Below are positions 1 to 64,000 of a stretch of DNA of 64,000 bases, piece after piece. The DNA lies in contig JACZJT010000018.1 of assembly GCA_014860445.1 (NCBI GenBank), positions 13,295 to 77,294 of the forward strand, written 5' to 3'. Numbering within the stretch: position 1 is the first letter of the stretch; each line of letters starts with the position of its first letter. Made by a program: the position numbers and the translations under genes. The stretch is from Burkholderiales bacterium (GTDB lineage Bacteria; Pseudomonadota; Gammaproteobacteria; Burkholderiales; SG8-39). The notes beneath the pieces were generated by a model that did no database searches, was not told where the DNA came from, and saw only the letters and a list, made by a program, of their open reading frames with translations.

Positions 1-658
1 ACATCGTGGCCCAGTCGGCGGCGTCGACCACGCCCTTGTCCAGCGCCGAATACACCTCTCCGCCCGGAATCACCACGACGGACGCCCCCATCTTGGTAAG
101 GATTTCGGCGTTCAGGCCTTGCGCTGAGCGGATCTTGATGCCTTTGAAGTCCGCCATGCTATTTATCGGCTTTTTCGACACGATCGACTCCACTCCCCAC
201 CAGGAGACGCCGACGCAATATGCGTTATAACGGGCGTAGGCTTCGCGCAGCAGGTCCAGCCCACCCTTGTAATGGAACCAGGCGTCCGCCTGCCATGGGT
301 GCTGGTAGGCGAACGCCAAATCGCCGATCACCGCGAATCCGGGGTCCTTGCCGGTGAAATAGACCGGCGCCGTCGACTGCGCCTGCAGCACGCCGGCCTG
401 CACCGCGTCCAGCGTCTCGAATGCGCCCACGACCGCACCAGAGGCAAACGGCTGTATCTCCAGCCGCCCGTTGGTGAGCTTGCCGATGCGGGTACAGAAA
501 TCCTGGAATACCTTGTAGGTGAGCTCGGCCGAGCTCCACATCGATTGCGCTTTCCATTTGATCGTTTGTTGCGACTTGACGATTGCCGGGAAACCCAAGG
601 TGGCGGCACCGACTGTGGCTGCCGCGCCGGTCAGAAATTTTCGACGCTGTACGCTCAT
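1..658 (-). CDS. TRAP transporter solute-binding protein, DctP family (N-terminal part only; gene runs off the window start)
   Basis: Absent from the ORF track because no stop lies inside the window. Reverse translation from the ATG at 656-658 gives MSVQRRKFLTGAAATVGAATLGFPAIVKSQQTIKWKAQSMWSS..GRLEIQPFASGAVVG... This is a twin-arginine signal followed by sequence colinear with the TRAP receptor at 12801-13862. Confidence 0.8.
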   Translation of the reverse strand, partial: MSVQRRKFLTGAAATVGAATLGFPAIVKSQQTIKWKAQSMWSSAELTYKVFQDFCTRIGKLTNGRLEIQPFASGAVVGAFETLDAVQAGVLQAQSTAPVYFTGKDPGFAVIGDLAFAYQHPWQADAWFHYKGGLDLLREAYARYNAYCVGVSWWGVESIVSKKPINSMADFKGIKIRSAQGLNAEILTKMGASVVVIPGGEVYSALDKGVVDAADWATM

Positions 659-749
659 AATCCCTTCTCCCTTAGTGGTTGCTACGTTATAGCGTAGTCA
701 CTGCTGCAGGACAGTAAGATGTTGACAGCGCCCCGCCGCGCACCTACGA

Positions 750-759
750 TGATATATCA
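750..759. promoter_or_regulatory. Palindromic candidate operator TGATATATCA (site 1) in the divergent promoter region
   Basis: Perfect 10-bp palindrome inside the near-palindrome ACGATGATATATCAGTCGT (746-764). It lies 78 nt upstream of the PhyH ATG (837) and 92 nt upstream of the divergent TRAP receptor ATG (658). The same core recurs at 13950, 16956 and 20287-20305. Confidence 0.5.
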
Positions 760-836
760 GTCGTATTCGCGCAACATATCACTAGAGTTTCTTGAAAGCA
801 AGCCGGCGTGAAGCAGCCGGCCATAAGGAGGAAGCG

Positions 837-1670
837 ATGCCAATATTGCTCTCGGACGAAGCGGTGCAGCAGTATCACCGCGACGGTTATTGTTTTCCCG
901 TGCCGGTGCTCAGCCGGGACGAAGCGGCGCATTACCGCCACAGCCTGGAGCAGCACGAAGCCAAGACCGGCACCCCGCTGCAAGGCAATTGGCGCCACAA
1001 AACGCACCTGCTCTTTACCTGGGCCGACGAACTCGCACATCATCCGAAAATTCTGGACGCGGTCGAGGACGCAATCGGCCCCGACATCCTGTGCTGGACC
1101 ACCAACTTTTTCATCAAGGAAGCAAGCAATCCGGGGTTTGTTTCCTGGCACCAGGACTCGACCTACTGGGGACTGGACCCGGACGACGTCATCACCGCCT
1201 GGGTCGCGTTCACCGATGTCACCCCCGAGAACGGCTGCATGCAGGTGATTCCCGGCAGCCACAAAGTCAATCAGCTGCCGCACACGGACACCTTCCATAA
1301 GGACAATCTGCTGTCGCGCGGTCAGGAGATCGCTGTGGACGTCGACAAGTCCAAGGCCGTCAGCATGGTGCTGAAGGCGGGAGAAATGTCGCTGCACCAT
1401 ATCAAACTCGTGCACGGATCCGACCCCAATCGCAGCAAGGATCGGCGCATCGGTCTTGCGATCAGATATATCCCCACTCATGTGCGCCAGACCAAGGTGC
1501 GCGATTCGGCCATGCTGGTGCGCGGCACCGACAAATACCACAACTTCGACTACGAGCCGCGCCCGCAAGCGGACCTGGACGAAGCCGCACTACGCGCCCA
1601 TGCCGACGCGGTTGAGCGGCAGGTGAAAGCGCTGTACCAAGGCACAAGCAAGCAGGAATTCCGTGCCTGA
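837..1670 (+). CDS. Phytanoyl-CoA dioxygenase (PhyH) family Fe(II)/2-oxoglutarate oxygenase, paralogue 1
   Basis: ORF 792-1670 trimmed to the ATG at 837, which is preceded by AAGGAGGAAGCG. PhyH-like sequence with an HxD (WHQDSTYW) and a distal His (LHHIKLVHGS) forming a facial triad. Confidence 0.88.
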   Translation: MPILLSDEAVQQYHRDGYCFPVPVLSRDEAAHYRHSLEQHEAKTGTPLQGNWRHKTHLLFTWADELAHHPKILDAVEDAIGPDILCWTTNFFIKEASNPGFVSWHQDSTYWGLDPDDVITAWVAFTDVTPENGCMQVIPGSHKVNQLPHTDTFHKDNLLSRGQEIAVDVDKSKAVSMVLKAGEMSLHHIKLVHGSDPNRSKDRRIGLAIRYIPTHVRQTKVRDSAMLVRGTDKYHNFDYEPRPQADLDEAALRAHADAVERQVKALYQGTSKQEFRA

Positions 1671-1696
1671 GCGCACAAGGTAACAAAGGAGTGAAG

Positions 1697-2560
1697 ATGG
1701 CTGAAGAACGCAAGAAACTGACTGTTCCGGATCTCAAAGAGGCGAAGAAATCAGGACGCAAGCTCGCGATGGCTTCGATTCCAGACTATCCATCCGCAGT
1801 ATGGGCCGAGCGCGCCGGGCTGGATATTCTGGGTGTCGGCGACAGCCTGGGTATGGTGAGCTACGGATTTTCCAATACCCTGCCGGTAACCGTGGACATG
1901 ATGATCCAGCACTGTCAGGCGGTACGCCGGGGCGCACCGAACACTTTTAACCTGGTTGCCATGCCCTACGGCAGTTATCCCAACCCGGACATTGCGGTGA
2001 TGAACGCGCTGCGTTTCATGAAGGAAGGCGGCGTCGACTGCGTGAAAATACAAGGCGGACGCGATAAGTTTCCCATCCTGAAAGCCTTGGTCGACTCGGG
2101 CGTGCCGATGATGAGCCACGTCGGCATGTGCCCTCATTTCGTGCACCAGTACGGCGGCTTCAAGCTGCAGGGCAAGACCGCGGATGAAGCGCTGAAAATC
2201 ATCGACGACGCGATCGCCATCCAGGAAGCAGGCTGCATCGGCTTTGAAATCGAAGCGGTGCCTGCGCCGGTAGCGCAGGCGGTGGACGCGGCGGTGGACA
2301 TATTCACTTTCGGCATCGGTGCGGGCAGCGCCAGCTGCGGCCAGCTGCTGCTTGCTTTCGATCTGCTCGGCGTGTTCGATCAGTTCAAACCGAAATTCAC
2401 CAAGCGCTATGCCAACATCTCGCAGATCGCGGTGGATGCGCTGAAGACCTATGCCGCCGAGGTGCGCAGCGGCCAGTTTCCCGACGCCGATCACAGCTAC
2501 GCGATGAAGCCCGAAGAACTCGCGCGACTGGAGCAGGCCATCGGCAGGAAACTGCAATAA
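1697..2560 (+). CDS. 3-methyl-2-oxobutanoate hydroxymethyltransferase (PanB/ketopantoate hydroxymethyltransferase) family protein, paralogue 1
   Basis: ATG at 1697 after AAAGGAG. Sequence ..DYPSAVWAERAGLDILGVGDSLGMVSYGFSNTLPVTVDMMIQHCQAVRRGAP..MPYGSY.. is colinear with PanB-family proteins. It is a paralogue of 19256-20137. Confidence 0.85.
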   Translation: MAEERKKLTVPDLKEAKKSGRKLAMASIPDYPSAVWAERAGLDILGVGDSLGMVSYGFSNTLPVTVDMMIQHCQAVRRGAPNTFNLVAMPYGSYPNPDIAVMNALRFMKEGGVDCVKIQGGRDKFPILKALVDSGVPMMSHVGMCPHFVHQYGGFKLQGKTADEALKIIDDAIAIQEAGCIGFEIEAVPAPVAQAVDAAVDIFTFGIGAGSASCGQLLLAFDLLGVFDQFKPKFTKRYANISQIAVDALKTYAAEVRSGQFPDADHSYAMKPEELARLEQAIGRKLQ

Positions 2561-2589
2561 AAAACGGCGCGGAATCCGCGCCGTTTGAT
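2559..2589. terminator. Bidirectional rho-independent terminator between convergent genes
   Basis: AAACGGCGCGG-AAT-CCGCGCCGTTT gives an 11-bp stem (2562-2586) flanked by an A-run and T-run, between the PanB-like stop (2560) and the ABC binding-protein stop (2607). Confidence 0.65.
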
Positions 2590-2606
2590 GCACCAGACGA
2601 GGGAAA

Positions 2607-3917
2607 TCAGCCGTAATAGCGTTTGGCGCGCTTTTCGGCTTCGGCCGCCGCCTCTTTCGCGCTCTTCTGTCCCAGACAGGCGGATGCAAACATGTCGACT
2701 ACGATCCAGTCGGCCATGCAGGCTGCAGATGCATAGCCCAGGCTGCCGGCATAGCTATGCGGCTGCATACGCTCGACCACGCCCTTGAACGGCAGATATT
2801 TCGGGTCATCGTTCCAGAACTTGTTGTTGTCATAGGCCTTGAGCGGGTGGCTGACATAGCCGAGAGACGCGGCCTGCCAGGGCTCGTATTGTTCGCGTTC
2901 CCACATGAAGCGCAGGTACTCCTTGGCCGCATTCGGATACTTGCTGTACTTGAACACCATCGCCTGCGAGAGCAAGTGCAGTTCGGTCGGCCGGCCCACC
3001 GGTCCCACCATCATCGGCGCGTGGTTCGTGTCAGCGGCAACCGCCTTTTTGGCTGCATCAGTGGAATTCTTCCCCGCGTAATAGATCGAAATTCCATTCG
3101 AGGTCAGGCTGATCTTGCCTTCAAGGAAGGCGTTGTTGTTGGATACCCCGCTCCACCCCCCCGTGCCCTCGATGAAGGTCTTGGACAACTCTTGCAGGTA
3201 CTCGATGGCCTTGATGGTTTCCGGGCTGTTGATCGCGACCTGATTCTTATCGTCCACCATCTTGCCGCCGAATCCCCAGAGTATGTTGTGCATCCAGGTT
3301 TCCGAGTCGCCGGTCGCGTGCGACAAGGCGAAACCCGGGGGGTGGCCGTTCTTTTTCAGTGCTTGGCAGAGCTTGAGGTAATCATCGAAGTTGGTCGGAA
3401 ATTTGCTGAACCCGGCCTCTTTCACCCAGGACTCGCGATAAGTGAGCAGTGCGCCGGACGCGCCCAGCGGCAGGCCGATCCAGCGGCCTTTCTTGGTCGT
3501 ACCATAGGTGCGCGCCGTGGGAAACCAGCCGCCGTATTTCTTGCCCAGGTAATCGGCGAGGTCGGTCAGGTCGACCAGTTTTTCCGGGTAAAGATGGGGA
3601 TCGTCGAGCCAGCCAACAATGACGTCGGGGCCCGCGCCGACGTTTGCGGCCACCGCCGCTTTCGGCCGCACGTCTTCCCAGTTCTCGTTGTCCGTGCGCA
3701 CGGGAATGCCGTATTTTTCACTGAACTTCTTCGTATTGGCCAGCCACATGTCTTCGTCAGGCTGCACAAATCGCTTCCAGCGCAGCACGCGCAGCTTGGC
3801 GCCCTTCTCCGGTTTGAAGCTGGTCTGCGCCTGCGCGCTCTTGATCCAGAACATCGGTCCCATTGTGGCCAATGCACTCATGCCACCGACGATTCTCCGC
3901 CTGGTCTGATTTGTCAT
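2607..3917 (-). CDS. ABC transporter substrate-binding protein (extracellular solute-binding family 1, sugar/polyol type)
   Basis: 436-aa ORF with AAGGAG upstream. N-terminal signal MTNQTRRRIVGGMSALATMGPMFWIKSAQA. Co-located with MalF/MalG-type permeases and a MalK-type ATPase. Confidence 0.88.
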   Translation of the reverse strand: MTNQTRRRIVGGMSALATMGPMFWIKSAQAQTSFKPEKGAKLRVLRWKRFVQPDEDMWLANTKKFSEKYGIPVRTDNENWEDVRPKAAVAANVGAGPDVIVGWLDDPHLYPEKLVDLTDLADYLGKKYGGWFPTARTYGTTKKGRWIGLPLGASGALLTYRESWVKEAGFSKFPTNFDDYLKLCQALKKNGHPPGFALSHATGDSETWMHNILWGFGGKMVDDKNQVAINSPETIKAIEYLQELSKTFIEGTGGWSGVSNNNAFLEGKISLTSNGISIYYAGKNSTDAAKKAVAADTNHAPMMVGPVGRPTELHLLSQAMVFKYSKYPNAAKEYLRFMWEREQYEPWQAASLGYVSHPLKAYDNNKFWNDDPKYLPFKGVVERMQPHSYAGSLGYASAACMADWIVVDMFASACLGQKSAKEAAAEAEKRAKRYYG

Positions 3918-3944
3918 TCCAATCTCCTTTGGTTGAAAAGCAGT

Positions 3945-4823
3945 CTATTTGGCGACTTTGCTCACTTCAAAAAACCGCTTCGCCGAAGCGGTTTGGTTCT
4001 CGTAAATCGACCCCGGATTCAGCGCCGGCGGCAGGGGCATGCGCACCGGGCAATCGACCATGCGCGGAACGATGCTCTCCTTGCCGCACAGCAGACGTCC
4101 TTTGAATTCATCGTAATCGGGAATCCCCATCAGCGGAAACGCGTCAGCCGCTGACGCTTCATACAACAACAGTCCTCGCGACCGGTCCGAGGTGTTCTGC
4201 GCCGACCCATGCACGACGCGCACATGGTGAAATGAGCAGGATCCGGCCGACCCCACGCAAGGGACCGCGTCCGCGAAGCGCAGGCCGGCGGCCTCGAAGT
4301 CCATGGCGCCGCAAAAGCGCCCATCGTCGCCATGATGGTCGTAGGTGGGCCCTTTGTGCGTTCCGGGAAGGATGTACAGCGCTCCGTTTTCGACCGTCGT
4401 ATCGTCGAGCATGACGCCGACGGCAAGCAGGTCGTCGTTGGTGTGCGGGTAAAACGCCCAGTCCTGATGCCATTCCACCGGAGAGCCGAAATGGGGCGCT
4501 TTCAGGTTGAGCTTGGAGCCGTGCAGGCGCACGCCGTCACCAAGCAGATCCCGAAGAATTCCGATCAGTTTGGGCGAACGCAGGAAATCGGCGAAAACCG
4601 GATTGACCAGATGCGGCGTCTTGATGCGGCGCACGCGCGGTTCCTCGCTGCTGTGCCCTGGCTCCAGATCGTATACCTTGTCATGGGTCCGGACGGCGCG
4701 CGAGCGCTCCACCAGGTCCGCAAGCACCTTTTTCATTTGTGCCCGCACCGCTTCGTCGAGCACGCTTTCTACAACGATTGCACCCACTTCCTTGTATTCA
4801 TCGATTTGTTTCTTCGACAGCAT
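3945..4823 (-). CDS. PhyH family Fe(II)/2-oxoglutarate oxygenase, paralogue 2
   Basis: ORF 3945-4841 begins at a TTG; I place the start at the ATG at 4821-4823 (MLSKKQIDEYKE..). HxD motif VEWHQDWAFY and distal His FHHVRVVHGS. The gene is embedded between ABC transporter genes. Confidence 0.85.
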   Translation of the reverse strand: MLSKKQIDEYKEVGAIVVESVLDEAVRAQMKKVLADLVERSRAVRTHDKVYDLEPGHSSEEPRVRRIKTPHLVNPVFADFLRSPKLIGILRDLLGDGVRLHGSKLNLKAPHFGSPVEWHQDWAFYPHTNDDLLAVGVMLDDTTVENGALYILPGTHKGPTYDHHGDDGRFCGAMDFEAAGLRFADAVPCVGSAGSCSFHHVRVVHGSAQNTSDRSRGLLLYEASAADAFPLMGIPDYDEFKGRLLCGKESIVPRMVDCPVRMPLPPALNPGSIYENQTASAKRFFEVSKVAK

Positions 4824-4888
4824 GATTTTCAACACCTCCAATAACGGCGACTACGGGACAACACGCAAACGCAGGAGCGAATTCCTGC

Positions 4889-5791
4889 TTACTCCTTCAC
4901 CGCGCCGGTCATGCCGGCAACGTAGTATTCAACGAAAAACGAGTACAGCAGCGCGACCGGGAGCGACCCAAAGAGCGCGCCCGCCATGAGCGAGCCCCAG
5001 TGATAGACGTCGCCGTCCACAAGCTCGGTGAGGACTCCGACGGGAACCGTCTTGTTTTCCGACGATGAAATGAAGGTCAGCGCATAGATGAATTCATTCC
5101 ACGACAGGGTGAAGGCAAAAATACCCGCAGAGATCAGCCCGGGAACCGCCAGCGGCAGCACGATTTTCCACAGAATCTGCACGCGCGTCGCACCGTCGAT
5201 CAGGGCGCACTCCTCCAGTTCGAAGGGGATGGATTTGAAATATCCCATCAACAACCAGGTACAGAACGGGATCAGGAATGTGGGGTAAGTGAGAATCAGC
5301 GCCCAGCGCGAGTCGAACAGCCCCAGTTTGTACACCATGGTCGCCAGGGGAATGAAAAGGATCGAAGGCGGCACAAGATAGGCGCCGTAGATGCTCAATC
5401 CTATCCAGCGGCTGCCTTTGAAGCGCAGGCGCTCGATCGCGTACGCGGCGAGCACGCTGGCAAAAAGCGAGATGGCCGTGGCGACCACGGACACCAGAAA
5501 AGTGTTCCACAACCAATCCGGATAGGAAGTCTCGAACAGCAGCTTCTTGATATTGTGCAGCGTGGGATTGAACACCCAGAACGGGCTGTTCTTTTCGTAG
5601 TTGTAGATATCGTCGTTGCTCTTGAAGGTTGTGATGGTCATCCAATAGAACGGGAACAGCAGGATGAAGGTGAACACTGCGAGCGGCAGGTAGACGGTCA
5701 CGAATTTGCGTTGCCGCGTCAGAAGGAAATCCATGCCTCCCTCTGAATACACTTTTTCCTCGACACTCTGGACGACGGGTTTCTTGCTCAT
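4889..5791 (-). CDS. ABC transporter permease (MalG/UgpE-like)
   Basis: 300-aa polytopic membrane protein with a typical carbohydrate-uptake permease sequence (..ALIDGATRVQILWKIVLPLAVPGL..). Confidence 0.9.
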   Translation of the reverse strand: MSKKPVVQSVEEKVYSEGGMDFLLTRQRKFVTVYLPLAVFTFILLFPFYWMTITTFKSNDDIYNYEKNSPFWVFNPTLHNIKKLLFETSYPDWLWNTFLVSVVATAISLFASVLAAYAIERLRFKGSRWIGLSIYGAYLVPPSILFIPLATMVYKLGLFDSRWALILTYPTFLIPFCTWLLMGYFKSIPFELEECALIDGATRVQILWKIVLPLAVPGLISAGIFAFTLSWNEFIYALTFISSSENKTVPVGVLTELVDGDVYHWGSLMAGALFGSLPVALLYSFFVEYYVAGMTGAVKE

Positions 5792-5795
5792 GGGC

Positions 5796-6719
5796 TCAGT
5801 CCTTGCTTCCCTGCTGCCAGGCGCGACGCTGCAGCCCGAAAAAGCTGATCAGAATGGCGGCGATCAAAAACGGCACCATCGCCATCGCGATTGCGGCGCC
5901 CTCTGCGAGCTGTCCGCCCGGTATGGCGCGCTGGAACGACAGCGTCGCCATCAGGTGCGTGGCGTTCACCGGACCACCGCGCGTGATTACATAGATGAGC
6001 TGGAAATCGGTAAACGTGAACAGCACCGAGAACGTCATCACGATCGCGATGATCGGGGTAAGCAGTGGATAAGTGATAAACCGGAAACGCTGCCATGGCG
6101 TCGCGCCGTCTATAGTCGCGGCTTCATATAGTGAGGGCGAAATCGTCTGCAGGCCGGCAAGCAGGGAGATCGCGACGAAGGGTATGCCGCGCCAGATGTT
6201 CGCGACCACGACCGAAATGCGCGCATTCCAGCGGTCACCGAGAAAGTCGATATAGTGGTCGATCAACCCGGCCTTGACCAGCACCCAGGAGATGATGGAA
6301 AACTGGCTGTCGTACATCCACCAGAACGCGATCGCGGATAACGTCGTAGGCACGATCCATGGAAGCAGAATGATCGCGCGCATGAAGGACTTCAGCGCAA
6401 TGTTCTGGTTGAGCAGCAGCGCAAGAATCAATCCCAGGACAAACTTGAAGACGCTTGCAACGGCTGTGTAGCCGATGGTGTTGAATACCGACAACCAGAA
6501 GACGCTGTCGTTGAACAGCGATCGGTAGTTTTCAAGACCAATGAATACGCCGGGACGCCCGATCTTGGTATCGGTAAGCCCGAGCCACAGACCCAGGCCG
6601 AGCGGATAAGTCAGAAATACAAGCAGAATCGCCGCGGCCGGCAACATGAAAACGAGCCCCAGCGCGTTGGCGCTGTTGTTGAAGCGGTCTAGCAGACTTT
6701 GGCTGGAGGATTTGGCCAA
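5796..6719 (-). CDS. ABC transporter permease (MalF/UgpA-like)
   Basis: 307-aa membrane protein carrying the EAA-loop-like segment ..YEAATIDGATPWQRFRFITYPLL... There is a 4-nt gap to the next permease gene. Confidence 0.9.
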   Translation of the reverse strand: MAKSSSQSLLDRFNNSANALGLVFMLPAAAILLVFLTYPLGLGLWLGLTDTKIGRPGVFIGLENYRSLFNDSVFWLSVFNTIGYTAVASVFKFVLGLILALLLNQNIALKSFMRAIILLPWIVPTTLSAIAFWWMYDSQFSIISWVLVKAGLIDHYIDFLGDRWNARISVVVANIWRGIPFVAISLLAGLQTISPSLYEAATIDGATPWQRFRFITYPLLTPIIAIVMTFSVLFTFTDFQLIYVITRGGPVNATHLMATLSFQRAIPGGQLAEGAAIAMAMVPFLIAAILISFFGLQRRAWQQGSKD

Positions 6720-6769
6720 GATTTACCCCGGGCGCGGCGCCTACACGCTGCCGCAGGAATCGCGGCAAC

Positions 6770-7846
<1,077 letters not shown>

Positions 7847-7873
7847 GCGAGTCCCCTAATACAGCTTGCGGCT

Positions 7874-9811
7874 TTATGTCTGGCTAGCGGCCGAAGCAGC
7901 CACGAGTTGCTTCACCAACGCGACCGTTTCAGGAGCGCTCGGCGCGAAGCCGTCGGCACCGATCTGGGCGGCAAACTCTTCGGTTATCGCCGCCCCTCCT
8001 ACCATGATCTTACAACGACCGCGCAAATTGCGTGCATCCAGCGCCTTGATGACTTCGCGCATCTCGACCATGGTCGTGGTCAGCAACGCGGAGAGACCGA
8101 GGACATCAGGCTGGAAATCAGCTACTGCGTCACAAAACGCTTCGCGCGAGACGTTGATGCCCAGATCGCGCACCTCGAAGCCGACGCCTCGCAACAGGGT
8201 CACCACGAGATTCTTGCCGATGTCGTGCATGTCGCCCTTTACCGTGCCGATCAGCACTTTGCCGCCCTGGGTTTCACCGCCCACGGCAAGCAGCGGTTCG
8301 AGCACCTCCACGGCCGCCGTCATGGCACGCGCCGCTAGCAGCACCTCGGGAATGAATGCCTCGCCCGTGGCCATGCGTCTGCCGACTGCACTGATGGCAA
8401 AGATCAGGCCCTGGTCCAGGATCGCCTCGGCTTTGACGCCGCGATCGATCAGTGCTTGCACGTGCGCCTTGATGTCCTTGTGCTTCCCCTTGGTCACGTC
8501 CAGGCGCACCTGCGCGTAGATCTCATCCGCAGGGGTTTCGGCAGGCTTCGCCGCAGCCGTGGCGTGCGCGCTTGCCGCCGGGGCCGTGGCCGGTCGAGCC
8601 GCGCCTGTCGCGAGCGGCAAGCGACCTTCGCGTTCGACGCGCTCGCCGATCCGCTGCAGGCGGGAGAACAGCGCATCGGGAGGGACTTGGTCGGCGATGC
8701 CGACGAGCATGCGCTTGCCAGGCGCGACTGCCTTGAACAACTGGTCCATGTAGGCCTCGAAATCCGCCTCGCTGGTCTGCGGCAGCAGGATGGTCGAGGG
8801 AATGCCGCCGCATAAGGTCAGATGTCCGCTCCAGCGACGATAGTATTCCTCAAGTGTAATCTTGGTCATCGGCGCGGGGCAGATGGACTCCGCAATGTGC
8901 ATGCCGGAATCGCGAATCAGATCCATCAGTCCCTCGTTCTCGCCGTCGGTATGACACATGACGAGTTTTCCCACGGCGCCCAGCTGGCGCGACGCCTTGC
9001 GGACCCAGGGTGTGATCTCTTTTTCGAAATAGGGCGGATACGTCAGCATATCGTCGTAATTGGCACCCCACCAGATCACCTCCGCCGGCGATGCGCACAG
9101 TATCTGCAGCATCTTGTCGAACAGGTGCTCCATTTTTCCCGCCAACTCGAGCATCTTCGCGTTGTGGTCGGTGTAATGGAAATAGAACTGTGTCGGATCG
9201 AGCAGGTCGCGCTGGATCTGGTGCACCGGCGAAGCGCCCATGAAACCTTGCGCCACCGCCACGCCGTCGTCGCGCATTTCCTCGCTAACCCAGCGATTGA
9301 AGCGCTCGAAGTTGGGTACGATGTCCATGTGCTCGTAAAGATAACCGATGGGGGCGTAATCCTCCGGCGCCTTGATCACGTGATCGACGATCATCGGGCT
9401 GGTAATGCCCAGCTTCTGCGATGATTCGTCGTAGTACATGGTGGAACTCACCATGCCGACCGGGGTGTGATATTCGACGCGGATATTGCCTTCAGTGCGC
9501 TTTAGTTTCACTTCGACGTCGCTGGGCAGCACGAAATCGTAAAGCGTGTCCCGCGTGCTGAACAGGCCGATGCCGCGGTGCAGGTACATTTTCTGCACCT
9601 CGGGGTCCAGGATATTGTCGGCGAAGCGGAAATAAACGGTCCAGCCCTCGGCGCGGGCGATATCGTTCTGCGCGCGGCCGGCATGCTGCTTCGGCAGGGT
9701 CCCGGACACCGAATTGGCGAGATACCACAAGTCCAGCCGCGGCACGTAAGGCAGGCGATCGACATCTTCCCCGCGGAACGCGGCGAGCATGCGGCTCTTG
9801 TGGGTATACAT
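7874..9811 (-). CDS. Fusion protein: N-terminal URO-D-family methyltransferase domain plus C-terminal cobalamin (B12)-binding domain (CmuA-type architecture), paralogue 1
   Basis: 645 aa with AGGAG upstream. The N-terminal ~400 aa are URO-D/MtaA-like (..DRLPYVPRLDLW.., ..VMCHTDGENEG.., ..ICPAPM..). An Ala/Pro-rich linker follows, then a B12 cap helix bundle and a Rossmann domain. The Rossmann domain carries GDMHDIG (8216-8236), SALLTTTM and MVGGAA, i.e. the DxHxxG..SxL..GG signature. Confidence 0.85.
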   Translation of the reverse strand: MYTHKSRMLAAFRGEDVDRLPYVPRLDLWYLANSVSGTLPKQHAGRAQNDIARAEGWTVYFRFADNILDPEVQKMYLHRGIGLFSTRDTLYDFVLPSDVEVKLKRTEGNIRVEYHTPVGMVSSTMYYDESSQKLGITSPMIVDHVIKAPEDYAPIGYLYEHMDIVPNFERFNRWVSEEMRDDGVAVAQGFMGASPVHQIQRDLLDPTQFYFHYTDHNAKMLELAGKMEHLFDKMLQILCASPAEVIWWGANYDDMLTYPPYFEKEITPWVRKASRQLGAVGKLVMCHTDGENEGLMDLIRDSGMHIAESICPAPMTKITLEEYYRRWSGHLTLCGGIPSTILLPQTSEADFEAYMDQLFKAVAPGKRMLVGIADQVPPDALFSRLQRIGERVEREGRLPLATGAARPATAPAASAHATAAAKPAETPADEIYAQVRLDVTKGKHKDIKAHVQALIDRGVKAEAILDQGLIFAISAVGRRMATGEAFIPEVLLAARAMTAAVEVLEPLLAVGGETQGGKVLIGTVKGDMHDIGKNLVVTLLRGVGFEVRDLGINVSREAFCDAVADFQPDVLGLSALLTTTMVEMREVIKALDARNLRGRCKIMVGGAAITEEFAAQIGADGFAPSAPETVALVKQLVAASAASQT

Positions 9812-9843
9812 CTGTGTTTTCTCCTAAGTTTGGTGCACCGGGG

Positions 9844-10764
9844 TTACATCGTCGCGCCGGCGCCGCGCGCTGCAGCCGCGTCTTCTTTCTGCTGCAGGGA
9901 AAAGATCGAAGTGTAGCCGCCCGACCAATCGGGCGGGATCAGGCAGGGACGCGGGTCGTGGTGCGCGAACGCGGCGCGCTTGCCGCGCAAAATCGCCTGG
10001 TCGTGCTTGGGCTTGATCGGATTTGCGGTGTACGGGAAAGCGTCGGCCGAAGTCAGCGTGTACAGCAGCAGCGGCCGGCCCAGGTCCGAATCGTTGCGCG
10101 GTGAACCATGTATGGTGCGGCAGTTGTGCAAGGTCAGCGATCCGGCAGGGCCTGTCAAATACTTGGCCTTGGACAATTCGACCTTTTCGATATCCCGCTC
10201 GCTGAGGCAGCCGACCCAATTGCCCCGGTCGTCGTACTGGGTGAGCATGGGCTCGATTAGATGGCTTTTCGGAATCACGCCCAGCGGTCCCTGGTCCATG
10301 CCGCAGTCGTAAATGTAGGTACCCACCGTAAGCGGTGAATAGTTAGTATGCGGCCAGAAGGAAATGTCGTAATGCCATTTCACTTCCTCCCCGCCTTTTT
10401 TCCATTTGAAGTTGAGCTTGGAGTGGTGAAACTTGACGTCAGGCCCGACCAGGTCGGCTACTGCATCGGGCATGACCGACTTGGTGCAGTAATCCCAGAA
10501 CACCGGATGATGCTCGGCCGGGTTCGACACCCGGCGCAGGCGCGGCGCGTCGGGGCGGTGGTCTGGCTCCAGGTCGAAAATGACATCCGACTTCGCCACC
10601 TTGCGGCTGCGCTCGATCATTTCCTCGGTGGCGTCGCGCAGTTTCCTGATCCACTCGTCGCCGATGATCTTTTCCAGCAGGATATAGCCGTCCGCGAAAT
10701 AGGACTCGCGCTGGGACTGGGTCAGCACGCGCGGCGGGATCGCGAGAATTTGTTCAGGTGTCAT
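9844..10764 (-). CDS. PhyH family Fe(II)/2-oxoglutarate oxygenase, paralogue 3
   Basis: 306 aa with GGAGG upstream. HxD motif VKWHYDISFW and distal His LHNCRTIHGS. Confidence 0.88.
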   Translation of the reverse strand: MTPEQILAIPPRVLTQSQRESYFADGYILLEKIIGDEWIRKLRDATEEMIERSRKVAKSDVIFDLEPDHRPDAPRLRRVSNPAEHHPVFWDYCTKSVMPDAVADLVGPDVKFHHSKLNFKWKKGGEEVKWHYDISFWPHTNYSPLTVGTYIYDCGMDQGPLGVIPKSHLIEPMLTQYDDRGNWVGCLSERDIEKVELSKAKYLTGPAGSLTLHNCRTIHGSPRNDSDLGRPLLLYTLTSADAFPYTANPIKPKHDQAILRGKRAAFAHHDPRPCLIPPDWSGGYTSIFSLQQKEDAAAARGAGATM

Positions 10765-10825
10765 GATTCGCCTCCATAGTTAAACGGCGTCCGTTCGAAC
10801 TGCCAAGCCAACCCGTCCATCACTG

Positions 10826-12145
10826 CTATCTGAAATTGAGCATCACACTCGGCAGATAGGTGACGACCACGGGGAATGTCATCACGATAATCAGCGTAAG
10901 GCACTGCAGGCCGATAAACGGCGCCACACCCCGGTACATATCACGAATGCTTATTTCTTCCGGCGCCACCGCGCGCAAGTAAAAAATCGCCGGCGCCATC
11001 GGTGGCGTCAGGTACGAAGTCTGAATCATGATCAGGAACAGGATCAGGAACCATACCGAATCGAAACCTGCCGCGACGATCAGGGGGGTGAACAGCGGCA
11101 CGAAAATCAGCACGATCGAAATCCAGTCAAGGAAAAAACCCGCGAGGAAAATGATGAACATCATCAGCGACAGCAGCATCCATGGCGAGAGATGCGCCTT
11201 GCTGATCAGGATATTCGCTGTGTTGATGCCGCCGCCGCCGATGAATACCCCGGTGAACAATGTCCCGGCGAGCAGCACTGTCATGATCATGGCTGTGATC
11301 TTGAGCGTCTTGATCAGCGCCTCGTAGGTGCCGGACAGGGTGAAACGGCCATAGAGCGCGGTCAAGAGTACGGACGAAAGGGCTCCGATCGCCGCAGCCT
11401 CGGTCGGCGAAGCCCAGCCGAGCAGGATGGAGCCAAGTACGGCGAAAATCATGAACAGGGGCGGCAGCAGGTTCCGTGTGGTGATCCACAGCTTTTCCCG
11501 GAGGGTGTAGTCCCCGGGCTCGGGCGGAATGCGCGGTCCCATCGCTGGTTTAACTACGCACAGGGTAAAGATGTAAATCAGGTAGAGCCCGGCCATGATC
11601 AATCCGGGAAACACCATGCCGTAGAGCAGCTCACCCACCGAAACATTGGCAAGCGGCCCGATGACCACCGCGACCACCGAGGGCGGGATGATGGTGCCCA
11701 GCGATCCCCCGGCACAAATGCTGCCCGAGATCAGCGCCTTGTCGTACTTGTAACGCAGCATAACCGGAATCGTGAGCATACCCACCACCGACTCGGTCGC
11801 GCCGATGACACCGCTGGATGCGGCAAAAATGATGCACATGAGGATAGTGGCAATCGCCAGGCCGCCGGGCAGGCGCCGCGTCCAGATGTGGATGGCCTCG
11901 AACAGTTTGTCCGCGATCCCCGATTTTTCCAGCATGGCGCCCATGAAGACGAACAGCGGCACCGCGGCAAATACGAAATTCGATGAAATGTCCTCGATCT
12001 TGTCGATGAACTGGTAAATGACGTTGTCGCCGAAAATCAGCAGGCCGAACAACACGGCCGTGATCATCATCGAAAAAGCGACCTGGATGCCCAGGAATAT
12101 CAGGGCAAACGCCAGCGGCAGCATCAGAAACGGCAGAAAACTCAT
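10826..12145 (-). CDS. TRAP transporter large permease (DctM family)
   Basis: ORF 10826-12250 trimmed to MSFLPFLMLPLAF.. (ATG 12143-12145), which overlaps the DctQ stop by 1 nt (TGATG). Polytopic DctM-like sequence. Confidence 0.9.
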   Translation of the reverse strand: MSFLPFLMLPLAFALIFLGIQVAFSMMITAVLFGLLIFGDNVIYQFIDKIEDISSNFVFAAVPLFVFMGAMLEKSGIADKLFEAIHIWTRRLPGGLAIATILMCIIFAASSGVIGATESVVGMLTIPVMLRYKYDKALISGSICAGGSLGTIIPPSVVAVVIGPLANVSVGELLYGMVFPGLIMAGLYLIYIFTLCVVKPAMGPRIPPEPGDYTLREKLWITTRNLLPPLFMIFAVLGSILLGWASPTEAAAIGALSSVLLTALYGRFTLSGTYEALIKTLKITAMIMTVLLAGTLFTGVFIGGGGINTANILISKAHLSPWMLLSLMMFIIFLAGFFLDWISIVLIFVPLFTPLIVAAGFDSVWFLILFLIMIQTSYLTPPMAPAIFYLRAVAPEEISIRDMYRGVAPFIGLQCLTLIIVMTFPVVVTYLPSVMLNFR

Positions 12146-12645
12146 CAGGCGTGTCCGTACTTGAGTCTGCGCACGCTTTTGATCGCCTCGGCAACTATCT
12201 GCAGCGAAAGCAGCACGAATGCGACCAGGAATACGATGCGATACGGCCACACCGGCAGGTTCAGCGCCGACGATCCGCTGTGTTCATTGCTCTGGTAACC
12301 CGCCACCAGATAAAGATACAACTCGAAAGTAAGCCAGAGCATCAATGGCAGGGTGACTGTGTAGCCGAGGAGATCGATGACCGCGCGGGTGCGCAACGAG
12401 AACTTGCCGCTGAACACGTCGATGCGTATGTGTTCGCCCTCGCGCAGCGTGTAGGCCATGCCGAGCAGGAAATGCGAGCCTGTGAGGAGGTAGCCGACCT
12501 CGTACGCCCAGACGGTCGGCGCGTTCATCGCGTAGCGGGAGAACACTTCATAGCAGGTCGCCAGCACCAGCGGAATCAATGCAAAGGCCGCCAATATGCC
12601 GACACCGCAGGTGATGCGTTCCAGGTTCTTGATGAGCGCATCCAT
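12145..12645 (-). CDS. TRAP transporter small permease (DctQ family)
   Basis: ORF 12145-12711 trimmed to MDALIKNLERITCGVGILAAF.. (ATG 12643-12645). It has about four TM segments and the expected position between the DctP and DctM genes. Confidence 0.82.
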   Translation of the reverse strand: MDALIKNLERITCGVGILAAFALIPLVLATCYEVFSRYAMNAPTVWAYEVGYLLTGSHFLLGMAYTLREGEHIRIDVFSGKFSLRTRAVIDLLGYTVTLPLMLWLTFELYLYLVAGYQSNEHSGSSALNLPVWPYRIVFLVAFVLLSLQIVAEAIKSVRRLKYGHA

Positions 12646-12750
12646 TGCGCGGTTCCCCCTACGCGTAACAGCCAACGCCCGGCGTGGCGATGCCCGTTCG
12701 GACTGAGGCAATCGCGGCGCGCATCGGGCAATAGTGATTCACGGACCAAC

Positions 12751-12782
12751 CCAAAAAAAGATGGGGTGCCCGCGCACCCCAT
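12751..12782 (-). terminator. Hairpin plus T-run between the TRAP receptor and permease genes (partial terminator or mRNA stabiliser)
   Basis: On the minus strand, ATGGGGTGC-GCGG-GCACCCCAT is followed by CTTTTTTTGG. It sits in the 155-nt gap after the dctP-type stop (12801). Confidence 0.5.
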
Positions 12783-12800
12783 CGATGAGGCACAAGCCGG

Positions 12801-13862
12801 TCAGTTCCTAACCTTGACCGTGCGCCAGGCAGATGCGCCTTTCCACAGCGCGTCCATTTCCCGCTGGCTCTTCAATACCTTGGCAAACCAGGGGAACTTA
12901 CCTTCCTTGGAGATCTTGTCCGCCCATTTCTCGCCGATCTCGCGCCCTGCGTACTGCACTTCGGGCGAAAGCTCGATAAGCGTGTTGCCGGCTTTTTTGT
13001 AAAAGTCCAGCGCCTTGGCATCTTCCACCCCGACCTTCATCCAGAAGTCGAGCGTGACCAGTCTGGCCGTGGTTTCTACCAACTTCTTGTCCGCGTCCGA
13101 CAGTTTCGCCCAGGCTTCCTTGTTGATCACCAGTTCGAACGGCGCGGTAGGCTGGTGCACACCCGGATAGATGATGTACTTGGCGATCTTATGAAAGCCC
13201 ATGGAGATATTCTCGTACATCGTGCCCCATTCCGTGGCGTCGATGGCGCCGCGCTCGAGCATCGGATAGACCTCGCCGCCCGGAGTCGTCACCGGCGCAG
13301 CGCCAAGGTCCTTTGCCATTTCCAGCCAAGCCCCGGCAGTACGCATTTTCAGGCCCTTCAGATCGGCCAGCGTCTTGACCGGCTTTCTCGAATGCAGGAA
13401 GGCTTCGGCCGTGCGCGCGCCCAGGGGGAACGATATTACGCCCGCGGTTTCCTCGCGGAACTGGCGCTGCATTTCGACACCGCCATCCTCGTACAACCAG
13501 TGCAGCATGCGCTCGGTGTCGAACGATCCCGCATAGCCACCGAACAGCACCGTGGTCGGGTCCTTGCCCCAGTCGTAACCCATCCAGGTATGCCCCATTT
13601 CGGCGATACCGTTCTTGACTGTTTCCGGCACTTTCAGCGCGTTGCCCAGCGCGCCACCCGGGAACACCTGAATCTTGAAGCGCCCGCCCGAGAGTTCGCC
13701 CATTTTTTGGGCAAAGGCTTTGGCGCCGAGGTCCATCAACGGACCGCCGCCCCAGCCGGTGGCCATTTTCCAATTGTAGGTCGCGCCCTGCGCGCTTACG
13801 CCGGTCGATATCGCCAGCGCCACTGCTGCAGCGCCGATTTTAAAGAAATCACGTTTTTTCAT
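12801..13862 (-). CDS. TRAP transporter solute-binding protein, DctP family
   Basis: ORF trimmed to MKKRDFFKIGAAAVALAISTGVSAQG.. (ATG 13860-13862, AGGAGGAGAG upstream). The mature part begins ATYNWKMATGWGGGP..RFKIQVFPGGALG.., typical of the mannitol/chloroaromatic-type TRAP receptors. Confidence 0.9.
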   Translation of the reverse strand: MKKRDFFKIGAAAVALAISTGVSAQGATYNWKMATGWGGGPLMDLGAKAFAQKMGELSGGRFKIQVFPGGALGNALKVPETVKNGIAEMGHTWMGYDWGKDPTTVLFGGYAGSFDTERMLHWLYEDGGVEMQRQFREETAGVISFPLGARTAEAFLHSRKPVKTLADLKGLKMRTAGAWLEMAKDLGAAPVTTPGGEVYPMLERGAIDATEWGTMYENISMGFHKIAKYIIYPGVHQPTAPFELVINKEAWAKLSDADKKLVETTARLVTLDFWMKVGVEDAKALDFYKKAGNTLIELSPEVQYAGREIGEKWADKISKEGKFPWFAKVLKSQREMDALWKGASAWRTVKVRN

Positions 13863-13949
13863 TTCTCTCCTCCTAGTGGATTGATACTGCACAATCTGGC
13901 TGCTTTGCTGCTAGTTTATTGCACTACCCATTCGCCCGCAGTGATTCTG

Positions 13950-13959
13950 TGATATATCA
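13950..13959. promoter_or_regulatory. Palindromic candidate operator TGATATATCA (site 2)
   Basis: Perfect copy of the 10-bp palindrome, 88 nt upstream of the dctP-type ATG (13862). This is the head of the long minus-strand operon 13862->2607. Confidence 0.5.
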
Positions 13960-14067
13960 TCCATATGTCTGACGCATCGTACGCGCCCATTGCCGGATTT
14001 TCAAGCCGCGCCGGAAAATTTCATTGAATACCCGAACGCGATCGAACGCGTCCCTGCGTGGCCACTA

Positions 14068-15987
14068 TCAGATCGCTGCTGCTAGCATCAGGCGCTTTGC
14101 CAGTTCTACCGCCTCGCCCGCATCGCCCGCATAACCGTCCGCGCCGATGTCGTGCGCAAATTTTTCATTTACTGCCGCGCCGCCTACGATGATCTTTACC
14201 CCGTCTCGCAGACCGCTTGCCGCAAGCGCCTGGATCACTTTCTGCATTTCTGTCATGGTCGTCGTCAGCAATGCGGATAAACCCACGATGTCCGGTTTGT
14301 ATTCCGCCACCGCCTTGACGAACGCCTCGGCCGGAAGATTGATCCCCAGATCCTTCACCTCGAAGCCCACGCCGCGCAACATGGTAACCACCATGTTCTT
14401 GCCGATGTCGTGAAAATCGCCCCTCACCGTGCCGACCAGGGCCTTGCCGCTGATCTCGCGCTTGCCTGCAGCCAGATGCGGCTCCAGAACCTTTAGTCCC
14501 TCGTTCATCGCCCTGGCCGAGAGCAGCACCTGCGGAATGAACAATTCGCCGCTGCCGAATTTGACGCCTATGGCCTGCATCGTATCCAGCATCCCGTGAT
14601 CGAGTATCTGTTTCGCGCTGAGGTTCCGGTCCAGCAGGGTCTGGACGTGGGCACCGATTTCCCTGTGCTTGCCTTTGACCACGGCATCGCGCACCAGGCT
14701 GTAGTCCGCGTCCGGCGCGCCCTGCGGCTTCACCCTGGCCGCGGCTTCTTCCACCTGTGCTGACGACAGCGGACGCGCCGCCCCAGCTTCGAGCGGCAGC
14801 CGCGCCTCTTTTTCGACGCGCTCGCCTATGCGGATGAGCCGCTCGAATACCGCGTTCGGCGGCGTGGTGTCGGCTATACCGAGGACAAAGCGCTTGCCCG
14901 GTGCGATCACCTTGAACAGGTGGTCCAGATACGCTTCGAACTCTGCATCCGTGGCCGATTCGGCCAGGATCATATTGGAGGGAATGCCGCCGAAGATCGT
15001 TAGCTTGTCGCCCCAGCGCTGGTAATATTCTTCGATCTTCACCTTCGTCATCGGATAGGGACAGATTGCCTCGGCCACGTGCATGCCCGAGTCGCGGATC
15101 AGGTCCATCAGCCCGAAGTTCTCGCCGTCGCAGTGCACCAGGGCGACTTTGCCTTTTTCGCCCAGGGCTGCCGAGGCCTTGCGCACCCAAGGGGTGATCT
15201 CTTTCTCGAAATATTCCGGGTAGGTGATCATGTCATCGACGTTGGCGCCCCACAAAACCAGTTCCGCGGGCGAATCGGCGATGATCTTTAGGCCTTGCTC
15301 GAAGAAATTCGCGACGCTGCCAGCCAGCGCGCGCATTTCCTTCTGGCAGTCGTTGTAATGGAAGTAGAAATCGGTCGCGTCCAGGAACTCCTTCTGGATG
15401 TGATGCATGGGCGAACACGCCAGCCCGATCATGGTACCCGGCACACCGTCGTCGCCGACATATTTCTGCCACGCCTGAAAGCGCTCGTAGCTCGGGAAAA
15501 GCTCGATGTTCTCGAACAGGTAGCCCACGACCTTGTAGTCTTCGGGCCGCTTGATCACGTGCTCCTCGATCCAGGTGATCGAAGCGCCGGCCCGCCGCAT
15601 TTCGTCGGAGTACATGGTCTTGGTACTGACGCTGCCCACCGGCGTATGGTAGAGCACGGTCGTGTAGTCACCTTCGCGGCGCACCTCGATGTCGATGGTG
15701 GGCGCGAATTTGAAATCGAACGCCATTTCTTTCAAGCGGTACAGCCCGAGGGCGCGGTGCAGGGTGTCCTCCGGGTTGTCGACCTTGAGAAACTCGGGCA
15801 CGATCTTGTGCAGTGCCCAACCCTGCGCGCGCGAGATCTCGTCCTGGGTCCGGCCCTTGTGCTGCGCCGGCAGGGTGTCGAAGGCGACGTTGGCGTTGTA
15901 CCAGAGATCGATACGCGGCACATAGGGGAGCGTGTCCGGCATCTCCCCTTTCAGCGCCATCAGAATTCTTTGCTTGTGGCTAGGCAT
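14068..15987 (-). CDS. Fusion protein: URO-D-family methyltransferase domain plus B12-binding domain (CmuA-type architecture), paralogue 2
   Basis: ORF 14068-15993. The second ATG (15987; MPSHKQRILMALKGE) aligns with the MYTHKSRMLAAFRGE start of paralogue 1 and follows GAGGAA. It is colinear with 7874-9811, at roughly two-thirds identity by eye. GDFHDIG at 14401-14421, SALLTTTM and IVGGAA are present. The URO-D part carries ..LVHCDGENFG.. and ..ICPYPM... Confidence 0.85.
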   Translation of the reverse strand: MPSHKQRILMALKGEMPDTLPYVPRIDLWYNANVAFDTLPAQHKGRTQDEISRAQGWALHKIVPEFLKVDNPEDTLHRALGLYRLKEMAFDFKFAPTIDIEVRREGDYTTVLYHTPVGSVSTKTMYSDEMRRAGASITWIEEHVIKRPEDYKVVGYLFENIELFPSYERFQAWQKYVGDDGVPGTMIGLACSPMHHIQKEFLDATDFYFHYNDCQKEMRALAGSVANFFEQGLKIIADSPAELVLWGANVDDMITYPEYFEKEITPWVRKASAALGEKGKVALVHCDGENFGLMDLIRDSGMHVAEAICPYPMTKVKIEEYYQRWGDKLTIFGGIPSNMILAESATDAEFEAYLDHLFKVIAPGKRFVLGIADTTPPNAVFERLIRIGERVEKEARLPLEAGAARPLSSAQVEEAAARVKPQGAPDADYSLVRDAVVKGKHREIGAHVQTLLDRNLSAKQILDHGMLDTMQAIGVKFGSGELFIPQVLLSARAMNEGLKVLEPHLAAGKREISGKALVGTVRGDFHDIGKNMVVTMLRGVGFEVKDLGINLPAEAFVKAVAEYKPDIVGLSALLTTTMTEMQKVIQALAASGLRDGVKIIVGGAAVNEKFAHDIGADGYAGDAGEAVELAKRLMLAAAI

Positions 15988-16133
15988 GTGCATTCCTCGA
16001 TTTTCGTCGCTGGCTGCTCAATCGGCAGTCATGTAACCCTGCCCGGGACTGCTTCCGCGCCGCGTAACATACCAGTAATACGCACGATGCCGATTTGATG
16101 TGCATCAAAGTGCCTCGAGGAAGTCGGCCGGGC

Positions 16134-16898
16134 TCAGACCGCTTGCTGCGATAGGGGTTTCAGCGTGTGTCTGGCGATCGCCTGCTTGAGTTCGGGCTTG
16201 ATGTGCGATTCGTCGTAGCCGTTAAATACGTGCCCTATCAGCCCGCGCTTCAGGTCGCTCGTGCCCATCAGCCAGTCGGCAATGGGAAAAGTCAGGTTCA
16301 TATTGATGTCCATCATTATGCCCTGGTTGTGGTGCGCGGTATGGTGGCGGCGGATGGTGTTGACGAACGGCATGTTGCGCACGAACCAGTTTTCGTGGAC
16401 ATGGCAGCAGTAGTGGAAAGTCTCGTAGATCAGGTACTGGCCGACCATGGTGATGAGCAGGATGTAGCCGGCGTTGGCGTTGACCAGCCAGCCAAGCGCA
16501 AACGCGAACGGCGTACCAAGCGCGATGAACGTAAACAGGGCGCGCCAGGGGAAGAAAATGATGCGAAACTCGCGCGTCGAATCCACCGTCATCACCCCGT
16601 CGGTGAAGTATTGATGGTGCTGCCGCGTATGTCGGTCGTAGATCGCCCGCAACGCCCACACGTCGATCAGCCGGTGCATGACGTACTTGTGGATCCACCA
16701 TTCGAACAGGTTGGAGAAAGCGAACACCGGCACCACCAGCAGCCATTCCCAGGCGGCGCCCTGCAGGCGCGACACGCAAAAGGCGATGACGGCGAGACCG
16801 ACCGTGTACATCACCCCGATGTGCACGATGCCGCTATACAGAGGATGGATCTCGGCGATGTATTGCTCGCGAAATTGCTTCTGGCGTTCTGACATCAT
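16134..16898 (-). CDS. Fatty acid hydroxylase/sterol desaturase superfamily membrane di-iron oxygenase
   Basis: 254 aa with GAGGAGG upstream. Histidine boxes HKYVMH, HTRQHHQY, HYCCHVH and HHTAHH lie among hydrophobic segments. Confidence 0.8.
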   Translation of the reverse strand: MMSERQKQFREQYIAEIHPLYSGIVHIGVMYTVGLAVIAFCVSRLQGAAWEWLLVVPVFAFSNLFEWWIHKYVMHRLIDVWALRAIYDRHTRQHHQYFTDGVMTVDSTREFRIIFFPWRALFTFIALGTPFAFALGWLVNANAGYILLITMVGQYLIYETFHYCCHVHENWFVRNMPFVNTIRRHHTAHHNQGIMMDINMNLTFPIADWLMGTSDLKRGLIGHVFNGYDESHIKPELKQAIARHTLKPLSQQAV

Positions 16899-16955
16899 GA
16901 TGTGCCTCCTCTTCTGTGCGCCCCCGATCTATGCCGGAAGCGTGTGCTGAACGAC

Positions 16956-16965
16956 TGATATATCA
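16956..16965. promoter_or_regulatory. Palindromic candidate operator TGATATATCA (site 3)
   Basis: CTGATATATCAG is a perfect 12-bp palindrome (16955-16966) in the context ACGACTGATATATCAGC. It lies 58 nt upstream of the hydroxylase ATG (16898). Confidence 0.5.
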
Positions 16966-17025
16966 GCTATATATTTGCCGATATTACCCGCGACGCAGGG
17001 ATATTTCAAGCTGTTCGGACACGCC

Positions 17026-18405
17026 TTATGCAATGACCCGGACGCGGGCAGGGGCGACGCCCAGCCCGGCGCCGTCGCGATTCAGCAGGTCGCGCACTGC
17101 CGCGCCGTCAATTTGCCGCGGTGCGAGCTTTTCCCGGAGCGCCAGCGCCGCTGCGTGGCCGATGGCGTGGCCGTAGGAAAAACACTGCGCGGTGACCCGC
17201 GCAGAGGCCATCGCCTCATGCTCGGCGGACAGGCAGCGGCCCGCCGCGAGCAGCGATTCGCCACGCGCGGGCACGAAGCATTCGTAAGGAATTTCGTAGT
17301 AATCGTCGATCAGCCATGAAAGGCGCGGCCTCGCCCCTGCGTGCAACTCGATCGGCCAGGCGGAGCGTGCAATGCCGGTGGCGAACTTTGTGCCGTGCAT
17401 TACGTCGTGGTTTGCCAGCACCGCCGTTCCCGCGATCTGGCGCGACTGGCGCACGCCTACCTGCACACCGGTGTCGTTCACCCAGCTGCGTTCGCAACCT
17501 TGAAGGTGGTCGCGGAAAAAACGCGCATATTCGGATACCTGCTTGCGACCCTCGATTTCCGCCTCGGTAAAGTCGCGTACCAAAATACTATTCAGTTCGC
17601 GCCCGTCTGCACCGGTGATGCGCGTGCAGTTGCACAGCAGTTCGCCCTCGCGCGGCGACGGGAACAGGAAGATCTTGGCGCGAGGCAACCGGTAGCGGCC
17701 CGCGGCATTCAAATCGACGATCTGCTTCGACACGGCCTCGCCTAGGATGGTGTCCGGCCCGTAGGCGGCGGTAAAGCGCGCTACATCCACGCCCTGGATG
17801 CGAAAAATCATGGTTGGATTCTGCACGGTGCCGTCGTGGCCGATGCGCGTCGCAAACCCGGCCATCGCGGCGAGGTCGGCGTCGCCGCTCGCATCCACTG
17901 TGAGCCCGGCTTCGATCTGGAATTTTCCTTGTTTGGTGAACGCCTGCACCCCGGCGACGCGCTCTCCGCCCTCGAGCAGCACTTCCGTAGCAAGCGTATG
18001 GAACAGTACCGTCACCCCGGCGTCGGCGAGCATGGCATCGGCAACGTTGCGCCATGCAAGCGGGTCGTGTACCAGACTGTAGGTCTTGCCGTAGCGCACC
18101 GGGGGAGTAAGGCCGCCGCAGGCGCTCATGCGTTGCGCAAATTCGGCCGCAAAGCCATGCACCAGCTGATCGGGGTTCGCGCCGGGGATATCACTTGCCA
18201 TATACATTCCGCAAATGGTTCCTGACATACCGGCGACGGCGCCGCCACCGCAGAACCCGTAGCGTTCGAGCAACGTGACCTTGACGCCCTGGCGCGCCGC
18301 GGTGATTGCCGCGGCCACCCCTGCAGCGCCACCGCCCACGACGAGCACGTCCGTGCCGATGCGCTCCCGCGGGCGCAGGTCGGTGATGGTGCTGTTCGAA
18401 TTCAT
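17026..18405 (-). CDS. FAD-dependent oxidoreductase
   Basis: 459 aa with AGGAGG upstream. N-terminal dinucleotide fold DVLVVGGGAAGVAAAITAARQG.KVTLLER. Confidence 0.8.
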   Translation of the reverse strand: MNSNSTITDLRPRERIGTDVLVVGGGAAGVAAAITAARQGVKVTLLERYGFCGGGAVAGMSGTICGMYMASDIPGANPDQLVHGFAAEFAQRMSACGGLTPPVRYGKTYSLVHDPLAWRNVADAMLADAGVTVLFHTLATEVLLEGGERVAGVQAFTKQGKFQIEAGLTVDASGDADLAAMAGFATRIGHDGTVQNPTMIFRIQGVDVARFTAAYGPDTILGEAVSKQIVDLNAAGRYRLPRAKIFLFPSPREGELLCNCTRITGADGRELNSILVRDFTEAEIEGRKQVSEYARFFRDHLQGCERSWVNDTGVQVGVRQSRQIAGTAVLANHDVMHGTKFATGIARSAWPIELHAGARPRLSWLIDDYYEIPYECFVPARGESLLAAGRCLSAEHEAMASARVTAQCFSYGHAIGHAAALALREKLAPRQIDGAAVRDLLNRDGAGLGVAPARVRVIA

Positions 18406-18563
18406 TTAGCCTCCTGCTGCACTCAGGGCGCACCTACCGGATTCTGGGCAAGGCGGTACATTGGTTCGACATCCGCGATGTCGTTCGTCGCTTGGCGGTT
18501 TCAAGTCAAAGCGATTCATGCGGGAACGAACGGGTCGCGCGCATTTCTCTGCTTTCACGCCAC

Positions 18564-19259
18564 TTAGAAATCCGCCATCACCGTATCGCGGGTGAATTTC
18601 GCGACGGTATCGATCAGTTTGTCCATCGCCTTGCCCGCCCCCGCCGGGTCGCCGGCGCCGATGGCGCGCGCGATGTCCGCGTGTAACTTGGCGGTGAGCG
18701 GCAGGTCCGCCGCCTGTTTGTAATGGATGTACCAGAAGCGCCGCGACAGCGAGTGCATCAAACTCATGGCACCAGCGGCGAATTCGTTTCGCGCCGCCTT
18801 GACCGAGAACTCGTTGAACTCGCGATCGACGCGCATGAACGCAACATCATCGTTGGTCTTGGCGCTCTTTTCGAATTCGCGCGCAAGTTCGAGGAAGCGC
18901 GTGCGCTCCTCGGCGTTTGCGCGGCGGGCAGCGCTTCTCGCCACCAAGCGCTCCACCTCGCGCCGGACTTCCAGCAGACGCAACTGGCTCTTGATGTTGA
19001 TCTCCGAAACGATGATGCCGCGCCGCGGCAGAATGGTGACCAGGCGCTCGCGCGCGAGGCGCTGCAAAGCCTCGCGTATGGGCGTGCGCCCGATTCCGAG
19101 GCTCTGCGACAGCGCAGTCTCGGACACCGCGCTGCCCGGCAGCAGCGTCAGGGTGACGATCATCTCCTCCAGATCGCGGTAGGCGCGATCAGTGAGCGAA
19201 AGGCCGGCGCCCTTCGTTGTGCGCGCGGGCTTCGTTGCGGTTTTTTTACGCGCGCTCAC
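18564..19259 (-). CDS. GntR family transcriptional regulator (FadR/FCD-type C-terminal domain)
   Basis: 231 aa. The winged-HTH segment ..LPGSAVSETALSQSLGIGRTPIREALQRLARERLV.. is followed by an all-helical effector domain. Its start overlaps the PanB-like stop by 4 nt. Confidence 0.88.
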   Translation of the reverse strand: MSARKKTATKPARTTKGAGLSLTDRAYRDLEEMIVTLTLLPGSAVSETALSQSLGIGRTPIREALQRLARERLVTILPRRGIIVSEINIKSQLRLLEVRREVERLVARSAARRANAEERTRFLELAREFEKSAKTNDDVAFMRVDREFNEFSVKAARNEFAAGAMSLMHSLSRRFWYIHYKQAADLPLTAKLHADIARAIGAGDPAGAGKAMDKLIDTVAKFTRDTVMADF

Positions 19260-20137
19260 TGGTGCTTGCGCTTTTCGATCAGGTCGAGGAATTTTTCATA
19301 CTCCTTTTGGTCCACACCGTAGCTGTGGTCATCGTCCGGGAATGTGCCACCTTTGACGTCTGCAATATAGGCCTTGATGCCGTTGACCGCCACTTCGGTC
19401 AGATTGGCGTAACGCTTGGTGAACTTCGGCTTGAAATCGGTGAACACGCCCAGCAGATCGTGGCACAGCAATATCTGGCCGTCGGTGCCGACGCCGGCGC
19501 CTATGCCTATGGTGGGAATTTCAAGCTGCTGCGAGATCGCCGCCGCGATCTTGGCCGGCACCGCCTCGAACTCGAGCATGAAACAGCCCGCGTCTTGGAT
19601 CGCAAGCGCATCGCCGAGGATTTTCATCGCCGCCTCTGCGCTGCGCCCCTGGATCCTGAAGCCGCCGAACATGGCTATGGTATGCGGTGTGAGGCCGATA
19701 TGCGAGGCGGTGGGAATGCCCGCGTCCACCAGCGCTTTGAGTATGTGCGCCTGGGACTTTCCGCCCTGCGGTTTGACCGCGTCGCTACCGGCCTCCTGCA
19801 TGAAGCGCGTCGCGTTGGTAAGCGCCCGGTCCACAGTATTGTAGCTCTGGTAGGGCATGCATCCGAGCACGAAGGTCGCGGGCGCACCGCGGCGGATGGC
19901 GGCGGCGTGCATGACCATCATGTCCATGGTCGCCGGGATCGTGTTGGGGTGGCCGTGCGCGATCATCGCAAGGCTGTCGCCGACCACGGCAACGTCGACC
20001 CCCGCCGTTTCGGCCCACTTGGCGGCGGTGTAGTCGGGCACCGACATGTACACCATCTTCTCGCCGCTGGTCTTGGAATCGCGGATTTCCTGGATTGTGC
20101 GCTTTTTCCGCTCTGCGCTTGCCGCTGCCTGTGCCAA
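19256..20137 (-). CDS. PanB (ketopantoate hydroxymethyltransferase) family protein, paralogue 2
   Basis: 293 aa. TTG start at 20135-20137, 5 nt after AGGAGG. Sequence ..DYTAAKWAETAGVDVAVVGDSLAMIAHGHPNTIPATMDMMVMHAAAIRRGAP..MPYQSY.. is colinear with 1697-2560. Confidence 0.85.
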   Translation of the reverse strand: MAQAAASAERKKRTIQEIRDSKTSGEKMVYMSVPDYTAAKWAETAGVDVAVVGDSLAMIAHGHPNTIPATMDMMVMHAAAIRRGAPATFVLGCMPYQSYNTVDRALTNATRFMQEAGSDAVKPQGGKSQAHILKALVDAGIPTASHIGLTPHTIAMFGGFRIQGRSAEAAMKILGDALAIQDAGCFMLEFEAVPAKIAAAISQQLEIPTIGIGAGVGTDGQILLCHDLLGVFTDFKPKFTKRYANLTEVAVNGIKAYIADVKGGTFPDDDHSYGVDQKEYEKFLDLIEKRKHQ

Positions 20138-20286
20138 TTTGACCTCCTAGGCTGAGTCTGATATGCAGACAGTATATCAATTGTCTGTCCAGCCGGGCGG
20201 CCGCTCGCCTCGTTATAGGCAGTTTCCGCTGCTCCTGCGCGCCGCGCTTGTTTTGTGTGATTTGATCCAGATCAAATGCATGCCTC

Positions 20287-20303
20287 ATATATCACTGATA
20301 TAT
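20287..20303. promoter_or_regulatory. 17-bp perfect palindrome ATATATCACTGATATAT containing two overlapping near-copies of the TGATATATCA operator (site 4)
   Basis: TCATATATCA (20285-20294) and TGATATATTA (20296-20305) each differ from the consensus by one base. The site lies 51-67 nt upstream of the corrinoid-protein ATG (20354). A weaker half-site region (TGATATGCAGACAGTATATCAA, 20159-20180) sits just upstream of the divergent PanB-like/GntR unit. Confidence 0.5.
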
Positions 20304-20353
20304 TATGTGCTTGTCCAAAGATTCAGACGGGCGAAAACCAGGGAGACACGACG

Positions 20354-20989
20354 ATGGCGGACATACTCGAGACGATCAAGGAGAAATGCATCAGGGGCAA
20401 GCGCGTAGAGCTGATCGAAGAGGTGAAACGCGCGCTGGCGGACGGGATCGATGCCAAGACGGTGATGAACGATGCGCTGATCCCGGCGATGTCGGTGGTG
20501 GGCGAAAAATACTCCTCGGGCGAATTCTTCCTGCCGCAGATGATGCTCGGGGCGCGCGCGATGAGCGAGGCGCTGCTGATGCTCAAACCCTACTTGGCGC
20601 AGGGCACTTACGAGAAGAAGGGAAAAGCGGTGGTCGGTACGGTCGCGGGCGATTTCCACGACATCGGCAAGAACATTGTGAAAATCATGCTCGAGGGCGG
20701 AGGCTACGAGGTCGTCGACCTGGGGGTGGACGTGAGCCCCGAAGCTTTCGTCGAGGCGGTGAAGAAGGAGGCGCCACGCTTCATCCTGATGAGTGCGCTC
20801 ATCACCCTCACCATGGACAGCATGCGCAAGACCATCCAGGCGCTGGAAAGCGCGGGGGTGCGCAAACAGGTGATGATCGGCATCGGCGGTGCCCCGGTGA
20901 CGCAGAAGTTCGCCGACGAGATCGGCGCAGACTTTTACGGTTCGGACGCGCACGGCGCCGTCGAGAAGTGCAATCAGTTGATGCACTGA
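20354..20989 (+). CDS. Cobalamin-binding corrinoid protein (MtaC/MtbC/MetH-B12-domain-like)
   Basis: ORF 20276-20989 trimmed to MADILETIKEK.. (ATG 20354). Cap domain ..SSGEFFLPQMMLGARAM.., then GDFHDIG (20648-20668), SALITLTM and IGIGGAPV. Confidence 0.9.
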   Translation: MADILETIKEKCIRGKRVELIEEVKRALADGIDAKTVMNDALIPAMSVVGEKYSSGEFFLPQMMLGARAMSEALLMLKPYLAQGTYEKKGKAVVGTVAGDFHDIGKNIVKIMLEGGGYEVVDLGVDVSPEAFVEAVKKEAPRFILMSALITLTMDSMRKTIQALESAGVRKQVMIGIGGAPVTQKFADEIGADFYGSDAHGAVEKCNQLMH

Positions 20990-21012
20990 GCAACCAGAAA
21001 GGAGATACGCAA

Positions 21013-22089
21013 ATGACGCCCAAGGAAAGAGTGATGACAGCCCTGCACCGCGGCCAGCCCGATCAAGTGCCGTGGGTAGAAAACGAAATCGAGGAAGTGC
21101 TGCAGATCCAGGTCATGGGCGGGCGCACCGACTACACCCCCGGCGAACTGTGCCGCGCATTGGGAATGGACGGATTCGGCTACCATTTCCCCACCGGTCG
21201 AGCGGGTGCCGCCAGCCAGGCGTTGCAGACCTCCACTTCGATGAAGGAATCGTATTATTTTCCGAAGAAAATCACCTTCGACTTCGTACCACCATGGATC
21301 GCCGACATGGGGGTGGAGCCGAGCGGGCGCACTTTCGTCAAGAAAGGCCTGCTCACCGACCGTGATTCGCTCAAACTGTTCGACGAGTTTCTGCCAGACC
21401 CGAATCATCCCGCTCGCTACGAGCAGATAGCGAAATGGATCGAGCAGTACCGCGAGGACTATGCGGTGTACGCGCGCATCCGCCTCGGCACCGCGAGCGC
21501 GATCGAGAGCATGGGGCTGGACGTGTTCTCGCTCATGCTGTACGACGACCCGGACCTGGTGAAAGAGATCCATCTGCGTTTTTCGGAATGGTCAGTTAAG
21601 GTAGTCGAGAACCTGAACAAACTGGACCTCGATTTCTACTGGGCCAACGACGACCATGCCGATACCAAGATGCCCTGGGTCAACATGGAAATGTACGAGG
21701 AATTCTTCTTCCCATACCAGAAAATGGTCGCCGACGCGATGAAGAAACCCTGGGCCTTCCATAGCGACGGCAATTTGTTTCCGATACTCCCCGGACTGAT
21801 CAAACTGGGCATGAACGCCATTCATCCGATCCAGCCGGCCGCGATGGACATCGGCAAAATGAAGGCGGAGTACGGATCCCGTGTGTGCCTGATCGGCAAT
21901 ATCGACCTCGATTACACCCTGACCCTCGGCACGCCAGAGGAAGTGGACCAGGAGGTGAAGGAACGCATCGCGGCTGCCGGCAAGGGCGGCGGCTACATGA
22001 TCAGCAGCGCCAACAGCCTGACCGACTACTGCAAGATCGACAATGTCTGGGCGATGTCCAAGGCGTTGAAGAAATACGGCAAATACTGA
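21013..22089 (+). CDS. Uroporphyrinogen decarboxylase (URO-D) family methyltransferase (substrate:corrinoid or methylcorrinoid methyltransferase-like)
   Basis: The long ORF 20305-22089 overlaps the corrinoid gene; the real start is the ATG at 21013 after AAAGGAG (MTPKERVMTALHRGQPDQVPWVENE..). URO-D/MtaA-like fold signature. In the positions where the fusions have Cys, this protein has ..WAFHSDGN.. and ..NAIHPIQP... Confidence 0.82.
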   Translation: MTPKERVMTALHRGQPDQVPWVENEIEEVLQIQVMGGRTDYTPGELCRALGMDGFGYHFPTGRAGAASQALQTSTSMKESYYFPKKITFDFVPPWIADMGVEPSGRTFVKKGLLTDRDSLKLFDEFLPDPNHPARYEQIAKWIEQYREDYAVYARIRLGTASAIESMGLDVFSLMLYDDPDLVKEIHLRFSEWSVKVVENLNKLDLDFYWANDDHADTKMPWVNMEMYEEFFFPYQKMVADAMKKPWAFHSDGNLFPILPGLIKLGMNAIHPIQPAAMDIGKMKAEYGSRVCLIGNIDLDYTLTLGTPEEVDQEVKERIAAAGKGGGYMISSANSLTDYCKIDNVWAMSKALKKYGKY

Positions 22090-22096
22090 GGCCACC

Positions 22097-22894
22097 ATGC
22101 TAATTGTTGCTGAACGCGTCAACGCCTCTCGCAAGGCGATCCGTGCTGCGCTGGAAACACTCGACGCCGCCGCGATCGCAAACGAGGTGCGCATCCAGGC
22201 CGCTGCCGGTGCGCACTACATCGACGTGAACGGCGGCACTTTCCCCGGCCGCGAAGCCGAACTGCTTTGCTGGCTGGTGGACATCGCGCAAGCGGAAACG
22301 CAACTGCCGCTGTGTCTCGACAGCCCGGACCCCCAGGCGCTGGTCGCCGCGCTGCCGCGCATCAAGGGCGAGCGGCCGATGATCAATTCGATCAACCTGG
22401 AACCCGAGCGCTTCGAAAAAATCCTTCCGCTTGCCCGCCAATACAATGCAAAACTCATTGCGCTGGCTCAGGGAGAGGGCGTGCCCGCCTCCACCACCGT
22501 GGAAAAAGTCGAGCTCGCCACGCGCCTGGTCGAGCAGTTGCTCAAGGGCGGCATGGTGCTTGACGACATTTACGTCGATCCGCTGGTATTTCCGGTGGGC
22601 ACCGACTCCACTTCGGCCCTTGCCACGGTGACGGCCATGCGCGAAATCATGGCGCGATTTCCCGGCGTGCACACGATCTGCGGGCTGACCAATGTTTCCC
22701 ACGGCCTGCCGGCGCGCAAACTCATCAACCGCAGCTTCCTCGCCGGCGCGATCGCCAATGGAATGGACGCGGCCATTATCGATCCCACCGATCCCCTGCT
22801 GATGGCCACGCTGCTGGGCGCGGAGGCGGTTTTCGGCCGTGACGAATACTGCATGAATTTGATCGAAGCGTTCCAGGACGGCAAGCTCGCCTGA
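22097..22894 (+). CDS. Pterin-binding methyltransferase (methyltetrahydrofolate:corrinoid methyltransferase; MetH-Fol/AcsE/MtrH/CmuB-like)
   Basis: 265 aa. Sequence MLIVAERVNASRK.., ..YIDVNGG.., ..LCLDSPD.., ..MINSINLE.., ..ICGLTNVSHGLPARKLINRSFLAGAIANGMDAAIIDP.. matches pterin-binding TIM-barrel motifs. Confidence 0.85.
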   Translation: MLIVAERVNASRKAIRAALETLDAAAIANEVRIQAAAGAHYIDVNGGTFPGREAELLCWLVDIAQAETQLPLCLDSPDPQALVAALPRIKGERPMINSINLEPERFEKILPLARQYNAKLIALAQGEGVPASTTVEKVELATRLVEQLLKGGMVLDDIYVDPLVFPVGTDSTSALATVTAMREIMARFPGVHTICGLTNVSHGLPARKLINRSFLAGAIANGMDAAIIDPTDPLLMATLLGAEAVFGRDEYCMNLIEAFQDGKLA

Positions 22895-22931
22895 GCCGGC
22901 CGGCTCGCGCTGAGCTCACCCGTCTACAGCC

Positions 22932-24827
22932 ATGACGAAGCCTGAGCCCAAGGCCGGCGGAATCGGCGTCTCCTTTCTGCCCGATTCGCGCCAGACACAG
23001 GTGGCCGAAGGCGACCATCTTTTGCTGGCCGCATTGAAAGCCGGCGTAGGCATCAAGTCGGTGTGCGGCGGGCGCGGCAAATGCGGTTCCTGCCTGGTAG
23101 AGCTTGAACCGGCGGACGCAGCGGCGCTCTCCCCCGCCGGCGACGAAGAAATCGCGCTGCTGCCCCCCGCGCGCGAGGGAAAATATTATCGCCTGGCCTG
23201 CATGGCCAAAGTGCGCGGCGCGCTGCGCGTGGCCATCCCGCCCGAGAGCCAGGCGCTGAAAAGCCCGCCGCGCAAGCCCTACACCGTGACCCGCATCGCA
23301 CTCGCGCCTGCGGTGAAACGCGTGGCGCTGGATGTCGAAGGGGCCTACGTCGAGCCGCTGCGGCCGCTTGCCACGCGCATCACCGCTGCGCTCGCGCGCG
23401 CCGGGCAAGGCAAGGTCGAACTGCCGCTCGCTGCGCTCGCCGAATTTTCCCACGAGCCTGATTTCGATTCGAGCAAGGACGTCAGCGCCACGATTCAGAA
23501 CCGGCGGGTGCTGCAACTCAGCCGCGGCAAGCCGCGGACGCTGTACGGCCTCGCGCTGGACATCGGCACCACCTCGATCGTTGTATTCCTGTGCAATCTC
23601 GAGCGCGGCGACATCGCCGCCGTGCGCACGGCAAGCAACCCGCAGGCCGCCTACGGCGAGGACGTGATATCGCGCATGACGCATATCTACAGCGACGTGG
23701 CGATGCTCGCCACGCTGCAAAAGCTGCTGGTCGACGAAATCAACCGCATGGTCGCGGATGCGGCGCAGGAAGCGGGCGTTGCACTGGCGGACATCGCCGA
23801 TGCAGTGGTGGTGGGCAACCCGACCATGCAGCATATCCTGCTCGGCATTAATCCAGCGCCGCTGGGCCGTGGCCCCTATCTGCCTGTGCTGTGCGATGGC
23901 GTGGAGGTGGAAGCAGCGAGCATGGGACTGGCAATGATGCCGCGGGCACCGGTGTTCGTGCTTCCCATGCCTGCCGGATACATCGGCGGCGATACGGTTT
24001 CGGCAGTCCTCACGCGTGGGCCGGAGTTCTATCGCGGCAACAACCTGCTGGTGGATATCGGCACCAACGGCGAAGTGGTGCTGGCAAAGGACGGGGTCCT
24101 GACGGCGACCTCCTGCGCCACCGGGCCGGTGTACGAGGGCGCGCACATCGCCTGCGGCGTGCGCGCGGCCCCGGGCGCGATCGAGCGGGTCTGGGTCGAA
24201 GACGGCCGCAATCTGCGCTGGGCGGCGATACCGCCGGACGGCGAGCGCGACAAGCGTCCGGTGGGCCTGTGCGGCTCGGGGGTCATTTCCACCGTCACCG
24301 CACTAGCCGGCGCCGGCCTGATCGGCAGCGACGGCGCCTTCGCCGCCGCCGGATCGCATCCGCGCATTCGCGCATCGGCGAAAACGCGCCAGCTCGAAGC
24401 ACTACTGGTGCCGGGAATGGGCAGCCGCACCGGACGCGACATCGTGTTCACCCAGCAGGACGTGCGCGCGGTGCAGCTGGGCAAGGCCGCCCTGCGCGCC
24501 GGCATCGAGATACTCCTGCGCGAAGAAGGCGTGACGCAACTCGATCACATCTATCTTGCCGGCACCTTCGGCAATCATCTCGAACCGCGCGACATCGTCG
24601 CCATCGGCCTGGTGCCGCCGCTGCCGGTCGAGCGCATCGAATCCATAGGCAATGCCGCCGGCGATGGTGCGCGCATGGCGCTGTTCAACCGACGCGAGCG
24701 GCGCCGCGCGCACAAACTGGCGCACTCCATGCGGGTGGTGGAGCTGTCGAACCGTGCCGATTTCCAGGACATGTTCGTCGCGGCCACAGAACTGTCCGAC
24801 GCAACCATCGACCTCGAGGGAGCATAG
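22932..24827 (+). CDS. Corrinoid reductive activator (RACE-type): N-terminal plant-type 2Fe-2S ferredoxin domain plus ASKHA ATPase domain
   Basis: 631 aa. The ferredoxin part is ..SVCGGRGKCGSCLVEL..YRLACMAKV... The large C-terminal ASKHA-like part includes ..YGLALDIGTTSIV.. and ..LLVDIGTNGEVVL... Confidence 0.82.
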   Translation: MTKPEPKAGGIGVSFLPDSRQTQVAEGDHLLLAALKAGVGIKSVCGGRGKCGSCLVELEPADAAALSPAGDEEIALLPPAREGKYYRLACMAKVRGALRVAIPPESQALKSPPRKPYTVTRIALAPAVKRVALDVEGAYVEPLRPLATRITAALARAGQGKVELPLAALAEFSHEPDFDSSKDVSATIQNRRVLQLSRGKPRTLYGLALDIGTTSIVVFLCNLERGDIAAVRTASNPQAAYGEDVISRMTHIYSDVAMLATLQKLLVDEINRMVADAAQEAGVALADIADAVVVGNPTMQHILLGINPAPLGRGPYLPVLCDGVEVEAASMGLAMMPRAPVFVLPMPAGYIGGDTVSAVLTRGPEFYRGNNLLVDIGTNGEVVLAKDGVLTATSCATGPVYEGAHIACGVRAAPGAIERVWVEDGRNLRWAAIPPDGERDKRPVGLCGSGVISTVTALAGAGLIGSDGAFAAAGSHPRIRASAKTRQLEALLVPGMGSRTGRDIVFTQQDVRAVQLGKAALRAGIEILLREEGVTQLDHIYLAGTFGNHLEPRDIVAIGLVPPLPVERIESIGNAAGDGARMALFNRRERRRAHKLAHSMRVVELSNRADFQDMFVAATELSDATIDLEGA

Positions 24828-24830
24828 AAC

Positions 24831-26264
24831 ATGCTGGCATTGCGGCGCTGGTCGGTACGGCACTCGGGAACGCTGGAGTATTTCTACAAGCGCTTCAGTT
24901 CGTTCATGGCCTATTGCGCACCCGCATTTCGCAAACTGGGTTTCGCCCGCGTCGAACGCGTCGTGATCCCGTTCGAGCGCAGCGTAAAGCGCCTGATGTT
25001 CGATTGCCACATGTGCGGTGTGTGCCTGCTATCCAAGAACGGCATGTCCTGCCCGATGAATTGCCCCAAGTCCGTGCGCAATGGGCCCTGCGGCGGCGTG
25101 CGCGAAGACGGCAGCTGCGAGGTCGATCCGGAAATGCAATGTGTCTGGGTCGAAGGCTGGCTGGGCACGCAGGGCATGAGCGAGGGCGCCTTGTCGCCGC
25201 TGCCCAATGCGCCTGCGAATGCGCGCTTCGCCGGCAGTTCGAGCTGGATGCGCCTCGCGCGCGGCGAGCATGGGCCGGCGCCGCTGTCCGGGGCGCCGAC
25301 GACGGCGACCGACAGTGGTTTTGAGCGCCTCCTCGAGAGCGGGGGCTTCGCCGTTACCGCCGAATTTTCCCCGCCGGATTCGGCCGACCCGGCGGAGGTA
25401 TTCGCCCACCTGGATCACTTCCGCGGCAACGTGGACGCGATCAACGTCACCGACGGCAGCGGCGCCAATTGCCACATGTCCAGCCTCGGCGTATCCGCGC
25501 TGTTGATGCAGGCGGGCTTCGAGCCGGTGATGCAGATTACCTGCCGCGACCGAAACCGCATCGCCATCCAGGGAGACATACTCGGCGCGGCGGCTCTGGG
25601 TATACGCAATCTGCTTTGCCTCACCGGCGACAGCACGCTGGTGGGCGATCATCCCGATGCCAAGCCGGTGTGCGATCTGGACAGCATGTCACTGCTGCAG
25701 ACGGCGCGCGTCATGCGCGACGAAAGCCGCTTTCTTTCCGGCAGAAAACTGAACTCGGTGCCGCGGCTGTTCCTTGGCGGGGCCGACAATCCGTTTGCGC
25801 CGCCCCACGGCATGCGACCGATGCGGCTTGCACGCAAGATTGCAGCCGGTGCGCAGTTCATCCAGACGCAATACTGCTTCGACCTGGCGCTGCTTGAGTC
25901 CTATATGCGGCGGGTGCGCGACGAAGGCCTGCACGAGCGCTGCCATATCATCATCGGCGTCGGCCCCATCGGCTCGGCGAAAACCGCCCGCTGGCTGCGC
26001 AGCAAGGTGCCGGGGGTTCATATTCCCGACGACGTCATCAGGCGGCTGGAACATGCGGCCGATCCGCGCTTGGAGGGCCGCAATATCTGCATCGAGATGA
26101 TCCAGGCGATACGCGCGATACCGGGCATCGCCGGCGTGCATATCATGGCCACGCGCCAGGAACACCAGATTCCCGATATCGTGCGCGAGTCGGGCGTGCG
26201 CGAAGGGCGCAAACTTGCGCAACCCGCGGCGGACGCAGATCGCGCCACTGCACCAATACACTGA
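24831..26264 (+). CDS. Methylenetetrahydrofolate reductase with N-terminal MetV-like (MTHFR_C) Cys-rich zinc-ribbon domain (MetV-MetF fusion)
   Basis: 477 aa; the ATG lies 3 nt after the activator stop. The N-terminus has FDCHMCGVCLLSKNGMSCPMNCPKSVRNGPCGG. The MTHFR TIM barrel begins about aa 165 (..GGFAVTAEFSPP.., ..DAINVTDGSGA.., ..MQITCRDRNRIAIQGD.., ..NLLCLTGD..). Confidence 0.85.
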   Translation: MLALRRWSVRHSGTLEYFYKRFSSFMAYCAPAFRKLGFARVERVVIPFERSVKRLMFDCHMCGVCLLSKNGMSCPMNCPKSVRNGPCGGVREDGSCEVDPEMQCVWVEGWLGTQGMSEGALSPLPNAPANARFAGSSSWMRLARGEHGPAPLSGAPTTATDSGFERLLESGGFAVTAEFSPPDSADPAEVFAHLDHFRGNVDAINVTDGSGANCHMSSLGVSALLMQAGFEPVMQITCRDRNRIAIQGDILGAAALGIRNLLCLTGDSTLVGDHPDAKPVCDLDSMSLLQTARVMRDESRFLSGRKLNSVPRLFLGGADNPFAPPHGMRPMRLARKIAAGAQFIQTQYCFDLALLESYMRRVRDEGLHERCHIIIGVGPIGSAKTARWLRSKVPGVHIPDDVIRRLEHAADPRLEGRNICIEMIQAIRAIPGIAGVHIMATRQEHQIPDIVRESGVREGRKLAQPAADADRATAPIH

Positions 26265-26273
26265 ACGCCGGCC

Positions 26274-27002
26274 ATGGCCAACCAACCCACCGTAATCATC
26301 GCCTGCCGCGTGATGCAGGAACATCTGCAGAAGCTGCTGCCGTCGGACTCTCCGGTGACCTACATGGACATCACCCTGCACAACACGCCCAAGAAGCTCG
26401 CCGCGGCGCTGCAGGCGGAGATCGACGCGATCGCGCAACCGAGCACCATCATCGTCGGCTACGGCCTGTGCGGCAACGGGCTGCTGGGCGTAAAGTCCGG
26501 CCCGCATACGCTGGTCATCCCGCGCACACACGACTGCGTCGCCATCTTCCTCGGTTCGCACCAACGCTACGTCCAGCGCTTTTTCGCCAATCCGAACACC
26601 TATTACCTGACCCGCGGCTGGCTGGACGCAAAAGACGAACCGCTGCAGGACTATCTGGATTACGTGCGCGACTACGACGAGGAGACGGCGGACTATTTGG
26701 TGGAAATGAAATACCGGCACTATCGAAAGCTCACCATGGTCGGTTTCTCGCAGCAGGAACTGGACGAGTGCCGGCCGATGGCGATGCGCGTGGCCGAGTT
26801 CTGCGCCAAGCGCTGGAATATGGAATACGAAGAAATCGTCGGCTCCACCGTACTTCTGGAAGCGCTGCTGAAGATGCCGGACCAACTCGATTCGAGCAAT
26901 GCCGAATTCGTGGTGCTGAAACCGGGTGAAGAGATCCAGGTAGAGATGTTCCTGCAGGAAGGCGATCCCGTTCCTGTGCAGACCCCGGGCAGGGACAATT
27001 AG
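26274..27002 (+). CDS. DUF1638 domain protein
   Basis: 242 aa. Sequence MANQPTVIIACRVMQEHLQKLLP...GYGLCGNGL..PRTHDCVAIFLGS.. is the DUF1638 pattern. This family is typically encoded next to corrinoid methyltransferase genes. Confidence 0.7.
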   Translation: MANQPTVIIACRVMQEHLQKLLPSDSPVTYMDITLHNTPKKLAAALQAEIDAIAQPSTIIVGYGLCGNGLLGVKSGPHTLVIPRTHDCVAIFLGSHQRYVQRFFANPNTYYLTRGWLDAKDEPLQDYLDYVRDYDEETADYLVEMKYRHYRKLTMVGFSQQELDECRPMAMRVAEFCAKRWNMEYEEIVGSTVLLEALLKMPDQLDSSNAEFVVLKPGEEIQVEMFLQEGDPVPVQTPGRDN

Positions 27003-27017
27003 GCTGGGGCGCGGTTG

Positions 27018-27344
27018 CTATACCACCGCATCGACCTCGCGCGCGGCCCGGATTATTCGCATGATCTCGACACAATTGCCGCGGGTGCGATAGTAGATCA
27101 CATAGCGCTGAAACAGCAAACTGCGGATTCCATCCTGCAATTCTTGGCGCGGCGGGCCCATTTCCGGATGCAGGGTCAGCATTTGACACACCTGCTCGAA
27201 CTGATCGACGAAATTGCCGGCCGCAATCAGATGCTCTGTATTCGTCGAGCCAAACCGGTCGTCTGGCATCGCGATCGTCTCCCAAATGCCATTGAGATCC
27301 GCGCAAGCTTGAAACGTGAATTGCAGTCTGCTCAATGCCGTCAT
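27018..27344 (-). CDS. parE: Type II toxin, ParE/RelE family
   Basis: 108 aa with ..FQACADLNGIWETI.. and ..YVIYYRTRGNCVEIMRIIRAAREV... It overlaps the upstream antitoxin gene by 4 nt. Confidence 0.8.
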   Translation of the reverse strand: MTALSRLQFTFQACADLNGIWETIAMPDDRFGSTNTEHLIAAGNFVDQFEQVCQMLTLHPEMGPPRQELQDGIRSLLFQRYVIYYRTRGNCVEIMRIIRAAREVDAVV

Positions 27345-27598
27345 TCGATGCGCTCGGCGGCTTTTCTGCGAAGGGTGCGAAAAACCTCCAAGGCGTCGAT
27401 CAACTGGCGGGTGTTCGCCTGGTCGATGCCGTTCGCAATTTCCTTCAACAGTCTGTTTGTCCGAAGTGCCCGCGTCTGATCGCGTTCTTCCAGCAGGATA
27501 AGCGCTTCCTGAATCACTTGGGCGTAAGACTCATACAGGCCGGATTCGAATTTCTCACGGACGATAGCGACAGCGTCGGGCGGCAACCAAATATTCAT
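27341..27598 (-). CDS. parD: Type II antitoxin, ParD family (ribbon-helix-helix)
   Basis: 85 aa. MNIWLPPDAVAIVREKFESGLYESYAQVIQEALILLEERD.. is ParD-like. It sits immediately upstream of and overlaps parE. Confidence 0.78.
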   Translation of the reverse strand: MNIWLPPDAVAIVREKFESGLYESYAQVIQEALILLEERDQTRALRTNRLLKEIANGIDQANTRQLIDALEVFRTLRRKAAERIE

Positions 27599-27600
27599 GG

Positions 27601-28584
27601 CTAATCGGATCTTGTATCAGGAACGGTGGTGATCTTTACCGGTCCGAGTATCTTCTGGATATCGTCGTAGCTCGGGGCAGGTTCCTTGGGTCGGCTCGCA
27701 AGCGCATCGCTCATGCTCCTGATGTGCTGCGCCGTGGTACCGCAGCAGCCACCGATGATTCTCGCGCCGGCGTCGCGGGCCATGCATGCGTAGATGCCCA
27801 TGATTTCGGGATTGCCGTTGTAGCTGACGCGCATTTCGCTATCGAGCACCGGAATGCCGCAGTTGCTCTTGGCAACGACGATGGCATCGCTTTCCGCACC
27901 GCGGACCAGGCCGATGACCGAATCCATGAGCTGCGCCGGGCCGACGCCGCAATTGGCGCCGAAGGCGATGGGCTTGAACGCCGAATTCCTGATGCGGCGC
28001 ATTGCGCCCTCTGGGGTTTCGCCCATCATGGTGCGCCCACCGCTATCGAATGTCATGGTTGCAACGTACGCAAGGCCCGCGCGGTGCACACCCCGGATCG
28101 CGGCGTCCAATTCGTTGTCCGCTATCATGGTTTCGATCCAGGCGATGTCGACACCGCCTTCCTTCAAGGCCTGCGCCTGCTCGAAAAACGCGTCCTCCGC
28201 CTCTACGACGGTGCGCGTGCCGAACGGTTCCAGGATGTCGCCGATCGGCCCCATGTCGCCGGCGATGACGATGGGCCGTCCCGCTTTGTCGGCGACCGCT
28301 CGCGCAATCTTTGCCGCGGCCACGTTGAACTCGCGCGCGCGCTCGGCCAATTTGTGCAATCCGAGGCGATAGCGATTCGCGCCAAAGGTGTTGGTTAGCA
28401 GTATATCGGAGCCGGCATCGACGAAACCCCTGTGCACATTCGCAACCAGGTCCGGATACTCGACATTCCAGAGTTCGCCGGAGGACCGATTGTCCATTCC
28501 AAGCTGCATAAGGCTGGTCCCCATTGCGCCATCCGCAAGCACCACATCCTTCTGCTCAAGCAGACGGGAGAGCACGTTACTCAT
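27601..28584 (-). CDS. Homocysteine S-methyltransferase domain protein (stand-alone MetH-Hcy/BHMT-like module)
   Basis: 327 aa with ..VLADGAMGTSL.., ..DILLTNTFGAN.., ..FGANCGVGP.. and ..IIGGCCGTT.. (the Zn-Cys motifs of the Hcy-binding barrel). Confidence 0.85.
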   Translation of the reverse strand: MSNVLSRLLEQKDVVLADGAMGTSLMQLGMDNRSSGELWNVEYPDLVANVHRGFVDAGSDILLTNTFGANRYRLGLHKLAERAREFNVAAAKIARAVADKAGRPIVIAGDMGPIGDILEPFGTRTVVEAEDAFFEQAQALKEGGVDIAWIETMIADNELDAAIRGVHRAGLAYVATMTFDSGGRTMMGETPEGAMRRIRNSAFKPIAFGANCGVGPAQLMDSVIGLVRGAESDAIVVAKSNCGIPVLDSEMRVSYNGNPEIMGIYACMARDAGARIIGGCCGTTAQHIRSMSDALASRPKEPAPSYDDIQKILGPVKITTVPDTRSD

Positions 28585-28702
28585 TGCCGGTTCCTAGGTG
28601 AAAATGCATCGAGTAACATTATGCCTTTTTTTGGCAATAGCGTGGATTCAGTGACCGGTTTTTGGCCGCGAACGCCGAAGCGTCCATTGACGGAACAGCG
28701 TT

Positions 28703-28972
28703 CTACTCTTTCTTCGCGAGAAATACGACAGCGCCCTGCGACCCGGCGCGCTCCGCATGCATGACATTTGCGGCAAGGTTGCAACACTCGCCGGTCTGAA
28801 ATACATCCTTTCGGTCTTCAAATTGCAGAGCAAATTCTCCTTCAGTAACCAGCAGCGTTACTGCGAAGTTATGTGTGTGCAATGGGCCGTCAAGATCAGA
28901 GGCGTAGTGTTTGGTTTGAAAATCGGCGAATCCGTTCGCAATCGCCTGTGCACGAAATTCTGACTCAGTCAT
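28703..28972 (-). CDS. Small cupin domain protein
   Basis: 89 aa. ..GPLHTHNFAVTLLVTEGEFAL..FQTGECCNLAANVMHAERAG.. shows the two cupin motifs. Confidence 0.65.
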   Translation of the reverse strand: MTESEFRAQAIANGFADFQTKHYASDLDGPLHTHNFAVTLLVTEGEFALQFEDRKDVFQTGECCNLAANVMHAERAGSQGAVVFLAKKE

Positions 28973-29272
28973 TATTTGACCTTTAGGTTAAGTAGCCGAG
29001 ATTACTTGTATTTGTCAGTTTGTTTTGTTGGGTGGATTTGGCGCTCGAATTTCAACCCACCCGGCTTTCGGCGGACTATGGTAGTGCCCGAAGCTGGCAG
29101 TGACGCTCAACAAGACCCCTAACTGGGGCCGTATAAGACCGTAAATGTGGCGTCGTGCACGATCATATTACGTCCAAACCGTTGTTTCCTCAACCATACG
29201 CCTATCAAGATAGGCACCTGCACACTCAAACAATCTAGGTGCCTCTTGCATGTCTATCAATTATTTCCGGCC

Positions 29273-29515
29273 CTACCCGTTTCGCTTTTCGTCATGCTCG
29301 GCGATGATCCGAGCCAACTCCGGTTCCACTCCGTTCCTGCCAAACTCACCTGGGAACATTTTCCTGAACACCGCGAATCTTTCCGCCGGCAAACTCAATT
29401 CGGCAGACTCCAACACCCGCCGCTTGTGGGTGTTCAAAGCTTCGCAGATGGCGTACAGCACCATCATTGCCCCGGCTCGATCAGTTTCATGCGCTTCTCC
29501 ATCTCGGTCTGCCAC
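29273..29515 (-). CDS. Hypothetical small protein in the AT-rich patch (uncertain)
   Basis: 80-aa ORF from a GTG start; the internal part MMVLYAICEALNTHKRRVLESAELSLPAERFAVFRKMFPGEF.. looks helical. I see no recognisable family and no clear RBS. Neighbouring frames hold short broken ORFs. Confidence 0.25.
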   Translation of the reverse strand: MADRDGEAHETDRAGAMMVLYAICEALNTHKRRVLESAELSLPAERFAVFRKMFPGEFGRNGVEPELARIIAEHDEKRNG

Positions 29516-29940
29516 CTGAACGGATCATGCAGTCCGTCAGACTATTGGTGGAGCCGCCTCAACGCACCAGCCTTGGAGATCGCCGCTTGCCCGAGGCTGT
29601 GTTTCCAGGCTCTTAAGCCAGCCATATCCTTCGGAAGCGCACTCTGGTACAATGCTCGCTCCCTGCACGGCGCAAATTTGTATAAGGCAATGTTTTCGTG
29701 GAAAAATTTCGATAAGCTCGTTTTTTCTGCGTATTCCTACCGAAATCGATTAACGGAAATATGCGGTTTTGAAACCGGTCGAATATCCATCCGACCATAA
29801 ATTTTTTAACTTTGTATTTCAATATATTACAACAAATATTTAACCTAAATTATAGGTTTGTGAGGTCGCTGCGCTGGAGTAAGCGCAGGTAGATTTCGTC
29901 CTTCGCCGGCATACCTTCATATTCGCAAGGAGTACTACAG

Positions 29941-30186
29941 ATGTACGCAGCCCCGATCCTGCAATACCTCAAAAAGAACGGCCAGCAACTCGATCTGGAG
30001 ATCGCAGCCGCAACGGGAATTCCACTTCCCAAGGTGCGCATTTCCCTCTCGGACCTGTCGGCTCGCGGCGAAATATCACGGTGCAGCGTTACGCGGTACA
30101 ACAACGGCAAGGCGGTTGAGGGCATGCTCTGCCGGATTGCGGGGACTATTCCGCCCAAGACACCGGGCAGAAAACCCGGCAGCTGA
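29941..30186 (+). CDS. Small winged-helix DNA-binding protein (hypothetical)
   Basis: 81 aa with AAGGAG 7 nt upstream of the ATG. ..ILQYLKKNGQQLDLEIAAATGIPLPKVRISLSDLSARGEISR.. is an HTH/wHTH-like pattern. A 10-bp-stem hairpin follows at 30210-30232. Confidence 0.55.
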   Translation: MYAAPILQYLKKNGQQLDLEIAAATGIPLPKVRISLSDLSARGEISRCSVTRYNNGKAVEGMLCRIAGTIPPKTPGRKPGS

Positions 30187-30457
30187 ACTTCGTTTGTCGC
30201 TGGACCGAAGCAGAAGGCGCCGCGCCTTCTGCGCCCCCCTCTGCGACGCGGCGCTAGGGTCGCCGCGCATAACAGGAATCTCCGCCGTTTCTACGGCTGG
30301 AATATCAAACTCATCGATCGCCCCGGCATATGCAGCGAGAATCTGCCCGCCTTGCCTGCGTTCGGATGCGACAGGCTGACCGTTAGAAACTACCCTACCC
30401 GCACCGGCCTCCGGCACGGACAGCCAGTGCACCACTTGTGATCAATAGGAGGATTAG

Positions 30458-31213
30458 ATGTTCGAGTGGCTAAGCAGCCCGGAGGCATGGATAGCCCTGG
30501 GCACATTGACCGCGCTGGAAATCGTGCTCGGTATCGACAATATCATTTTCATATCGATCCTGGTCGGGCGCCTGCCCGCTCACCAGCGCGCCTTCGCCAG
30601 AAAACTCGGTCTGGGTCTGGCCATGATCGCCCGCCTCGCCTTGCTGTTTTCCATATCCTGGGTCATGGGGCTGACCGAACCGTGGTTCACGATCTTTAGC
30701 CAGGGAATCTCGGGACGCGACGTCGTCCTCATCGTCGGCGGCCTGTTTCTACTGGCCAAGGCAACCCACGAAATACATAACAGCCTGGAGGGCGTGGAAG
30801 ACGAAGGCCCCGCTGTCGCCGCTGCCGGACTCGGAATGGTACTGACACAGATTGCAGTTCTAGATATCGTCTTTTCGCTGGATTCGGTGATCACCGCCGT
30901 CGGCCTGGTCGATCATGTTTCCATCATGGCGATCGCTATCATTCTTGCGGTCGCGGTCATGCTGGGCGCAGCGAAATCCATCGGGGATTTTGTCGACGAG
31001 CATCCGACGATCAAGATGCTCGCGCTTTCATTTCTGCTCCTCGTCGGCGTCACTCTCATGGCGGAGGGCTTCGATGTGCACGTACCGAAGGGTTATATCT
31101 ATTTCGCCATGGCATTCTCCGTGGCGGTGGAGATGCTCAATATCCGGATGCGCAAGCTTCGTTCGAAACCGATCAGACTGCACAAGCAGATACGCGACCG
31201 TGACGAAACATAA
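30458..31213 (+). CDS. TerC family integral membrane protein
   Basis: 251 aa with AGGAGG upstream. ..LEIVLGIDNIIFISIL.. and ..LDIVFSLDSVITAVG.. are the duplicated TerC motifs. Confidence 0.9.
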   Translation: MFEWLSSPEAWIALGTLTALEIVLGIDNIIFISILVGRLPAHQRAFARKLGLGLAMIARLALLFSISWVMGLTEPWFTIFSQGISGRDVVLIVGGLFLLAKATHEIHNSLEGVEDEGPAVAAAGLGMVLTQIAVLDIVFSLDSVITAVGLVDHVSIMAIAIILAVAVMLGAAKSIGDFVDEHPTIKMLALSFLLLVGVTLMAEGFDVHVPKGYIYFAMAFSVAVEMLNIRMRKLRSKPIRLHKQIRDRDET

Positions 31214-31266
31214 GCGGGATGATCATCCGGGCTTTGGGAACCCGTTCAACAACCGATGCCGTCCAA

Positions 31267-32058
31267 TCAACGCAGGCAGGCGCCCGGGAGCATGAACTGA
31301 GCGCCTGAGGCCAGCCCAACCGAGACCCGGTTCGATGCATACACTTTGATCGGCCCGGTGATTGCCGCGGAAAGCGCGCATCGGCCGGTTTCGACCAACA
31401 CGCCGTTCTTGAGCGCGATCACGCGCAGCTTGCGCCGCGTCGCGTCCGGCACCAGCAGGCGCATGCGCCCCTCGATGGACAGTGGCGTCGACAAAGCCAA
31501 TTCAGTCGTGCCGTAGACATGATTTGAAAAGCCCTCAAGCGCCGCGAGTTCGACCAACTCTGCGCCCTTTCGGCCATACACCTTCAGCATGCCGCCGATG
31601 TGCGGCGTGATGACTGCGGCGATTTCCGCGCGACCATCGCCGTCCAGATCCGCCACGCCCACCGGATTCAGCCAGCGCTTCGGCGTTCCGATCGGCGCGG
31701 ATTGCGCGGCGATCTCCAGTCCGTCGCCACCCAGGCCGATGAGCGCGAGACGCGCACCGCTGTCGATTCGGCTGATGATGGCAAGAAGATGGGACGGCCC
31801 GCTTGCAGTCAGCTTGACCAGCCGCGGCGCGAGATCCTCGAAGACATCGTGTTCCGGCAGGTCCAGCGTAAGGATGCGTCCACTGCTCGTGTTTGCGCTC
31901 AGGCGCGCGTATTCGTGCGGCCGACCAAGCGCGAAATGTCCATAGCGTTCGACAGGCGCGGTGTAGCGCGCGTCAAGGATAGTTTCTGCGCCGGCGGCGG
32001 ATCCCGTCAGCGCAAACAGGAGGATGGCGCGTTCTAAAACGCGGAAAATTTGCGCCAT
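31267..32058 (-). CDS. Secreted FG-GAP/VCBS-repeat-like protein
   Basis: ORF 31267-32484 overlaps the permease gene; the likely start is the ATG at 32056-32058 (MAQIFRVLERAILLFALTGSAAGAE.., a signal peptide). It contains ..VGVADLDGDGRAEIAAV... Confidence 0.65.
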   Translation of the reverse strand: MAQIFRVLERAILLFALTGSAAGAETILDARYTAPVERYGHFALGRPHEYARLSANTSSGRILTLDLPEHDVFEDLAPRLVKLTASGPSHLLAIISRIDSGARLALIGLGGDGLEIAAQSAPIGTPKRWLNPVGVADLDGDGRAEIAAVITPHIGGMLKVYGRKGAELVELAALEGFSNHVYGTTELALSTPLSIEGRMRLLVPDATRRKLRVIALKNGVLVETGRCALSAAITGPIKVYASNRVSVGLASGAQFMLPGACLR

Positions 32059-32069
32059 GTGGCGGCCGA

Positions 32070-34655
32070 TCACTTTGCACGTTTTTCGCGACGGGCGCGC
32101 TGCAGCAGAATGACAATGGCTAGCAGCAGGAGCGCTGGAAGGAACACCCACTCCTTGTCGGGGCGATCTGCTTCGAGTTCGATCGTGGTGATTTTGAATC
32201 CGGGTTCCAGGCCGAGCTTTTCGGACTGGCTGCCGAATCCTACCTGCCCGACGCTCACGTCCGTGCCCAGTGTTACCAGCGTGAGGCCGATTTTCTTCAA
32301 GCGCTCGCGTGCCGGCGCCTTCGGTCCGAGCGGCAACAGCACACCTTTCTTGACTTCCCTGCCTTCCATTGTCAGGCCCTCGACCCACATGCGCAAGCGA
32401 TCGTCGGCGGGTTTGGCCTCGATCACTTTCATGATCTCGGTCGCCGGGGCCTGAACGTGGGGGGGATAAACCGTATCCCACCAATAACCGGGCCGGAACA
32501 GGGTGAAGGCGATCAGGAACAGCGCAATGGTTTCGAACCAGCGCGTGCGCACCAAAAAATGGCCCTGCGTCGCTGCAGCAAATACCAGCATGCCCACGGT
32601 CGCGCTGACGACGGTAATGATCAGGTGCGGGACGCTATCAATGCCGATCATCAGCAGTTGCGTATTAAAAATGAACAGGAAGGGCAGTACCGCGGTGCGC
32701 AGGCTGTAAAAGAACGCGGTAATCCCGACCTTGATCGGGTCGGTCCGTGCGATCGCCGCCGCGGCGAACGAGGCGAGGCCGACCGGTGGCGTGACGTCGG
32801 CCATCAGGCCAAAATAGAACACGAACATGTGCACCGCGATCAACGGCACCAGCAAGCCGCTCTGCGCACCGAGTTCTACCACAACGGGCGCCATCAAGGT
32901 CGAGACGACAATGTAGTTGGCTGTGGTCGGCAGGCCCATGCCGAGGATCAGACTGATCACCGCGACCAGAAACAGCATCACCATCAGATTGCCGCCCGAG
33001 ATGAGTTCTACGATCTCGGTCATCACCAGGCCGATGCCGGTAAGTGACACCGTGCCGACGATGATGCCGGCGGCCGCAGTCGCGACACCGATGCCGATCA
33101 TGTTGCGCGCACCGGCGACCATGCCGTCGAGCAGGTCGAGAAAACCTTGTTTCACCGAGGCGGTCATATCACCCTCGCCGCGAAACTGGACCATCAGCGG
33201 ACGCTGCGTAATCATCACCACGATCATGAACAGCGTCGCCCAGAATGCCGAAAGTCCGGGCGAGAGTTCCTCGACCATCAGGCACCAAATCAGCACCACT
33301 ACAGACAACAGGTAGTGCAAACCGGATTTCAGGGTCGGTGCGGTCTCGGGTAGCTCAAACACCGGCGCGTCCGGGTCATCGAGTTCGAGCACCGGTTGAC
33401 GCGAACCAAACCACACCAGGCCGATGTAGGCGGCGACCAGGCCGACGCCGATGACATACGTCGACCCGGCGGGAAACACGCCCTTGATCCAGCCGATTCC
33501 CCAGTAGACGATTCCGGAGAGGACGACGAGGCCGCTGACGGTCATCAGGTACGCGGTAGTGCGCTGCACAAACGTCGACTGGCCGCGGCGCGGCAAGCCA
33601 GTGAGGTTCGCCTTCAGTGCTTCCAGATGCACAATATAGAACAGCGCGATATAGGAGATGATCGCCGGGAGGAACGCGTGCTTTATCACCTGGGTATAGG
33701 GAATGCCGACGTACTCGACCATCAGAAACGCCGCTGCACCCATCACCGGCGGCATCAACTGTCCGTTGACCGAACTCGACACTTCGACCGCTGCTGCCTG
33801 ATCGGGCCGATAGCCAACCCGCTTCATGAGCGGAATCGTAAAGGTGCCGGTCGTCACCACGTTGGCAATCGAGGATCCGGAGATAATGCCGGTAGCCGCA
33901 GAGGACACTACCGCCGCCTTGGCCGGGCCGCCGCGCATATGGCCAAGCAGTGCGAAAGCGGATTTGATGAAGTAGTTGCCCGCGCCCGCTCGATCGAGCA
34001 GCGAGCCGAACAGGACGAAAAGAAATATGAAGCTCGTGGATACTCCGAGCGCGATGCCGAACACACCCTCTGTGGTGATCCACATGTGCGACATGCCCTT
34101 GGAGAGCGACGCGCCCTGGTGCGCGATCATGTCCGGCATGTACTGCCCTGCAAAGACATAGACGAGAAACACGATCGCGACGATCGCCATCGCCGGTCCC
34201 AGCGCGCGCCGCGCGGCCTCGAGCAGCAGCACTATACCGACGACAGCGACGACAAGATCCGTGGTCGTCGGCAGGCCGGGCCGTGTCGATAACTGCGTAT
34301 AAAACAGAAAGATGTACCCGGCACATAGCGCGCCTGCGGCGGCGAATATCCAGTCGAGGGCGGGAATGTATGCGCGCGGCGAACGCGTGAACGCCGGATA
34401 CGATGTGAAAGTCAGGAAGATTGCGAAGGCGAGGTGAATCGAGCGCGCCTCCGTGGCGTTGAAGACAAGTATGCCGAAAGTATAGGGTAGAGGCGATGCG
34501 TACCAGAGTTGGAATACGGACCACGCGAGCGCGATGCCCATCATGGCCTTGGCAACCGCGCCGCTGGGCGCGCGACCTCCCATATCGACTTCGGCCACCA
34601 ACTCCTTCACGTCGACATGGTCGCGTGCGGTGCTGTCTTTATTCTGGTTGGCCAT
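32070..34655 (-). CDS. TRAP transporter fused permease (TAXI-type 4TM/12TM fusion with C-terminal extension)
   Basis: ORF 32070-34769 trimmed to MANQNKDSTARD.. (ATG 34653-34655, AGGAGGG upstream). It is a very hydrophobic ~700-aa core followed by a ~150-aa soluble-looking tail and a final TM segment. Confidence 0.88.
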   Translation of the reverse strand: MANQNKDSTARDHVDVKELVAEVDMGGRAPSGAVAKAMMGIALAWSVFQLWYASPLPYTFGILVFNATEARSIHLAFAIFLTFTSYPAFTRSPRAYIPALDWIFAAAGALCAGYIFLFYTQLSTRPGLPTTTDLVVAVVGIVLLLEAARRALGPAMAIVAIVFLVYVFAGQYMPDMIAHQGASLSKGMSHMWITTEGVFGIALGVSTSFIFLFVLFGSLLDRAGAGNYFIKSAFALLGHMRGGPAKAAVVSSAATGIISGSSIANVVTTGTFTIPLMKRVGYRPDQAAAVEVSSSVNGQLMPPVMGAAAFLMVEYVGIPYTQVIKHAFLPAIISYIALFYIVHLEALKANLTGLPRRGQSTFVQRTTAYLMTVSGLVVLSGIVYWGIGWIKGVFPAGSTYVIGVGLVAAYIGLVWFGSRQPVLELDDPDAPVFELPETAPTLKSGLHYLLSVVVLIWCLMVEELSPGLSAFWATLFMIVVMITQRPLMVQFRGEGDMTASVKQGFLDLLDGMVAGARNMIGIGVATAAAGIIVGTVSLTGIGLVMTEIVELISGGNLMVMLFLVAVISLILGMGLPTTANYIVVSTLMAPVVVELGAQSGLLVPLIAVHMFVFYFGLMADVTPPVGLASFAAAAIARTDPIKVGITAFFYSLRTAVLPFLFIFNTQLLMIGIDSVPHLIITVVSATVGMLVFAAATQGHFLVRTRWFETIALFLIAFTLFRPGYWWDTVYPPHVQAPATEIMKVIEAKPADDRLRMWVEGLTMEGREVKKGVLLPLGPKAPARERLKKIGLTLVTLGTDVSVGQVGFGSQSEKLGLEPGFKITTIELEADRPDKEWVFLPALLLLAIVILLQRARREKRAK

Positions 34656-34723
34656 ACACCCTCCTGGGTAGCCTATAGCGCAGGAATCCAAGGACGCGAC
34701 GGGCCGGCGCGACGCGCATATCG

Positions 34724-34760
34724 GACAAAAAACAGGCCGGGTGCAGCGCGCCCGGCCTGG
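34724..34760 (-). terminator. Hairpin plus T-run between the TAXI receptor and permease genes
   Basis: On the minus strand, CAGGCCGGG-(9 nt)-CCCGGCCTG is followed by TTTTTTG. The layout matches the one at 12751-12782. Confidence 0.5.
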
Positions 34761-34780
34761 ATCCGCCAAGCGGGCTTAGC

Positions 34781-35752
34781 TTACATCCAACCTTTTTCTT
34801 TATAGTATTTTATCGCACCGTCATGCAGCGGCGCGGACAGGCCGTCCTTGATCATGTGTTTCGGGTCGAGATGCGCAAACGCCGGGTGCAGCTTTTTGAA
34901 ATCCTCGAAGTTTTCGAACACCGCCTTTACGACCTGGTACACGGATTCCGCCGGCACCTTGCTTGACGAAACGAAAGTCGCCAGCACGCCGTAGGTCTCG
35001 GTCGGGTTCGGATTGTTCGCATACAGGCCGCCCGGGATCGTCGCCTTCGCATAGTAGGGGCTGCCTTTCAGGAGCTTGTCTACCGCCGGACCGGTCACGG
35101 GAACGAGTTTCGCACCGCAGGTAGTGGTCGGGTCCTGGATGTTGGCCGAGGGGTGGCCGACACCGTAGAAGAAGCCATCGATCTTGTTGTCGCACAGCGC
35201 GGCGCCGTGCTCGTCAGCCTTCAGTTCGGAGGCGAGCGAAAAATCGCTGGTTTTCCATCCCATCGCGCCGAGCAACTCTTCCATGGAGGCGCGCGTGCCC
35301 GAACCCGGGTTGCCGATGTTGAAACGCTTTCCCTTCAGGTCGGCAAAAGTCTTGACGCCCGCTTCCTTGCGCACCAGCACGGTGAACGGTTCCGGGTGGA
35401 TGGAGAACACCGCGCGCAGCTCTTTGAAGGGTCCCTGGGCCTTGAAGACGCTGTCGCCCTTCTCCGCGTGATACTGCCAGTCGGACTGCGCCACGCCCAT
35501 GTCGAGCTCGCCGGCCCGAATGGTGTTGATGTTGTAGACCGAGCCGCCCGTGCTCTCTACCGAACAACGGATGCCGTGGCTCTTGCGGTCCTTGTTCACG
35601 AGACGGCAGATCGCGCCGCCCGCAGCGTAGTACACGCCTGTGACGCCGCCTGTGCCGATGGTGATGAATTTTTGCTGTGCAAGCGCCGCCGGGGCCGGTA
35701 GCATCAAAGCGACCGCCAGTGCCAGTCCTAGGGATTGAAAAGGAATACGCAT
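34781..35752 (-). CDS. TRAP transporter solute-binding protein, TAXI family
   Basis: ORF trimmed to [27 protein letters not shown].. (ATG 35750-35752, AAGGAG upstream). ..[22 protein letters not shown].. is the TAXI signature. Confidence 0.9.
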
Positions 35753-35920
35753 GCTTATTCTCCTTACGTGCAAGGTTTTGGAAGCCGGCTCCAATGGCTG
35801 AAAGAGCGCTGCCGGTGGGCTTGGATTACCGGATTGGATCCATACTGGAAACGTAACTTACATTCAGACAATACAAGGTATTAAGCGAGCATGTCAACCG
35901 CGCATTCGACGCCAATTTGC

Positions 35921-38900
35921 TTACGCCAAACCGCGGAGTTCGCGCAAAACCACTGAATGCATGGCGATATCCGGCGCCGTGGCGGTTCGAATTTCCGCCA
36001 TCAGTTGCTGGTATCGATCGAAATGGAAGACGCGGCGCCCTTTCCAAGCCTCCAGAAGTTGCGCTCTGTCTTCCTGGTCCGGACCTTCGCGCAGCACCTG
36101 GGCGGTCAGTTCGCGTGCCTGATTGGACAGATCGTCGCGTAGTGCTGTCTTGGCCAGGCCCTGCCAGTGCGTTCTTACGTTCAGATCGTCGATCTGATTG
36201 CCCAGCCAATGCAGATTCAGCAGGCCGCCCAGGGCGAAATAGACCTGCGCGACCAATTCGACAGGCCGCTTGAGCCCCGTGGCGACTTCGACGATGTCCA
36301 GTGCGGAATACAGTTCTTCCAGTACTGCGATTCGCTCTGCCAGCGGCATGGGAACACCGAGTTCCGAGTAATGCCGGATATCATCGTCGAGCTGCGTCCG
36401 GAAATCCGCTGCGACGACCTGGTAAAGATTGCCCGCAAGTTGTTCGACGCTGGCGCGAAAATGCTCACGGGTCTTGGCGAGATCTTGCAGGTGATCGCGG
36501 CGGCGCAGGAACCACAGCGTGCCCCGGTGAACCAGGCGCAGGCACTCGAGCACCATCTCGGTTTGCGTCGCATCGGCAATCCGGTTGTCCAGCGCCTCGA
36601 TGGTCTGCCACAACGGGACCAGTCCGAACACTTCTCTTGTGGCGATATAGGCCCGAACGATGTCCGGTATCGCCGCACCGGTTTCCTGCTGCAATCGATG
36701 GACAAAACTGGGACCCACCCGGTTGACCATGCTGTTGACCACATGGGTGGCGATGATCTCTCGTCGCAGAGGATGGCGCTGAATGTGATCCGGGAAGCGC
36801 GTCCGCAGCGGCTGCGGAAAGTGACGCTCCAGCGCTGTGCGGATGTAGGGATCTTCGGGAACGTCTGAGATCAGCAAGGTATCGAACAACTCCATTTTGC
36901 TATAGGCAAGGAGCACCGCTACCTCGGGCGTGGTAAGCCCGATACCCGCCGTTTTGCGCTCGCTTATCGCCTCCTCGAACGGCAGGTATTCGACGCGCCG
37001 GTTGAGCCGGCCGAGCTTGGCGAGATATTGCATATAACGCCCCTGCGCATCCAGCAGCTCCTTGGCACGCGCGCTGCTCACCGACAAGATCTGGGTCTGA
37101 AAATAATTGTCCCGCAATACCAGTGCCGCCACGTCGTCCGTCATTTCGACCAGCAGCTGGTTGCGCTGACTTTCCGTCAGCAGGCCGTCTTCGATGACGA
37201 GATTGAGCAGGATCTTGATGTTCACTTCGTGGTCCGAACAATCGACACCGGCCGAGTTGTCGATCGCGTCGGTGTTGATGCTCCCGCCCTTCAAGGCAAA
37301 TTCGATCCGACCCAGTTGCGTCAGGCCGAGGTTGCCGCCTTCGGCGACGACGCGGCAGCGCAAGTCCGCGCCGTTGACCCGAACGGCGTCGTTGGCCTTG
37401 TCGCCGACATCGGCATTGGACTCGCCGCTGCCCTTGACGTATGTACCGATCCCGCCGTTGTAGAGCAGGTCCGCGGGTGCGAGCAGCAGCGCCCGTATCA
37501 ATTCCTGCGGCGCCAGGACCTCGGCCTCGATCCCCAGCGCCGCGCGCGCCTGAGCGGAAAGCCTGATCGACTTGGCGCTGCGCGCGTAGATACCGCCGCC
37601 GGGCGAAAGTAGTTTGCTGTTGTAGTCTGCCCAGGACGAGCGCGGCATTTTGAACAGGCGTTCGCGTTCTGCAAAGCTGGAAGCCGGATCGGGATCGGGA
37701 TCGATGAAAATATGGCGGTGATCGGCTGCAGCGATCAACTTGATGTGCCTGGACAGCAGCATGCCGTTGCCGAACACGTCGCCCGACATGTCGCCTATGC
37801 CCACCACGGTGAAATCCTGTTCCTGGGTATCGAGCTTGAGTACGCGGAAGTGCCGCTTTACCGACTCCCATGCGCCTCGCGCGGTAATCGCCATCTTCTT
37901 GTGGTCGTATCCGACCGATCCGCCCGAAGCGAACGCGTCGTCGAGCCAGAAACCGTATTCCTTGGACACCGCATTGGCGTAGTCGGAAAAAGTCGCAGTT
38001 CCCTTGTCTGCGGCCACTACCAGGTAGGGGTCGTCTTCGTCCCGGCGCACAACGTTCACAGGCGGCACCACTTTGCCGGCAAGCAGGTTGTCTGTGATGT
38101 CCAGCAGGCCGCGCAGGAACAAGTGGTAACACGCGATCCCCTCCTTCAAAATCGCCTCGCGCTCGCCGGATGCGGGGGGATTCTTCACCACAAACCCCCC
38201 TTTCGATCCGACCGGCACGATCACCACGTTCTTCACCATCTGGGCCTTCATCAGGCCAAGTACCTCGGTACGAAAATCTTCCATCCGATCCGACCAGCGC
38301 AAGCCTCCGCGTGCCACTTTTCCGCCGCGCAGATGGATGCCCTCTACGCGCGGCGAGTAGACAAATATCTCGAACAGCGGCTTCGGCTCGGGCAAGCCGG
38401 GGACCAGGCTGGAATTGAGCTTGAAGGACAAGCAGGGCTTCGCAACCCCGCCGGCGAGTTGAAAGTAGTTGGTTCGAACCGTGGCCTGGATTACCGCCAG
38501 ATACTGGCGCAGGATGCGGTCTTCATCCAGATTGGCGACCGTCTCGAGCGCCGCCTGGATGTTTGCAACGAGTTCCGCGGCGCGCTCCGGCCTCCCGGCG
38601 TCCCGGGCCGGATCGAAAAGCGCTTCGAACAGTCCCAGCAGACTGCGGGCGACATTCGCGTGCGTCGTCAGCGTCTGCGCCATATAGATCTGGCTGAAAG
38701 TAAACCCCGCCTGCTTCAGGTATTTGGCATACGCGCGCAACAGGGCAACTTCGCGCCAGTTCATCCTGGCGGCCAGAACCAGCCGGTTGAAGTCGTCGTT
38801 CTCCGCCTCGCCGCGCCAGGCGCGCAAGAAGCATTCTTCGAACATTTTTCCGACACTGCCGAAATCCAGGTCGGACACGCCGGGATAATTCAGACCGATG

Positions 38901-40738
38901 TCGTGCAGCCAGACCGTCGCCCCGTTCTCGCGCTTGATCTCGTATGGCCGCTCTTCGAGCACTCGCACGCCCATGTGTTCGAGCATCGGGAGAGAGGTCG
39001 ACAGGGGTACCGGCTCAGAATTGCGCAGTATTTTGAGCCGCAGATTGCCCGTACGCGCGTCGTCCGGTTGATACAGATTCAGCGCAAGGCCGTCGGGGTC
39101 GCTCAGGGATTCCATCAGTTCGATGTCGTCGATGGCGTCTCGTACCGCGTAGTCCTCACGGTACGCCGCGGGGAAGGCCGACTTGTAGCTGGCGTGGAGC
39201 ATGTTCCCGCGCTCCTCGCCCCAGTGCGCGAGCAAAGCCTCGTCCAGTTCGTCGTCCCAGCGGCGCGCGACCTGCGCCAGGCGCTTCTCGAGATCGAGCG
39301 CGTCGAAACCCGGCGTGGTCTCCGGCCGGACGTGGACGATGATCAGGATGCGCGCCAGCGCGGACTCAGACAGTTGCACGAAGAATTCCGCCGCGGTTCC
39401 ATTCAGCGCTTCGACCAGGACGTCCCGCATGCGCTGCCGCATCGCCGAATCGAAATGTTCCCTCGGCGTATAAATCAGACAGGAAAAGAAACGACAGAAT
39501 GCATCGCGCCGCATGAACAAGCGCGTTCTCTGGCGCTCGCCCAAGCCGAGTATCCCCATCACGATGGGATAAAGCTCGTTAACATCGACTTGCAGCAACT
39601 CGTCACGCGGATATTGCTCGAGTATGGTCAGCAGCGCCTTGTCGGAGTTGCTCTTGGGCCGAAACCCTGCACGCCTGACCACGTTTGTCACCTTCTTGCG
39701 CAGCAGCGGGATGTCGGCCGGATTGGCGTTATACGCAGTGGAGGTAAATAAACCCAGAAAACGGAGCTCGCCTATCACCTCCCCGTCCCGGCCATAGCGT
39801 TTTATCCCGAGATAGTCGAGGTAGCCAGGCCGGTGCACCGTCGAGCGCGCATTGGTCTTGGTGAGTATCAGCAGACGCTTTTGTCGTGCAATCGCCCGCA
39901 CCTCCGGAAGCAGAGAAGCGAAGGAAACCACCCGCTCCCTGCCGGTTTCGCGCAGAATGCCGATGCCCGATCCGGGCGCGATACGTATCGACTCTTCGCC
40001 GCTTTCGCGCACGAACTGATATTCGCGATAACCCAGCAGCGTAAAGTTGTCGGCGGCGATCCATCGCAGGAATGCGCAGTCCTCGGCAGTATCGTCGGGG
40101 TCCTGCGGTGGCGGATCGCGTTCGATGTCTGCGATGATCTCCGCCAGGCGCTGTTTCATCCTGGGCCAGTCTTCGACGGCCGCGCGCACATCGGCCAGAA
40201 TACGATCCAACCCCTGGTGCAGCGCTTCCAGATCACCAGCATTGCTGCGCCGGTCCACCTCCACATGGATAATGGACTCGTAGTTTCCGGGCGTGTCGTC
40301 GCGATCTTCGGAAATTCCGGTTGCAATTCCGCCGGCATCGCGCACGATCTTCATGATCGGATGAATGATCAGATGCGGAGTCAGGCCCTGGCGATTCACC
40401 TCCATGGTGATCGAGTCCACCAGGAACGGCATGTCTTCGCTGACGATTTCGACCACCGTGTGCGTGGACTGCCAACCCTCTTCATCGACCCGCGGGTTGT
40501 ATATGCGTATCGATGGTTTGCCCCGCACAAATTGACGCGCATGGCTCCAGTGCGACAACGCCGCTCCGCACAGGTCGCGCACGCTTCGGCCGGCCAGGTC
40601 CTCCGAGGCAACCTGCGCGTAAAAGCGCTGCGCGAAGGCTTCGGCCACGGGGGCATCTTCGGCGGAGACGCGAGCCCTGATCAGTTCGGACAACGCAGAC
40701 AGGAGGTCTGCCCTGGATTGCTCATTGAATGTCGGCAT
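35921..40738 (-). CDS. gdhB: NAD-specific glutamate dehydrogenase, large (about 180 kDa) class
   Basis: ORF 35921-40831 trimmed to [13 protein letters not shown].. (ATG 40736-40738), giving 1605 aa. It is colinear with the large bacterial NAD-GDH family (..[27 protein letters not shown].., ..DKGTATFSD..). Confidence 0.92.
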   Translation of the reverse strand: [1605 protein letters not shown]

Positions 40739-40983
40739 GCTGGTTTCCCCACGATGAGTCGGAACCGCCGGGCAGCTACAGTCGGTTTGGCAGAGAATCG
40801 ACGGGCTCAAGCCGATTACGGCCGGACGCACCCGGTGTTGAAGGGCTTATCTTAACAAGGTCGGCGCGATGACGCAGACCAATCTGCATGCCGCAGCGCG
40901 TGATTGGCTGCACGCGACCGGCGCGCGATGCCAGGGGTAAAATGGCACGCGTCCGCACCTGAATCTTCCACGTTCAATCGACG

Positions 40984-42459
40984 ATGCCGCTGAATCAGGA
41001 ACACGTATCCGCCGCGCCGGATCCGCATAATGCGTCTACCGTGCATACCGACATTCCGGCCCGTCTGGACCGGCTGCCCTGGAGCCGCTTCCATTGGCTG
41101 CTTGTATTCGCCTTGGGCGCGAGTTGGGCCATCGACGGCCTCGAGGTAACACTCAAAGGTGCAATCAGCGGCGTTCTGCAGGACCCGGCCACGCTTTATC
41201 TGAGCAGTGTCGAAATCGGTGCACTGGCATCGTTTTATCTGCTGGGCGCCGTCATCGGCGCGCTGGTCTGCGGCTGGCTGACGGATCGCCACGGCCGAGC
41301 CAGGCTGTTTTTCATCACGCTCGCCATTTATCTCACCGGCACATTGCTGACCGCGTTTTCCTGGGATTTCATCAGCATCGCCGCCTTCCGTTGTATTACC
41401 GGATTCGGCATAGGCGGTGAGTACGCCGCAATCAACTCTGCCATCGACGAACTGATTCCAGCGCGCCTGCGTGGCCGCGTCAGCCTGATCATCAATGGCA
41501 GCTTCTGGCTGGGCGCCATGCTCGGTTCAGGGGCCACGCTGGTCCTGCTCGATCCTTCCGTATTCGCCGTCGACACCGGCTGGAGGATCGGATTCGGCGC
41601 AGGCGCCCTGCTCGGTTTCCTGGTGCTGTTCGCACGCGCCTTCATACCGGAGAGCCCGCGCTGGCTCAGCATTCACGGTCGCCATAGGCACGCCGAGCGC
41701 GCCATGGCCGATATCGAAACACGGGTAGCACGGCAGACCGGTGTTGCGTTGACGCCCGTAACCGAGAAACTGACGATCCATCCACGCAGCCGCTTTGGCT
41801 TTCGCATCATTTTCTCGACCTTGTTCACGAAATACCGCAGCCGGGCAGTCCTGTGCTTTGTGCTGATTTCCTCCCAGGCCTTCCTCTACAACGCCATCTT
41901 CTTCACCTATGCGCTCGTCCTGACGCGCTTTTACGCGGTGCCGGCACAGACCACCGGGCTCTACCTTTTGCCCTTCGCGATCGGAAATTTTCTCGGCCCG
42001 CTGTTCCTGGGGCATCTGTTTGACAGCATCGGGCGGCGCACCATGATCTCCGCAACCTACGCCGTCGCAGCCACCCTGCTGCTTGTGACCGGCGCGCTGT
42101 TTGTGAACGAGACGCTGACGGCGCTCGGGCAGACTGCCGCCTGGGCGGTGATTTTCTTTTTCGCGTCGGCCGCGGCCAGTTCCGCCTATCTGACAATCAG
42201 CGAAGTGTTTCCGCTGGAATTACGCGCCCTGTCCATCGCAGTGTTCTATGCCATCGGCACTGCCGCCGGCGGCATCGCCGCGCCTCTGCTGTTCGGCGCC
42301 CTGATCGGCACAGGGGAACGGATCAACGTCTTCTACGGTTATGCACTTGGCGCAACGCTCATGTACGTCGCGGCGGCCTTCGAGCTGCGCTATGGGGTCC
42401 GCGCCGAGCGCGTTTCCCTGGAAACGATAGCTCCGCCGCTGTCTTCGCAGAGCGATTAG
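40984..42459 (+). CDS. MFS transporter
   Basis: 491 aa with about 12 TM segments and MFS loop motifs (..GWLTDRHGRARLF.., ..PESPRWL..). Confidence 0.85.
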   Translation: MPLNQEHVSAAPDPHNASTVHTDIPARLDRLPWSRFHWLLVFALGASWAIDGLEVTLKGAISGVLQDPATLYLSSVEIGALASFYLLGAVIGALVCGWLTDRHGRARLFFITLAIYLTGTLLTAFSWDFISIAAFRCITGFGIGGEYAAINSAIDELIPARLRGRVSLIINGSFWLGAMLGSGATLVLLDPSVFAVDTGWRIGFGAGALLGFLVLFARAFIPESPRWLSIHGRHRHAERAMADIETRVARQTGVALTPVTEKLTIHPRSRFGFRIIFSTLFTKYRSRAVLCFVLISSQAFLYNAIFFTYALVLTRFYAVPAQTTGLYLLPFAIGNFLGPLFLGHLFDSIGRRTMISATYAVAATLLLVTGALFVNETLTALGQTAAWAVIFFFASAAASSAYLTISEVFPLELRALSIAVFYAIGTAAGGIAAPLLFGALIGTGERINVFYGYALGATLMYVAAAFELRYGVRAERVSLETIAPPLSSQSD

Positions 42460-42812
42460 TCTGCTGCCGGGCTCTCCGACTCGGGCAGCGGGACAACGCC
42501 GGCACCGCGCACGGCACGTCCCATCATGATCATCCCCGCGTGCGGCGCATCCAGCCCGGCGCTGAAATAGAGAAAATTGAATACGTCATCCGCGCGCGCA
42601 GCTTCGACCATCACAGTGAGAATCTGCTTTTCGTCGGAATAGACGCGATTGCGCAGGCTGTGCGTGCCGACGCCGCGCGCGTGATGGGCATAGGTGCTGA
42701 TAACGCCGGTCTCGCGCCGCAGGGCCTCGATAACTTCGCTGCCATTGCCCGCCGGCATGATGCAGATGAGCACGCGATATTCGCCGCGAGCGGGCAGCGC
42801 TGTCTTATCCAT
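42456..42812 (-). CDS. PII-like (GlnB superfamily) signalling protein, copy 2
   Basis: ORF 42456-42833. The ATG at 42810-42812 (MDKTALPARGEYRVLICI..) overlaps the upstream PII-like stop in ATGGATAA, suggesting translational coupling. The beta-alpha-beta x2 pattern is ..VLICIMPAGNGSEVIEALRRETG..ILTVMVEAARADDVFNFLY... Confidence 0.65.
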   Translation of the reverse strand: MDKTALPARGEYRVLICIMPAGNGSEVIEALRRETGVISTYAHHARGVGTHSLRNRVYSDEKQILTVMVEAARADDVFNFLYFSAGLDAPHAGMIMMGRAVRGAGVVPLPESESPAAD

Positions 42813-43188
42813 GATGACTCTGGTGCGAGCCAAAGCGCGCCGCGACTTCCGGAGGGACGTAAGTTGCCATTTTTTCCAGCGGCATCATGTAGATCATCCC
42901 CATTCCCGGCGTGTCGAGCTGGGCGGCGACATAGACGCGCTCGAATATGTGGTCCGCATGATCCCCCGGGGCCACAATGTAGAGCACTTCCTTTTCCGCG
43001 TTGATCGTAATCCCGAGCACTCCCAGGTGCTTTTGGCGCACGCCGGTTCCGCGCGCATAGAAAATAGTCGCACCCTGTGCCCCTGCTTCGGTGGCGGCGT
43101 CGACCACTACATCGGCCAAGCCGCGCTGCACGATGCAGGTGATCAACACTGCGTCGGTCAGTACCACGATCTCGTCGCGTCGTTTCAT
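42805..43188 (-). CDS. PII-like (GlnB superfamily) signalling protein, copy 1
   Basis: ORF 42805-43206. The ATG at 43186-43188 (MKRRDEIVVL..) follows GGAGGAAG. Pattern ..LITCIVQRGLADVVVDAATEAGAQGATIFYARGTG..VLYIVAPGDHADHIFERVY... Confidence 0.68.
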   Translation of the reverse strand: MKRRDEIVVLTDAVLITCIVQRGLADVVVDAATEAGAQGATIFYARGTGVRQKHLGVLGITINAEKEVLYIVAPGDHADHIFERVYVAAQLDTPGMGMIYMMPLEKMATYVPPEVAARFGSHQSHHG

Positions 43189-43213
43189 TCCGTCTTCCTC
43201 CATCACGCCAACT

Positions 43214-44947
43214 TCAGGTTTCGCGGCTACGTCGGCGTCGGATCCACAAGCCCACCGCCAGCACGCTGATAATCGGCCCTGCCGATGCCATCGCCAGAAT
43301 GCCGAATCCCTCCGCAGCGCCGACCGCCCTGCTCAGCCCGATTCCAAGCGCCAGAACCAGCGGCACCGTCACCGGGCCGGTAGTAACCCCTGCGCTATCC
43401 CAGGCCAGGCTCACGTACTCTTCGAGCGACAGCACGGTGCAAACCAATGCCAGGGTGTAGGCGCCAAGCAACAGCGGCAGCATCGGCCACTGGAATATGA
43501 TCTTGGCCACGCCCAGCGCGGTGCCTGCCGCCACGCCGACTGCGACGGACCGGATTAACAGTCGCCGCGGAAACGCCCCATCGGTCAGATTTTCCACGGT
43601 CACACCCATGGCGTTGAGCGCGGGTTCGGCGGCGGTGGCACCGTATCCGATCGCGGCGGCGAACAACAGGGTGAGGCATACGCCGAAGATATAGGGATAG
43701 AGCGGCTTGGCACCATTGATGCCATGAAACGCGGAGGGGATGATGTTCCCCGCCTGCTCTCCCAGCGGAATCAGGCCCACTGTCAGCCCGAGATTGAACA
43801 AGGTCATGCCAAGCACGGCCACAACCACACCGTAGATAACGATCTGACGATGAGCCAGTTTTTCTCCCAGCACGTAGCGCTGGGCCAGCCACAAGAGCAG
43901 GATGAGCGGGGCAATGGACCGCAATGACGCCAGCAATTCCGCCAGCGGCGTCATGTCCCACCACGCCAATGTATCGCCGGCGCTGACGAGTGCGGGCAGT
44001 GCTGACGGATCGGGTACGTCGGCCACGAGACCTGACGCGACCAGAATGACCGCCATCGCCGGAAACAGCGAAGCCAGCGTCACGATGCCGAAGCCGGAGA
44101 GCGGATTGTCCCGCCGGCCTGCAGCGGCCGAGACACCGATTCCCAGTGCAAGCACCAGGGGCACGGTTACCGGACCGGTGGTGATGGCCCCGCAGTCCCA
44201 GGCAAGCCCGAGTATGGGCGCCAGACGCGGATCAAGCCCCGCGTAGATGGAAGCGGCTAGGCAGGGAAGCAGCACCGCAATCACCAGGGTCTTCATGCGC
44301 CACGCGAAAATGAAGCGCAGCATGCCCAGAACCACCGCGGCGCCTACGCCGGCGCCTACGGCGAAGACCAGGCGGTCCGGATAGCGCGTGAGCAACAGGT
44401 GCAGCCAGGGGGTGCGCGCAGGATCCAGCCCGGCGCCCGCAGCCCGCAGCGCACCGATCGCAGGTTCGGCAAAGGTAGCGATGCCGCCGAGCAGGAATGC
44501 AAATGCGAGCACCACCGAGGTCGGCGTGCGGCTGGGCAGCTTGAATCCGATATTTTCGGAAAACGGCATCAATCCATACTTGACGCCGTCCATGAAGAAC
44601 ATCAACCCGAGCATGACCGCGAGCATGCCGAACGCGATCTCGTCGCCCTCGATCAACGAGGAGCGCAATGCCACGATCTGGAACAAGGCCAGAAACAGTG
44701 CCAACGGCACTACGGCTCGCGCCTGCTCCAGAAAACGCACACTGACATAAGGTGTAAGCAGGCGGTGCAGGTCGATGAGGCGCAGCTTCGGCGCATTGTC
44801 CTTGTCACGGCGCGGCGCTTCGGCATACACCTGGTTGTAGCTGACCGGCCGTTGCTTGACGCGCACCGCACTCAGGAATTCGCCGTAACGTATCCTTGGG
44901 CCGGGACGTTCCGGGTTTTCAGCAGATTCGGCGTCAGAGTGCGACAC
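43214..44947 (-). CDS. Membrane protein with two tandem DUF1538 domains
   Basis: 577 aa, polytopic. The motif is repeated as ..LAWDCGAITTGPVTVPLVLALGIG.. and ..LAWDSAGVTTGPVTVPLVLALGIG... Confidence 0.82.
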   Translation of the reverse strand: MSHSDAESAENPERPGPRIRYGEFLSAVRVKQRPVSYNQVYAEAPRRDKDNAPKLRLIDLHRLLTPYVSVRFLEQARAVVPLALFLALFQIVALRSSLIEGDEIAFGMLAVMLGLMFFMDGVKYGLMPFSENIGFKLPSRTPTSVVLAFAFLLGGIATFAEPAIGALRAAGAGLDPARTPWLHLLLTRYPDRLVFAVGAGVGAAVVLGMLRFIFAWRMKTLVIAVLLPCLAASIYAGLDPRLAPILGLAWDCGAITTGPVTVPLVLALGIGVSAAAGRRDNPLSGFGIVTLASLFPAMAVILVASGLVADVPDPSALPALVSAGDTLAWWDMTPLAELLASLRSIAPLILLLWLAQRYVLGEKLAHRQIVIYGVVVAVLGMTLFNLGLTVGLIPLGEQAGNIIPSAFHGINGAKPLYPYIFGVCLTLLFAAAIGYGATAAEPALNAMGVTVENLTDGAFPRRLLIRSVAVGVAAGTALGVAKIIFQWPMLPLLLGAYTLALVCTVLSLEEYVSLAWDSAGVTTGPVTVPLVLALGIGLSRAVGAAEGFGILAMASAGPIISVLAVGLWIRRRRSRET

Positions 44948-44991
44948 GATGCCTGCGGACCTGAATCAAGGACTGCGCATTTGATCCGGTG

Positions 44992-45876
44992 CTATTTTTT
45001 CGTGGGTTCCGCCTGCTTGGGCTCCGCTGTTGCTGCGGGAGCCATCCCGGCAGCAACTTCGATCTTTGCCTTGGCTTTCAGTTCATCGAAGTACTTCCGC
45101 AGATTCTGACCCTGCAGCTGCTGCATCAAGTTGTCCTTGACCTGCTCCAGCGCCGGCGCGGGTTTCATCCGGGAGTCATCCAGCATGATCACGTGATAGC
45201 CAAATTGCGTCTTGACCGGTTCTTCGCTGAATTTGCCTTTCGCCAACGCCGCTACCGCCGCGCCGAATTCCGGAACCATGCCGTGCGGATCGAACCAACC
45301 CAGGTCGCCGCCATTGGCTTTCGAACCCCGGTCTTTTGATTTTTCCTTCGCCAGCGCTTCAAATGCTTGCGGATTCTTCTTCAGCTTGGCGATGATTTCC
45401 TTGGCCTCTGCTTCCGTTTCAACCAGAATGTGCCGCGCTTTGTACTCCTGGCCGCTCGCTTCTGCCTTGAGTTTTTCGTAGCCTGCGTTCAGTTCGGCAT
45501 CGCTGATCGTGTGATTCTTGACGTAGTCCTGTATGAACGCATCGACCAGGACGGACTGTCGGCCCAGTTCCAGACGGTTCGCTACTTCGGGCGTCTTATC
45601 CAATCCACTCTTGATCGCCTCTTGCGTGATGATGAGTTGCATCGCCAGCCGGTCGATGAACGCCTTGCGCGCTTCGGCGCCGGCCTCACGCCCGAGATCG
45701 CCGCGCTGCTTCATCATCATTTCAACGAGGCTTTCGCTGATGGGCGATCCATTGACCGTCGCGGCGACGGCGCCTTTGGACGTTCCCGCAGCGGGGACGG
45801 AATCGTTAAAACCGCATGCGCTCAAGGCCAGCAGCGTAGCCGCGCCAACCAGGAGAATCCTGGACTTGATAGACAT
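44992..45876 (-). CDS. Peptidyl-prolyl cis-trans isomerase, parvulin (PpiC) type, lipoprotein
   Basis: 294 aa. Lipobox LALSAC. Parvulin core ..YKARHILVETEAEAKEIIAKLKK..DLGWFDPHGMVPEF..FGYHVIML... Confidence 0.85.
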   Translation of the reverse strand: MSIKSRILLVGAATLLALSACGFNDSVPAAGTSKGAVAATVNGSPISESLVEMMMKQRGDLGREAGAEARKAFIDRLAMQLIITQEAIKSGLDKTPEVANRLELGRQSVLVDAFIQDYVKNHTISDAELNAGYEKLKAEASGQEYKARHILVETEAEAKEIIAKLKKNPQAFEALAKEKSKDRGSKANGGDLGWFDPHGMVPEFGAAVAALAKGKFSEEPVKTQFGYHVIMLDDSRMKPAPALEQVKDNLMQQLQGQNLRKYFDELKAKAKIEVAAGMAPAATAEPKQAEPTKK

Positions 45877-46028
45877 TTTTTTGAAATTCCTATTCAGGGA
45901 GTGGGCTCATTCGAGCAGCAGGTGCATCAAGCCGGTTATTTTACCAGTTTGAGACCGAGTTCCACGAGGGAATATCCATGTGCGGTTCCACGCCCGGGTC
46001 CGCCCTTCCGTCGCCCCCGCCGGCGTTA

Positions 46029-47669
46029 CTACGCGCGCCTGTCCAGCACCATCATGGCGCCCCGCTCGGCAATCATCAGGGTCGGCGAATTCGTATTGCC
46101 GGAGGTGATCGCCGGCATGACCGAGGCGTCGATAACGCGCAAGCCGTCAATACCGCGCACCCGCAACTGCGGATCGACCACCGCCGACGGATCGTCCGCG
46201 CGCCCCATGCGGCAGGTGCCCACCGGGTGAAAAATGGTAGTGCCGACGTTTCCGGCCGCGATTGCGAGTTCCTCGTCGGTCTGAAAGCCCGGTCCCGGCA
46301 GGAATTCCTCGGGTGCGTACTTCTGCATCGTCCGCGTGCCAAGCACGATGCGCCGCGCCATGCGCAAGGACGCGGCCGCTATGCGCCGGTCTTCCGGCGC
46401 GCTCAGGTAATTGAGCATGATCGCCGGATGCGCGCGAGCGTCGTTTGATTTGATGCGGACATGGCCGCGCGAGGCCGGCCGCAGATTGCATACGCTTGCG
46501 GTAAACGCCGGGAACGGGTGCAGTGGATCGCCGAACTTGTCAAGCGACAGCGGCTGTACGTGGAACTCCAGATTGGGCGTGGCTTGCGCCGGATCGCTCT
46601 TAAAAAATGCGCCCAGCTGCGACGGCGCCATGGTCAGAGGACCGGTGCGATGCAGCGCGTATTCAAGCGCCATCTTCGCCTTTCCCCACCAGGAATTGGC
46701 CATGGTATTCAAAGTCAGCACGTTCTGCACTTTGAACGCCATGCGCAGCTGCAGGTGGTCCTGCAGGTTCTCGCCCACGGCCAGATCCTGCACCACCGCT
46801 ATGCCCTGCTGCTGCAGCAGCGCGCCCGGCCCGATGCCAGACAGCTGCAGTATCTGCGGGCTTCCGATTGCGCCTGCGGCGAGCAGGGTATCGCGCGTGG
46901 CAGCGGCGAACGCCTCCTCGCCGCCGCATACGTATTCGACGCCCAGCACTCGCCTGCCGTCCATCCTCAGCTTGTTCACCTGGGCTCCGGTGATGACGCT
47001 GAGGTTGGACCGGCCGGCGGCCGGTCGCAGGAAGGCTTTCGAACTGTTCACACGCACGCCGCGGCGCTGGTTGACTTCGAATTTGGAACTGCCCGCGTTG
47101 TCACCGCGATTGAAGTCTTCGATCTTGGCTATGCCGGCTTCCAGGGCGGCGTCGCGAAAGGCATCCAGGATCTCCCAGGACAGTCGCTGGCGCTCCACCC
47201 GCCATTCATGCCCTTCAGCGTCGTCCAGTGTTCTTCCTCCATGGAATTCATTGGCGCCGCCCCAGTGGTCTTCGGATTTCTTGAATATCGGCAGCACGTT
47301 CTGCCACGACCAGCCGGGATCGCCGGTCTGGCGCGCCCACTCGTCGTAGTCGCGCTCCTGACCGCGCAAATAGAGCATCGCGTTGATCGATGAACTGCCC
47401 CCGAGCACGCGGCCGCGCGCGTAGAGTATCGAGCGCCCATTGAGCCCGGGATCGGCTTCGGTCCGGTAGCACCAGTCGGTGCGCGGATTGCCGATGCAGT
47501 AAAGGTAACCCACGGGGATGTGTATCCAGATCCAGTCGTCTTTTCCCCCTGCCTCCAGCAACAGCACCTTGTTGCCTTGATCGGCTGACAGTCGATTGGC
47601 GAGCAGGCAGCCGGCGGTGCCGCCTCCGACGATGACGTAATCGAAAATGCCCGCAGATTTCATAGCCAT
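46029..47669 (-). CDS. GMC family oxidoreductase (choline dehydrogenase-like)
   Basis: 546 aa. FDYVIVGGGTAGCLLANRLS is the N-terminal FAD fold. GMC signatures are present, and the C-terminus has ..HPVGTCRMG... Confidence 0.9.
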   Translation of the reverse strand: MAMKSAGIFDYVIVGGGTAGCLLANRLSADQGNKVLLLEAGGKDDWIWIHIPVGYLYCIGNPRTDWCYRTEADPGLNGRSILYARGRVLGGSSSINAMLYLRGQERDYDEWARQTGDPGWSWQNVLPIFKKSEDHWGGANEFHGGRTLDDAEGHEWRVERQRLSWEILDAFRDAALEAGIAKIEDFNRGDNAGSSKFEVNQRRGVRVNSSKAFLRPAAGRSNLSVITGAQVNKLRMDGRRVLGVEYVCGGEEAFAAATRDTLLAAGAIGSPQILQLSGIGPGALLQQQGIAVVQDLAVGENLQDHLQLRMAFKVQNVLTLNTMANSWWGKAKMALEYALHRTGPLTMAPSQLGAFFKSDPAQATPNLEFHVQPLSLDKFGDPLHPFPAFTASVCNLRPASRGHVRIKSNDARAHPAIMLNYLSAPEDRRIAAASLRMARRIVLGTRTMQKYAPEEFLPGPGFQTDEELAIAAGNVGTTIFHPVGTCRMGRADDPSAVVDPQLRVRGIDGLRVIDASVMPAITSGNTNSPTLMIAERGAMMVLDRRA

Positions 47670-47735
47670 GTCGGATATCCTTTCGCTGCAAAAAGGCCGG
47701 TGCCGCCTGCGCTCGGGCAGCGGCCGCCCGTCTGG

Positions 47736-48413
47736 TTACCGGCTAGTCGTGGCAGCAACGCGGCCGCCGCCGGCTGTGTTTTGTTTGTCCGGCCTCCAGC
47801 CATCCCGCCAGGTCTGCAGCGGCAGTACGAACGGCGGCTCGCCATTGTCGAGGAACCAGGCGTCCACCGCCCATCGTAACTGACTGCTGCGCTCCTCGAT
47901 CACAGCAGTCGTATGGGGCCAGGTCAGCGGCGTCCAGCGTGTGACGCGGTCCCCGGCCTGATGCCAGCGCAGCAGGCCGTCACCTTGCAGCAGGCGCAAA
48001 TAGATTGTGGTATTCGTCGATTCGTCGATGCAGTCCATTTGTCCGGGTTTTCCCCATCCGGCCAAATTGCCGCCCTTGTCGGTGGCGGTGCCGGTCATCG
48101 CACCGACCATGTCTTCGAGCAAAGCCACGGCGATTCTGATCTGTTCGCGCTCCCCCGCCGCGGTATCGGCTGGCGGACTGAACACCGCTCGCACCCGCTG
48201 CCATTGCTCCGTGCTCAATGTCACCCATGCGAGACTCGCACAGCCGTGGTCGTAGCAGATGTTGAACCGTTCGGGAACCGGCTCCGTGATGATGTCTTCG
48301 CGCACGAAGACGTCGGCCTGGCAGCCGAGCGCGGCACCTGCGCCGATAGCGAAAGCCGCCAATTTCAGTGCTTTGATCACGTGCATGGCAGACAGAGTCG
48401 TAGTTGTATTCAA
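47736..48413 (-). CDS. Hypothetical exported protein
   Basis: 225-aa ORF. Signal-like MHVIKALKLAAFAIGAGAALGC, with an alternative start at 48386. I recognise no family. Coding-like composition and several conserved-looking Cys/Trp residues. Confidence 0.55.
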   Translation of the reverse strand: MNTTTTLSAMHVIKALKLAAFAIGAGAALGCQADVFVREDIITEPVPERFNICYDHGCASLAWVTLSTEQWQRVRAVFSPPADTAAGEREQIRIAVALLEDMVGAMTGTATDKGGNLAGWGKPGQMDCIDESTNTTIYLRLLQGDGLLRWHQAGDRVTRWTPLTWPHTTAVIEERSSQLRWAVDAWFLDNGEPPFVLPLQTWRDGWRPDKQNTAGGGRVAATTSR

Positions 48414-48600
48414 TTTACCACCAAACGCGGCAATTCTCCCGCGTGTTCACACCGTCTCAGCCTCGACACGCTGTGCCAGTTTCGCATTGCCAATTCCGCC
48501 GCGGCCGTTCTAGACTGAGCCATGGCTGTATTGGATATCCGCGCAAACCTTCTACCGACCGCCGGCAAACGCCAAACTCGCGCGTGCCCGGGCGAAGCTG

Positions 48601-49494
48601 ATGGCTGAATTGCGCCTCGGCATCGATCTTGGCGGCACCAAGATCGAGATCGCCGCCCTGGCCGCCGATGGATCGCAGCTGCTGCGCCGCCGCATAGCTA
48701 CGCCACGCGGCGACTACCCAGGCACGCTGGCGGCCATCGCCAGCCTGGTCCAGCTGGCCGAAAACGAGTTAGGTCGTCGCGGTTCGGTCGGCATCGGCAT
48801 ACCCGGTGCGGAATCACGCGTCAGTGGACTGGTCAAGAACGCGAATTCGACCTGGCTGATCGGCCGGCCGCTCAAACACGACCTGCAAGAGCTGCTGCAG
48901 CGCGAGGTTCGCCTCGCCAACGATGCCAACTGCTTCGCACTTTCCGAAGCCAGCGATGGCGCCGCCGCAGGCTGCGACGTGGTATTCGGCGTGATCCTCG
49001 GTACGGGTGTGGGCGGAGGCATCGTCGCACACGGCAAGGTTCTGGCTGGCGCCAACGCGATCGCGGGAGAATGGGGACACAATCGTCTGCCAGGTGACGA
49101 AGCGGAGTGGCCGCCCTGTTATTGCGGGCGAAACGGCTGCGTTGAGACTTTCCTCTCCGGTCCCGCCATGTGCCGCGACCACCTGCTGTCCTGTGGCGAA
49201 AACCTGCATCCGGCAGAAATCGCGGCGCAGGCTGCGGCCGGTAACGCGGCCTGCGAAGCCACGCTGCGCCGCTACGAGGCCAGACTCGCGCGCGCCCTGG
49301 CGGTGGTCATCAACATCCTGGACCCCGGGGCGATCGTGCTCGGCGGAGGATTGTCAAACCTCGACAGGCTGTACGCCAACGTGCCGAAACTCTGGTCGCC
49401 GCAGATATTTTCCGATAATGTCGCCACGCGTTTTCTGAAAAGCCGGCACGGCGACGCTTCCGGCGTCCGCGGCGCGGCCTGGCTGTGGGAATGA
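48601..49494 (+). CDS. ROK family sugar kinase (N-acetylglucosamine kinase/fructokinase-like)
   Basis: 297 aa. LGIDLGGTKIE, ..RLANDANCFALSEA.., ..GTGVGGG.. and the Zn motif GEWGHNRL..CYCGRNGCVE. Confidence 0.85.
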   Translation: MAELRLGIDLGGTKIEIAALAADGSQLLRRRIATPRGDYPGTLAAIASLVQLAENELGRRGSVGIGIPGAESRVSGLVKNANSTWLIGRPLKHDLQELLQREVRLANDANCFALSEASDGAAAGCDVVFGVILGTGVGGGIVAHGKVLAGANAIAGEWGHNRLPGDEAEWPPCYCGRNGCVETFLSGPAMCRDHLLSCGENLHPAEIAAQAAAGNAACEATLRRYEARLARALAVVINILDPGAIVLGGGLSNLDRLYANVPKLWSPQIFSDNVATRFLKSRHGDASGVRGAAWLWE

Positions 49495-49632
49495 AGCATG
49501 CGCGCGGCAAGTCGCGCCCTGGGGTTTGCTCAAATCGAGACTGGAATTGCATAGCCGCATTGACTTTGTATCGCCGTCAGACTACATTTTTGGCGAACGC
49601 ATAGTCGTATTTTCCAGAGAAGCGGGAACCAA

Positions 49633-50061
49633 ATGCCGGACCTAAGCGCAATCCGTATTCTGATCATTGACGATGATCAGGAATTCGCGGGCGTTCTGCG
49701 CCTGCATCTCACCGCGGCCGGCTATACAGCCGAGGTGGCGGAGGATGCCGTTGAAGGCGGCAAGGCAATGCTTGAACGCGCACCGAATCTGGTCCTGTGC
49801 GACATCGGCATGCCATTTTTGAACGGCCTAGAACTGGTCGCGCTGATGCAGGACGACGCGAAATCCGCGTCGATACCGGTGGTGTTCATTTCCGGCCGCA
49901 GCGACAGCAGCGTAATGGCAAAGGCGGTGGAACTCGGCGCCGCAGATTTTCTGATCAAGCCGATCACGCGCGAACAACTGCTGCAGACGGTCGCAGCATG
50001 TTTGAAGGAGGGCGGGCGCAAAGCAGTGCCTCCGAATTACGGCTTTCCACCGGTCGTTTAA
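49633..50061 (+). CDS. Stand-alone response regulator receiver (CheY-like)
   Basis: 142 aa. ..ILIIDDD.., ..LVLCDIGMPFLNG.. and ..VVFISG..K... supply the acidic pocket, the phospho-acceptor Asp and the conserved Lys. Confidence 0.85.
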   Translation: MPDLSAIRILIIDDDQEFAGVLRLHLTAAGYTAEVAEDAVEGGKAMLERAPNLVLCDIGMPFLNGLELVALMQDDAKSASIPVVFISGRSDSSVMAKAVELGAADFLIKPITREQLLQTVAACLKEGGRKAVPPNYGFPPVV

Positions 50062-50066
50062 GCATC

Positions 50067-50510
50067 GTGTTCAATAATATTCTGGCACCGACCGACGGAT
50101 CCGGATTTTCCAACAAGGCAGTAGCCACGGCAGCGCGCCTCGCCAAATCGCTGGGCGCGAATCTTCTTCTGCTCCATGTCAGGTCGCCGATCGAGACACC
50201 GCACCACGTGGAGGGCGGCGCGATGAGCAATCTCGGCGGACAAGCCGTGATGCGCGAGATCGAAGACGAGGAACGCCAGCTGCTCGACGCCGCCCAGGAC
50301 CTCGCCGCTTCCGAAGGCGTCAAAGCCGGGACGGCATTCGTTGCAGGCTACTCGACCTACGAAACCATAATCCGCATCGCCGGTGAGCAGCATTGCGACC
50401 TGATCGTGATGGCCTCGCACGGCCGCCGCGGAATCTCCGGTCTACTCATGGGCAGCGAAACGCAAAAAGTCCTGACCCACACGACGATTCCGGTACTGAT
50501 CGTACGCTGA
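50067..50510 (+). CDS. Universal stress protein (UspA family)
   Basis: Distal part of ORF 49797-50510. The probable GTG start at 50067 gives (M)FNNILAPTDGSGFS.. and ..DLIVMASHGRRGISGLLMGSETQKVLTHTTIPVLIV... The start codon is uncertain. Confidence 0.75.
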   Translation: MFNNILAPTDGSGFSNKAVATAARLAKSLGANLLLLHVRSPIETPHHVEGGAMSNLGGQAVMREIEDEERQLLDAAQDLAASEGVKAGTAFVAGYSTYETIIRIAGEQHCDLIVMASHGRRGISGLLMGSETQKVLTHTTIPVLIVR

Positions 50511-50559
50511 GGCCGCGGTCGGCGTTGTCCGGGCCGTCGCCGGAATCACGGCGGTCCGG

Positions 50560-51180
50560 CTAGCGTTTTCGCGCCACCAAACCCATCAGGGCCGACATAC
50601 CCGCGTGCCCCTTGCCTTCATCGACATGTTCGTCGTAGCAGCGCAGTTCGATGATATCCATGTCGGCCAAGGCTTCGCGGATCATCGGCTCGGTGTAGAG
50701 GTGGTCCGCTTCCGGCGGGCCGCCGGTGCCGTTTAGCAATTGCTCCGTGCGATAGCCCTGGAGTATCAGCAGTCCGCCCGGCTTCAGAGTTTGTTTGATC
50801 AGCGGAAACAGCCTCGCGCGTACTGCCGGCGACGCGAACTGTATGAATATGGCGGCGACGAGATCGTAGGTGGACGGTTCCCAACTCCACGCGAACGTTT
50901 CAGATACATTGAAGCGGACGTGCGTACCGCGTTTCAAGGCCAGCCGCTCGGCTTTTGCAACAGCCGTAGGCGAGAAATCGAAGGCGTCGACACGCAGACC
51001 CTGCTCGGCCAGCCAGACACTGTTGCGGCCCTCGCCGTCGGCAATCGAAAGCGCACGGCTGCCCTTGGCGAGCAAGGATGCTTTGGACGCCAGGTAAGCG
51101 TTGGGCTTTTCGCCGAACAAATACTCCCCTACGCTGAAGCGCGCCTCCCAGCGCACCAGCGCATTTTCCTGTTCCGCCAT
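50560..51180 (-). CDS. Class I SAM-dependent methyltransferase
   Basis: 206 aa. ..ALSIADGEGRNSVWLAEQGLRVDAFDFS.. is the motif I region, and ..LKPGGLLIL.. follows. Confidence 0.78.
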   Translation of the reverse strand: MAEQENALVRWEARFSVGEYLFGEKPNAYLASKASLLAKGSRALSIADGEGRNSVWLAEQGLRVDAFDFSPTAVAKAERLALKRGTHVRFNVSETFAWSWEPSTYDLVAAIFIQFASPAVRARLFPLIKQTLKPGGLLILQGYRTEQLLNGTGGPPEADHLYTEPMIREALADMDIIELRCYDEHVDEGKGHAGMSALMGLVARKR

Positions 51181-51519
51181 GGCTACATCTCCTGAATGCG
51201 GGTATAAGGCACGGGCCTCGACGAGGCCGCCGGACCATCCCGGGGCATTGTATGGGATATCGACGCTCAGCCCAAACCGCGATGGGCCTTGCGAACGCTA
51301 ATCAATAAGGCGATGATGCCGGCGTCAATTCTCAAATCCGCCAGCCGATCGCGGGCGTTTCTACGGACCATCCGAGTCTGCCGACTCATCCGAAGTGCAT
51401 GGTCCGAATGGATCAGTTCGGTTTTTGCCAATTTGGAGTGCTCAAATTTTGTCCGCCGCCGATATTTCCTGTCTTGCCAAGAACCATGCGGAATGTTTCG
51501 CCGGATTTCACCCACAGGC

Positions 51520-51542
51520 TTATCCACAGAATCTGTGGGTAA
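51520..51542. promoter_or_regulatory. 23-bp imperfect palindrome upstream of the TPP-decarboxylase gene
   Basis: TTATCCACAGAATCTGTGGGTAA; the core CCACAGA/TCTGTGG is perfect. It lies about 80 nt upstream of the ATG at 51619. Function unknown. Confidence 0.3.
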
Positions 51543-51618
51543 TTTTCCGCTCCGCAAACGGCGATATGATTGCCTGACCGATTTGCCCGCAGCCCCTTCA
51601 TCGTCGAAAATAGGAAAC

Positions 51619-53241
51619 ATGATGAATCTCTCCGAAGCACTGCTGCATGCGCTCAAGGCGCACGGCGCGCGCGAAATTTTCGGCATTCCCGGAGACTACG
51701 CACTGCCATTTTTCAAGGTCATCGAAGAATCCGGCATCCTTCCGCTCTACACGCTGAGCCACGAACCGGCGGTCGGATTCGCCGCAGATGCGGCTGCGCG
51801 CATTCACTCCGGGCTGGGCGTGGCTGCCGTAACCTACGGCGCCGGTGCGCTCAATATGGTCAATCCCATCGCCGCGGCGTTCGCCGAAAAATCCCCGGTT
51901 GTCGTCATCTCCGGTGCGCCAGGCAAGGGCGAGGCGCAGCGCGGCCTGCTGTTGCATCATCAGGCCAAGTCGCTCGATTCGCAATTGCGCATTTACGAGG
52001 AAATCACCTGCGCCCAGGCGTGCCTCACCGATGCGCGCACGGCTCCTGCCGAGATCGCGCGTGTGCTGCGCGCCTGCATGGATTGCTCGCAGCCGGTCTA
52101 TCTGGAACTGCCGCGCGATATGGTGGGCGCGCCGTGTGAACCCGTATTGCCCGCCGCGGAGCCGGCATTCGATGCCGAAGCGCTGGCCGCATGTGCCGAC
52201 GAAATACTTGCGCGCCTGCGCACGGCTGCTTCGCCGGTGCTGATGATCGGAGTCGAAGTGCGCCGCTTCGGACTGGAGGACAAAGTTGCCGAACTTGCGC
52301 GCCGCCTGGGTTTGCCGGTGGTCACGAGCCTGCTCGGGCGCGGCCTGCTGTCGAACACGGACGCCCCGCTGCTCGGCACCTATATCGGGGTGGCCGGATT
52401 GCCTGCAATCACCCATCTGGTCGAGCACTCCGATGCGCTGTTCCTGTTGGGCGTGATCGTCTCCGACACCAATCTGGGCGTCTCCGCCAAGCATATCGAT
52501 TTGCGCATGTCGATACAGGCGCTAGACCGGCAGGTAATCATCGGGCATCACGTCTATCCTGAGATTCCACTGGGGCCGCTGGTGGGCGCCCTGCTCGAAC
52601 GGCTGCCCGCGCGAAAAGCGCATGCTCCGCAGCATGAGGCGGCAGTGTATCCCCGCGGGCTCCCGTCCGATGCGGCGCCGATCACCCCGTTCGGCATTGC
52701 GACCGCAATCAACGATTTGATGGACGCGCACGGCAAGATGCCGATCGCAACCGATATCGGCGACTGCATGTTCCTCGCGATGGACGTCGAGCATACCGCG
52801 CTGGTGGCGCCGGGCTATTACGCAACGATGGGATTCGGCGTTCCCGCCGGCCTCGGGCTGCAGGCTGCAACCGGACAGCGGCCGCTGATCATCGTCGGCG
52901 ACGGCGCGTTCCAGATGACCGGATGGGAACTGGGCAATTGCCTGCGTTACGGCTGGGATCCGATCGTGCTGCTGATCAACAACGCCAGCTGGGAGATGCT
53001 GCGCGCATTCCAGCCCGAGTCGGACTTCAACAATCTAGACGAGTGGCGTTTCGCCGAGGCGGCTGCCGCCCTTGGAGGAGAAGGCGTACGCGTGCGCACC
53101 GGCGGTGAACTCGCGCAAGCGCTGTCCGTCGCGCAAAGCCGGCGCGGACGATTTCAATTGATCGAAGCCATGGTTGCACGCGGCGCGATGTCACCGACGC
53201 TCTCGCGCTTCGTCGAAGGCGTCAAGAGCAAGCGCGTATAA
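51619..53241 (+). CDS. Thiamine-diphosphate-dependent 2-oxoacid decarboxylase (indolepyruvate/phenylpyruvate/pyruvate decarboxylase family)
   Basis: ORF 51289-53241 trimmed to MMNLSEALLHALKAHGAREIFGIPGDYALPFF.. (ATG 51619). The TPP-binding region is ..IIVGDGAFQMTGWELG..LLINNASW... Confidence 0.85.
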   Translation: MMNLSEALLHALKAHGAREIFGIPGDYALPFFKVIEESGILPLYTLSHEPAVGFAADAAARIHSGLGVAAVTYGAGALNMVNPIAAAFAEKSPVVVISGAPGKGEAQRGLLLHHQAKSLDSQLRIYEEITCAQACLTDARTAPAEIARVLRACMDCSQPVYLELPRDMVGAPCEPVLPAAEPAFDAEALAACADEILARLRTAASPVLMIGVEVRRFGLEDKVAELARRLGLPVVTSLLGRGLLSNTDAPLLGTYIGVAGLPAITHLVEHSDALFLLGVIVSDTNLGVSAKHIDLRMSIQALDRQVIIGHHVYPEIPLGPLVGALLERLPARKAHAPQHEAAVYPRGLPSDAAPITPFGIATAINDLMDAHGKMPIATDIGDCMFLAMDVEHTALVAPGYYATMGFGVPAGLGLQAATGQRPLIIVGDGAFQMTGWELGNCLRYGWDPIVLLINNASWEMLRAFQPESDFNNLDEWRFAEAAAALGGEGVRVRTGGELAQALSVAQSRRGRFQLIEAMVARGAMSPTLSRFVEGVKSKRV

Positions 53242-53280
53242 CGGGCGATCGCTCCGCATCGCGCAGTAGCGCCGCTGCGA

Positions 53281-54084
53281 TCACTGCTTTGCGTGCGCCT
53301 TGAGCCATTCCTCCGCGCCCTGTCTGGCCTGCGCAATCTGCTCGGGCGTCATCAGACGTTCCAGCAGGATGCGGCTGCGCCGCGCGCGGTCCTCGCCGTT
53401 GGACTCGGCAATGTTCCCCCACTTGTGCGCCTCGACATAATCCAATGGAACGCCTTCCTTCCCGGATTCGTAAATCCGCCCGAGATCGAACTGCGCCCTC
53501 GAATCCCCTGCGGCGGCCGCCTTGCCGTACCACTCCACCGCCTGCTTGTAGTCGCGCGCAACGCCCTGCCCCGTTTCGTACATGAGAGCCAGCGTGGCTT
53601 GCGCGCCCACGTGTCCCTTTTCACCCGCCTTGCGAAACCAGGATGCGGCCTGTGCATGATCCTGCGCCACGCCCTGCCCGGTCTGATACATGCGGCCCAG
53701 ATTGAACTGCGCTTCCACGGTCCCTTGGTCTGCGGCCCGCTGATACCAGTTCACCGCCTGCTTGTTGTCCTGCAGGACGCCCTGCCCCCGTTCGTAGAGC
53801 GATCCCAGATTGGTTTGTGCAGGCGCATTACCGCGCTCTGCCGCCCGCCTGTACCAATCCGCCGCCTGCCTGTAATCCACGGCCGTGCCCTCGCCTTTTT
53901 CGTATAAAAACCCCAGACTGAATTGCGCCATCACGCTGCCCTGCGCCGCTGCCTTTTGCCAGGATTCTTTCGCCTTCACGAAATTCCTGCTCCGATACGC
54001 GTTCACACCGTCCTCAAAGTTCCCGGCCAGCGCGGGCGCGACCGACAAGCTCAACGCAATCATGATTACTGTCACCAACCGCAT
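53281..54084 (-). CDS. Sel1-repeat (TPR-like) exported protein
   Basis: ATG at 54082-54084 (MRLVTVIMIALSLSVAPALA). About six repeats of ..A..WY.KAA.QG...AQ..LG.MYE.G.GV..D... Confidence 0.85.
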   Translation of the reverse strand: MRLVTVIMIALSLSVAPALAGNFEDGVNAYRSRNFVKAKESWQKAAAQGSVMAQFSLGFLYEKGEGTAVDYRQAADWYRRAAERGNAPAQTNLGSLYERGQGVLQDNKQAVNWYQRAADQGTVEAQFNLGRMYQTGQGVAQDHAQAASWFRKAGEKGHVGAQATLALMYETGQGVARDYKQAVEWYGKAAAAGDSRAQFDLGRIYESGKEGVPLDYVEAHKWGNIAESNGEDRARRSRILLERLMTPEQIAQARQGAEEWLKAHAKQ

Positions 54085-54195
54085 TTCACACTCCATACGC
54101 CCCGGTCAATTCGAAGGAATCCGTCCGCCAACCGGCGCTGCGGATCGCGGCACGATCGGCCTCGTTTCGGATGCGGCGCACTGAATGGTCCCATA

Positions 54196-55020
54196 TTAGT
54201 GCGCTCCCGTCGCGTTGCGCCAGTCGGCGGGCATGCCTGCGGCGGCACTCAACATACCCAGCGATCCGGCCTCGTAGCCATCCACTGCGAAATCGATGGT
54301 TTCTCCTTCCTGCTGCAATCCTGCGACATACAGCAGCGGCAGATAGTGCTCTGGGGTCGGCACCGACAGTCGCGCATCCTCGCCCCGTTGTTCAAAATCG
54401 ACGAGCGTCTGATGCCGGCCCGAGGCGAGCGCGGCGCGCACCTGCTCGTTGAACCGCCGCGCCCATGCGTAGGCCGGCGCATCCTCGCGACCTTGCATCA
54501 GCGTCAGGTTGTGCACCACGTTTCCGCTTCCGATGATGAGCACGCCCTCTGCGCGCAAGGGCGCGAGCCGCCGGCCGAGTTCGTAGTGGAACGCAGCCGG
54601 CTTGCCGGCATCCATGCTGAGTTGCACCACAGGGGTGTCCGCCTCGGGAAAAGCATGCACCAGCACCGACCAGGTACCGTGGTCCAGACCCCAGCTTTCA
54701 TCCATCGCCACCGGCAGCGGAGCGAGGAGTCCGCGCACGCGCTCTGCCAGCGCGGGATCACCGGGCGCGGGATACTGTATGTCGAACAGTGCCTGCGGAA
54801 AACCGCCGAAATCGTGGATGGTCCTTGGTTTCGCCATCGCAGTCACAGCCGTGCCCTTGGTAAACCAATGCGCGGATATCGCGAGTATCGCCTTGGGTTT
54901 CGGCACCGCAGCGCCGAGTTTGCGCCAGGCCTCGGTATACTGGTTGCGGGCAAGCGTATTCATCGGGCTGCCGTGCCCGAAGAAAATGACCGGCATGCGC
55001 GCCTCGCCGTCCATGCTCAT
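54196..55020 (-). CDS. ygiD: 4,5-DOPA dioxygenase extradiol-like (YgiD; class III extradiol dioxygenase, LigB family)
   Basis: 274 aa. ..MPVIFFGHGSPMN.., ..ILAISAHW.. and ..VLIIGSGNVVHNL... The start could instead be the internal ATG at 54996. Confidence 0.82.
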   Translation of the reverse strand: MSMDGEARMPVIFFGHGSPMNTLARNQYTEAWRKLGAAVPKPKAILAISAHWFTKGTAVTAMAKPRTIHDFGGFPQALFDIQYPAPGDPALAERVRGLLAPLPVAMDESWGLDHGTWSVLVHAFPEADTPVVQLSMDAGKPAAFHYELGRRLAPLRAEGVLIIGSGNVVHNLTLMQGREDAPAYAWARRFNEQVRAALASGRHQTLVDFEQRGEDARLSVPTPEHYLPLLYVAGLQQEGETIDFAVDGYEAGSLGMLSAAAGMPADWRNATGAH

Positions 55021-55029
55021 CGATGCACC

Positions 55030-56124
55030 CTAGGCCGCATATTTTCTTACCGCCTTCTCATTCCAACGTATTCCTGCACCGGGTGTCTCGGGAATGAGTA
55101 CATGACTGTCTTTTACCACGAGCGGTTCCGCCAGCACCGGATCAGCCCAGTCTACATATTCCAGCCAATGGCAGGTCGGAGTGACCGCAAGCAGATGACA
55201 ACTGAACTCGGGAAACAGATGCGAGGACATTTCCACTCCCGCAGCCTGCGCGAGCGCGGCAGCGCGCATCCAACCGGTGACGCCTCCGATGCGCTGCGCG
55301 TCCGGCATGACGTAGTCGCAGGCGCCCGCCGCCAGCGCCTGCGCCATCTGCTCCGGCCCCATGAAGTTTTCGCCTATCTGCACCGGCGTATCAAGTGCGT
55401 CAGCGATGCGGCCGTTGCCCTCGAAGTCGTCCGCACGCGTCGGCTCTTCGATCCAGTACAGCCCGCCTTCCTCGTCGAGCATGCGGCCGCGCCGGATCGC
55501 CTCGCTTACGCTGAGCGCCTGATTGTAGTCGCACATCAGCGTGATGCCTGGCCCGATAGCCTTCTTCACCGCGCGCAGCGCGGCAATGTCTTCCTTCGGG
55601 TCGTCTCGCCCCAGGCGCAGCTTGACCGCGGAAAAGCCCTCTTTCACCAACTGATCGGCTTCGCGCGCAAGCGACTTCACCGGCATGATGCCCAGCCCCT
55701 TGGAGTTATAGGCACGCACCGGACGCGGTGCTCCGCCCAGCAGCGTGCACAGTGGCTGTGCCAGCGACTGCGCATAGGCATCCCAGGCTGCCATGTCTAT
55801 ACCGGAGAGCGCGAACAGCACGATGTTGTGCACGCCGAGCAAAGTGTACTTCTGGCGCAGCTTGCGCTCCATGGCGAAAGGCGCCACGCTGTCCCCCACC
55901 AGCATCTCCCTCATTGCTTCGACCAGCGCGACGATGGGCTGCAGGTGCGCTCGGCTGATGGCGAACAAATAGCTGCGCCCGGTGATGCCTGCCGTGGTCT
56001 CCAGATCGATCAGCACCAGCGGCGCAACGCTCACCGCGCCGGTGCTCGTTTGCAGCGGCAGGCGCATCGGCACGATCACCGGCCGCACCTGCAGCCGGCG
56101 CAGTTTGAGCTTGCTGATTTTCAT
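55030..56124 (-). CDS. Mandelate racemase/muconate lactonizing enzyme family protein (enolase superfamily)
   Basis: ATG at 56122-56124 after GGAGGG (MKISKLKLRRLQVRPVIVPM..). ..GFSAVKLRLG.., ..LMCDYNQAL.. and ..WIEEP.. are the metal-ligand regions. Confidence 0.85.
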   Translation of the reverse strand: MKISKLKLRRLQVRPVIVPMRLPLQTSTGAVSVAPLVLIDLETTAGITGRSYLFAISRAHLQPIVALVEAMREMLVGDSVAPFAMERKLRQKYTLLGVHNIVLFALSGIDMAAWDAYAQSLAQPLCTLLGGAPRPVRAYNSKGLGIMPVKSLAREADQLVKEGFSAVKLRLGRDDPKEDIAALRAVKKAIGPGITLMCDYNQALSVSEAIRRGRMLDEEGGLYWIEEPTRADDFEGNGRIADALDTPVQIGENFMGPEQMAQALAAGACDYVMPDAQRIGGVTGWMRAAALAQAAGVEMSSHLFPEFSCHLLAVTPTCHWLEYVDWADPVLAEPLVVKDSHVLIPETPGAGIRWNEKAVRKYAA

Positions 56125-56307
56125 CCCAGTACCCTCCAAAACGAATGCGCCGAAAGCCGGCCGGCGCTTGCATGCATGCCGACGGACTCCGTCCAGCGCT
56201 TGCGCGCGTGGATGCCGCCGGTTGCCGGCGCGATTTCACGCAGAAAACTCAGCAAGCCGGTAATCAAGGATAGCATCGCAGCGATGAACATCCGCGCAAA
56301 TGAGCGC

Positions 56308-57618
56308 TCAAACCGACGCCCGAGCGGCAAGGGCCCGGCGCTCCTGGGCGCGTCCGAGCGCAAGCGCAAGCATCAACCAGCCGCCCGCCAGTGGCACCGT
56401 GGCAAACGAAATCGTCGACAACTCGAGTCCGGCCGCGCGCAGAAATGAAAACAGCCAGCCGCTGACCGCGTCCGCACCGCGGAATACGACGACGTCGATA
56501 AGGTTCTTCGCCTTGTACTTCTCCTCTCGATCCAGCACCGTGAAAAGCACTTCACGGGCGGGATTCGAAATCGCGAAATTTGCGGTTCTCTGAATCGCCT
56601 GGAACGCGATCACGACGAGCAGCATGGGGGAGAACGCCAGTGCGAGAAATCCCAGCGCAAAAACAAGAGGCAGGACGGCCGCCGCGCTACCCGCACCGAA
56701 ACGCGCCATAAAGCGCCCTGTGGCAAAGAACTGAACCAGGATGGTCAGTATTCCGATCGCCAGATCGATGCTCGCAAAAATGCGCGTGCGCACAGCGGGG
56801 TCATCGGAGCTTGCGGCAACAATGTGCGCCTGCTGCAAATAAAGAAATGTTCCTGCCAGCGACAGCAGGCTCACCCAAAGGGCAATCCCCGCGAGATAGC
56901 GCGAGCGCAGCACCAGGGCGATGCCGGCAAGCCAGCCGCCACCTAAACCGCTGGGGCGCGCCATGGCAATCGTTTCCGGCGCACTCGCGGCCACCGGCGC
57001 TGTATCCGCGCCCGGCGCTGCGATCGACTCCAGCCGGCGTGCGCACAGTATCGCCAGTTCCAGGAACAGCGCCGCGACCAGCAGCAGATTGACCGGGCCC
57101 AGAGGCAGCGCCAGCCCTACGGTCAGCGCCGGACCGAGCAGCGCGCCTGCGGAACCGCCCGCGGCGATGAAGCCGAACAGGCGCTTCGCCTGCCCGCTGG
57201 TGTACAAATCCGCCATGAACGACCAGAACACGGACACCGCGAACAGATTGAATACGCTGATCCAGACAAAGAAGACGCGTGCGACCTGCACTTTGCCTGC
57301 GTCGAAACTGAGCAACAGCCAGAACACCACAATGTTGGCGACAAAGAAATGATAGACCAGTGGAACAAAGCGCCGCCGCGGCAGGCGCGCGACCGTGGCG
57401 CCGAATACGGGAACCGCGGCCAGCATCACGAAAAATGTCGCGGTAAACAACCATTGCAGATTGCGCACGCCGCCCGCTATTCCCATTTCATCGCGCAGCG
57501 GCCGCAACACGTAATAACCGCACAGGAGGCAGAAGAAATACGCAAATGACCAGGCCAGCGCCGGCCCCTCGCCCGGGCGCAACACGACGACGCGGCGGAA
57601 AACCTCAATCGCTTTCAT
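56308..57618 (-). CDS. MFS-type transporter related to TLC (ATP/ADP translocase-like, Npt) proteins
   Basis: 436 aa with about 12 TM segments. The N-terminal ..FFCLLCGYYVLRPLRDEMG.. pattern is seen in TLC-like carriers. The assignment is by motif memory only. Confidence 0.65.
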   Translation of the reverse strand: MKAIEVFRRVVVLRPGEGPALAWSFAYFFCLLCGYYVLRPLRDEMGIAGGVRNLQWLFTATFFVMLAAVPVFGATVARLPRRRFVPLVYHFFVANIVVFWLLLSFDAGKVQVARVFFVWISVFNLFAVSVFWSFMADLYTSGQAKRLFGFIAAGGSAGALLGPALTVGLALPLGPVNLLLVAALFLELAILCARRLESIAAPGADTAPVAASAPETIAMARPSGLGGGWLAGIALVLRSRYLAGIALWVSLLSLAGTFLYLQQAHIVAASSDDPAVRTRIFASIDLAIGILTILVQFFATGRFMARFGAGSAAAVLPLVFALGFLALAFSPMLLVVIAFQAIQRTANFAISNPAREVLFTVLDREEKYKAKNLIDVVVFRGADAVSGWLFSFLRAAGLELSTISFATVPLAGGWLMLALALGRAQERRALAARASV

Positions 57619-57760
57619 CGGACATCTACAGAGCGGGTGGTGTTCATGTTATAAATCACCGGGTACCGACCGACGCAATTGTAGGGGTAAACACGGTTCT
57701 TTCCCGGTTCCTTCTCATTTGCACCGGCATTTAATTCAAGCCCCCACTCCTGGCGAAACC

Positions 57761-58387
57761 ATGCATCCCTCCAACAACACCATGTCTGCCATGGAAATCG
57801 TCCGCGCGATCTCCCGGGAAGAGATGGCCGCCCTGCCGATCCGGCGCTATGAAGGCGAAGTGTCACTGATACGGACGCCGTCCGATCTGGAGCGCGCGCG
57901 GACGGACTTGCTGCAGGAGCCGGTGGTCGGGTTCGATACCGAGACACGTCCGGCGTTCAGGAAGGGCGAAACGCACCTGCCCTGCCTGGTACAGGCGGCC
58001 AGCGCGCGCCGCGTCTATCTGTTCCAGTTGCGCGAACCGCTGGCGTTTCCGGTTCTCGCGGCATTGCTGACGCAGGCGGAAGTGATGAAGGTTGGTGTCG
58101 CACTCGCGAACGATTTGCGCGCACTCAATCAATTGTTCCCTTTTGAGGAGCGAAATATCGTCGATCTGGGCAGTCTTGCCAGGCGTTCCCGCATGGAGCA
58201 GACCGGGGTGCGCAATCTCGCCGGAATTCTACTCGGCGTACGGATTCCCAAGGGCGCGCGCACTTCGAACTGGGCCAGCCCGCAGTTGTCGGCTGCACAG
58301 ATTACCTACGCCGCAACGGACGCCTGGATATGCCGCGAATTGTTTCTGGAATTCCAGCGGCGAGGTCTCGCGCAGAGGAGCGCCTGA
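57761..58387 (+). CDS. 3'-5' exonuclease domain protein (RNase D/DnaQ-like)
   Basis: ORF trimmed to the ATG at 57761. ..VVGFDTETRP.. is ExoI, ..KVGVALANDLRAL.. is ExoII and ..YAATDAW.. is ExoIII. Confidence 0.8.
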   Translation: MHPSNNTMSAMEIVRAISREEMAALPIRRYEGEVSLIRTPSDLERARTDLLQEPVVGFDTETRPAFRKGETHLPCLVQAASARRVYLFQLREPLAFPVLAALLTQAEVMKVGVALANDLRALNQLFPFEERNIVDLGSLARRSRMEQTGVRNLAGILLGVRIPKGARTSNWASPQLSAAQITYAATDAWICRELFLEFQRRGLAQRSA

Positions 58388-58599
58388 GCGGATCCGTCTG
58401 CGCCGGCCGCGGTCGAATTCAAGCTGATTCCTGTTATAATTCAACGCACTTGCCCGGCGCCACGACGATCTAGTGCGGCGTACGCGCAAAGCGTGGCTGA
58501 GGAAACTTCGATTTGGTCAGCGACAAAATCAAAGCTTCCTCCGACCCGTGTGCAACCCTTGCCTGCACCGCTCAGGCTTAACCGGGGAGGAAACGATAT

Positions 58600-58788
58600 A
58601 TGCATGTCATTTGGCGCTTTTACATCGACGACGGTCAGCGATGGAATTGGCAGCAGATCGGTGCCGGCCAGGCCGTGGTGGCGGAATCGTCCAAGGGATA
58701 CACCAATTACGAGGCCTGTCTGGCCAACGCGAAAGCCAGGGGCTATGTATATCTGCCGCCTCAGGCCAAGCAAGCGCCGGGGCGCTGA
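58600..58788 (+). CDS. Small hypothetical protein (possibly YegP/DUF1508-like)
   Basis: 62 aa with GGGGAGGA upstream. WRFYIDDGQRWNWQQIGAGQAVVAESSKGYTNYEACLANAKARGY loosely resembles the YegP repeat pattern. Confidence 0.4.
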   Translation: MHVIWRFYIDDGQRWNWQQIGAGQAVVAESSKGYTNYEACLANAKARGYVYLPPQAKQAPGR

Positions 58789-58855
58789 TCCGGCGATGAA
58801 CTGAGGGGCGCGCCCCGCATGTCGCGGGACAACGATATCCCGCCGGCACGAAAAA

Positions 58856-58932
58856 TGGGGTGGCTGATGGGGCTCGAACCCACGACAACCGGAATCACAA
58901 TCCGGGACTCTACCAACTGAGCTACAGCCACC
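58856..58932 (-). tRNA. tRNA-His (anticodon GTG)
   Basis: The reverse complement GGTGGCTGTAGCTCAGTTGGTAGAGTCCCGGATTGTGATTCCGGTTGTCGTGGGTTCGAGCCCCATCAGCCACCCCA folds as a cloverleaf. It has the His-specific extra 5' G, the anticodon loop TTGTGAT and an encoded CCA. Confidence 0.95.
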
Positions 58933-58944
58933 ACTGAATAATTC

Positions 58945-59021
58945 TGGCGTGCCCGGCGGGGATCGAACCCACAACCCCCAGCTTAGAAGGCTGGTGCTCT
59001 ATCCGATTGAGCTACGGGCAC
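58945..59021 (-). tRNA. tRNA-Arg (anticodon TCT)
   Basis: Reverse complement GTGCCCGTAGCTCAATCGGATAGAGCACCAGCCTTCTAAGCTGGGGGTTGTGGGTTCGATCCCCGCCGGGCACGCCA. Acceptor stem GTGCCCG/CGGGCAC, anticodon loop CTTCTAA, T-loop TTCGATC. Confidence 0.95.
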
Positions 59022-59079
59022 TCCCATCGGCGGGCCACGCGTGACGCACCCGCACCTGGTGTAGCAGCGGGCTATTAGC

Positions 59080-59156
59080 TGGTCGGGGTGGAGAGATTTG
59101 AACTCCCGACATCCTGGTCCCAAACCAGGCGCGCTACCAGGCTGCGCTACACCCCG
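59080..59156 (-). tRNA. tRNA-Pro (anticodon TGG)
   Basis: Reverse complement CGGGGTGTAGCGCAGCCTGGTAGCGCGCCTGGTTTGGGACCAGGATGTCGGGAGTTCAAATCTCTCCACCCCGACCA. Acceptor stem CGGGGTG/CACCCCG, anticodon loop TTTGGGA. Confidence 0.95.
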
Positions 59157-59300
59157 AGCGGAGTCGCATGATACTCTGCCACCCCGTGATGGTCAACGCA
59201 GACGACTGTGGCGCTGCACCGGAAAAGATAATAAACTTGCCCACCAACTGAATATCTGATATTAAAGCGCCTTCGTTTTTCGAACTGAGAGTGGTCTGAT

Positions 59301-59732
59301 ATGCCCGCACAACAACAATTGCGCAACAAAACGGTCCCGCCCTACGCCCCGAAAAAAGGCGAAGAGTACATGAACAAGAAGCAGCTCGCGCATTTCCGCA
59401 GCATCCTGGAAGCACTCAAGCTCGAGTTGGGGCAGGATATCGATCGCACCGTTCACACGATGCAGGACGAGGCCACGGTATTTGCGGATCCCAACGACCG
59501 CGCCAGCCAGGAATCAGACATGGCGCTGGAATTGCGCAATCGAGACCGGGAGCGCAAGCTGATCAAGAAGATCGACGAAACCATCGCCAAGATCGACAGC
59601 AAGGACTACGGATATTGCGAGAGCTGCGGCGTTGAGATCGGCCTGAAGCGCCTGGAAGCGCGACCGACGGCGACGCTGTGCATAGACTGCAAGACCCTGG
59701 ACGAATTGAGGGAAAAGCAACTCGCCAAGTAG
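59301..59732 (+). CDS. dksA: RNA polymerase-binding transcription factor DksA
   Basis: 143 aa. It has a coiled-coil region with ..[31 protein letters not shown].. (the DxxDxA tip) and the C4 zinc finger [13 protein letters not shown]. Confidence 0.92.
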
Positions 59733-59799
59733 GCGAGTTGCTTTCAGTGAAGACTAACCTGGCGCGCAGCGCCAGGTTATGTCGAAACTAAAAACAAAA

Positions 59800-59827
59800 A
59801 ACGGCGGCTCGATGCCGCCGTTTTTTA
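59800..59827 (+). terminator. Rho-independent terminator downstream of dksA
   Basis: CGGCGGC-TCGAT-GCCGCCG followed by TTTTTT. Two further GC hairpins precede it (59718-59742, spanning the stop codon, and 59758-59776). Confidence 0.75.
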
Positions 59828-59859
59828 TGGTTGAGCCCTTCCAATAACGAACGAAGGAC

Positions 59860-59890
59860 AAAAAAAAGGACGCTCAAGCGTCCTTTTTTA
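59860..59890 (-). terminator. Rho-independent terminator downstream of pnp
   Basis: GGACGC-TCAA-GCGTCC flanked by an A8 run and a T6 run (usable in both directions), 18 nt after the pnp stop (59908). Confidence 0.75.
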
Positions 59891-59907
59891 CCTACGGCAG
59901 GCCCTTA

Positions 59908-62025
59908 TCAGCTTGGCTGTGTCGCACCCGGTTGCTGCGCCTCGGCCTCGACCGCCTTCATCGACAAGCGCAGGCGGCCCTTGTCGTCGGCTTCCAGCAC
60001 TTTGACCTTGACCAGCTGGCCTTCCTTCAGGTGATCCGCCACGCTGGCGACGCGCTGCTGGCTGATCTGCGAAATGTGCAGCAAGCCGTCCTTGCCCGGC
60101 AGCACGCTGACGATCGCACCGAAATCGAGCAACTTCAGGACCGTGCCGTCATACACCTTGCCCACCTCCACGTCTGCCGTGATCGCCTCGATACGCTTCC
60201 TCGCCAGTTCCCCGCCCTCGGAACTGATGCAGGCGATGCTGACCGTACCGTCGTCCTCGATGTCGATGGTGGTGCCGGTCTCTTCGGTCAGCGCACGAAT
60301 GACCGCCCCGCCCTTGCCGATCACGTCGCGGATCTTGTCCGGATTGATCTTGATTTTGATGATGCGCGGAGCAAAAGTCGAAATATCCGAGCGCGACGAC
60401 GGCAGCACCTCCGTCATCTTCTCCAAAATCACCATGCGTCCTTCGCGCGCCTGCGATAGCGCAACCTGCATGATTTCCTTGGTGATGCCCTCGATCTTGA
60501 TGTCCATCTGCAGCGCGGTGACGCCGTTGTCGGTGCCCGCAACCTTGAAATCCATGTCGCCGAGGTGATCCTCGTCGCCGAGAATGTCGGTGAGCACGGC
60601 GAAACGGTTGCCTTCCTTGATCAGCCCCATGGCGATACCGGCCACGTGCGACTTCATCGGCACACCGGCATCCATCAAGGCCAGGCTACCGCCGCACACC
60701 GAGGCCATCGAACTCGAGCCGTTGGACTCGGTGATTTCCGACACCACGCGCATGCTGTAGCCGAATTCCTCAACCGAGGGTAGTGTCGCCAGCAACGCAC
60801 GCTTGGCGAGGCGCCCGTGACCGATCTCGCGGCGCTTGGGCGTACCGACACGGCCGGTTTCGCCGGTGGCGTACGGAGGGAAGTTGTAATGCAGCATGAA
60901 GCGGTCTTTATACTCGCCCATCAAGGCATCAATGATCTGCGAGTCGCGTGCCGTGCCCAGCGTCGCGACTACGATCGCCTGGGTTTCGCCGCGTGTGAAC
61001 AGCGCCGAGCCGTGGGTGCGCGGCAGCACGCCCAGACGGATGGTGATCGGGCGCACGGTGCGCGTGTCGCGGCCGTCTATGCGCGGCTCGCCGTCGAGAA
61101 TCTGGTTGCGCACGATCTTCGATTCCAGCGCGAAGCAGATCTCCTTTGCAGCATTCGCGTCGGGCCCGCCCTCGGTTCCGACACCGATATCGGCAAACAC
61201 GCGCTTCCAGATGGCGTCGATGGCCGCGGTGCGCGCCTGTTTCTCCTTGACCTGAAATGCCGCGCGCAGATCGGCTTCGGCGAGCGAGGCGACACGCGTG
61301 ATCAGCGTTTCGTCCTTGGCGGGCGGCTGCCAGTCCCACATCGGTTTGGCGGCGGTGTCTGCGAGTTCGTTGATCGCCTTGATCGCTGCCTGCATTTGTT
61401 CGTGCCCGAACATCACCGAGCCCAGCATCACTTCTTCCGACAATTCGTGCGCTTCCGATTCCACCATCAGCACGGCGTGCTCGGTGCCGGCAACCACCAG
61501 GTTGAGCTTTGAATCCTTCAACTGGGTCGCAGTCGGATTGAGTATGTACTGGCCGTTTGCATAACCGACGCGGGCGGCGCCGATCGGGCCGTTGAACGGA
61601 ATCCCGGACAGGGTCAGGGCGGCCGAAACGCCTATCAACGCGGCGATGTCAGGATCGACTTCCGGATCAACCGACATGACCGTCGCCACGACCTGAACTT
61701 CATTGTAGAAGCCATCAGGAAACAGCGGGCGGATGGGACGGTCGATCAGGCGTGAAGTAAGAACCTCTTTTTCCGAAGGCCTGCCCTCGCGCTTGAAAAA
61801 ACCACCCGGGATTTTGCCCGCGGCATAGGTCTTCTCGATGTAATCCACTGTGAGCGGGAAAAAATCCTGCCCCGATCTGGCCTGTTTGGAGCCGACCACC
61901 GAGCACAGCACGACGGTATCGTCCATGCTCACCATGACTGCTCCGCCGGCCTGGCGCGCGATCTCGCCCGTTTCCAGGGTCACTTGATGGGCACCGTAGG
62001 TAAAAGTTTTTTTGACTGGATTCAA
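59908..62025 (-). CDS. pnp: Polyribonucleotide nucleotidyltransferase (PNPase)
   Basis: 705 aa with a TTG start after AAGGA. ..[15 protein letters not shown].., two RNase PH domains, then KH and S1 domains (..[18 protein letters not shown]..). Confidence 0.97.
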
Positions 62026-62107
62026 GGTATTGTCCTTTGCAATGGGCGCTCAGGGCGCCTGCGATCAGAAACGGGAAGGGGCTGCTTCTGGAACATCGAA
62101 ATAGCCC

Positions 62108-62146
62108 GCTGAAAAAGCAAAACGCCCGTCGCGATGCGACGGGCGT
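62108..62146 (-). terminator. rpsO terminator / pnp-leader hairpin
   Basis: On the minus strand, ACGCCCGTCGC-ATC-GCGACGGGCGT (11-bp stem) is followed by TTTGCTTTTTC, in the 128-nt rpsO-pnp spacer. Confidence 0.7.
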
Positions 62147-62153
62147 CTGGGTT

Positions 62154-62429
62154 TTACTTGCGCAGGCCCAAGCGCTCGATCAGGCCGCGGTAGCCGTCCG
62201 CGTTCTTGCGCTTGAGATAGTCGAGCAGCTTGCGCCGCTGGCTGACCATTCGCAACAGGCCGCGGCGGGAGTGGTGGTCTTTGACGTTAGTCTTGAAATG
62301 GCCGGTCAGTTCGTTGATTCGCGTTGTCAGCAACGCAACCTGCACTTCCGGGGAACCGGTGTCGCCTTTGGCGCGCTGGAAATCGTTGATAACTTGCGCT
62401 TTATGCGCCGTGGTAAATGGCATACTCAT
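62154..62429 (-). CDS. rpsO: 30S ribosomal protein S15
   Basis: ..[51 protein letters not shown]... The start may instead be the second ATG (62423). Confidence 0.95.
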
Positions 62430-62497
62430 GCTCTCCTGGGTCGGTTCTTCGTCGCTGCAGCAAAGGCGCGGATTTTACACCGAAAACGAGTGGTTTT

Positions 62498-63448
62498 TCA
62501 AGGGTTTTCCGCTATTTTTTGGATTGCGTCCGCCCCAAGTGCGCATTGCTGAGCGGCGGCGATTACACGCTTGGGCGAGATCGCACCATCGATGCCCAGT
62601 TCGCCTACGCCCAGCAGCGTCCCATCGCTGCCATAAACGCGCACACGCGGCTGCGGCGGCCCGGCCCAGGGCACGACCTGTCCCTGCAGGAATCGCGCCT
62701 GCTGTGCGGGCTCCAGGCAAACCTCAGGCAGTTCCTGCAACAATGTGTCCGCCGGCAGCAGACATCGATCGCGTTCGGCTTCGGACATCGCCTCCAGGTC
62801 TTGCAGGGTATGCGCACTGTCAAGCCCGAACCTGCCGGCTGCGCTTCGGCGTAGCGCGGCGAGATGCGCTCCGCAACCGAGCAATTCGCCGAGGTCATGG
62901 GCGATCGAACGGATGTACGTGCCTTTGCTGCAAGTGATTGACAAAGCGAGCCGGTCGCCTTCGAACCATTGCAGTACCAGCGCGTGGATCGTAACGCGGC
63001 GCGGGGCGCGCGCTATGTCGATGCCGGCTCGCGCATAGGCGTAAAGCGGCTTGCCTGCGTGCTTGAGCGCCGAATACAGCGGCGGAGTCTGCTGGATCTC
63101 GCCGCGAAACGCATTCAACGCTGCGACAAGCTGCTCCGCGGTGACCTTGACCGCTCGCGTTGCGAGTACTTCGCCCTCCGCGTCGGCGGTGGCGGTACTC
63201 ACGCCCAGTTTGATCTGCGCGAGATAGCTCTTGTCGGCGTCGAGCAGGTCGGACGAAAATTTTGTTGCCTCGCCGAAAAGCACCGGCAATAATCCGGTCG
63301 CGAGCGGGTCCAGCGTGCCGGCGTGTCCGGCTTTCGCAGCCTGATACAGTCGCTTGGCCTGCTGCAAAGCCGCATTCGAACTCGCCCCCAGCGCCTTGTC
63401 CAGCATCAGCACGCCGTTCAAAGGACGTTTGATACGAGGCGCTTGCAC
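62498..63448 (-). CDS. truB: tRNA pseudouridine(55) synthase
   Basis: The long ORF 62498-63844 overlaps rbfA. The likely start is the GTG at 63446-63448, which shares one base with the rbfA TAG (TAGTG). ..NGVLMLDKALGASSN.. and ..KAGHAGTLDPLATGLLPVLFGEATK.. contain the catalytic Asp motif. Confidence 0.88.
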   Translation of the reverse strand: MQAPRIKRPLNGVLMLDKALGASSNAALQQAKRLYQAAKAGHAGTLDPLATGLLPVLFGEATKFSSDLLDADKSYLAQIKLGVSTATADAEGEVLATRAVKVTAEQLVAALNAFRGEIQQTPPLYSALKHAGKPLYAYARAGIDIARAPRRVTIHALVLQWFEGDRLALSITCSKGTYIRSIAHDLGELLGCGAHLAALRRSAAGRFGLDSAHTLQDLEAMSEAERDRCLLPADTLLQELPEVCLEPAQQARFLQGQVVPWAGPPQPRVRVYGSDGTLLGVGELGIDGAISPKRVIAAAQQCALGADAIQKIAENP

Positions 63449-63816
63449 TAGTCGCGCGGTTCCTTGCTGTCGGCGACCGCCTCGTCGATCAGGCGCGACA
63501 ACTCGAAGCCGCGCTCGACCGATGCGTCGTACACAAAATGCAACTGGGGTATGGAATGCAGCTTGATCCTGCGCGCAATCTGGCTGCGCAAAAATCCGTT
63601 GGCCTTGTTCAGACCGATCTCGGTTTCGGCGCGCTGTTCGGCATCGCCCATCAGCGTATAGAACACCTTGGCGTGCGAATAATCGTTCGTCACTTCCACG
63701 CCGGTAAGCGTGATCATCGCGACGCGCGGGTCTTTCAGCTCGGTACGTATGATCTCGGCCAGTTCGCGCTGAATCTGGTCGGCTACGCGCAAGCTGCGGG
63801 CGGGGCCTTTGGGCAT
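63448..63816 (-). CDS. rbfA: Ribosome-binding factor A
   Basis: 122 aa. ..RVADQIQRELAEIIRTELKDPR..ITLTGVEVTNDYSHAKVFYT... Confidence 0.93.
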   Translation of the reverse strand: MPKGPARSLRVADQIQRELAEIIRTELKDPRVAMITLTGVEVTNDYSHAKVFYTLMGDAEQRAETEIGLNKANGFLRSQIARRIKLHSIPQLHFVYDASVERGFELSRLIDEAVADSKEPRD

Positions 63817-63863
63817 GCAAATACCTCTGGTGCGTGGAGGGCAAATTTGCCTGCCGGCGAACC

Positions 63864-64000
63864 CTACAGCGTCCTGGCGACTTCCAGCACTTCGTACGCT
63901 TCGAGCTGGTCGCCTTCCTTGATGTCGTTATAGTTCTTCAGCGACAGTCCGCACTCGAATCCCGCCTTTACTTCGCGAACGTCGTCCTTGAAGCGCTTGA
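63864..64000 (-). CDS. infB: Translation initiation factor IF-2 (C-terminal end only; gene continues beyond the window end)
   Basis: Reverse translation gives ..[44 protein letters not shown] with the stop at 63864-63866. The position upstream of rbfA-truB is canonical. Confidence 0.88.

Follow-up and report, generated by a model that had tools for sequence, protein, structure and literature searches.

The window analyzed here, a 64-kb stretch of DNA from an uncultured member of the Burkholderiales from lake or soil, contains an apparently co-regulated set of genes of about 29 kb that combines a recently described B12-dependent methyl-transfer and methionine core with two fused enzymes, several O2-requiring hydroxylases, and three importers (Table 1). 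Its apparent purpose is the transfer to folate of methyl groups that come from small acids taken up by the cell. The explanation that we favor, and consider reasonably probable, is a single GntR-controlled catabolic regulon of an aerobic or micro-aerobic member of the Burkholderiales, by which methyl groups taken from small carboxylic acids after import would enter the tetrahydrofolate (THF) pool and methionine. All genes named in an earlier note on this DNA were verified by GC3 (0.73–0.83 in the chosen reading frames), Pfam, and NCBIfam, and their coordinates are good. Neighborhood comparison demonstrated conserved gene order in >20 MAG loci. The order PanB, GntR, fusion, hydroxylase, TRAP, corrinoid protein, URO-D, MetVF, pterin methyltransferase, activase is kept in >15 Burkholderiales MAG loci and one Hyphomicrobiaceae MAG; the synteny spans two proteobacterial classes. 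Because the gene order is conserved in >20 loci and the promoters carry a common operator motif, the co-location of these genes is not a matter of chance.

Table 1. Features of the gene cluster, with positions counted from the first nucleotide of the window.
Feature	Position	Strand	Basis or detail
TRAP solute-binding protein (DctP family), 5' part, cut by left window edge	2..658	-	Pfam DctP 107 bits
Promoter-like site upstream of PhyH_a	722..759	+	TTGACA-17-TACGAT, then TGATATATCA (750-759)
PhyH_a, Fe(II)/2-oxoglutarate hydroxylase	834..1670	+	Pfam PhyH 129 bits; hydroxylase-type HxD
PanB_a, 3-methyl-2-oxobutanoate hydroxymethyltransferase family	1691..2560	+	Pfam 296 bits; TIGR00222 260, cutoff 207.6
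Terminator-like hairpin after PanB_a	2562-2586		
CUT1-type ABC importer with embedded PhyH_b	2607..7846	-	Pfam SBP_bac_1/8, BPD_transp_1 x2, ABC_tran + OB_MalK + TOBE_2
ABC binding protein	2607-3917	-	
PhyH_b	3945-4841	-	Pfam PhyH
ABC permeases	4889-5791, 5796-6719	-	
ABC ATPase, MalK-type	6770-7846	-	
Fusion 1	7874..9811	-	divergent URO-D-fold domain (~1-400), disordered linker, B12-binding cap + Rossmann domain (~430-645)
PhyH_c, directly upstream of fusion 1	9844..10764	-	Pfam PhyH 88 bits
TRAP transporter	10826..13892	-	DctM 10826-12250, DctQ 12145-12711, DctP 12801-13892; Pfam
Promoter-like site upstream of DctP	13950..14004	-	TTGAAA-17-TACGAT (14004-13976) + TGATATATCA (13950-13959)
Fusion 2	14068..15993	-	URO-D-fold::B12-binding paralogue, 53% identical to fusion 1
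Membrane di-iron hydroxylase, FA_hydroxylase / "sterol desaturase" family	16134..16898	-	Pfam 33 bits, cutoff 31
Promoter-like site upstream of hydroxylase gene	16956..17009	-	TTGAAA-17-TAATAT + TGATATATCA (16956-16965)
FAD-dependent oxidoreductase	17026..18405	-	PF12831, Pfam 399 bits
GntR/FCD regulator	18564-19259	-	Pfam GntR + FCD
PanB_b	19256-20137	-	Pantoate_transf 317 bits; TIGR00222 286 bits
Divergent control region	20138..20353		adjacent one-mismatch palindromes, 20285-20294 and 20296-20305
Hub operon	20354..27002	+	Pfam, NCBIfam, Cys motifs
Corrinoid protein	20354-20989 (alternative start 20276)	+	B12-binding_2 + B12-binding
URO-D methyltransferase	21013-22089	+	Pfam 69 bits
Pterin-binding methyltransferase	22097-22894	+	Pterin_bind; PRK07535 cutoff passed
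Reductive activase, 2Fe-2S + ASKHA	22932-24827	+	Fer2 + Raco_middle + RACo_C_ter
MetV-MetF fusion	24831-26264	+	MTHFR_C + MTHFR
DUF1638	26274-27002	+	Pfam
Homocysteine S-methyltransferase, stand-alone, MtgE-like	27601..28584	-	S-methyl_trans 212 bits; PRK07534 398 bits, cutoff 338

The functional linkage of the gene groups, proposed previously, gains support from a common operator and promoter architecture, with a motif that recurs in other genomes. The 10-bp palindrome TGATATATCA is present in three exact and two one-mismatch copies in 64 kb, against 0.52 expected, and in the window it occurs at cluster promoters only. Each exact copy immediately follows one of three promoter-like sites that closely resemble one another, and the one-mismatch copies precede the probable start of the corrinoid protein gene by ~50 bp. 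The same motif precedes PhyH_a and DctP in loci L001 and L002, the corrinoid protein gene in L014 (an exact copy), and the fusion genes in L014 and L015; with at most one mismatch, it lies no more than 200 bp ahead of the gene of the hydroxylase orthologue in 12 loci and in Methylobacterium nodulans. Overall, the sites in other loci are upstream of hydroxylase, PanB, DctP, PhyH, and fusion genes. In the cultured M. nodulans, the palindrome stands beside the gene of a GntR regulator 57% identical to that of the cluster. We take TGATATATCA to be a putative operator, to which the cluster regulator would bind.

The panB_b and gntR genes overlap by 4 bp, and the pair is kept in five loci (L002, L006, L014, L081, and L085). 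PanB_b is 52% identical to PanB_a and 80% identical to a PanB encoded on an M. nodulans plasmid. PanB_a is predicted to be co-transcribed with PhyH_a, whose start is most likely at 834, because its homologues are 275–277 aa long. The HxD...H triad ascribed earlier to the three PhyH proteins is invariant: PhyH_a has a WHQD motif and the distal His, with ThoJ as the best PDB match (36–39% identity), and PhyH_c, which has orthologues in L014 and L015, has WHYD and the distal His. The membrane hydroxylase, predicted to be co-transcribed with fusion 2, contains hydrophobic segments and the His boxes HKYVMH, HTRQHH, HYCCH, and HHTAHH; its orthologues are 52.5% (M. nodulans) and 66% (Cupriavidus) identical. 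The FAD-dependent oxidoreductase has an orthologue on M. nodulans plasmid pMNOD02 (63% identity). In M. nodulans, the hydroxylase/PanB/GntR regulon has no corrinoid genes nearby, and Cupriavidus has a partial regulon, GntR and hydroxylase, with neither PanB nor nearby corrinoid genes. Thus, the oxygenase and PanB genes, previously placed in one cluster with the corrinoid genes, are indeed linked to them but form a separable GntR regulon. A module that can exist with no corrinoid neighbors may be tied to methyl transfer through regulation, and not as part of one pathway.

The hub operon contains the only pterin methyltransferase, activase, MetVF, and DUF1638 genes in the window, in agreement with the one MT2, one activase, and one MetF of the earlier note. 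The FeS Cys motifs of MetV and of the activase are intact, and an identical hub gene set is found in L006, L015, L081, and L085. A methyltransferase I (MT1), a corrinoid protein, a pterin methyltransferase (MT2), and an activase thus do stand alongside O2-dependent oxygenases in this host. This part of the demethylation reading holds; the statement that no characterized system has such a combination does not hold for the hub, which corresponds to the split methionine synthase (split MetH), or MtgCDE, system of aerobic Proteobacteria (Price 2018; Mausz 2025). [quoted passage not shown] Therefore, the homocysteine methyltransferase, grouped by the earlier note with the oxygenases and transporters, belongs with the hub. 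It retains the Zn-binding Cys212, Cys280, and Cys281, has a counterpart within 10 kb in six loci, and in L015 is the next gene after DUF1638, with the same orientation and in the same operon. It is probably the methionine-forming arm of the hub, which probably synthesizes methionine as well. A ParE toxin gene and an adjoining presumed antitoxin gene are situated between DUF1638 and the homocysteine methyltransferase gene.

A rather unlikely alternative is that the hub is essentially a housekeeping split methionine synthase, in which CH3-THF made by MetF gives its methyl group, via pterin methyltransferase and corrinoid protein, to the homocysteine methyltransferase; the URO-D methyltransferases would only provide other sources of methyl groups for methionine, and the oxygenase/transporter regulon would be a separate neighbor. 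Phaeobacter and Ruegeria depend on exactly this set of components to make methionine, and MetH is absent from ~70% of the MtgBCD-carrying marine genomes (PMC12478193). The homocysteine methyltransferase passes the PRK07534 cutoff and sits in the L015 operon, and the corrinoid-free neighborhoods in M. nodulans and partly in Cupriavidus agree with such a separation. However, both fusions reside inside transporter and hydroxylase operons rather than in the hub operon, copies of the operator motif stand in front of the corrinoid protein operon too and, in L014 and L015, in front of the fusion genes, and three MT1 units with a MetV-type MetF exceed the needs of a housekeeping methionine synthase. 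Nor are the two functions mutually exclusive: the Ruegeria hub works in both directions and also makes methionine (PMC12478193).

For the two 640-aa proteins described as URO-D::B12 fusions, Pfam alone is insufficient, and the assignment is borne out by structure prediction and transitive homology. The corrinoid halves score well (B12-binding 95 and 98 bits, B12-binding_2 54 and 62 bits in fusions 1 and 2, respectively), the URO-D match of fusion 1 is sub-threshold (20 bits), and the N-terminal half of fusion 2 has no Pfam URO-D match; neither URO-D half has a PDB sequence match, profile search included. Foldseek with the AF2 model of fusion 1 (pLDDT 84.8) retrieved URO-D and MtaA (E 1e-9 to 1e-8) and also MetH/MttC/MtaC. 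All ten sampled relatives pass the Pfam URO-D cutoff, and many close homologues have a precomputed PF01208 match; the N-terminal halves are therefore assigned to URO-D. The DxHxxG...SALL motif is intact in both fusions (DxHxxG at residues 527 and 526, respectively), and the H287-x-D-G-E-N motif of fusion 1 is invariant. The full-length homologues found are all from MAGs, those of the fusion 2 clade otherwise from Desulfobacterota in a neighbor-joining tree, and the family has neither a solved structure nor a curated model.

The fused layout is analogous to that of CmuA, as proposed earlier: an N-terminal URO-D-type methyltransferase followed by a C-terminal corrinoid domain. In MtaA and CmuA there is an HxCxnC zinc motif, whereas the fusions have H-x-D and give no match to the MtaA/CmuA model TIGR01463, and membership in that family was rejected. 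Because the zinc motif is replaced, the chemistry of the fusions could differ from that of known MT1 enzymes. It seems improbable that they are CmuA-like methyltransferases of methyl halides (CH3Cl or CH3Br), with transporters and oxygenases serving unrelated substrates. Besides the shared domain order, the CmuAB route ends in methyl-THF, like the present hub, and also needs MetF. Among solved MT1 enzymes, the stand-alone URO-D methyltransferase comes closest to CdmB, which acts on chloromethane (PMC13222342), but this match reaches no more than 34 bits, over the C-terminal third, and the stand-alone enzyme scores 53 bits with TIGR01463 (cutoff 235). Moreover, each fusion clade is closely tied to a particular transporter and hydroxylase, an association for which a freely diffusing gas would give no need.

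The count of three uptake systems stands, with the qualification that the third is represented by a TRAP binding protein cut by the left window edge and divergent from PhyH_a; at this place L002 has a full DctPQM set. The best PDB match of this protein is the Thermus lactate-binding protein TTHA0766 (175 bits), and those of the other DctP are TakP (2hzk/2hzl), the Thermus lactate-binding protein, and a "ketoacid-binding protein"; both fall into the lactate/TakP clade. The ABC block adjoins fusion 1 orthologues in four loci (L001, L002, L004, and L033), and comparison of its binding protein gave no indication of the ligand. Anaerobic relatives have homologues of LarA-type 2-hydroxy-acid racemases where the cluster has oxygenases. 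The clade of the TRAP binding proteins, the sole source for the substrate class, points to small 2-hydroxy or 2-oxo monocarboxylates.

Methyl flow in the biosynthetic direction, from CH3-THF through the corrinoid domains to acceptors, so that small molecules or lipids are methylated, is very improbable. The Mtg pterin methyltransferase is bidirectional (PMC12478193), corrinoid methyltransferase reactions are reversible in principle, and the PanB and FA_hydroxylase families are usually regarded as biosynthetic; however, the three importers and their periplasmic binding proteins, together with a regulator of the GntR/FCD repressor type and promoter-overlapping operators, are hallmarks of inducible catabolism, and the cluster has no biosynthetic scaffold genes. 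Finally, an accidental neighborhood of unrelated units, with URO-D-like domains that are heme-pathway decarboxylases or degenerate, as the sub-threshold or absent Pfam matches of the fusions might suggest, is refuted by the synteny in two proteobacterial classes, the common operator, ~75 invariant N-terminal columns among homologues 35–88% identical, the fusion to B12 domains (DxHxxG is intact in all three of the cluster), and the lack of a HemE model match.

In the favored GntR-controlled catabolic regulon, three MT1 units, namely the two fusions and a stand-alone URO-D-family enzyme that has a separate corrinoid protein of its own, would transfer substrate methyl groups to cob(I)amide. The single pterin-binding methyltransferase would pass them to THF, and MetV-MetF would oxidize CH3-THF to CH2-THF, while the RamA-like activase and DUF1638 would repair oxidized Co(II); we infer the direction of flow and also that all three units share MT2 and activase. 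With the homocysteine methyltransferase, the same corrinoid/pterin core would also make methionine in the manner of the split Mtg synthase. Every Fe/2OG or di-iron hydroxylase has a transporter, a fusion, or a PanB as its partner; these hydroxylases may use O2 to act on the same substrates or on related ones, and the PanB paralogues may tie 2-oxo-acid intermediates to CH2-THF.

The Mtg system has the same components as the cluster: corrinoid protein, pterin methyltransferase, RamA-like activase, DUF1638, MetF2, and homocysteine methyltransferase. A similar Mtg-type hub is annotated on a plasmid of the cultured Azoarcus sp. KH32C, its components being 34–58% identical. Several traits of the cluster appear to be new: the 10-bp palindrome marking its promoters, the hydroxylase and PanB pairs as a separable GntR regulon that also occurs with no corrinoid genes nearby, and the position of both TRAP binding proteins in the lactate/α-keto-acid clade. 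Also apparently new is the type of methyltransferase: Mtg systems use an MttB-type MtgB, whereas here its place appears to be taken by URO-D-type enzymes, of which two carry a fused corrinoid domain.

The left part of the window carries a methyl-transfer hub of the Mtg/split-methionine-synthase type together with CmuA-like fused modules of an uncharacterized URO-D clade, and the whole is embedded in a conserved GntR oxygenase/PanB regulon. The hub comprises a plus-strand operon and a homocysteine (Hcy) methyltransferase gene. The fused modules are two 640-aa proteins, fusions 1 and 2, in which a URO-D-fold domain precedes a B12-binding part. One reading frame per gene was chosen unambiguously by third-position GC (0.73-0.83), and Pfam and NCBIfam scans served for domain calls. 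They bore out the gene list that an earlier note had drawn from the sequence; its observations stood as a whole, its interpretation only in part. The third uptake system of that list is a DctP-family gene cut by the window edge, and a homologous locus (L002) has a full TRAP set in its place.

Genes of the cluster, as called by frame choice and family scans
Feature	Coordinates	Strand	Remark
DctP-family gene	2-658	minus	runs off left window edge
PhyH_a (PhyH-family Fe/2OG hydroxylase)	834-1670	plus	
PanB_a (PanB paralogue)	1691-2560	plus	
CUT1-type ABC binding protein	2607-3917	minus	
PhyH_b (PhyH-family Fe/2OG hydroxylase)	3945-4841	minus	
Two ABC permeases	4889-5791, 5796-6719	minus	
MalK-type ATPase	6770-7846	minus	
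Fusion 1	7874-9811	minus	
PhyH_c (PhyH-family Fe/2OG hydroxylase)	9844-10764	minus	
DctM, DctQ, DctP	10826-13892	minus	
Fusion 2	14068-15993	minus	
FA_hydroxylase-family membrane protein (di-iron hydroxylase)	16134-16898	minus	
PF12831 FAD oxidoreductase	17026-18405	minus	
GntR/FCD regulator	18564-19259	minus	
PanB_b (PanB paralogue)	19256-20137	minus	4-bp overlap with gntR
Hub operon	20354-27002	plus	corrinoid protein, URO-D methyltransferase, pterin-binding methyltransferase, 2Fe-2S + ASKHA activase, MTHFR_C + MTHFR (MetV-MetF), DUF1638
Homocysteine S-methyltransferase	27601-28584		convergent to hub operon

The four His boxes of the di-iron hydroxylase are complete, the MetV part of MetVF has eight Cys, and the ferredoxin domain of the activase has four. 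Degeneracy of the B12 domains had been named as a possible objection; the DxHxxG...SAL(L/I) motif is complete in all three. PanB_a and PanB_b score 260 and 286 bits, respectively, against the TIGR00222 equivalog cutoff of 207.6. An Rfam scan of the cluster found neither a cobalamin riboswitch nor any other Rfam element. Between dctP and dctQ, at 12760-12783 on the minus strand, there is a strong terminator-like hairpin with a T-run; this gap is the usual site of an intra-operon attenuator that raises the binding protein over the membrane subunits.

The facial triad of Fe/2OG enzymes is HxD/E...H in hydroxylases and HxA/G in halogenases. All three PhyH proteins contain HxD...H (WHQD, WHQD, and WHYD, plus the invariant His of VHGS). 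Thus, the halogenase reading of PhyH_a, suggested by its best NCBIfam match ("chlorinating enzyme") and its JGI name ("halogenase"), is rejected. A Foldseek search with a poor PhyH_a model (pLDDT 58) identified the PDB entry 6ZYK/6ZYL as ThoJ, a RiPP histidine hydroxylase that is uninformative on the substrate. The PhyH_a family is very large and conserved: all but two of 8000 scored candidates have E <= 1e-20, and the best 120 of the 8000 are 79-88% identical. Its members also occur without PanB, as on a 6.9-Mb contig (L087) beside a second PhyH gene, TctC binding proteins, and FAD monooxygenases.

The B12 halves of both fusions are obvious. The URO-D halves are not: in fusion 1 a score of 20 bits misses the Pfam cutoff, in fusion 2 the N-terminal half has no Pfam URO-D match, and the N-terminal domain has no PDB sequence match either alone or as a 20-sequence profile. 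Its fold was assigned from a structure model, an exhaustive profile search, and a sample of relatives. The AlphaFold2 model (pLDDT 84.8) places a URO-D fold at residues 1-400 and the B12 domains at 430-645, with a disordered linker at 400-427 (pLDDT below 50). In Foldseek comparisons, the N-terminal half of the model resembles URO-D (2eja, 1jph) and Methanosarcina mazei MtaA (4ay7/4ay8) with E-values of 1e-9 to 1e-8, and the C-terminal half the corrinoid modules of MetH, MttC, and MtaC at about 1e-16. Of 1.84 billion representative clusters, the HMM search with the two N-terminal domains recovered 202 with E <= 1e-30, or 865 when the limit was E <= 1e-10. Stand-alone proteins of about 395 aa are numerous among the relatives found, and each of the ten relatives sampled scores above the URO-D cutoff of Pfam. 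Judged by model and profile, the N-terminal domain of the fusions is a divergent URO-D clade. A 430-aa protein beside the fusion of a Desulfobacterota locus was considered as a stand-alone copy of this domain and rejected; it also has no Pfam hit.

That the URO-D domains might be genuine heme-pathway decarboxylases was the other objection foreseen. The HemE model is absent from the NCBIfam matches of the URO-D-type proteins, so the URO-D domain of the fusions is not a heme decarboxylase; the Pfam URO-D match spans the C-terminal half only, and two of the three URO-D proteins are fused to B12 domains, unlike HemE, a stand-alone protein of about 350 aa. The most conserved motif of the fusions is H287-x-D-G-E-N, with H287, D289, G290, E291, and N292 invariant (CHTDGEN or VHCDGEN); the stand-alone URO-D methyltransferase of the hub operon (21013-22089) carries FHSDGN. 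The zinc-binding motif of MtaA, MtbA, and CmuA is H-x-C-x(n)-C. Since the fusions have H-x-D where MtaA/CmuA-type enzymes have H-x-C, an equivalence placed by eye without alignment to MtaA, the zinc-thiolate site of this family seems to be absent from them. Neither fusion matches the MtaA/CmuA model TIGR01463 at E <= 0.01, and the stand-alone methyltransferase scores 52.8 bits against its cutoff of 235.4. The best solved relative of the latter is CdmB (9rui), a weak match (E 1.5e-7, 34 bits) limited to the C-terminal 136 residues.

Each fusion has more than 1,200 homologs. Some are mislabeled as "methylmalonyl-CoA mutase cobalamin-binding domain" or "glutamate mutase sigma subunit", and others are called just "corrinoid protein"; for the family there is neither a solved nor a curated relative. 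The full-length relatives in the species-representative genome set all stem from metagenome-assembled genomes (MAGs). Most of these are Burkholderiales of lakes, soils, and groundwater, many are Desulfobacterota, and one belongs to the Hyphomicrobiaceae. No full-length homolog was found on any PLSDB plasmid or chromid. The window itself is 85-88% identical to MAGs of Lac Pavin and Powell Lake (L001, L002); Danish soils are another source habitat.

Synteny was reconstructed from a tblastn table, gene calls on long contigs, and mapped hits. The co-occurrence of fusion, hydroxylase, PanB, and activase genes indeed recurs in other Burkholderiales loci, within a core ordered PanB-GntR-fusion-FA_hydroxylase-DctPQM-(FAD oxidoreductase) and continuing as corrinoid protein-URO-D methyltransferase-MetVF-pterin methyltransferase-activase-DUF1638. 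The Hcy methyltransferase gene lies at most 10 kb away in six loci, and directly after the DUF1638 gene in L015. In the window, a ParE-family toxin gene (27018-27344, minus; Pfam ParE_toxin 41 bits) and its 85-aa antitoxin-like upstream partner, which has no Pfam hit, stand between these two genes (pair at 27018-27598). Because the two are adjacent and on the same strand in L015, the ParE pair may, in the lineage of the window, have split the Hcy methyltransferase gene from the hub operon. Two compact Burkholderiales clusters have an Amidohydro_1-family gene, absent from the window, between the pterin methyltransferase and activase genes (L081, 20142-21326; L085, 20260-21429). In L081, unlike in the window, the activase and its ferredoxin domain (100 aa) are separate proteins.

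The neighbor-joining tree contains three fusion clades. The fusion-1 type always has a PhyH_b-like gene and an importer adjacent, the second clade is linked to hydroxylase, PanB, and TRAP genes, and the third, which includes fusion 2, is the Desulfobacterota type. Relatives from Dehalococcoidia (about 33% identity), split across reading frames, were excluded from the alignments. In the anaerobic relatives, clusters of Desulfobacterota MAGs, the order is TRAP-GntR-URO-D-corrinoid protein-URO-D-pterin methyltransferase-fusion-DUF1638-LarA-activase, and these contain neither oxygenases nor PanB. A LarA-type (Lar_N/LarA_C) gene follows the fusion gene in Desulfobacterota loci (L084, 13254-21455; L082, 12635-13957), and in L084 it is followed by an 887-aa GCV_T-SHMT fusion and a full set of glycine-cleavage genes. 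These neighbors hint that the anaerobic version may yield glycine, serine, or a 2-hydroxy acid.

A perfect 10-bp palindrome, TGATATATCA, is common to the intergenic regions of the cluster. Exact copies are at 750-759, 13950-13959, and 16956-16965, and two copies with one mismatch fall in 20285-20305; elsewhere in the 64 kb there are no further sites (0.52 expected). The three exact copies lie just downstream of three of the four sigma-70-like sites of the first 20 kb, all with a 17-nt spacer, which is the layout that would be expected of a repressor operator. Three sites occupy equivalent positions in L002, and an alphaproteobacterial MAG (L014) has sites upstream of the DctP, PhyH_c, and corrinoid protein genes. 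With at most one mismatch and within 200 bp upstream, the motif is found at the hydroxylase gene in 12 loci, at PanB in three, and at the fusion gene in two (L014 and L015). The loci compared total 1.54 Mb and contain 41 motif sites, of which 23 lie upstream of genes of the cluster.

We infer that the GntR/FCD protein of the cluster binds TGATATATCA as its putative operator. The pairing is backed by a locus of a cultured bacterium: on plasmid pMNOD02 of Methylobacterium nodulans ORS 2060, the gene of a GntR protein with 57% identity, WP_012631248, has as neighbors genes for an MFS transporter, the hydroxylase (52.5% identity), and PanB (80%). An exact copy of the palindrome is upstream of the hydroxylase gene, and the FAD oxidoreductase (63%) is encoded 10 kb off. 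This uncharacterized module has MFS and ABC transporters, whereas the window has TRAP systems, and within ±20 kb of it there are no corrinoid, URO-D, pterin methyltransferase, or activase genes. A similar situation is observed in Cupriavidus campinensis MJ1, where GntR (63%) and hydroxylase (66%) are accompanied by an α/β-hydrolase, an Fe-alcohol dehydrogenase, and an MFS transporter. Judging by these two loci, the oxygenase/PanB genes form a separable regulon, to which the lineages known from MAGs have coupled their corrinoid machinery.

The direction of methyl flow, the sharing of one pterin methyltransferase, and the substrates are inferred. In the most likely flow, three substrate methyltransferase units would transfer the substrate methyl group to Co(I), and the single pterin methyltransferase would pass it on to THF. 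MetVF would then convert CH3-THF to CH2-THF, with a branch to methionine through the Hcy methyltransferase, while the activase and the DUF1638 protein would repair oxidized cobalt. Both TRAP binding proteins belong to the lactate/TakP α-keto-acid clade, and the anaerobic relatives encode homologs of LarA-type 2-hydroxy-acid racemases; together these point to small 2-hydroxy or 2-oxo monocarboxylates as the likely substrates. The ABC binding protein has weak MalE-type matches only and gives no ligand clue. Candidate substrates that were weighed include 4-O-methylglucuronate and further O-methyl sugars, methoxylated aromatic acids, methylthio-2-oxo acids, sulfonium compounds, and pantoate; as no candidate agrees with every component, no particular substrate is proposed.

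PanB is paired with a hydroxylase in two independent cases: PhyH_a and PanB_a form a two-gene operon, and the FA_hydroxylase goes with PanB_b, also in M. nodulans, where corrinoid genes are not nearby. The repeated pairing hints at a previously undescribed catabolic role of PanB. On this basis we speculate, at long odds, that a C-methyl group is hydroxylated and then released as CH2-THF by a PanB retro-aldol reaction. It is similarly improbable, though conceivable, that the regulon serves the complete methyl-stripping of small branched or methylated 2-oxo/2-hydroxy acids, with two chemistries feeding one folate pool. Heteroatom-bound methyls would be removed by O2-tolerant URO-D::corrinoid fusions of the new clade to give CH3-THF, and carbon-bound methyls by PhyH or di-iron hydroxylation followed by PanB retro-aldol cleavage to give CH2-THF. 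If true, branched or quaternary carbons could be taken apart by the PanB route, which would amount to an oxidative C-demethylation.

The region at 28000-30000 has a GC content of 0.53, against about 0.60 elsewhere, and contains no convincing long ORF except a weak 89-aa cupin (28703-28972) that does not reach the Pfam cutoff. The cluster may end here on its right side, or the stretch may be left over from mobile DNA. Farther on are a separate TAXI-type TRAP system (32070-35794, minus), with a fused 899-aa DctM + DUF3394 protein and an NMT1_3 binding protein, and a 1636-aa NAD-specific glutamate dehydrogenase (35921-40831) beside it; for neither was a link to the cluster seen. A LigB-family extradiol ring-cleavage dioxygenase subunit is encoded next to an MR/MLE-family enzyme (54196-56139, minus), about 25 kb from the cluster, with housekeeping genes between and no operator motif; were the methyl groups to come from methoxylated aromatics, it could be relevant. 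Three tandem tRNA genes (58859-59156, minus) are located downstream of pnp (59908-62025) and truB (62498-63844), an ordinary chromosomal context, which indicates a chromosomal location of the cluster and not one on a small plasmid.

To our knowledge, corrinoid methyltransferase systems are deemed a speciality of anaerobes, with the exception of MetH, Cmu, and, since 2025, MtgBCD. The core of the hub has been known since 2018 and 2025; the fusion family, the regulon, and the PanB coupling are uncharacterized. The cluster would extend the aerobic Mtg-type hub by a second class of substrate methyltransferases, with a URO-D fold and partly fused to their own corrinoid domain, and would bring it to abundant uncultured Burkholderiales of freshwater and soil. 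It would also imply that methylated dissolved organic matter has an unrecognized B12-dependent sink and that these communities need B12 for one more purpose. With the conserved putative GntR operator and, from cultured hosts, the orthologous hydroxylase-PanB module of M. nodulans and the GntR-hydroxylase pair of Cupriavidus, the inducer, and through it the substrate, becomes accessible to experiment.

Three known systems can be compared with the cluster. With CmuAB, the chloromethane system of aerobic methylotrophs, it shares an N-terminal URO-D-type methyltransferase and a C-terminal corrinoid domain in one protein, a separate methylcobalamin:THF methyltransferase, and an aerobic host. In the CmuAB route, CH3-THF is oxidized by a MetF paralog. 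The CmuA-like layout proposed earlier stands as an architecture, which the AlphaFold2 model reproduces, but membership in the family finds no support: the fusions are outside the MtaA/CmuA model and have H-x-D in place of the H-x-C zinc motif. In contrast to CmuA, they also keep the His of DxHxxG and have importers, hydroxylases, and a reductive activase linked to them.

The second comparison is with the anaerobic four-component O-demethylase and Cdm-type systems of acetogens and Desulfitobacterium. The expected set of URO-D-family methyltransferase I (MT I), corrinoid protein, pterin-binding MT II, and ATP-dependent activating enzyme is found encoded together at 20354-24827. The component logic and the URO-D-family MT I are shared, and the related clusters of Desulfobacterota have the anaerobic layout. 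What sets the window apart is the presence of O2-dependent enzymes in the host and of MT I::corrinoid fusions, a very low similarity to the characterized MT I enzymes, and the addition of Hcy methyltransferase, MetVF, and PanB.

The closest correspondence is with the third. In Phaeobacter, a split methionine synthase consists of an Hcy methyltransferase, a pterin methyltransferase, a B12 protein, a RamA-like DUF4445 activase, and DUF1638 (Price et al., 2018; PMC5764234). [quoted passage not shown] By family assignment, the hub with its Hcy methyltransferase corresponds component for component to the Phaeobacter enzyme and also to MtgBCDE. Its corrinoid protein is stand-alone (B12-binding_2 65 bits, B12-binding 92 bits; DFHDIG at residue 126, SALI). 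The MtgD-like pterin-binding methyltransferase (PF00809, 71 bits) scores 282 bits against the NF005719 cutoff of 259, and the MtgE-like Hcy methyltransferase (PF02574, 212 bits; zinc site Cys212/280/281) 398 bits against the PRK07534 cutoff of 338. The activase is RamA-like (Fer2 + Raco_middle + RACo_C_ter), and DUF1638 scores 126 bits. The earlier note's statement that no characterized system has this combination is accordingly wrong for the hub (PMC5764234, PMC12478193) and right for the whole cluster, for whose gene combination literature searches brought up no paper; the "mlp" clusters of Kountz and Balskus are a different, anoxic system.

Thus, the cluster shares with Phaeobacter inhibens and Ruegeria pomeroyi the separate corrinoid protein, the pterin methyltransferase, the PRK07534 "BHMT"-type Hcy methyltransferase, the Fer2 + DUF4445 activase, DUF1638, and a MetF paralog near the pterin methyltransferase; the Mtg hosts are O2-respiring bacteria. 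A similar annotated hub is carried, with betaine transport genes, on a plasmid of cultured Azoarcus sp. KH32C, its components being 34-58% identical to those of the window. For all three B12 domains the best NCBIfam model is corrin_MtgC_2, with scores of 206-214 bits, below the MtgC cutoff (NF047996, 370 bits). No MtgB of the MttB superfamily (PF06253) is encoded by any scanned ORF of the 64-kb window, and no betaine transporter, dimethylglycine, or sarcosine genes are present in the cluster. In contrast to the Mtg system, the MtgB role is taken here by URO-D-family enzymes, two of them fused to their own corrinoid domain, and MetF has a fused MetV domain. The hub of the window also differs in being tied to Fe/2OG and di-iron hydroxylases, PanB paralogs, TRAP and ABC importers, and a putative GntR operator.

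Follow-up and report, generated by a model that had tools for sequence, protein, structure and literature searches.

A palindrome confined to one gene cluster of a Burkholderiales genome is a probable operator of the local GntR/FCD repressor

The palindrome TGATATATCA, which recurs in a 64,000-nucleotide stretch of Burkholderiales DNA (hereafter, the window), is very probably the binding site of the GntR-type repressor encoded in the same gene cluster. Taken together, the sequence evidence makes it highly likely that the TGATATATCA sites are operators of this local GntR/FCD protein, that a metabolite releases the repressor, and that FNR activation is added at the corrinoid promoters. The oxygenase, transporter and vitamin-B12 methyltransferase genes of one breakdown pathway would then be under one switch, with a low-oxygen switch added for the B12 genes.

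In the proposed mechanism, the regulator would bind operators of about 21 bp as a dimer or, more likely, as two cooperating dimers. These putative operators coincide with the −10 box or start site of predicted sigma-70-type promoters, or follow the −10 box at 16–17 nt. From these positions, the bound protein would block RNA polymerase until a pathway metabolite binding the FCD domain released it. One protein could co-repress five or six transcription units in this way: DctP, PhyH/PanB-like, the 11-kb TRAP–PhyH–fusion–ABC operon, the hydroxylase (and fusion-2), its own PanB-like/GntR(/FAD oxidoreductase) operon, and the corrinoid operon. The two promoters leading corrinoid methyltransferase genes would additionally need an FNR-type activator, so that the B12 route would be expressed only with substrate present and oxygen low, and the oxygenase units would answer to the repressor alone. 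Such a mechanism, that of an auto-regulated local repressor, would be an ordinary one.

The palindrome is confined to four promoter regions

Exact copies of TGATATATCA lie at 750–759, 13950–13959 and 16956–16965, the coordinates given in a first-pass annotation of the window, and nowhere else in the 4.61-Mb genome. The 17-bp palindrome ATATATCACTGATATAT at 20287–20303 is likewise as that annotation described it, with one-mismatch copies at 20285–20294 and 20296–20305, and the sole other GATATATC in the window is indeed at 1465–1472. In dinucleotide shuffles of the window the mean number of matches was 0.52, and five or more were reached in none of 100 shuffles. Genome-wide, one-mismatch copies number 21 against about 30 expected, and two of the 21 are the 20285/20296 pair. 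All sites are intergenic, and the measured gaps to start codons (51–92 nt) agree with the 50–100 nt before lead genes noted earlier:

PhyH start at 837: 78 nt
DctP start at 658: 92 nt
DctP_b ATG at 13862 (not 13892): 88 nt
Hydroxylase start at 16898: 58 nt
Corrinoid protein start at 20354: 51 nt

The flanks had to be corrected: 'ACGA.TGATATATCAG', reported as common to sites 1 and 3, is out of register on one strand. The two sites share ACGAC-TGATATATCA on opposite strands or, equally, TGATATATCAGTCGT.

The first-pass annotation had also raised the question of whether the motif is similarly dense elsewhere in the genome. It is not. A position weight matrix (PWM) was built solely from sites of other genera, 113 in all. 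Of the 9.2 million genome positions scored with it, the eight highest (18.9–34.1 bits) all fell in the four named promoter regions, whereas the best score outside them in the whole genome was 17.2. We found no description of the TGATATATCA motif in the literature.

Candidate operator sites and their predicted promoters

The sites and the predicted promoters next to them are as follows:

750–759, no strand assigned: operator site 1, perfect palindrome TGATATATCA, between divergent DctP (2–658, minus strand) and PhyH/PanB-like (837–2560, plus strand) units; PWM score 20.7
722–750, plus strand: sigma-70-like promoter TTGACA-17-TACGAT for PhyH_1; 10 of 12 consensus matches, −35 and −10 boxes conserved in relatives
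13950–13970, minus strand: operator site 2, bipartite CAGACATATGGA-TGATATATCA; PWM score 26.2, conserved in related loci L015 and L017
13976–14004, minus strand: promoter-like TTGAAA-17-TACGAT; the site 2 palindrome starts 17 nt downstream of its −10 box
16956–16976, minus strand: operator site 3, bipartite AAATATATAGC-TGATATATCA; the genome's best PWM score (34.1 bits), conserved in L014–L023
16981–17009, minus strand: promoter-like TTGAAA-17-TAATAT; the site 3 palindrome starts 16 nt downstream of its −10 box
16065–16085, minus strand: degenerate fifth operator, window copy GTGCGTATTAC-TGGTATGTTA, upstream of fusion-2 (15993–14068)
20159–20179, minus strand: split site TGATAT-N9-ATATCA, minus-strand sequence TGATATACTgtctgCATATCA, at the PanB-like/GntR operon promoter
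20285–20305, plus strand: operator site 4, double TCATATATCA-c-TGATATATTA; PWM scores 27.1 and 27.0

The last base of the PhyH_1 −10 box is also the first base of site 1, and the palindrome therefore covers the predicted start site. An extra half-site ATATCA at 776–781, 22 bp (two helical turns) from site 1, is kept together with the palindrome in L015 and L019. Downstream of site 2 is the 11-kb unit DctP_b–DctQ–DctM–PhyH_3–fusion-1–ABC importer–PhyH_2–SBP, running from 13862 down to 2607; its promoter is kept as GCTTGAAAA...GTACGAT in L015 and L017. Site 3 precedes an FA_hydroxylase-family gene (16898–16134). The window copy of the fusion-2 operator is badly degenerate, and relatives have a better copy, CATATATTGC-TGATATGTTA.

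Before the PanB-like/GntR unit, a 'weaker half-site cluster' had been noted at 20159–20180. The location stands, but instead of a weak cluster we find a precise split site (20159–20179) that is conserved in relatives. It is kept in L014, L018 and L020, also where a gene has been inserted between the two divergent promoters, and it has counterparts in L026, L039, L056 and L068. Within it, TGaTATACT (20179–20171) forms an extended −10 box that precedes the RBS region by 9 nt. We take this split site to be the putative auto-regulatory operator on the regulator's own promoter. Site 4 precedes the corrinoid protein–MT1–MT2–RACo–MTHFR–DUF1638 operon (20354–27002), and its copy B also holds an extended −10 box, TGn+TATATT (20296–20304).

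Architecture of the operator and its overlap with the promoter

The predicted operator is about 21 bp long and consists of two 10-bp dyads with an 11-bp offset between their starts (one helical turn), which places both dyads on one face of the helix. In each dyad, at least one half matches TGATAT/ATATCA. In phylogenetic footprints, the conserved islands coincide with the operator and with the two promoter boxes (−35 and −10). Only four promoter-like matches occur in 20 kb, and three of them adjoin the three perfect sites. In 52 promoters of relatives, all consensus predictions, the −10 box ends at most 23 bp before and at most 8 bp inside the palindrome (numbering from the palindrome's first base); the site therefore lies on the −10 box or immediately downstream of it. 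As judged from predicted starts, sites 1 and 4 are on the −10 box, and sites 2 and 3 are at about +9 to +18. Among one-mismatch variants, 35 of 76 carry G2A/C9T, the change that makes a TAnnnT −10 box, against 0 of 19 in the genome background; the one-mismatch copies of the window (site 4) create −10 hexamers as well.

Could the palindrome simply be a core-promoter feature (an extended −10 or discriminator element), shared through the common descent of duplicated promoters and serving no dedicated repressor? TGATAT does mimic the TGnTAT of extended −10 promoters, and several variants are themselves −10 boxes. Nevertheless, we consider this explanation very improbable: the perfect palindrome lacks a TAnnnT hexamer, the predicted −10 box precedes it by 16–17 nt at sites 2 and 3, and neither dyad symmetry nor second sites phased by 11 bp are promoter features. 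Moreover, the motif is missing from every other promoter in the genome, and it is kept between classes despite diverged flanks.

A different possibility is that the GntR/FCD protein binds the sites but acts at some of them as an activator or dual regulator. FadR-subfamily members can be activators, as FadR is on fabA, and the varying site positions (−10 box versus about +9 to +18) would be compatible with such a role. It seems unlikely, however, as activators act from upstream of the −35 box and none of the sites is placed there; all are between the −10 region and about +25, and operators overlap extended −10 elements. In addition, the corrinoid promoters already possess an activator-type FNR box at the predicted class II distance (see below).

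The regulator and its relation to known GntR operators

A search of the cluster for transcription-factor genes found a single one, and its product is the proposed binder:

18564–19259, minus strand: GntR/FCD regulator gene; its start overlaps the stop of the PanB-like gene (19256–20137)

The protein combines a GntR winged helix-turn-helix (PF00392, residues 23–84, 61 bits versus a cut-off of 27) with an all-helical FCD effector domain (PF07729, residues 95–217, 80 bits versus 24.3), and all its PDB relatives are FCD-type GntR proteins. As judged by eye, D-R-E-F-N stands in place of the usual D-x3-H of the FCD metal-binding set, and one of the later His residues is retained (KLHADI).

FadR, PdhR, LldR, GlcC, DgoR and HypR control canonical local regulons of the FadR subfamily (PMC4494728). 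These repressors likewise pair a GntR wHTH with FCD and bind AT-rich palindromes in core promoters; they are auto-regulated and released by a pathway metabolite (PMC4494728), both of which are proposed for the present regulator. Canonical half-sites are TKGT/ACMA with a GT-to-AC gap of 2–3 nt, and the G of TKGT is recognized by an Arg conserved at HTH position 28 (PMC4494728). In contrast, TGATATATCA is an AT-rich palindrome outside this canonical type (PMC4494728), with TGAT/ATCA half-sites (G-N6-C), and its proposed binder is without that Arg. At the position of FadR Arg35, the regulator has Thr48 (S-E-T-A-L-S), and in about 90 orthologues position 28 holds T, A, Q, S, G, H or E and in no case R. 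This register was set by eye on the G-x-x-R-T-x-x-R-E helix, HMMER having aligned FadR over residues 41–99 only. The regulator also has Pro at HTH position 40. According to the co-variation rules of the subfamily, lack of Arg28 combined with Pro40 is associated with A/T, not G/C, at this position of the half-site (PMC4494728); Thr48/Pro40 thus fits TGAT instead of TGGT.

Non-canonical operators within the FadR subfamily have precedents in BioR (TTATMKATAA), likewise a 10-bp AT-rich palindrome lacking a GT/AC core, and NanR (TGGTATAW direct repeats), which cooperatively binds several phased TATA-rich repeats (PMC4494728). Both differ from the present case in sequence, regulon and repeat geometry, as judged by motif comparison only. 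None of the 8-mers GATATATC, TGATATAT and ATATATCA yielded a comparable site in the part of the supplementary site tables of that study that was covered (PMC4494728).

Among the closest known systems is Atu1419 of Agrobacterium fabrum (VanR group of the FCD subfamily; PDB 6Z74 and related entries), which binds the 10-bp AT-rich palindrome ATGTATACAT overlapping −10 boxes and a second, degenerate palindrome as a dimer of dimers (PMC7797058). As is proposed for the present regulator, it is an auto-regulated FCD-type GntR repressor, and its catabolic cluster feeds one-carbon units to tetrahydrofolate (PMC7797058). Sequence similarity to Atu1419 is detectable (E 4e-9 over residues 25–116) but confined to the DNA-binding part, and the two proteins are therefore not orthologues. 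The Atu1419 palindrome carries the canonical GT..AC core, in which Arg45 recognizes the G at position 3, and its two sites are 109–190 bp apart and loop-bridged, whereas here they are adjacent with 11-bp phasing; the effector of Atu1419 is N5,N10-methylene-THF (PMC7797058).

The motif is conserved together with the regulator

The window's own sequence was found only in DNA metagenomes. TGATATATCA follows GntR/FCD orthologues through Beta- and Alphaproteobacteria; two cultured species, Tistlia consotensis and Bradyrhizobium lablabi, are among the carriers. On the further question of whether orthologous clusters lack the motif, the answer is that they keep it: 44 exact copies occur in 1.29 Mb around 79 regulator orthologues, compared with at most two for each of 29 composition-matched palindromes. 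Since these loci were chosen via the regulator gene, the motif co-occurs with the whole cluster and not with the regulator alone. When sites with up to two mismatches within 200 bp upstream of a gene are counted, they precede 65 of 71 hydroxylase genes and no internal operon gene (DctM 0/24, DctQ 0/20). Sites also precede 29 of 43 PanB-like and 24 of 88 GntR genes, all DctP_a (7/7) and corrinoid protein (6/6) genes, and PhyH genes. In roughly a dozen orthologous loci, all sites have 2–3 mismatches. Upstream of a paralogue in genome G027, which is 33% identical and shares the GIGRTP helix, lies AGATATTAC-gt-TGATATATCA.

These upstream sites favor the first-pass view of one regulon joining oxygenase, transporter and corrinoid genes. 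Its conserved core would comprise hydroxylase, PanB-like/GntR, TRAP and PhyH genes, with the corrinoid genes added in a lineage-specific manner. Genome-wide uniqueness, co-occurrence with orthologues and a site on the regulator's own promoter likewise support the candidacy of TGATATATCA as operator of the local GntR/FCD regulator, and it is from these that we infer binding.

Alternatively, a DNA-binding protein encoded elsewhere (Rrf2/NsrR-like or Fur-like) might recognize the sites, the GntR gene being a passenger. The same half-sites do occur in conserved NnrS, cytochrome c and haem-copper oxidase promoters (contig C48), also in relatives without a GntR orthologue, and the motif lacks the canonical GntR GT/AC core. 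In these NO-stress promoters of the genus, the same 10-mer is part of an unrelated palindrome, ATATCA-N5-TGATAT, presumably bound by an Rrf2/NsrR-like factor; hence, the 10-mer is not exclusive to one protein. However, half-sites in the cluster overlap or are 1 nt apart, against 5 nt in NO-stress promoters, and the C48 sites are below the 12.4-bit cut-off of the 40 best cluster-PWM matches. A global regulator would have targets elsewhere, but no position outside the cluster exceeds a score of 17.2. Across two classes, the motif accompanies the GntR orthologue and is present on that gene's own promoter, and the recognition-helix residues of the GntR protein fit the odd half-site. We therefore regard an outside protein as improbable and the cluster's own regulator as the likely binder.

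FNR-type boxes accompany corrinoid promoters

Two promoters of the cluster contain an additional element:

16095–16108, no strand assigned: FNR-type box TTGATgcacATCAA, upstream of fusion-2; kept in L014, L015, L017 and L019
20262–20275, no strand assigned: FNR-type box TTGATccagATCAA, corrinoid operon promoter

Upstream of fusion-2, the degenerate fifth site and the FNR-type box (about 16065–16108) are additions to the first-pass annotation, from which they were absent; the predicted −10 box of fusion-2 is TATGTT at 16071–16066. In class II FNR/Anr promoters, a TTGAT-N4-ATCAA box lies about 41.5 nt upstream of the start site. The boxes of the two corrinoid promoters are perfect, conserved and centered about 42 nt before predicted starts, a distance that rests on predicted −10 boxes. 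The genome encodes an FNR/Anr-type protein with an N-terminal Cys cluster (C-x2-C-x5-C) and a central Cys. FNR boxes precede 16 of 22 corrinoid lead genes compared with 4 of 387 other genes. What sets these promoters apart from known class II promoters is the combination of the FNR box with a putative GntR operator on the −10 box, which is specific to this cluster.

Palindrome copies and gene organization

A search of the window found three exact copies of the AT-rich palindrome TGATATATCA, at 750-759, 13950-13959 and 16956-16965 (sites 1-3), where the first-pass annotation had placed them, and two one-mismatch copies at 20285-20294 and 20296-20305, which form a double site (site 4). That annotation, made from the sequence alone, had proposed the palindrome as the operator of the local GntR/FCD regulator. 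It was also right that the sites are intergenic, with start codons 51-92 nt away, and that GATATATC has a coding occurrence at 1465. It was mistaken in describing a flank common to sites 1 and 3 in one register: the two share ACGAC-TGATATATCA on opposite strands. Dinucleotide-shuffled versions of the window gave a mean of 0.52 matches, and at least five matches were seen in 0 of 100 shuffles.

Genes were assigned by Pfam, with starts set at 837, 13862, 20354 and 21013:

2-658, minus strand: DctP
837-1670, plus strand: PhyH
1691-2560, plus strand: PanB-like
13862-2607, minus strand: DctP-DctQ-DctM, PhyH, URO-D::B12 fusion-1, ABC ATPase and two permeases, PhyH, solute-binding protein
15993-14068, minus strand: fusion-2
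16898-16134, minus strand: FA_hydroxylase-family membrane protein
18405-17026, minus strand: FAD oxidoreductase
19259-18564, minus strand: GntR/FCD regulator
20137-19256, minus strand: second PanB-like gene, its stop overlapping the regulator start
20354-27002, plus strand: corrinoid protein, URO-D-type MT1, pterin-binding MT2, RACo activator, MTHFR, DUF1638

Between 1 and ~28 kb of the window, the GntR/FCD gene, whose product has 231 aa, is the sole transcription-factor gene found. NCBIfam has no equivalog for it, the best match being phnR_burk, whose 74 bits fall short of the cut-off of 271. Neither an operator nor a promoter-like match is present in the 158 nt that separate the regulator gene from that of the FAD oxidoreductase (18406-18563), and the two genes are probably co-transcribed. 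In Azospirillum (locus L105), the FAD oxidoreductase orthologue is preceded, 49 nt upstream, by an exact site of its own. Rfam matches in the whole window were limited to three tRNAs, and the cluster yielded neither a riboswitch nor any other known RNA; the palindrome sites are therefore not part of a described RNA element. Public sequencing runs containing the locus are DNA metagenomes only.

Two strong terminator-like hairpins were observed on the minus strand. The first (2562-2586) lies where the PanB-like_1 gene and the 11-kb operon converge. The second (12760-12783) lies within that operon, directly after the gene for the TRAP receptor DctP_b, as is typical of attenuators that increase the receptor relative to the membrane subunits.

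Distribution of the motif in the genome

The whole assembly (4.61 Mb, 73 contigs, 61.7% G+C) holds three exact copies of TGATATATCA, all of them the window's. One-mismatch copies number 21, compared with ~30 expected, and the only ones in the cluster are the 20285/20296 pair. For a more sensitive scan we used a 26-column matrix (consensus cTgATATACnaCTGATATATCAGnc) derived from 113 sites, exclusively from genera other than the window's own. Among 9.2 million positions on both strands, the eight highest scores (18.9-34.1 bits) all fell in the four promoter regions named in the first-pass annotation, and the highest score anywhere else in the genome was 17.2. The genome-wide density test named in that annotation thus does not refute the regulon.

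Conservation with the regulator

Relatives of the regulator occur at 553 places in public genomes; the best 79 loci, from two proteobacterial classes, were examined. Orthologues (55-90% identity) are present in the window's genus of uncultured Burkholderiales, in other Betaproteobacteria and in many Alphaproteobacteria, including Bradyrhizobium lablabi, Afipia broomeae, Tistlia consotensis, Hwanghaeella and Azospirillum. The predicted conservation of the motif upstream of orthologous clusters was borne out: the 1.29 Mb flanking the 79 orthologues contain 44 exact copies, whereas none of 29 control palindromes of the same composition exceeds 2 copies in the same sequence. Sites precede lead genes and are absent upstream of the internal ones.

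Genes with a site upstream at the orthologous loci (ORFs labelled by BLAST against the window's proteins; site, at most 2 mismatches and at most 200 bp upstream)
Hydroxylase: 65/71
PanB-like: 29/43
DctP_a: 7/7
Corrinoid protein: 6/6
PhyH_1: 9/16
DctM (internal): 0/24
DctQ (internal): 0/20
RACo (internal): 0/5

Within-genus alignments revealed the conserved islands of each intergenic region to be its -35 box, -10 box and operator. Two relatives carry an additional gene between the PanB-like and corrinoid genes and keep both promoter-proximal islands, showing that each island belongs to its own promoter. The inserted gene is folD (methylene-THF dehydrogenase/cyclohydrolase) in genome G013 (L018 2100-2996) and a 272-aa ORF with no Pfam match at locus L020 (2168-2986).

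Judged from these sequence comparisons, the palindrome sites are very likely operators of the GntR/FCD regulator, through which it would act negatively. It is improbable that another protein binds them, such as the factor that would recognise ATATCA-N5-TGATAT in the NO-stress promoters of contig C48 of the same genome. Exact copies in same-genus genomes lacking the regulator were rejected as members of this regulon: some form part of a distinct conserved palindrome, ATATCA-N5-TGATAT, at NO-stress promoters, and the others look random.

On contig C48 itself, two promoters of the form TTGACA/TTGACT-17-TATATT (~9860-9890 and ~12320-12350; L128 3860-3890 and 6320-6350) hold a related palindrome in their spacers, ATATCAcattaTGATAT and a weaker copy. 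They adjoin genes for Yip1, cytochrome c, an MFS transporter, NnrS and a haem-copper oxidase subunit. The element, with exact TGATATATCA, is kept in same-genus genomes without a GntR orthologue and probably represents an NO-stress regulon with its own regulator.

Architecture of the probable operators and position in promoters

The flanks of the palindrome are non-random. A second element, (T)GATATAC or GTATATC, lies exactly 11 bp from the palindrome's equivalent bases, and every site in the window fits a single scheme of a 10-bp dyad, a 1-bp spacer and another 10-bp dyad:

Site 1: additional conserved ATATCA, 22 bp away
Site 2: weak dyad followed by a perfect one, CAGACATATGGA-TGATATATCA
Site 3: weak dyad followed by a perfect one, AAATATATAGC-TGATATATCA
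Site 4: two dyads with perfect inner halves, TCATATATCA-c-TGATATATTA
20159-20179: two dyads with perfect outer halves, TGATAT-N9-ATATCA

The last of these had been noted as a weak half-site cluster (20159-20180); it consists of two dyads with perfect outer halves. In relatives, an arrangement of the TGATAT-N9-ATATCA type likewise precedes the PanB-like gene. This anatomy suggests that two dimers would bind per operator, on the same helix face.

The first 20 kb contain only four sigma-70-like matches, three of which abut the perfect sites:

Site 1: TTGACA-17-TACGAT, its last base being the first base of the site
Site 2: TTGAAA-17-TACGAT, 17 nt upstream of the site
Site 3: TTGAAA-17-TAATAT, 16 nt upstream of the site

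The -35 and -10 hexamers at all three are kept in relatives. In the regulator's own promoter (minus strand) we find TGaTATACT, and at site B of the corrinoid promoter TGaTATATT; both appear to be extended -10 elements built from operator half-sites. Such overlap could also be expected if the palindrome were a mere promoter element, a reading that we consider most unlikely. The perfect palindrome has no TAnnnT hexamer, and the single change that creates one, G2A (C9T on the opposite strand), is found in 35 of 76 one-mismatch sites near orthologues versus 0 of 19 elsewhere in the genome. In many Alphaproteobacteria, TAATAT-ATCA is preceded by TTGACA at 17-18 nt. Across 52 predicted promoters, the -10 box ends anywhere from 23 bp upstream of the palindrome's first base to 8 bp inside the palindrome, which is the zone where a bound protein represses. 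We accordingly give little weight to the regulator acting as an activator or in a dual role.

Recognition helix and half-site

Operators of the FadR subfamily normally have TKGT/ACMA boxes, and in its members Arg at helix-turn-helix position 28 co-occurs with a G/C pair and avoids A/T, while Pro at position 40 avoids G/C (PMC4494728). The half-site found here, TGAT, has A in place of the canonical G. The helix of the regulator reads S-E-T-A-L-S...G-I-G-R-T-P-I-R-E; in a register set by eye, position 28 is Thr (Arg occurs there in none of ~90 orthologues) and position 40 is Pro. The helix residues and the TGAT half-site are consistent with the model without being decisive. A GntR/FCD paralogue of 33% identity from another genus (genome G027; site at 1324 of L013) also has the GIGRTP helix and carries AGATATTAC-gt-TGATATATCA upstream of its gene, so the specificity class may be wider than the orthologue group.

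At locus L039, from a Nitrosovibrio-labelled MAG, a second GntR paralogue (~3530-4231, 53% identity) adjoins the PhyH_1/PanB-like_1/DctP_a module. The intergenic region common to both contains TAACATATCA-tga-ATATGT, and the module seems to have its own regulator copy in some genomes.

FNR-type boxes at the corrinoid and fusion-2 genes

A perfect FNR-type box, TTGATccagATCAA (TTGAT-N4-ATCAA), lies at 20262-20275; from TATATT at 20299-20304, the start is predicted ~42 nt downstream of the box centre. Another perfect box (16095-16108), between the hydroxylase and fusion-2, is followed by a -10 box, TATGTT, and a degenerate double operator; the hydroxylase/fusion-2 unit thus probably has an internal FNR-dependent promoter. 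The fusion-2 operator of relatives is much better (CATATATTGC-TGATATGTTA). Over all loci, FNR-type boxes stand ahead of 16 of 22 corrinoid lead genes versus 4 of 387 other genes, so that oxygenase and transporter genes hardly ever have one. The window's genome holds 27 of these boxes, one lying on contig C7 near the gene for an FNR/Anr-type protein with a C-x2-C-x5-C cluster.

Proposed mechanism, known systems and significance

We propose that the GntR/FCD protein represses five or six units, its own among them, by occupying 21-bp operators on or just past the -10 box, and that a metabolite releases it. FNR would impose a low-oxygen requirement on the B12-dependent methyltransferase genes, leaving the oxygenase genes without it.

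The closest known system is Atu1419 of Agrobacterium fabrum, an FCD repressor that binds as a tetramer to a 10-bp AT-rich palindrome at -10 boxes and to a second palindrome that is degenerate, with methylene-THF as the releasing ligand (PMC7797058). Atu1419 is a weak sequence relative of the regulator and not its orthologue; moreover, it recognises a canonical motif at widely separated sites. Published non-canonical cases in the FadR subfamily are BioR and NanR (PMC4494728). Among the full-text matches listed, no paper treats a TGATATATCA-type motif as a bacterial GntR operator, nor is there a matching site among the rows listed from the supplementary site tables of a GntR motif compendium. 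Literature searches found no paper on the gene combination and nothing on regulation for DUF1638/corrinoid/GntR.

The regulon prediction is sound and ordinary in kind, adding to the GntR/FCD repressor-operator class. Three predicted features are less ordinary: a half-site that departs from the canon, 10+1+10 operators also serving as extended -10 elements, and control by substrate together with oxygen, which would separate the oxygenase route from the B12 route. The GntR/FCD specificity code would gain a half-site class outside the canon, along with a recognition-helix change to match. The main value is a handle on a widespread uncharacterised pathway. No functional link made so far between its genes is firmer than the regulon assignment, which connects three PhyH dioxygenases, a membrane di-iron hydroxylase, two PanB-like enzymes, two importers, two CmuA-like methyltransferase fusions and a complete corrinoid methyl-transfer operon. 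A defined 21-bp operator with a small repressor is usable as a biosensor for substrate or effector screening. Cultured carriers such as Tistlia consotensis USBA 355 and Bradyrhizobium lablabi SZCCT0009 exist for testing the regulon, and a testable prediction is that oxygen switches between the oxygenase and B12 routes via FNR.

A wider reading is tentative. It pictures an uncharacterised regulon widespread among soil and freshwater Proteobacteria, in which one substrate-sensing FCD repressor controls two alternative chemistries for the same imported acid or acids. In one, PhyH and di-iron enzymes may carry out O2-dependent hydroxylation, with PanB-like transfer to folate as the next step; the other may be O2-independent B12 methyl transfer, with FNR boxes gating the same promoters. 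The regulator may belong to a distinct specificity class marked by the lack of Arg28, the TGAT half-site and bipartite 10+1+10 operators doubling as extended -10 elements; the DNA-bound form of the repressor would be a dimer of dimers. If Atu1419 is a guide, the effector might be a folate one-carbon species or a 2-oxo acid and not the primary substrate.

Phylogenetic distribution of the predicted regulon

The conserved core of the predicted regulon comprises the hydroxylase, PanB-like/GntR, TRAP and PhyH genes, together with the FAD oxidoreductase in part. Corrinoid genes are confined to some Burkholderiales lineages and a few others. Orthologues of the PanB-like protein encoded at 19256-20137 (loci L014-L107) share ~80-97% identity between Alpha- and Betaproteobacteria, compared with 55-90% for the regulator and ~50% for the hydroxylase, which suggests either strong constraint or recent transfer.

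Follow-up and report, generated by a model that had tools for sequence, protein, structure and literature searches.

The DNA analysed here is a stretch of 64,000 nt, referred to as the window, from an uncultured groundwater bacterium of the Burkholderiales, an O2-using Betaproteobacterium whose nucleotide sequence is about 90% identical to that of a MAG from Hainich groundwater. Six open reading frames are packed on the plus strand in the order corrinoid protein, MT1, MT2, RACo-type activator, MetV-MetF fusion and DUF1638 protein (Table 1), and the intergenic gaps in this order are 23, 7, 37, 3 and 9 nt. The initial annotation had described six genes on one strand with gaps of 3–37 nt and had assigned the components MT1, corrinoid protein, MT2 and activator. 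Both points were reproduced, but MT1 had been named first and the actual order begins with the corrinoid protein, followed by MT1 and MT2. No frameshift was found in the six genes, and promoter-like or terminator-like sites within the operon did not rise above the chance level. The operon is intact and encodes B12-dependent methyl transfer together with its own repair enzyme.

Table 1. Coordinates of the operon, its upstream sites and the neighbouring island genes in the window.
Feature	Position	Strand	Description
Corrinoid protein, 211 aa	20354–20989	+	B12 cap domain and Rossmann domain; PF02607 and PF02310 (B12-binding_2 and B12-binding)
MT1, 358 aa	21013–22089	+	UroD-fold methyltransferase, uncharacterised clade; PF01208 (URO-D)
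MT2, 265 aa	22097–22894	+	Pterin-binding methyltransferase, methyl-corrinoid/tetrahydrofolate; PF00809 (Pterin_bind)
RACo-type reductive activator, 631 aa	22932–24827	+	PF00111 (Fer2), PF17651 (Raco_middle) and PF14574 (RACo_C_ter)
MetV-MetF fusion, 477 aa	24831–26264	+	PF12225 (DUF5981, MetV) and PF02219 (MTHFR)
DUF1638 protein, 242 aa	26274–27002	+	PF07796
FNR/FixK-type box TTGATCCAGATCAA	20262–20275		Exact TTGAT-N4-ATCAA match
Second exact FNR-type box TTGATGTGCATCAA	16095–16108		Some 114 nt before the start codon of fusion B
Perfect palindrome ATATATCA-C-TGATATAT	20287–20303		Candidate operator
panB2 (19256–20137) and GntR/FCD regulator gene (18564–19259)	18564–20137	-	4-nt overlap; divergent from the operon
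Homocysteine (Hcy) S-methyltransferase domain protein, 327 aa	27601–28584	-	MtgE/'Bhmt'-like; PF02574
Fusion protein B, 639 aa	14068–15987	-	Divergent UroD-like and corrinoid-binding domain, CmuA-like architecture
Fusion protein A	7874–9811	-	52% identity to fusion B
PhyH3	9844–10764	-	PhyH-family Fe(II)/2-oxoglutarate dioxygenase; PF05721

The same operon with an identical order of the MT1, MT2, RACo, MetVF and DUF1638 genes was found in 26 related MAG loci of GTDB. The corrinoid-protein gene lies upstream in 25 of the 26, and five further loci carry a permuted order. In 17 related loci, a PhyH3 homologue (71–76% identity) comes immediately 3' of DUF1638 in the same orientation and is the seventh operon gene. 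In anaerobes (Desulfosporosinus, Thermodesulfobacteriota and Syntrophaceae), the genes of MT2, DUF1638, MT1 and the corrinoid protein stay clustered. MT1, the corrinoid protein and MT2 are thereby shown to be one functional unit.

The corrinoid protein carries DxHxxG (GDFHDIG, 20648–20668), SxL (SAL, residues 147–149) and GG (GIGG, residues 176–179). Of the solved structures, it is nearest to the Moorella cobalamin-binding protein 1Y80 (E 3e-50), with 7XCN and 4JGI ranking next, and it scored 208 bits against the NCBIfam MtgC models, under their cut-off of 370. MT2 reached 281.6 bits against PRK07535 of NCBIfam (cut-off 259). Among solved proteins, MT2 matches best to 4O0Q (E 1e-53), MT II of the O-demethylase from Desulfitobacterium hafniense, and less well to AcsE/MeTr (1e-42) and MetH (1e-30). 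The activator is annotated as ATP-dependent; a 2Fe-2S ferredoxin domain forms its N-terminal part and is followed by a middle domain and an ASKHA ATPase domain. Its 2Fe-2S motif CGGRGKCGSC occupies residues 45–54 with the fourth Cys at residue 90, and the ASKHA phosphate motifs DIGTT and DIGTNGE are found at residues 210 and 375. All of these motifs had been cited in the initial annotation, with GDFHDIG at exactly the right position. The activator aligns over its full length to RACo of Carboxydothermus hydrogenoformans (3ZYY, E 1.7e-85), and it forms a separate clade with roughly 32–38% identity to RACo, to the anaerobe-linked activators and to the activators of Paracoccus and Azoarcus. The next protein had been labelled 'MetF'. 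The reductase is present, but the label misses a MetV-MetF fusion on a single polypeptide, a type known from acetogens. A Cys-rich MetV domain (nine Cys, residues 29–104) precedes the methylene-THF reductase barrel, and the two are fused in the relatives as well. The MetF part is 58–60% identical to the stand-alone MetF of the Paracoccus and Azoarcus modules, and only distant solved MTHFRs matched. The DUF1638 protein is an accessory protein of corrinoid methyltransferase systems. It had no match among the PDB sequences, and its AF2 model (pLDDT 80) found no credible fold neighbour (top TM-score 0.31). Its invariant motifs are GYGLCG (residues 62–67), where the G of the following NG is invariant too, and PRTHDC (residues 83–88).

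MT1 presumably moves the methyl group from the substrate onto the corrinoid. The nearest fold of its AF2 model (pLDDT 85) is MtaA, 4AY7 (TM 0.68–0.71), and then UroD. H250-S-D252 and N334 of MT1 align to the zinc ligands of MtaA, H-x-C and C. Asp and Asn thus stand in place of the zinc-thiolate ligands, which argues against a thiol or thioether as substrate. Our best guess for the substrate, at low confidence, is a methyl ether derived from a small organic acid or a sugar acid. The MT1 homologues are 60–97% identical across the best 80 GTDB loci, anaerobes included, and no cultured proteobacterial host was found among these 80. Across phyla, the identity of MT1 (60–70%) is the highest of the components, against 53–57% for the corrinoid protein and 40–53% for MT2. 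This rank is unusual for a substrate-specific subunit and counts against the reading preferred below. So does the observation that some close MT1 homologues are solitary: they adjoin a TctC, MFS or TRAP transporter gene and lack any corrinoid protein within 10 kb.

Upstream of the operon, the box TTGATCCAGATCAA lies between the panB2-gntR genes and the corrinoid-protein gene, and its centre is 85.5 nt before the ATG of the latter. Two exact FNR-type matches were observed in the window, where 0.07 were expected. The box is conserved in alignment A3, in which the flanks are not alignable. An exact box appeared in 12 of 49 related upstream regions (0.02 in shuffles), and one with up to one mismatch in 23 of the 49 (0.48 in shuffles). 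From its conservation, control at low oxygen seems more likely than constant O2 stress, and the sites before both the operon and the fusion B gene suggest a low-oxygen regulator. The frequent oxidation of Co(I) proposed earlier was not established; the conserved boxes point to low oxygen instead. On the other hand, the box could act in repression or could bind another CRP/FNR-family member, which counts against the preferred reading. No CRP/FNR-family regulator gene was found within the window. The palindrome ATATATCA-C-TGATATAT overlaps the likely -10 region, and its variants are located at 16958–16974, upstream of the FA_hydroxylase gene, and at 13952–13968, upstream of dctP. Three matches with up to three mismatches were present in the window against 0.06 expected, and a related motif was found in 20 of 49 relatives. 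The GntR/FCD protein is a candidate regulator of the island. PanB2-type homologues with 82–97% identity occur in at least 15 related loci.

The surroundings are catabolic in character, with TRAP and ABC transporters, the GntR regulator and operator-like palindromes common to three transcription units. The binding protein of the TRAP system most closely resembles those for keto acids and lactate. The neighbours of fusion A are an ABC transporter of the sugar type and two genes for PhyH proteins. The N-terminal 430 residues of fusion B match URO-D (E 6e-4), and this protein is probably served by MT2 and the activator. The H-x-D...H motif is intact in all three PhyH proteins of the island, and its FA_hydroxylase has three His boxes. 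This upholds the link to O2-requiring genes drawn in the initial annotation, and the 17 loci in which PhyH follows DUF1638 make it stronger than could be recognised there. That interpretation as a whole was partly supported: the link stood, whereas the view of the aerobic setting as little studied is outdated and frequent oxidation of Co(I) was not established.

We consider it fairly probable that the locus encodes a self-contained O-demethylase-type corrinoid methyl transfer, with the steps, shared parts and low-oxygen expression as follows. MT1 would transfer the methyl group of an imported methylated compound to Co(I) of the corrinoid protein, and MT2 would pass it from methyl-Co(III) to tetrahydrofolate. 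The MetV-MetF fusion would oxidise methyl-THF to methylene-THF, which feeds C1 metabolism. Each time the cofactor lapses into the inactive Co(II) form, the RACo-type activator would bind it, and its 2Fe-2S cluster and ATP hydrolysis would drive an electron uphill to restore Co(I); DUF1638 may help to maintain this state. The two CmuA-like fusions most likely use this one MT2, activator and reductase as well, and methyl-corrinoid is probably drained to homocysteine too, as an alternative outlet towards methionine, via the adjoining MtgE-like protein. Expression is probably governed by an FNR/FixK-type regulator at low O2 and by a substrate-responsive repressor on the shared palindrome. In that case, low oxygen tension would be the condition under which the co-encoded dioxygenases and the O2-sensitive Co(I) chemistry operate together. 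This reading is supported because the cofactor motifs of all four canonical components are intact, and because MT2 and the corrinoid protein are nearest to 4O0Q and to 1Y80, 7XCN and 4JGI, with an MtaA/UroD fold for MT1. The retained gene order, the catabolic setting and the conserved FNR-type boxes support it as well. Observed directly are the domains, the motifs, the synteny and the conserved DNA sites; the way the methyl group flows, the sharing with the fusions, the regulator and the substrate are inferred. Functional analogy comes from two aerobic bacteria. In corrinoid-dependent betaine demethylation by Ruegeria pomeroyi, MetF2, encoded beside a pterin methyltransferase, is the most induced protein, and in aerobically grown Phaeobacter inhibens the RamA-like and DUF1638 mutants are methionine auxotrophs (PMC5764234). 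The earlier proposal of a role for the activator in air is in line with these published fitness data.

The direction of MetVF and MT2 is not readable from their sequences, which counts against the reading above. As its primary role, the operon is unlikely to provide a split, cobalamin-dependent methionine synthase of the kind seen in Phaeobacter and Ruegeria. MetVF would make methyl-THF, MT2 would load the corrinoid protein, and the Hcy methyltransferase would form methionine, with RACo and DUF1638 reactivating the cofactor and MT1 as an optional side entry for methyl groups. The MtgE-like gene 600 nt downstream favours this route, since its product exceeds the PRK07534 cut-off of NCBIfam (398 against 338 bits) and keeps the zinc Cys triad (ANCG, GGCCG). 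However, homologues lie within 10 kb in only four of about 31 operon loci (L004, L023, L031 and L044), and the gene is convergent with the operon and not co-transcribed. MT1 is the constant and best-conserved operon member, the corrinoid protein is far under the MtgC cut-offs, and the activator is about 35% identical to Mtg-type activators and in a separate clade. Moreover, the operon is part of an island of transporter, regulator and hydroxylase genes among which operator-like sites are shared.

It is much less probable that MT1 is a dehalogenating methyltransferase for halomethanes such as chloromethane, in a Cdm/Cmu-like system of (micro)aerobic soil and groundwater bacteria. Halomethane pathways, such as that of the cmu cluster, typically include a MetF of their own, and one is present here. 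Both fusions have the CmuA architecture. Among PDB sequences, MT1 matches best to CdmB (profile E 3.8e-12), which transfers methyl from chloromethane in Acetobacterium dehalogenans and is zinc-free like MT1 (PMC13222342). However, this match is restricted to 140 residues at the C-terminus, and the fold of MT1 as a whole is more like those of MtaA and UroD. The MtaA/CmuA family model was not reached by MT1 (52.8 against 235.4 bits) and had no match in the fusions. In many lineages TRAP, ABC, TctC and MFS importer genes flank the MT1 homologues; a gas needs none, so non-gaseous substrates are indicated. Least probable of all is a biosynthetic direction from methyl-THF, made by MetVF, through MT2, the corrinoid protein and MT1 to an acceptor metabolite: the UroD-fold MtaA (structurally closest to MT1) and MtbA are methyl-corrinoid:acceptor transferases, MT2-type enzymes are reversible (R. 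pomeroyi MtgD is bidirectional) and a universal acceptor would fit the very high conservation of MT1, but the zinc-thiolate site with which MtaA activates its thiol acceptor is not retained, no biosynthetic gene cluster is nearby, and catabolism fits the transporter- and regulator-rich surroundings and co-located degradative enzymes.

A module of corrinoid protein, pterin methyltransferase, MetF2, RamA-like activator and DUF1638 has been described in aerobic Proteobacteria (Price 2018; Mausz 2025; PMC5764234; PMC12478193), and it is annotated on plasmids of Paracoccus aminovorans and Azoarcus sp. KH32C. The initial view of a little-studied setting is thus outdated as far as genetics is concerned. 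The MtgBCD(E) hub of P. inhibens, R. pomeroyi and these plasmids shares with the present operon the corrinoid protein, the pterin methyltransferase, a MetV/MetF-type reductase, the ferredoxin-ASKHA activator, DUF1638, a nearby MtgE-like homocysteine methyltransferase and O2-using hosts. In contrast to the hub, the substrate methyltransferase here has a UroD fold and is not of the MttB family, MetV and MetF are fused, and all genes stand in a single operon. The corrinoid protein, MT2 and activator are only 32–39% identical to those of the plasmid modules, both of which lack the FNR-type boxes. The O-demethylases of anaerobes (D. hafniense, Odm/Vdm of A. dehalogenans, Mtv of Moorella) and Cdm likewise combine a UroD-superfamily MT I, a corrinoid protein, a pterin-binding MT II and a RACE-type activator, and the nearest structures of MT2 and the corrinoid protein reflect this likeness. 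However, MT1 falls in a separate clade and matches CdmB in its C-terminal part but no other MT I structure, the host is an O2-using Betaproteobacterium, and the operon adds MetVF, DUF1638 and, in relatives, the PhyH dioxygenase. The activator is collinear with RACo/AcsV and keeps the Cys pattern and phosphate motifs, but it is about 32% identical and scores 335 bits against the AcsV cut-off of 800. The CODH/ACS context is absent, and the client is a small methyltransferase corrinoid protein rather than CoFeSP. The CmuA/CmuB chloromethane pathway of aerobic methylotrophs has in common the aerobic host, a corrinoid methyl route to THF and a dedicated MetF, and the layout of methyltransferase then corrinoid domain recurs in the two fusions; the differences are the fusions' failure to match the family model and the presence here of a separate corrinoid protein, RACo activator and DUF1638. 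Aerobic bacteria are already known to have this kind of system, but the MT1 clade, which has no characterised member, is new. An uncharacterised substrate-binding enzyme and a conserved control site of the low-oxygen type distinguish the present version.

The six genes of the operon stand head to tail, with intergenic gaps of 23, 7, 37, 3 and 9 nt, and were assigned to families with Pfam and NCBIfam (table below). No promoter- or terminator-like site above chance was found within the operon. The corrinoid protein carries the DxHxxG motif at residues 100–105 (GDFHDIG, 20648–20668), SxL as SAL at residues 147–149 and GG at residues 176–179. In the activator, CGGRGKCGSC is joined by a fourth Cys at residue 90, and both DIGTT and DIGTNGE were identified. 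The initial annotation had described a six-gene operon, and this description was borne out with every motif that it cited, GDFHDIG exactly in place. Its list of components also stands, with two corrections: the corrinoid-protein gene is the first of the operon, and the gene called MetF encodes a MetV-MetF fusion. The operon is real, intact and conserved.

Positions of the operon genes, neighbouring genes and candidate control sites
Feature	Position	Strand	Description
PanB, second paralogue	1691-2560	+	in island; above panB equivalog cut-off
Fusion protein A	7874-9811	-	UroD-like, B12 cap and B12-binding domains
PhyH	9844-10764		dioxygenase
TRAP solute-binding protein	12801-13892	-	
Palindrome variant	13952-13968		before TRAP dctP
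Fusion protein B	14068-15987	-	639 aa; domains as in fusion protein A
FNR-type box	16095-16108		upstream of fusion protein B
Palindrome variant	16958-16974		before FA_hydroxylase gene
FAD-dependent oxidoreductase	17026-18405	-	flavoprotein, PF12831
PanB paralogue (PanB2)	19256-20137	-	divergent from operon; above panB equivalog cut-off
FNR-type box	20262-20275		upstream of operon
Palindrome	20287-20303		upstream of operon
Corrinoid protein	20354-20989	+	211 aa; B12-binding_2 + B12-binding (PF02607 + PF02310)
MT1 (substrate methyltransferase)	21013-22089	+	358 aa; URO-D family, PF01208 E 4e-19
MT2 (pterin-binding methyltransferase)	22097-22894	+	265 aa; PF00809; PRK07535 above cut-off
Activator	22932-24827	+	631 aa; Fer2 + Raco_middle + RACo_C_ter (PF00111 + PF17651 + PF14574)
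MetV-MetF	24831-26264	+	477 aa; Cys-rich MetV domain (PF12225) fused to MTHFR barrel
DUF1638	26274-27002	+	242 aa; PF07796
ParE toxin gene and small upstream partner	27018-27598	-	
Homocysteine S-methyltransferase-domain protein	27601-28584	-	MtgE-like
Weak cupin match	28703-28972		
NAD-specific glutamate dehydrogenase	35921-40831	-	1636 aa
Three-tRNA cluster	58859-59156	-	

The proteins were compared with solved structures and family models. MT2 is nearest to the O-demethylase MT II of Desulfitobacterium hafniense (4O0Q, E 1e-53), followed by AcsE (1e-42) and MetH (1e-30). The corrinoid protein is nearest to Moorella 1Y80, with the trimethylamine and O-demethylase corrinoid proteins (7XCN, 4JGI) coming next. 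The sequence of MT1 matched only MtaA and the C-terminal third of CdmB, a recently described chloromethane methyltransferase, and reached 52.8 bits against the MtaA/CmuA model TIGR01463 (cut-off 235.4). Its AF2 model (pLDDT 85) superposed best on MtaA (4AY7, TM 0.68–0.71) and then on UroD. In a profile alignment, the zinc ligands of MtaA, H-x-C (H-I-C) and a third Cys, face H250-S-D252 and N334 of MT1, and both facing positions are invariant in 20 homologues. Therefore, MT1 does not keep the thiol-activating zinc site. The activator aligned over its whole length with RACo of Carboxydothermus hydrogenoformans (3ZYY, E 1.7e-85) and scored 335 bits against the AcsV/RACo family NF040756 (cut-off 800); no acs or cdh gene was present among the scanned ORFs of the window. 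It forms a separate clade, 56–93% identical within operon-bearing loci and 32–38% identical to RACo, to anaerobe-linked activators and to those of the corrinoid modules on Paracoccus and Azoarcus plasmids. DUF1638 had no sequence match in the PDB. Its fold is confidently predicted as alpha/beta (AF2, pLDDT 80), and Foldseek returned no credible neighbour (best TM-score 0.31); weak structural matches to chelatases and thioesterases were dismissed as noise. GYGLCG, with the G of the following NG, and PRTHDC are its invariant motifs.

Relatives were collected by scanning one genome per GTDB species, which gave 80 loci at 60–97% MT1 identity, and their synteny was surveyed by tblastn with the proteins of the window. 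MT1 homologues number in the hundreds, nearly all unnamed. Most of the 80 loci belong to uncultured Burkholderiales, other Betaproteobacteria and Hyphomicrobiaceae from groundwater and soil; Thermodesulfobacteriota, Syntrophaceae, Chloroflexota, Neomoorella, Desulfosporosinus and Desulfotomaculum are also represented. The order MT1, MT2, RACo-type activator, MetVF, DUF1638 is kept in 26 loci, with the corrinoid-protein gene upstream in 25 of them, and is permuted in five more. Homologues of the fusion proteins, FA_hydroxylase, PanB2 and the flavoprotein recur upstream, and the TRAP transporter is also present in relatives (in L039 and L050 judged by ORF sizes only). In the anaerobe loci, the genes for MT2, DUF1638, MT1 and the corrinoid protein are clustered and the reductase is not nearby; most have no activator within 10 kb. 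Since this clustering is kept in anaerobes, MT1, the corrinoid protein and MT2 form one conserved unit, to which the activator, the reductase and, in most cases, a dioxygenase have been added in the proteobacterial version. Between phyla, MT1 is more strongly conserved than its partners. Close MT1 homologues (65–77% identical) also occur alone beside a TctC, MFS or TRAP gene, with no corrinoid protein within 10 kb (L002/L020, 10001–11077; L005 and L065, near 10000), and several genomes carry two or three MT1 paralogues.

Oxygen-dependent genes lie near the operon. On the minus strand upstream of it, divergent, lie the PanB paralogue, a GntR/FCD regulator, the PF12831 flavoprotein and a di-iron FA_hydroxylase. 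Beyond them come fusion protein B, the TRAP transporter, the PhyH dioxygenase and fusion protein A. Farther still, another PhyH accompanies a sugar-type ABC transporter, and the third PhyH and the second PanB follow. The initial annotation had linked the operon to genes requiring O2, and the active sites agree with it: H-x-D...H is kept in the PhyH proteins and the His boxes in FA_hydroxylase. A LigB-type dioxygenase and a GMC oxidoreductase lie farther along the window. With all these genes intact or present, it is therefore concluded that the host uses O2. One PhyH protein matched a 'chlorinating enzyme' model; a halogenase was ruled out because the H-x-D carboxylate is kept. Moreover, a homologue of the PhyH next to fusion protein A (71–76% identical) directly follows DUF1638 on the same strand in 17 loci. 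The two fusion proteins are 52% identical to each other, and their homologues recur in more than 20 related loci. In both, a divergent domain of the UroD type (Pfam URO-D, E ~1e-4) precedes the B12 cap and B12-binding domains, and both share an H-x-D-G-(E/N) motif with MT1. This layout, a methyltransferase domain and then a corrinoid domain, is that of CmuA; the fusion proteins did not match the MtaA/CmuA model TIGR01463 at E <= 0.01.

Regulators of the FNR/FixK/Dnr branch of the CRP family, which respond to low oxygen or nitric oxide, have TTGAT-N4-ATCAA as their site. The divergent promoter region of 216 nt contains an exact box of this type, TTGATCCAGATCAA, and, 12 nt past it, a perfect palindrome, ATATATCAcTGATATAT. 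Exact FNR-type boxes occur twice in the window against 0.07 expected. The palindrome (ATATATCA-N-TGATATAT) has three matches against 0.06 expected; two of them are variants before the FA_hydroxylase gene and the TRAP operon, and their positions suggest one regulon across the island. Assignment of the palindrome to the GntR/FCD regulator was not adopted, as it bears no likeness to the usual GT-N-AC core, and it is kept as a candidate only. When six related upstream regions were aligned, box and palindrome formed a conserved block between flanks that do not align. Within 300 nt of the corrinoid-protein start, 12 of 49 related loci have an exact box and 23 have one with at most one mismatch; dinucleotide shuffling predicts 0.02 and 0.48 over the 49 loci, respectively. 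The fetched loci, 1.35 Mb in all, hold 23 exact boxes, of which these 12 are about half; distant loci differ in the central spacer. Neither the anaerobe loci nor the two plasmid modules have such a box. An A/T-rich hexamer (GATATA/TATATT) lies about 29–31 nt past the centre of the box, a spacing compatible with a class II FNR-activated promoter, in which the box is centred near −41.5 from the transcription start. No CRP/FNR regulator gene is present in the window. The box is not at odds with the link to dioxygenases and suggests that the whole island is tuned to low oxygen tension.

The window is chromosomal because PNPase, RbfA, DksA and three tRNA genes are on board. A plasmid or known-genome origin was rejected on these genes and on a megablast of the operon against PLSDB, which gave no match. 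A 1636-aa glutamate dehydrogenase gene and the clustered tRNAs are ordinary chromosomal content. Rfam matched these three tRNAs only, with no cobalamin riboswitch or other RNA upstream of the operon. In nucleotide sequence, the window is ~90% identical to a contig (L008) that belongs to a Burkholderiales MAG recovered from Hainich groundwater. The exact activator protein has a single record, on an assembled contig from a public sequencing run. The PF12831 oxidoreductase is missing in L008, the closest relative, where the flanking genes are contiguous; many loci that are more distant have ~65% identical homologues of it. PanB2-type homologues, 82–97% identical, occur in at least 15 related loci. 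PanB uses the methylene-THF that MetV-MetF produces, and the two may be functionally linked. The closest relatives of the TRAP solute-binding protein are TRAP proteins that bind keto acids or lactate (7UG8, 2ZZV/7E9Y, 2HZK; E 1e-41 to 1e-32), which hints at a 2-oxo or 2-hydroxy monocarboxylate. Downstream of the operon, the ParE pair is followed by the homocysteine S-methyltransferase-domain gene; a similar pair adjoins that gene in a distant relative (L004, 5271–5818), on the other side of the operon. The stretch 28000–30000 has a G+C of 0.53 against ~0.60 and holds short ORFs without a family match apart from the weak cupin match.

Corrinoid methyltransferase systems have long been regarded as markers of strict anaerobes. 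Since 2018, methionine synthesis and betaine demethylation in aerobic marine bacteria have been shown to run on such systems. In Phaeobacter inhibens grown aerobically, methionine is made by a three-part methionine synthase; ferredoxin-DUF4445 (RamA-like) and DUF1638 proteins are needed as well, and these two co-occur across Alphaproteobacteria (Price et al. 2018, PMC5764234). In aerobic Ruegeria pomeroyi, the same corrinoid protein, MtgC, and pterin methyltransferase, MtgD, also serve glycine betaine demethylation by the MttB-family MtgB; induction was seen for MetF2, RamA and DUF1638, and the 'Bhmt' homologue is the homocysteine module MtgE (Mausz et al. 2025, PMC12478193). The initial remark that a RACE-type activator in an O2-using host is little studied is therefore outdated genetically, given these two studies and the annotated plasmid modules. 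In the literature found on aerobic systems, no aerobe's activator has been characterised biochemically.

The most likely mechanism, which we favour with moderate confidence, is as follows. An imported compound would donate a methyl group, which MT1 would transfer to Co(I) of the corrinoid protein; MT2 would pass it on to THF and MetV-MetF would oxidise the methyl-THF. The activator would rescue Co(II) with ATP and its 2Fe-2S cluster, assisted by DUF1638. The two fusion proteins are probably also served by MT2, the activator and the reductase, and the MtgE-like protein can probably draw off methyl groups for methionine. On the other hand, the operon could be chiefly an anabolic split methionine synthase, a reading that recalls P. 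inhibens and the MtgE-like neighbour; it is considered unlikely. A halomethane system would fit the partial match of MT1 to CdmB and the CmuA-like layout of the fusion proteins. However, the adjoining importers (TRAP, TctC, MFS, Liv-type ABC) speak for an organic or sugar acid rather than a gas, and this possibility is quite improbable. A reversed, methylating direction of the same steps is the least probable of all. For the preferred demethylating route, the loss of the zinc-thiolate site in MT1 also argues against a thioether substrate. Reading the substrate from the neighbours of the anaerobe copies was abandoned, as the hints do not converge on one compound. In Desulfosporosinus paludis (L084, 6376–17300), a sigma-54 PAS regulator precedes MT2, DUF1638, MT1 and the corrinoid protein, and DmpF/DmpG-like aldolase-dehydrogenase, SDR and GlcD/GlcF-like genes follow. 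A PocR-AraC regulator and a TRAP transporter are found in Neomoorella, and an MFS gene in Moorella naiadis.

We tentatively propose that the operon may be the core of a low-O2 demethylation pathway. An FNR-type promoter would drive co-transcription of the O2-sensitive corrinoid system and Fe(II)/2-oxoglutarate dioxygenases. Both would attack the same methylated organic acids, a class so far unrecognised, and the C1 unit would leave through MetV-MetF and possibly the PanB-like paralogues. Among uncultured Burkholderiales and Hyphomicrobiaceae of groundwater and soil, such a pathway would be widespread, and the MT1 clade would represent a new substrate specificity that anaerobes share. New features are the uncharacterised MT1 clade, the fused reductase, the conserved FNR-type site and, in relatives, a dioxygenase as part of the operon; nothing was found in the literature on this MT1 clade or on an association of corrinoid proteins with PhyH. 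The locus adds a second class of substrate methyltransferase, with the UroD fold, in (micro)aerobic Betaproteobacteria of freshwater and soil. All the parts, among them the repair enzyme, the reductase and DUF1638, lie in one small operon and could be expressed as a unit. The FNR-type site, the dioxygenase gene joining the operon in relatives and the unusually conserved MT1 offer handles on how Co(I) chemistry copes with oxygen and on a route, as yet unassigned, by which methyl groups are turned over in aquifers and soils. If the substrate is ordinary, for example a methoxylated aromatic acid, the locus would simply be another member of a known system.

The operon can also be compared with known systems. 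The corrinoid protein, UroD-superfamily MT I and pterin-binding MT II of the O-demethylase-type three-component system are all present, together with its 2Fe-2S and ASKHA ATPase activator. With the MtgBCDE hub (split methionine synthase) of aerobic Proteobacteria, the operon shares the pterin methyltransferase with adjacent MetF2, the RamA-like (Fer2 + DUF4445) activator and DUF1638. MtgE (PF02574) has its counterpart in the homocysteine S-methyltransferase-domain protein, which passes the 'betaine-homocysteine methyltransferase' model PRK07534 (398 bits, cut-off 338) with an intact zinc Cys triad. In contrast, MttB-family MtgB (PF06253) occurs in no scanned ORF of the window, MT1 being PF01208, and the MtgC type is not matched by the corrinoid protein (NF047996, 208.5 against 370 bits; NF047995, 166 against 310 bits). 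The same set of pterin methyltransferase, MetF, ASKHA activator and DUF1638 recurs in the modules on plasmids of Paracoccus aminovorans and Azoarcus sp. KH32C, where a corrinoid protein and MetV are also annotated and an MttB-family gene or betaine transporter genes adjoin. The operon is a variation on a known kind: it follows the O-demethylase plan of MT I, corrinoid protein, MT II and activator, joined to the accessory set of aerobic Proteobacteria (MetV/MetF, DUF1638 and the MtgE-like protein).
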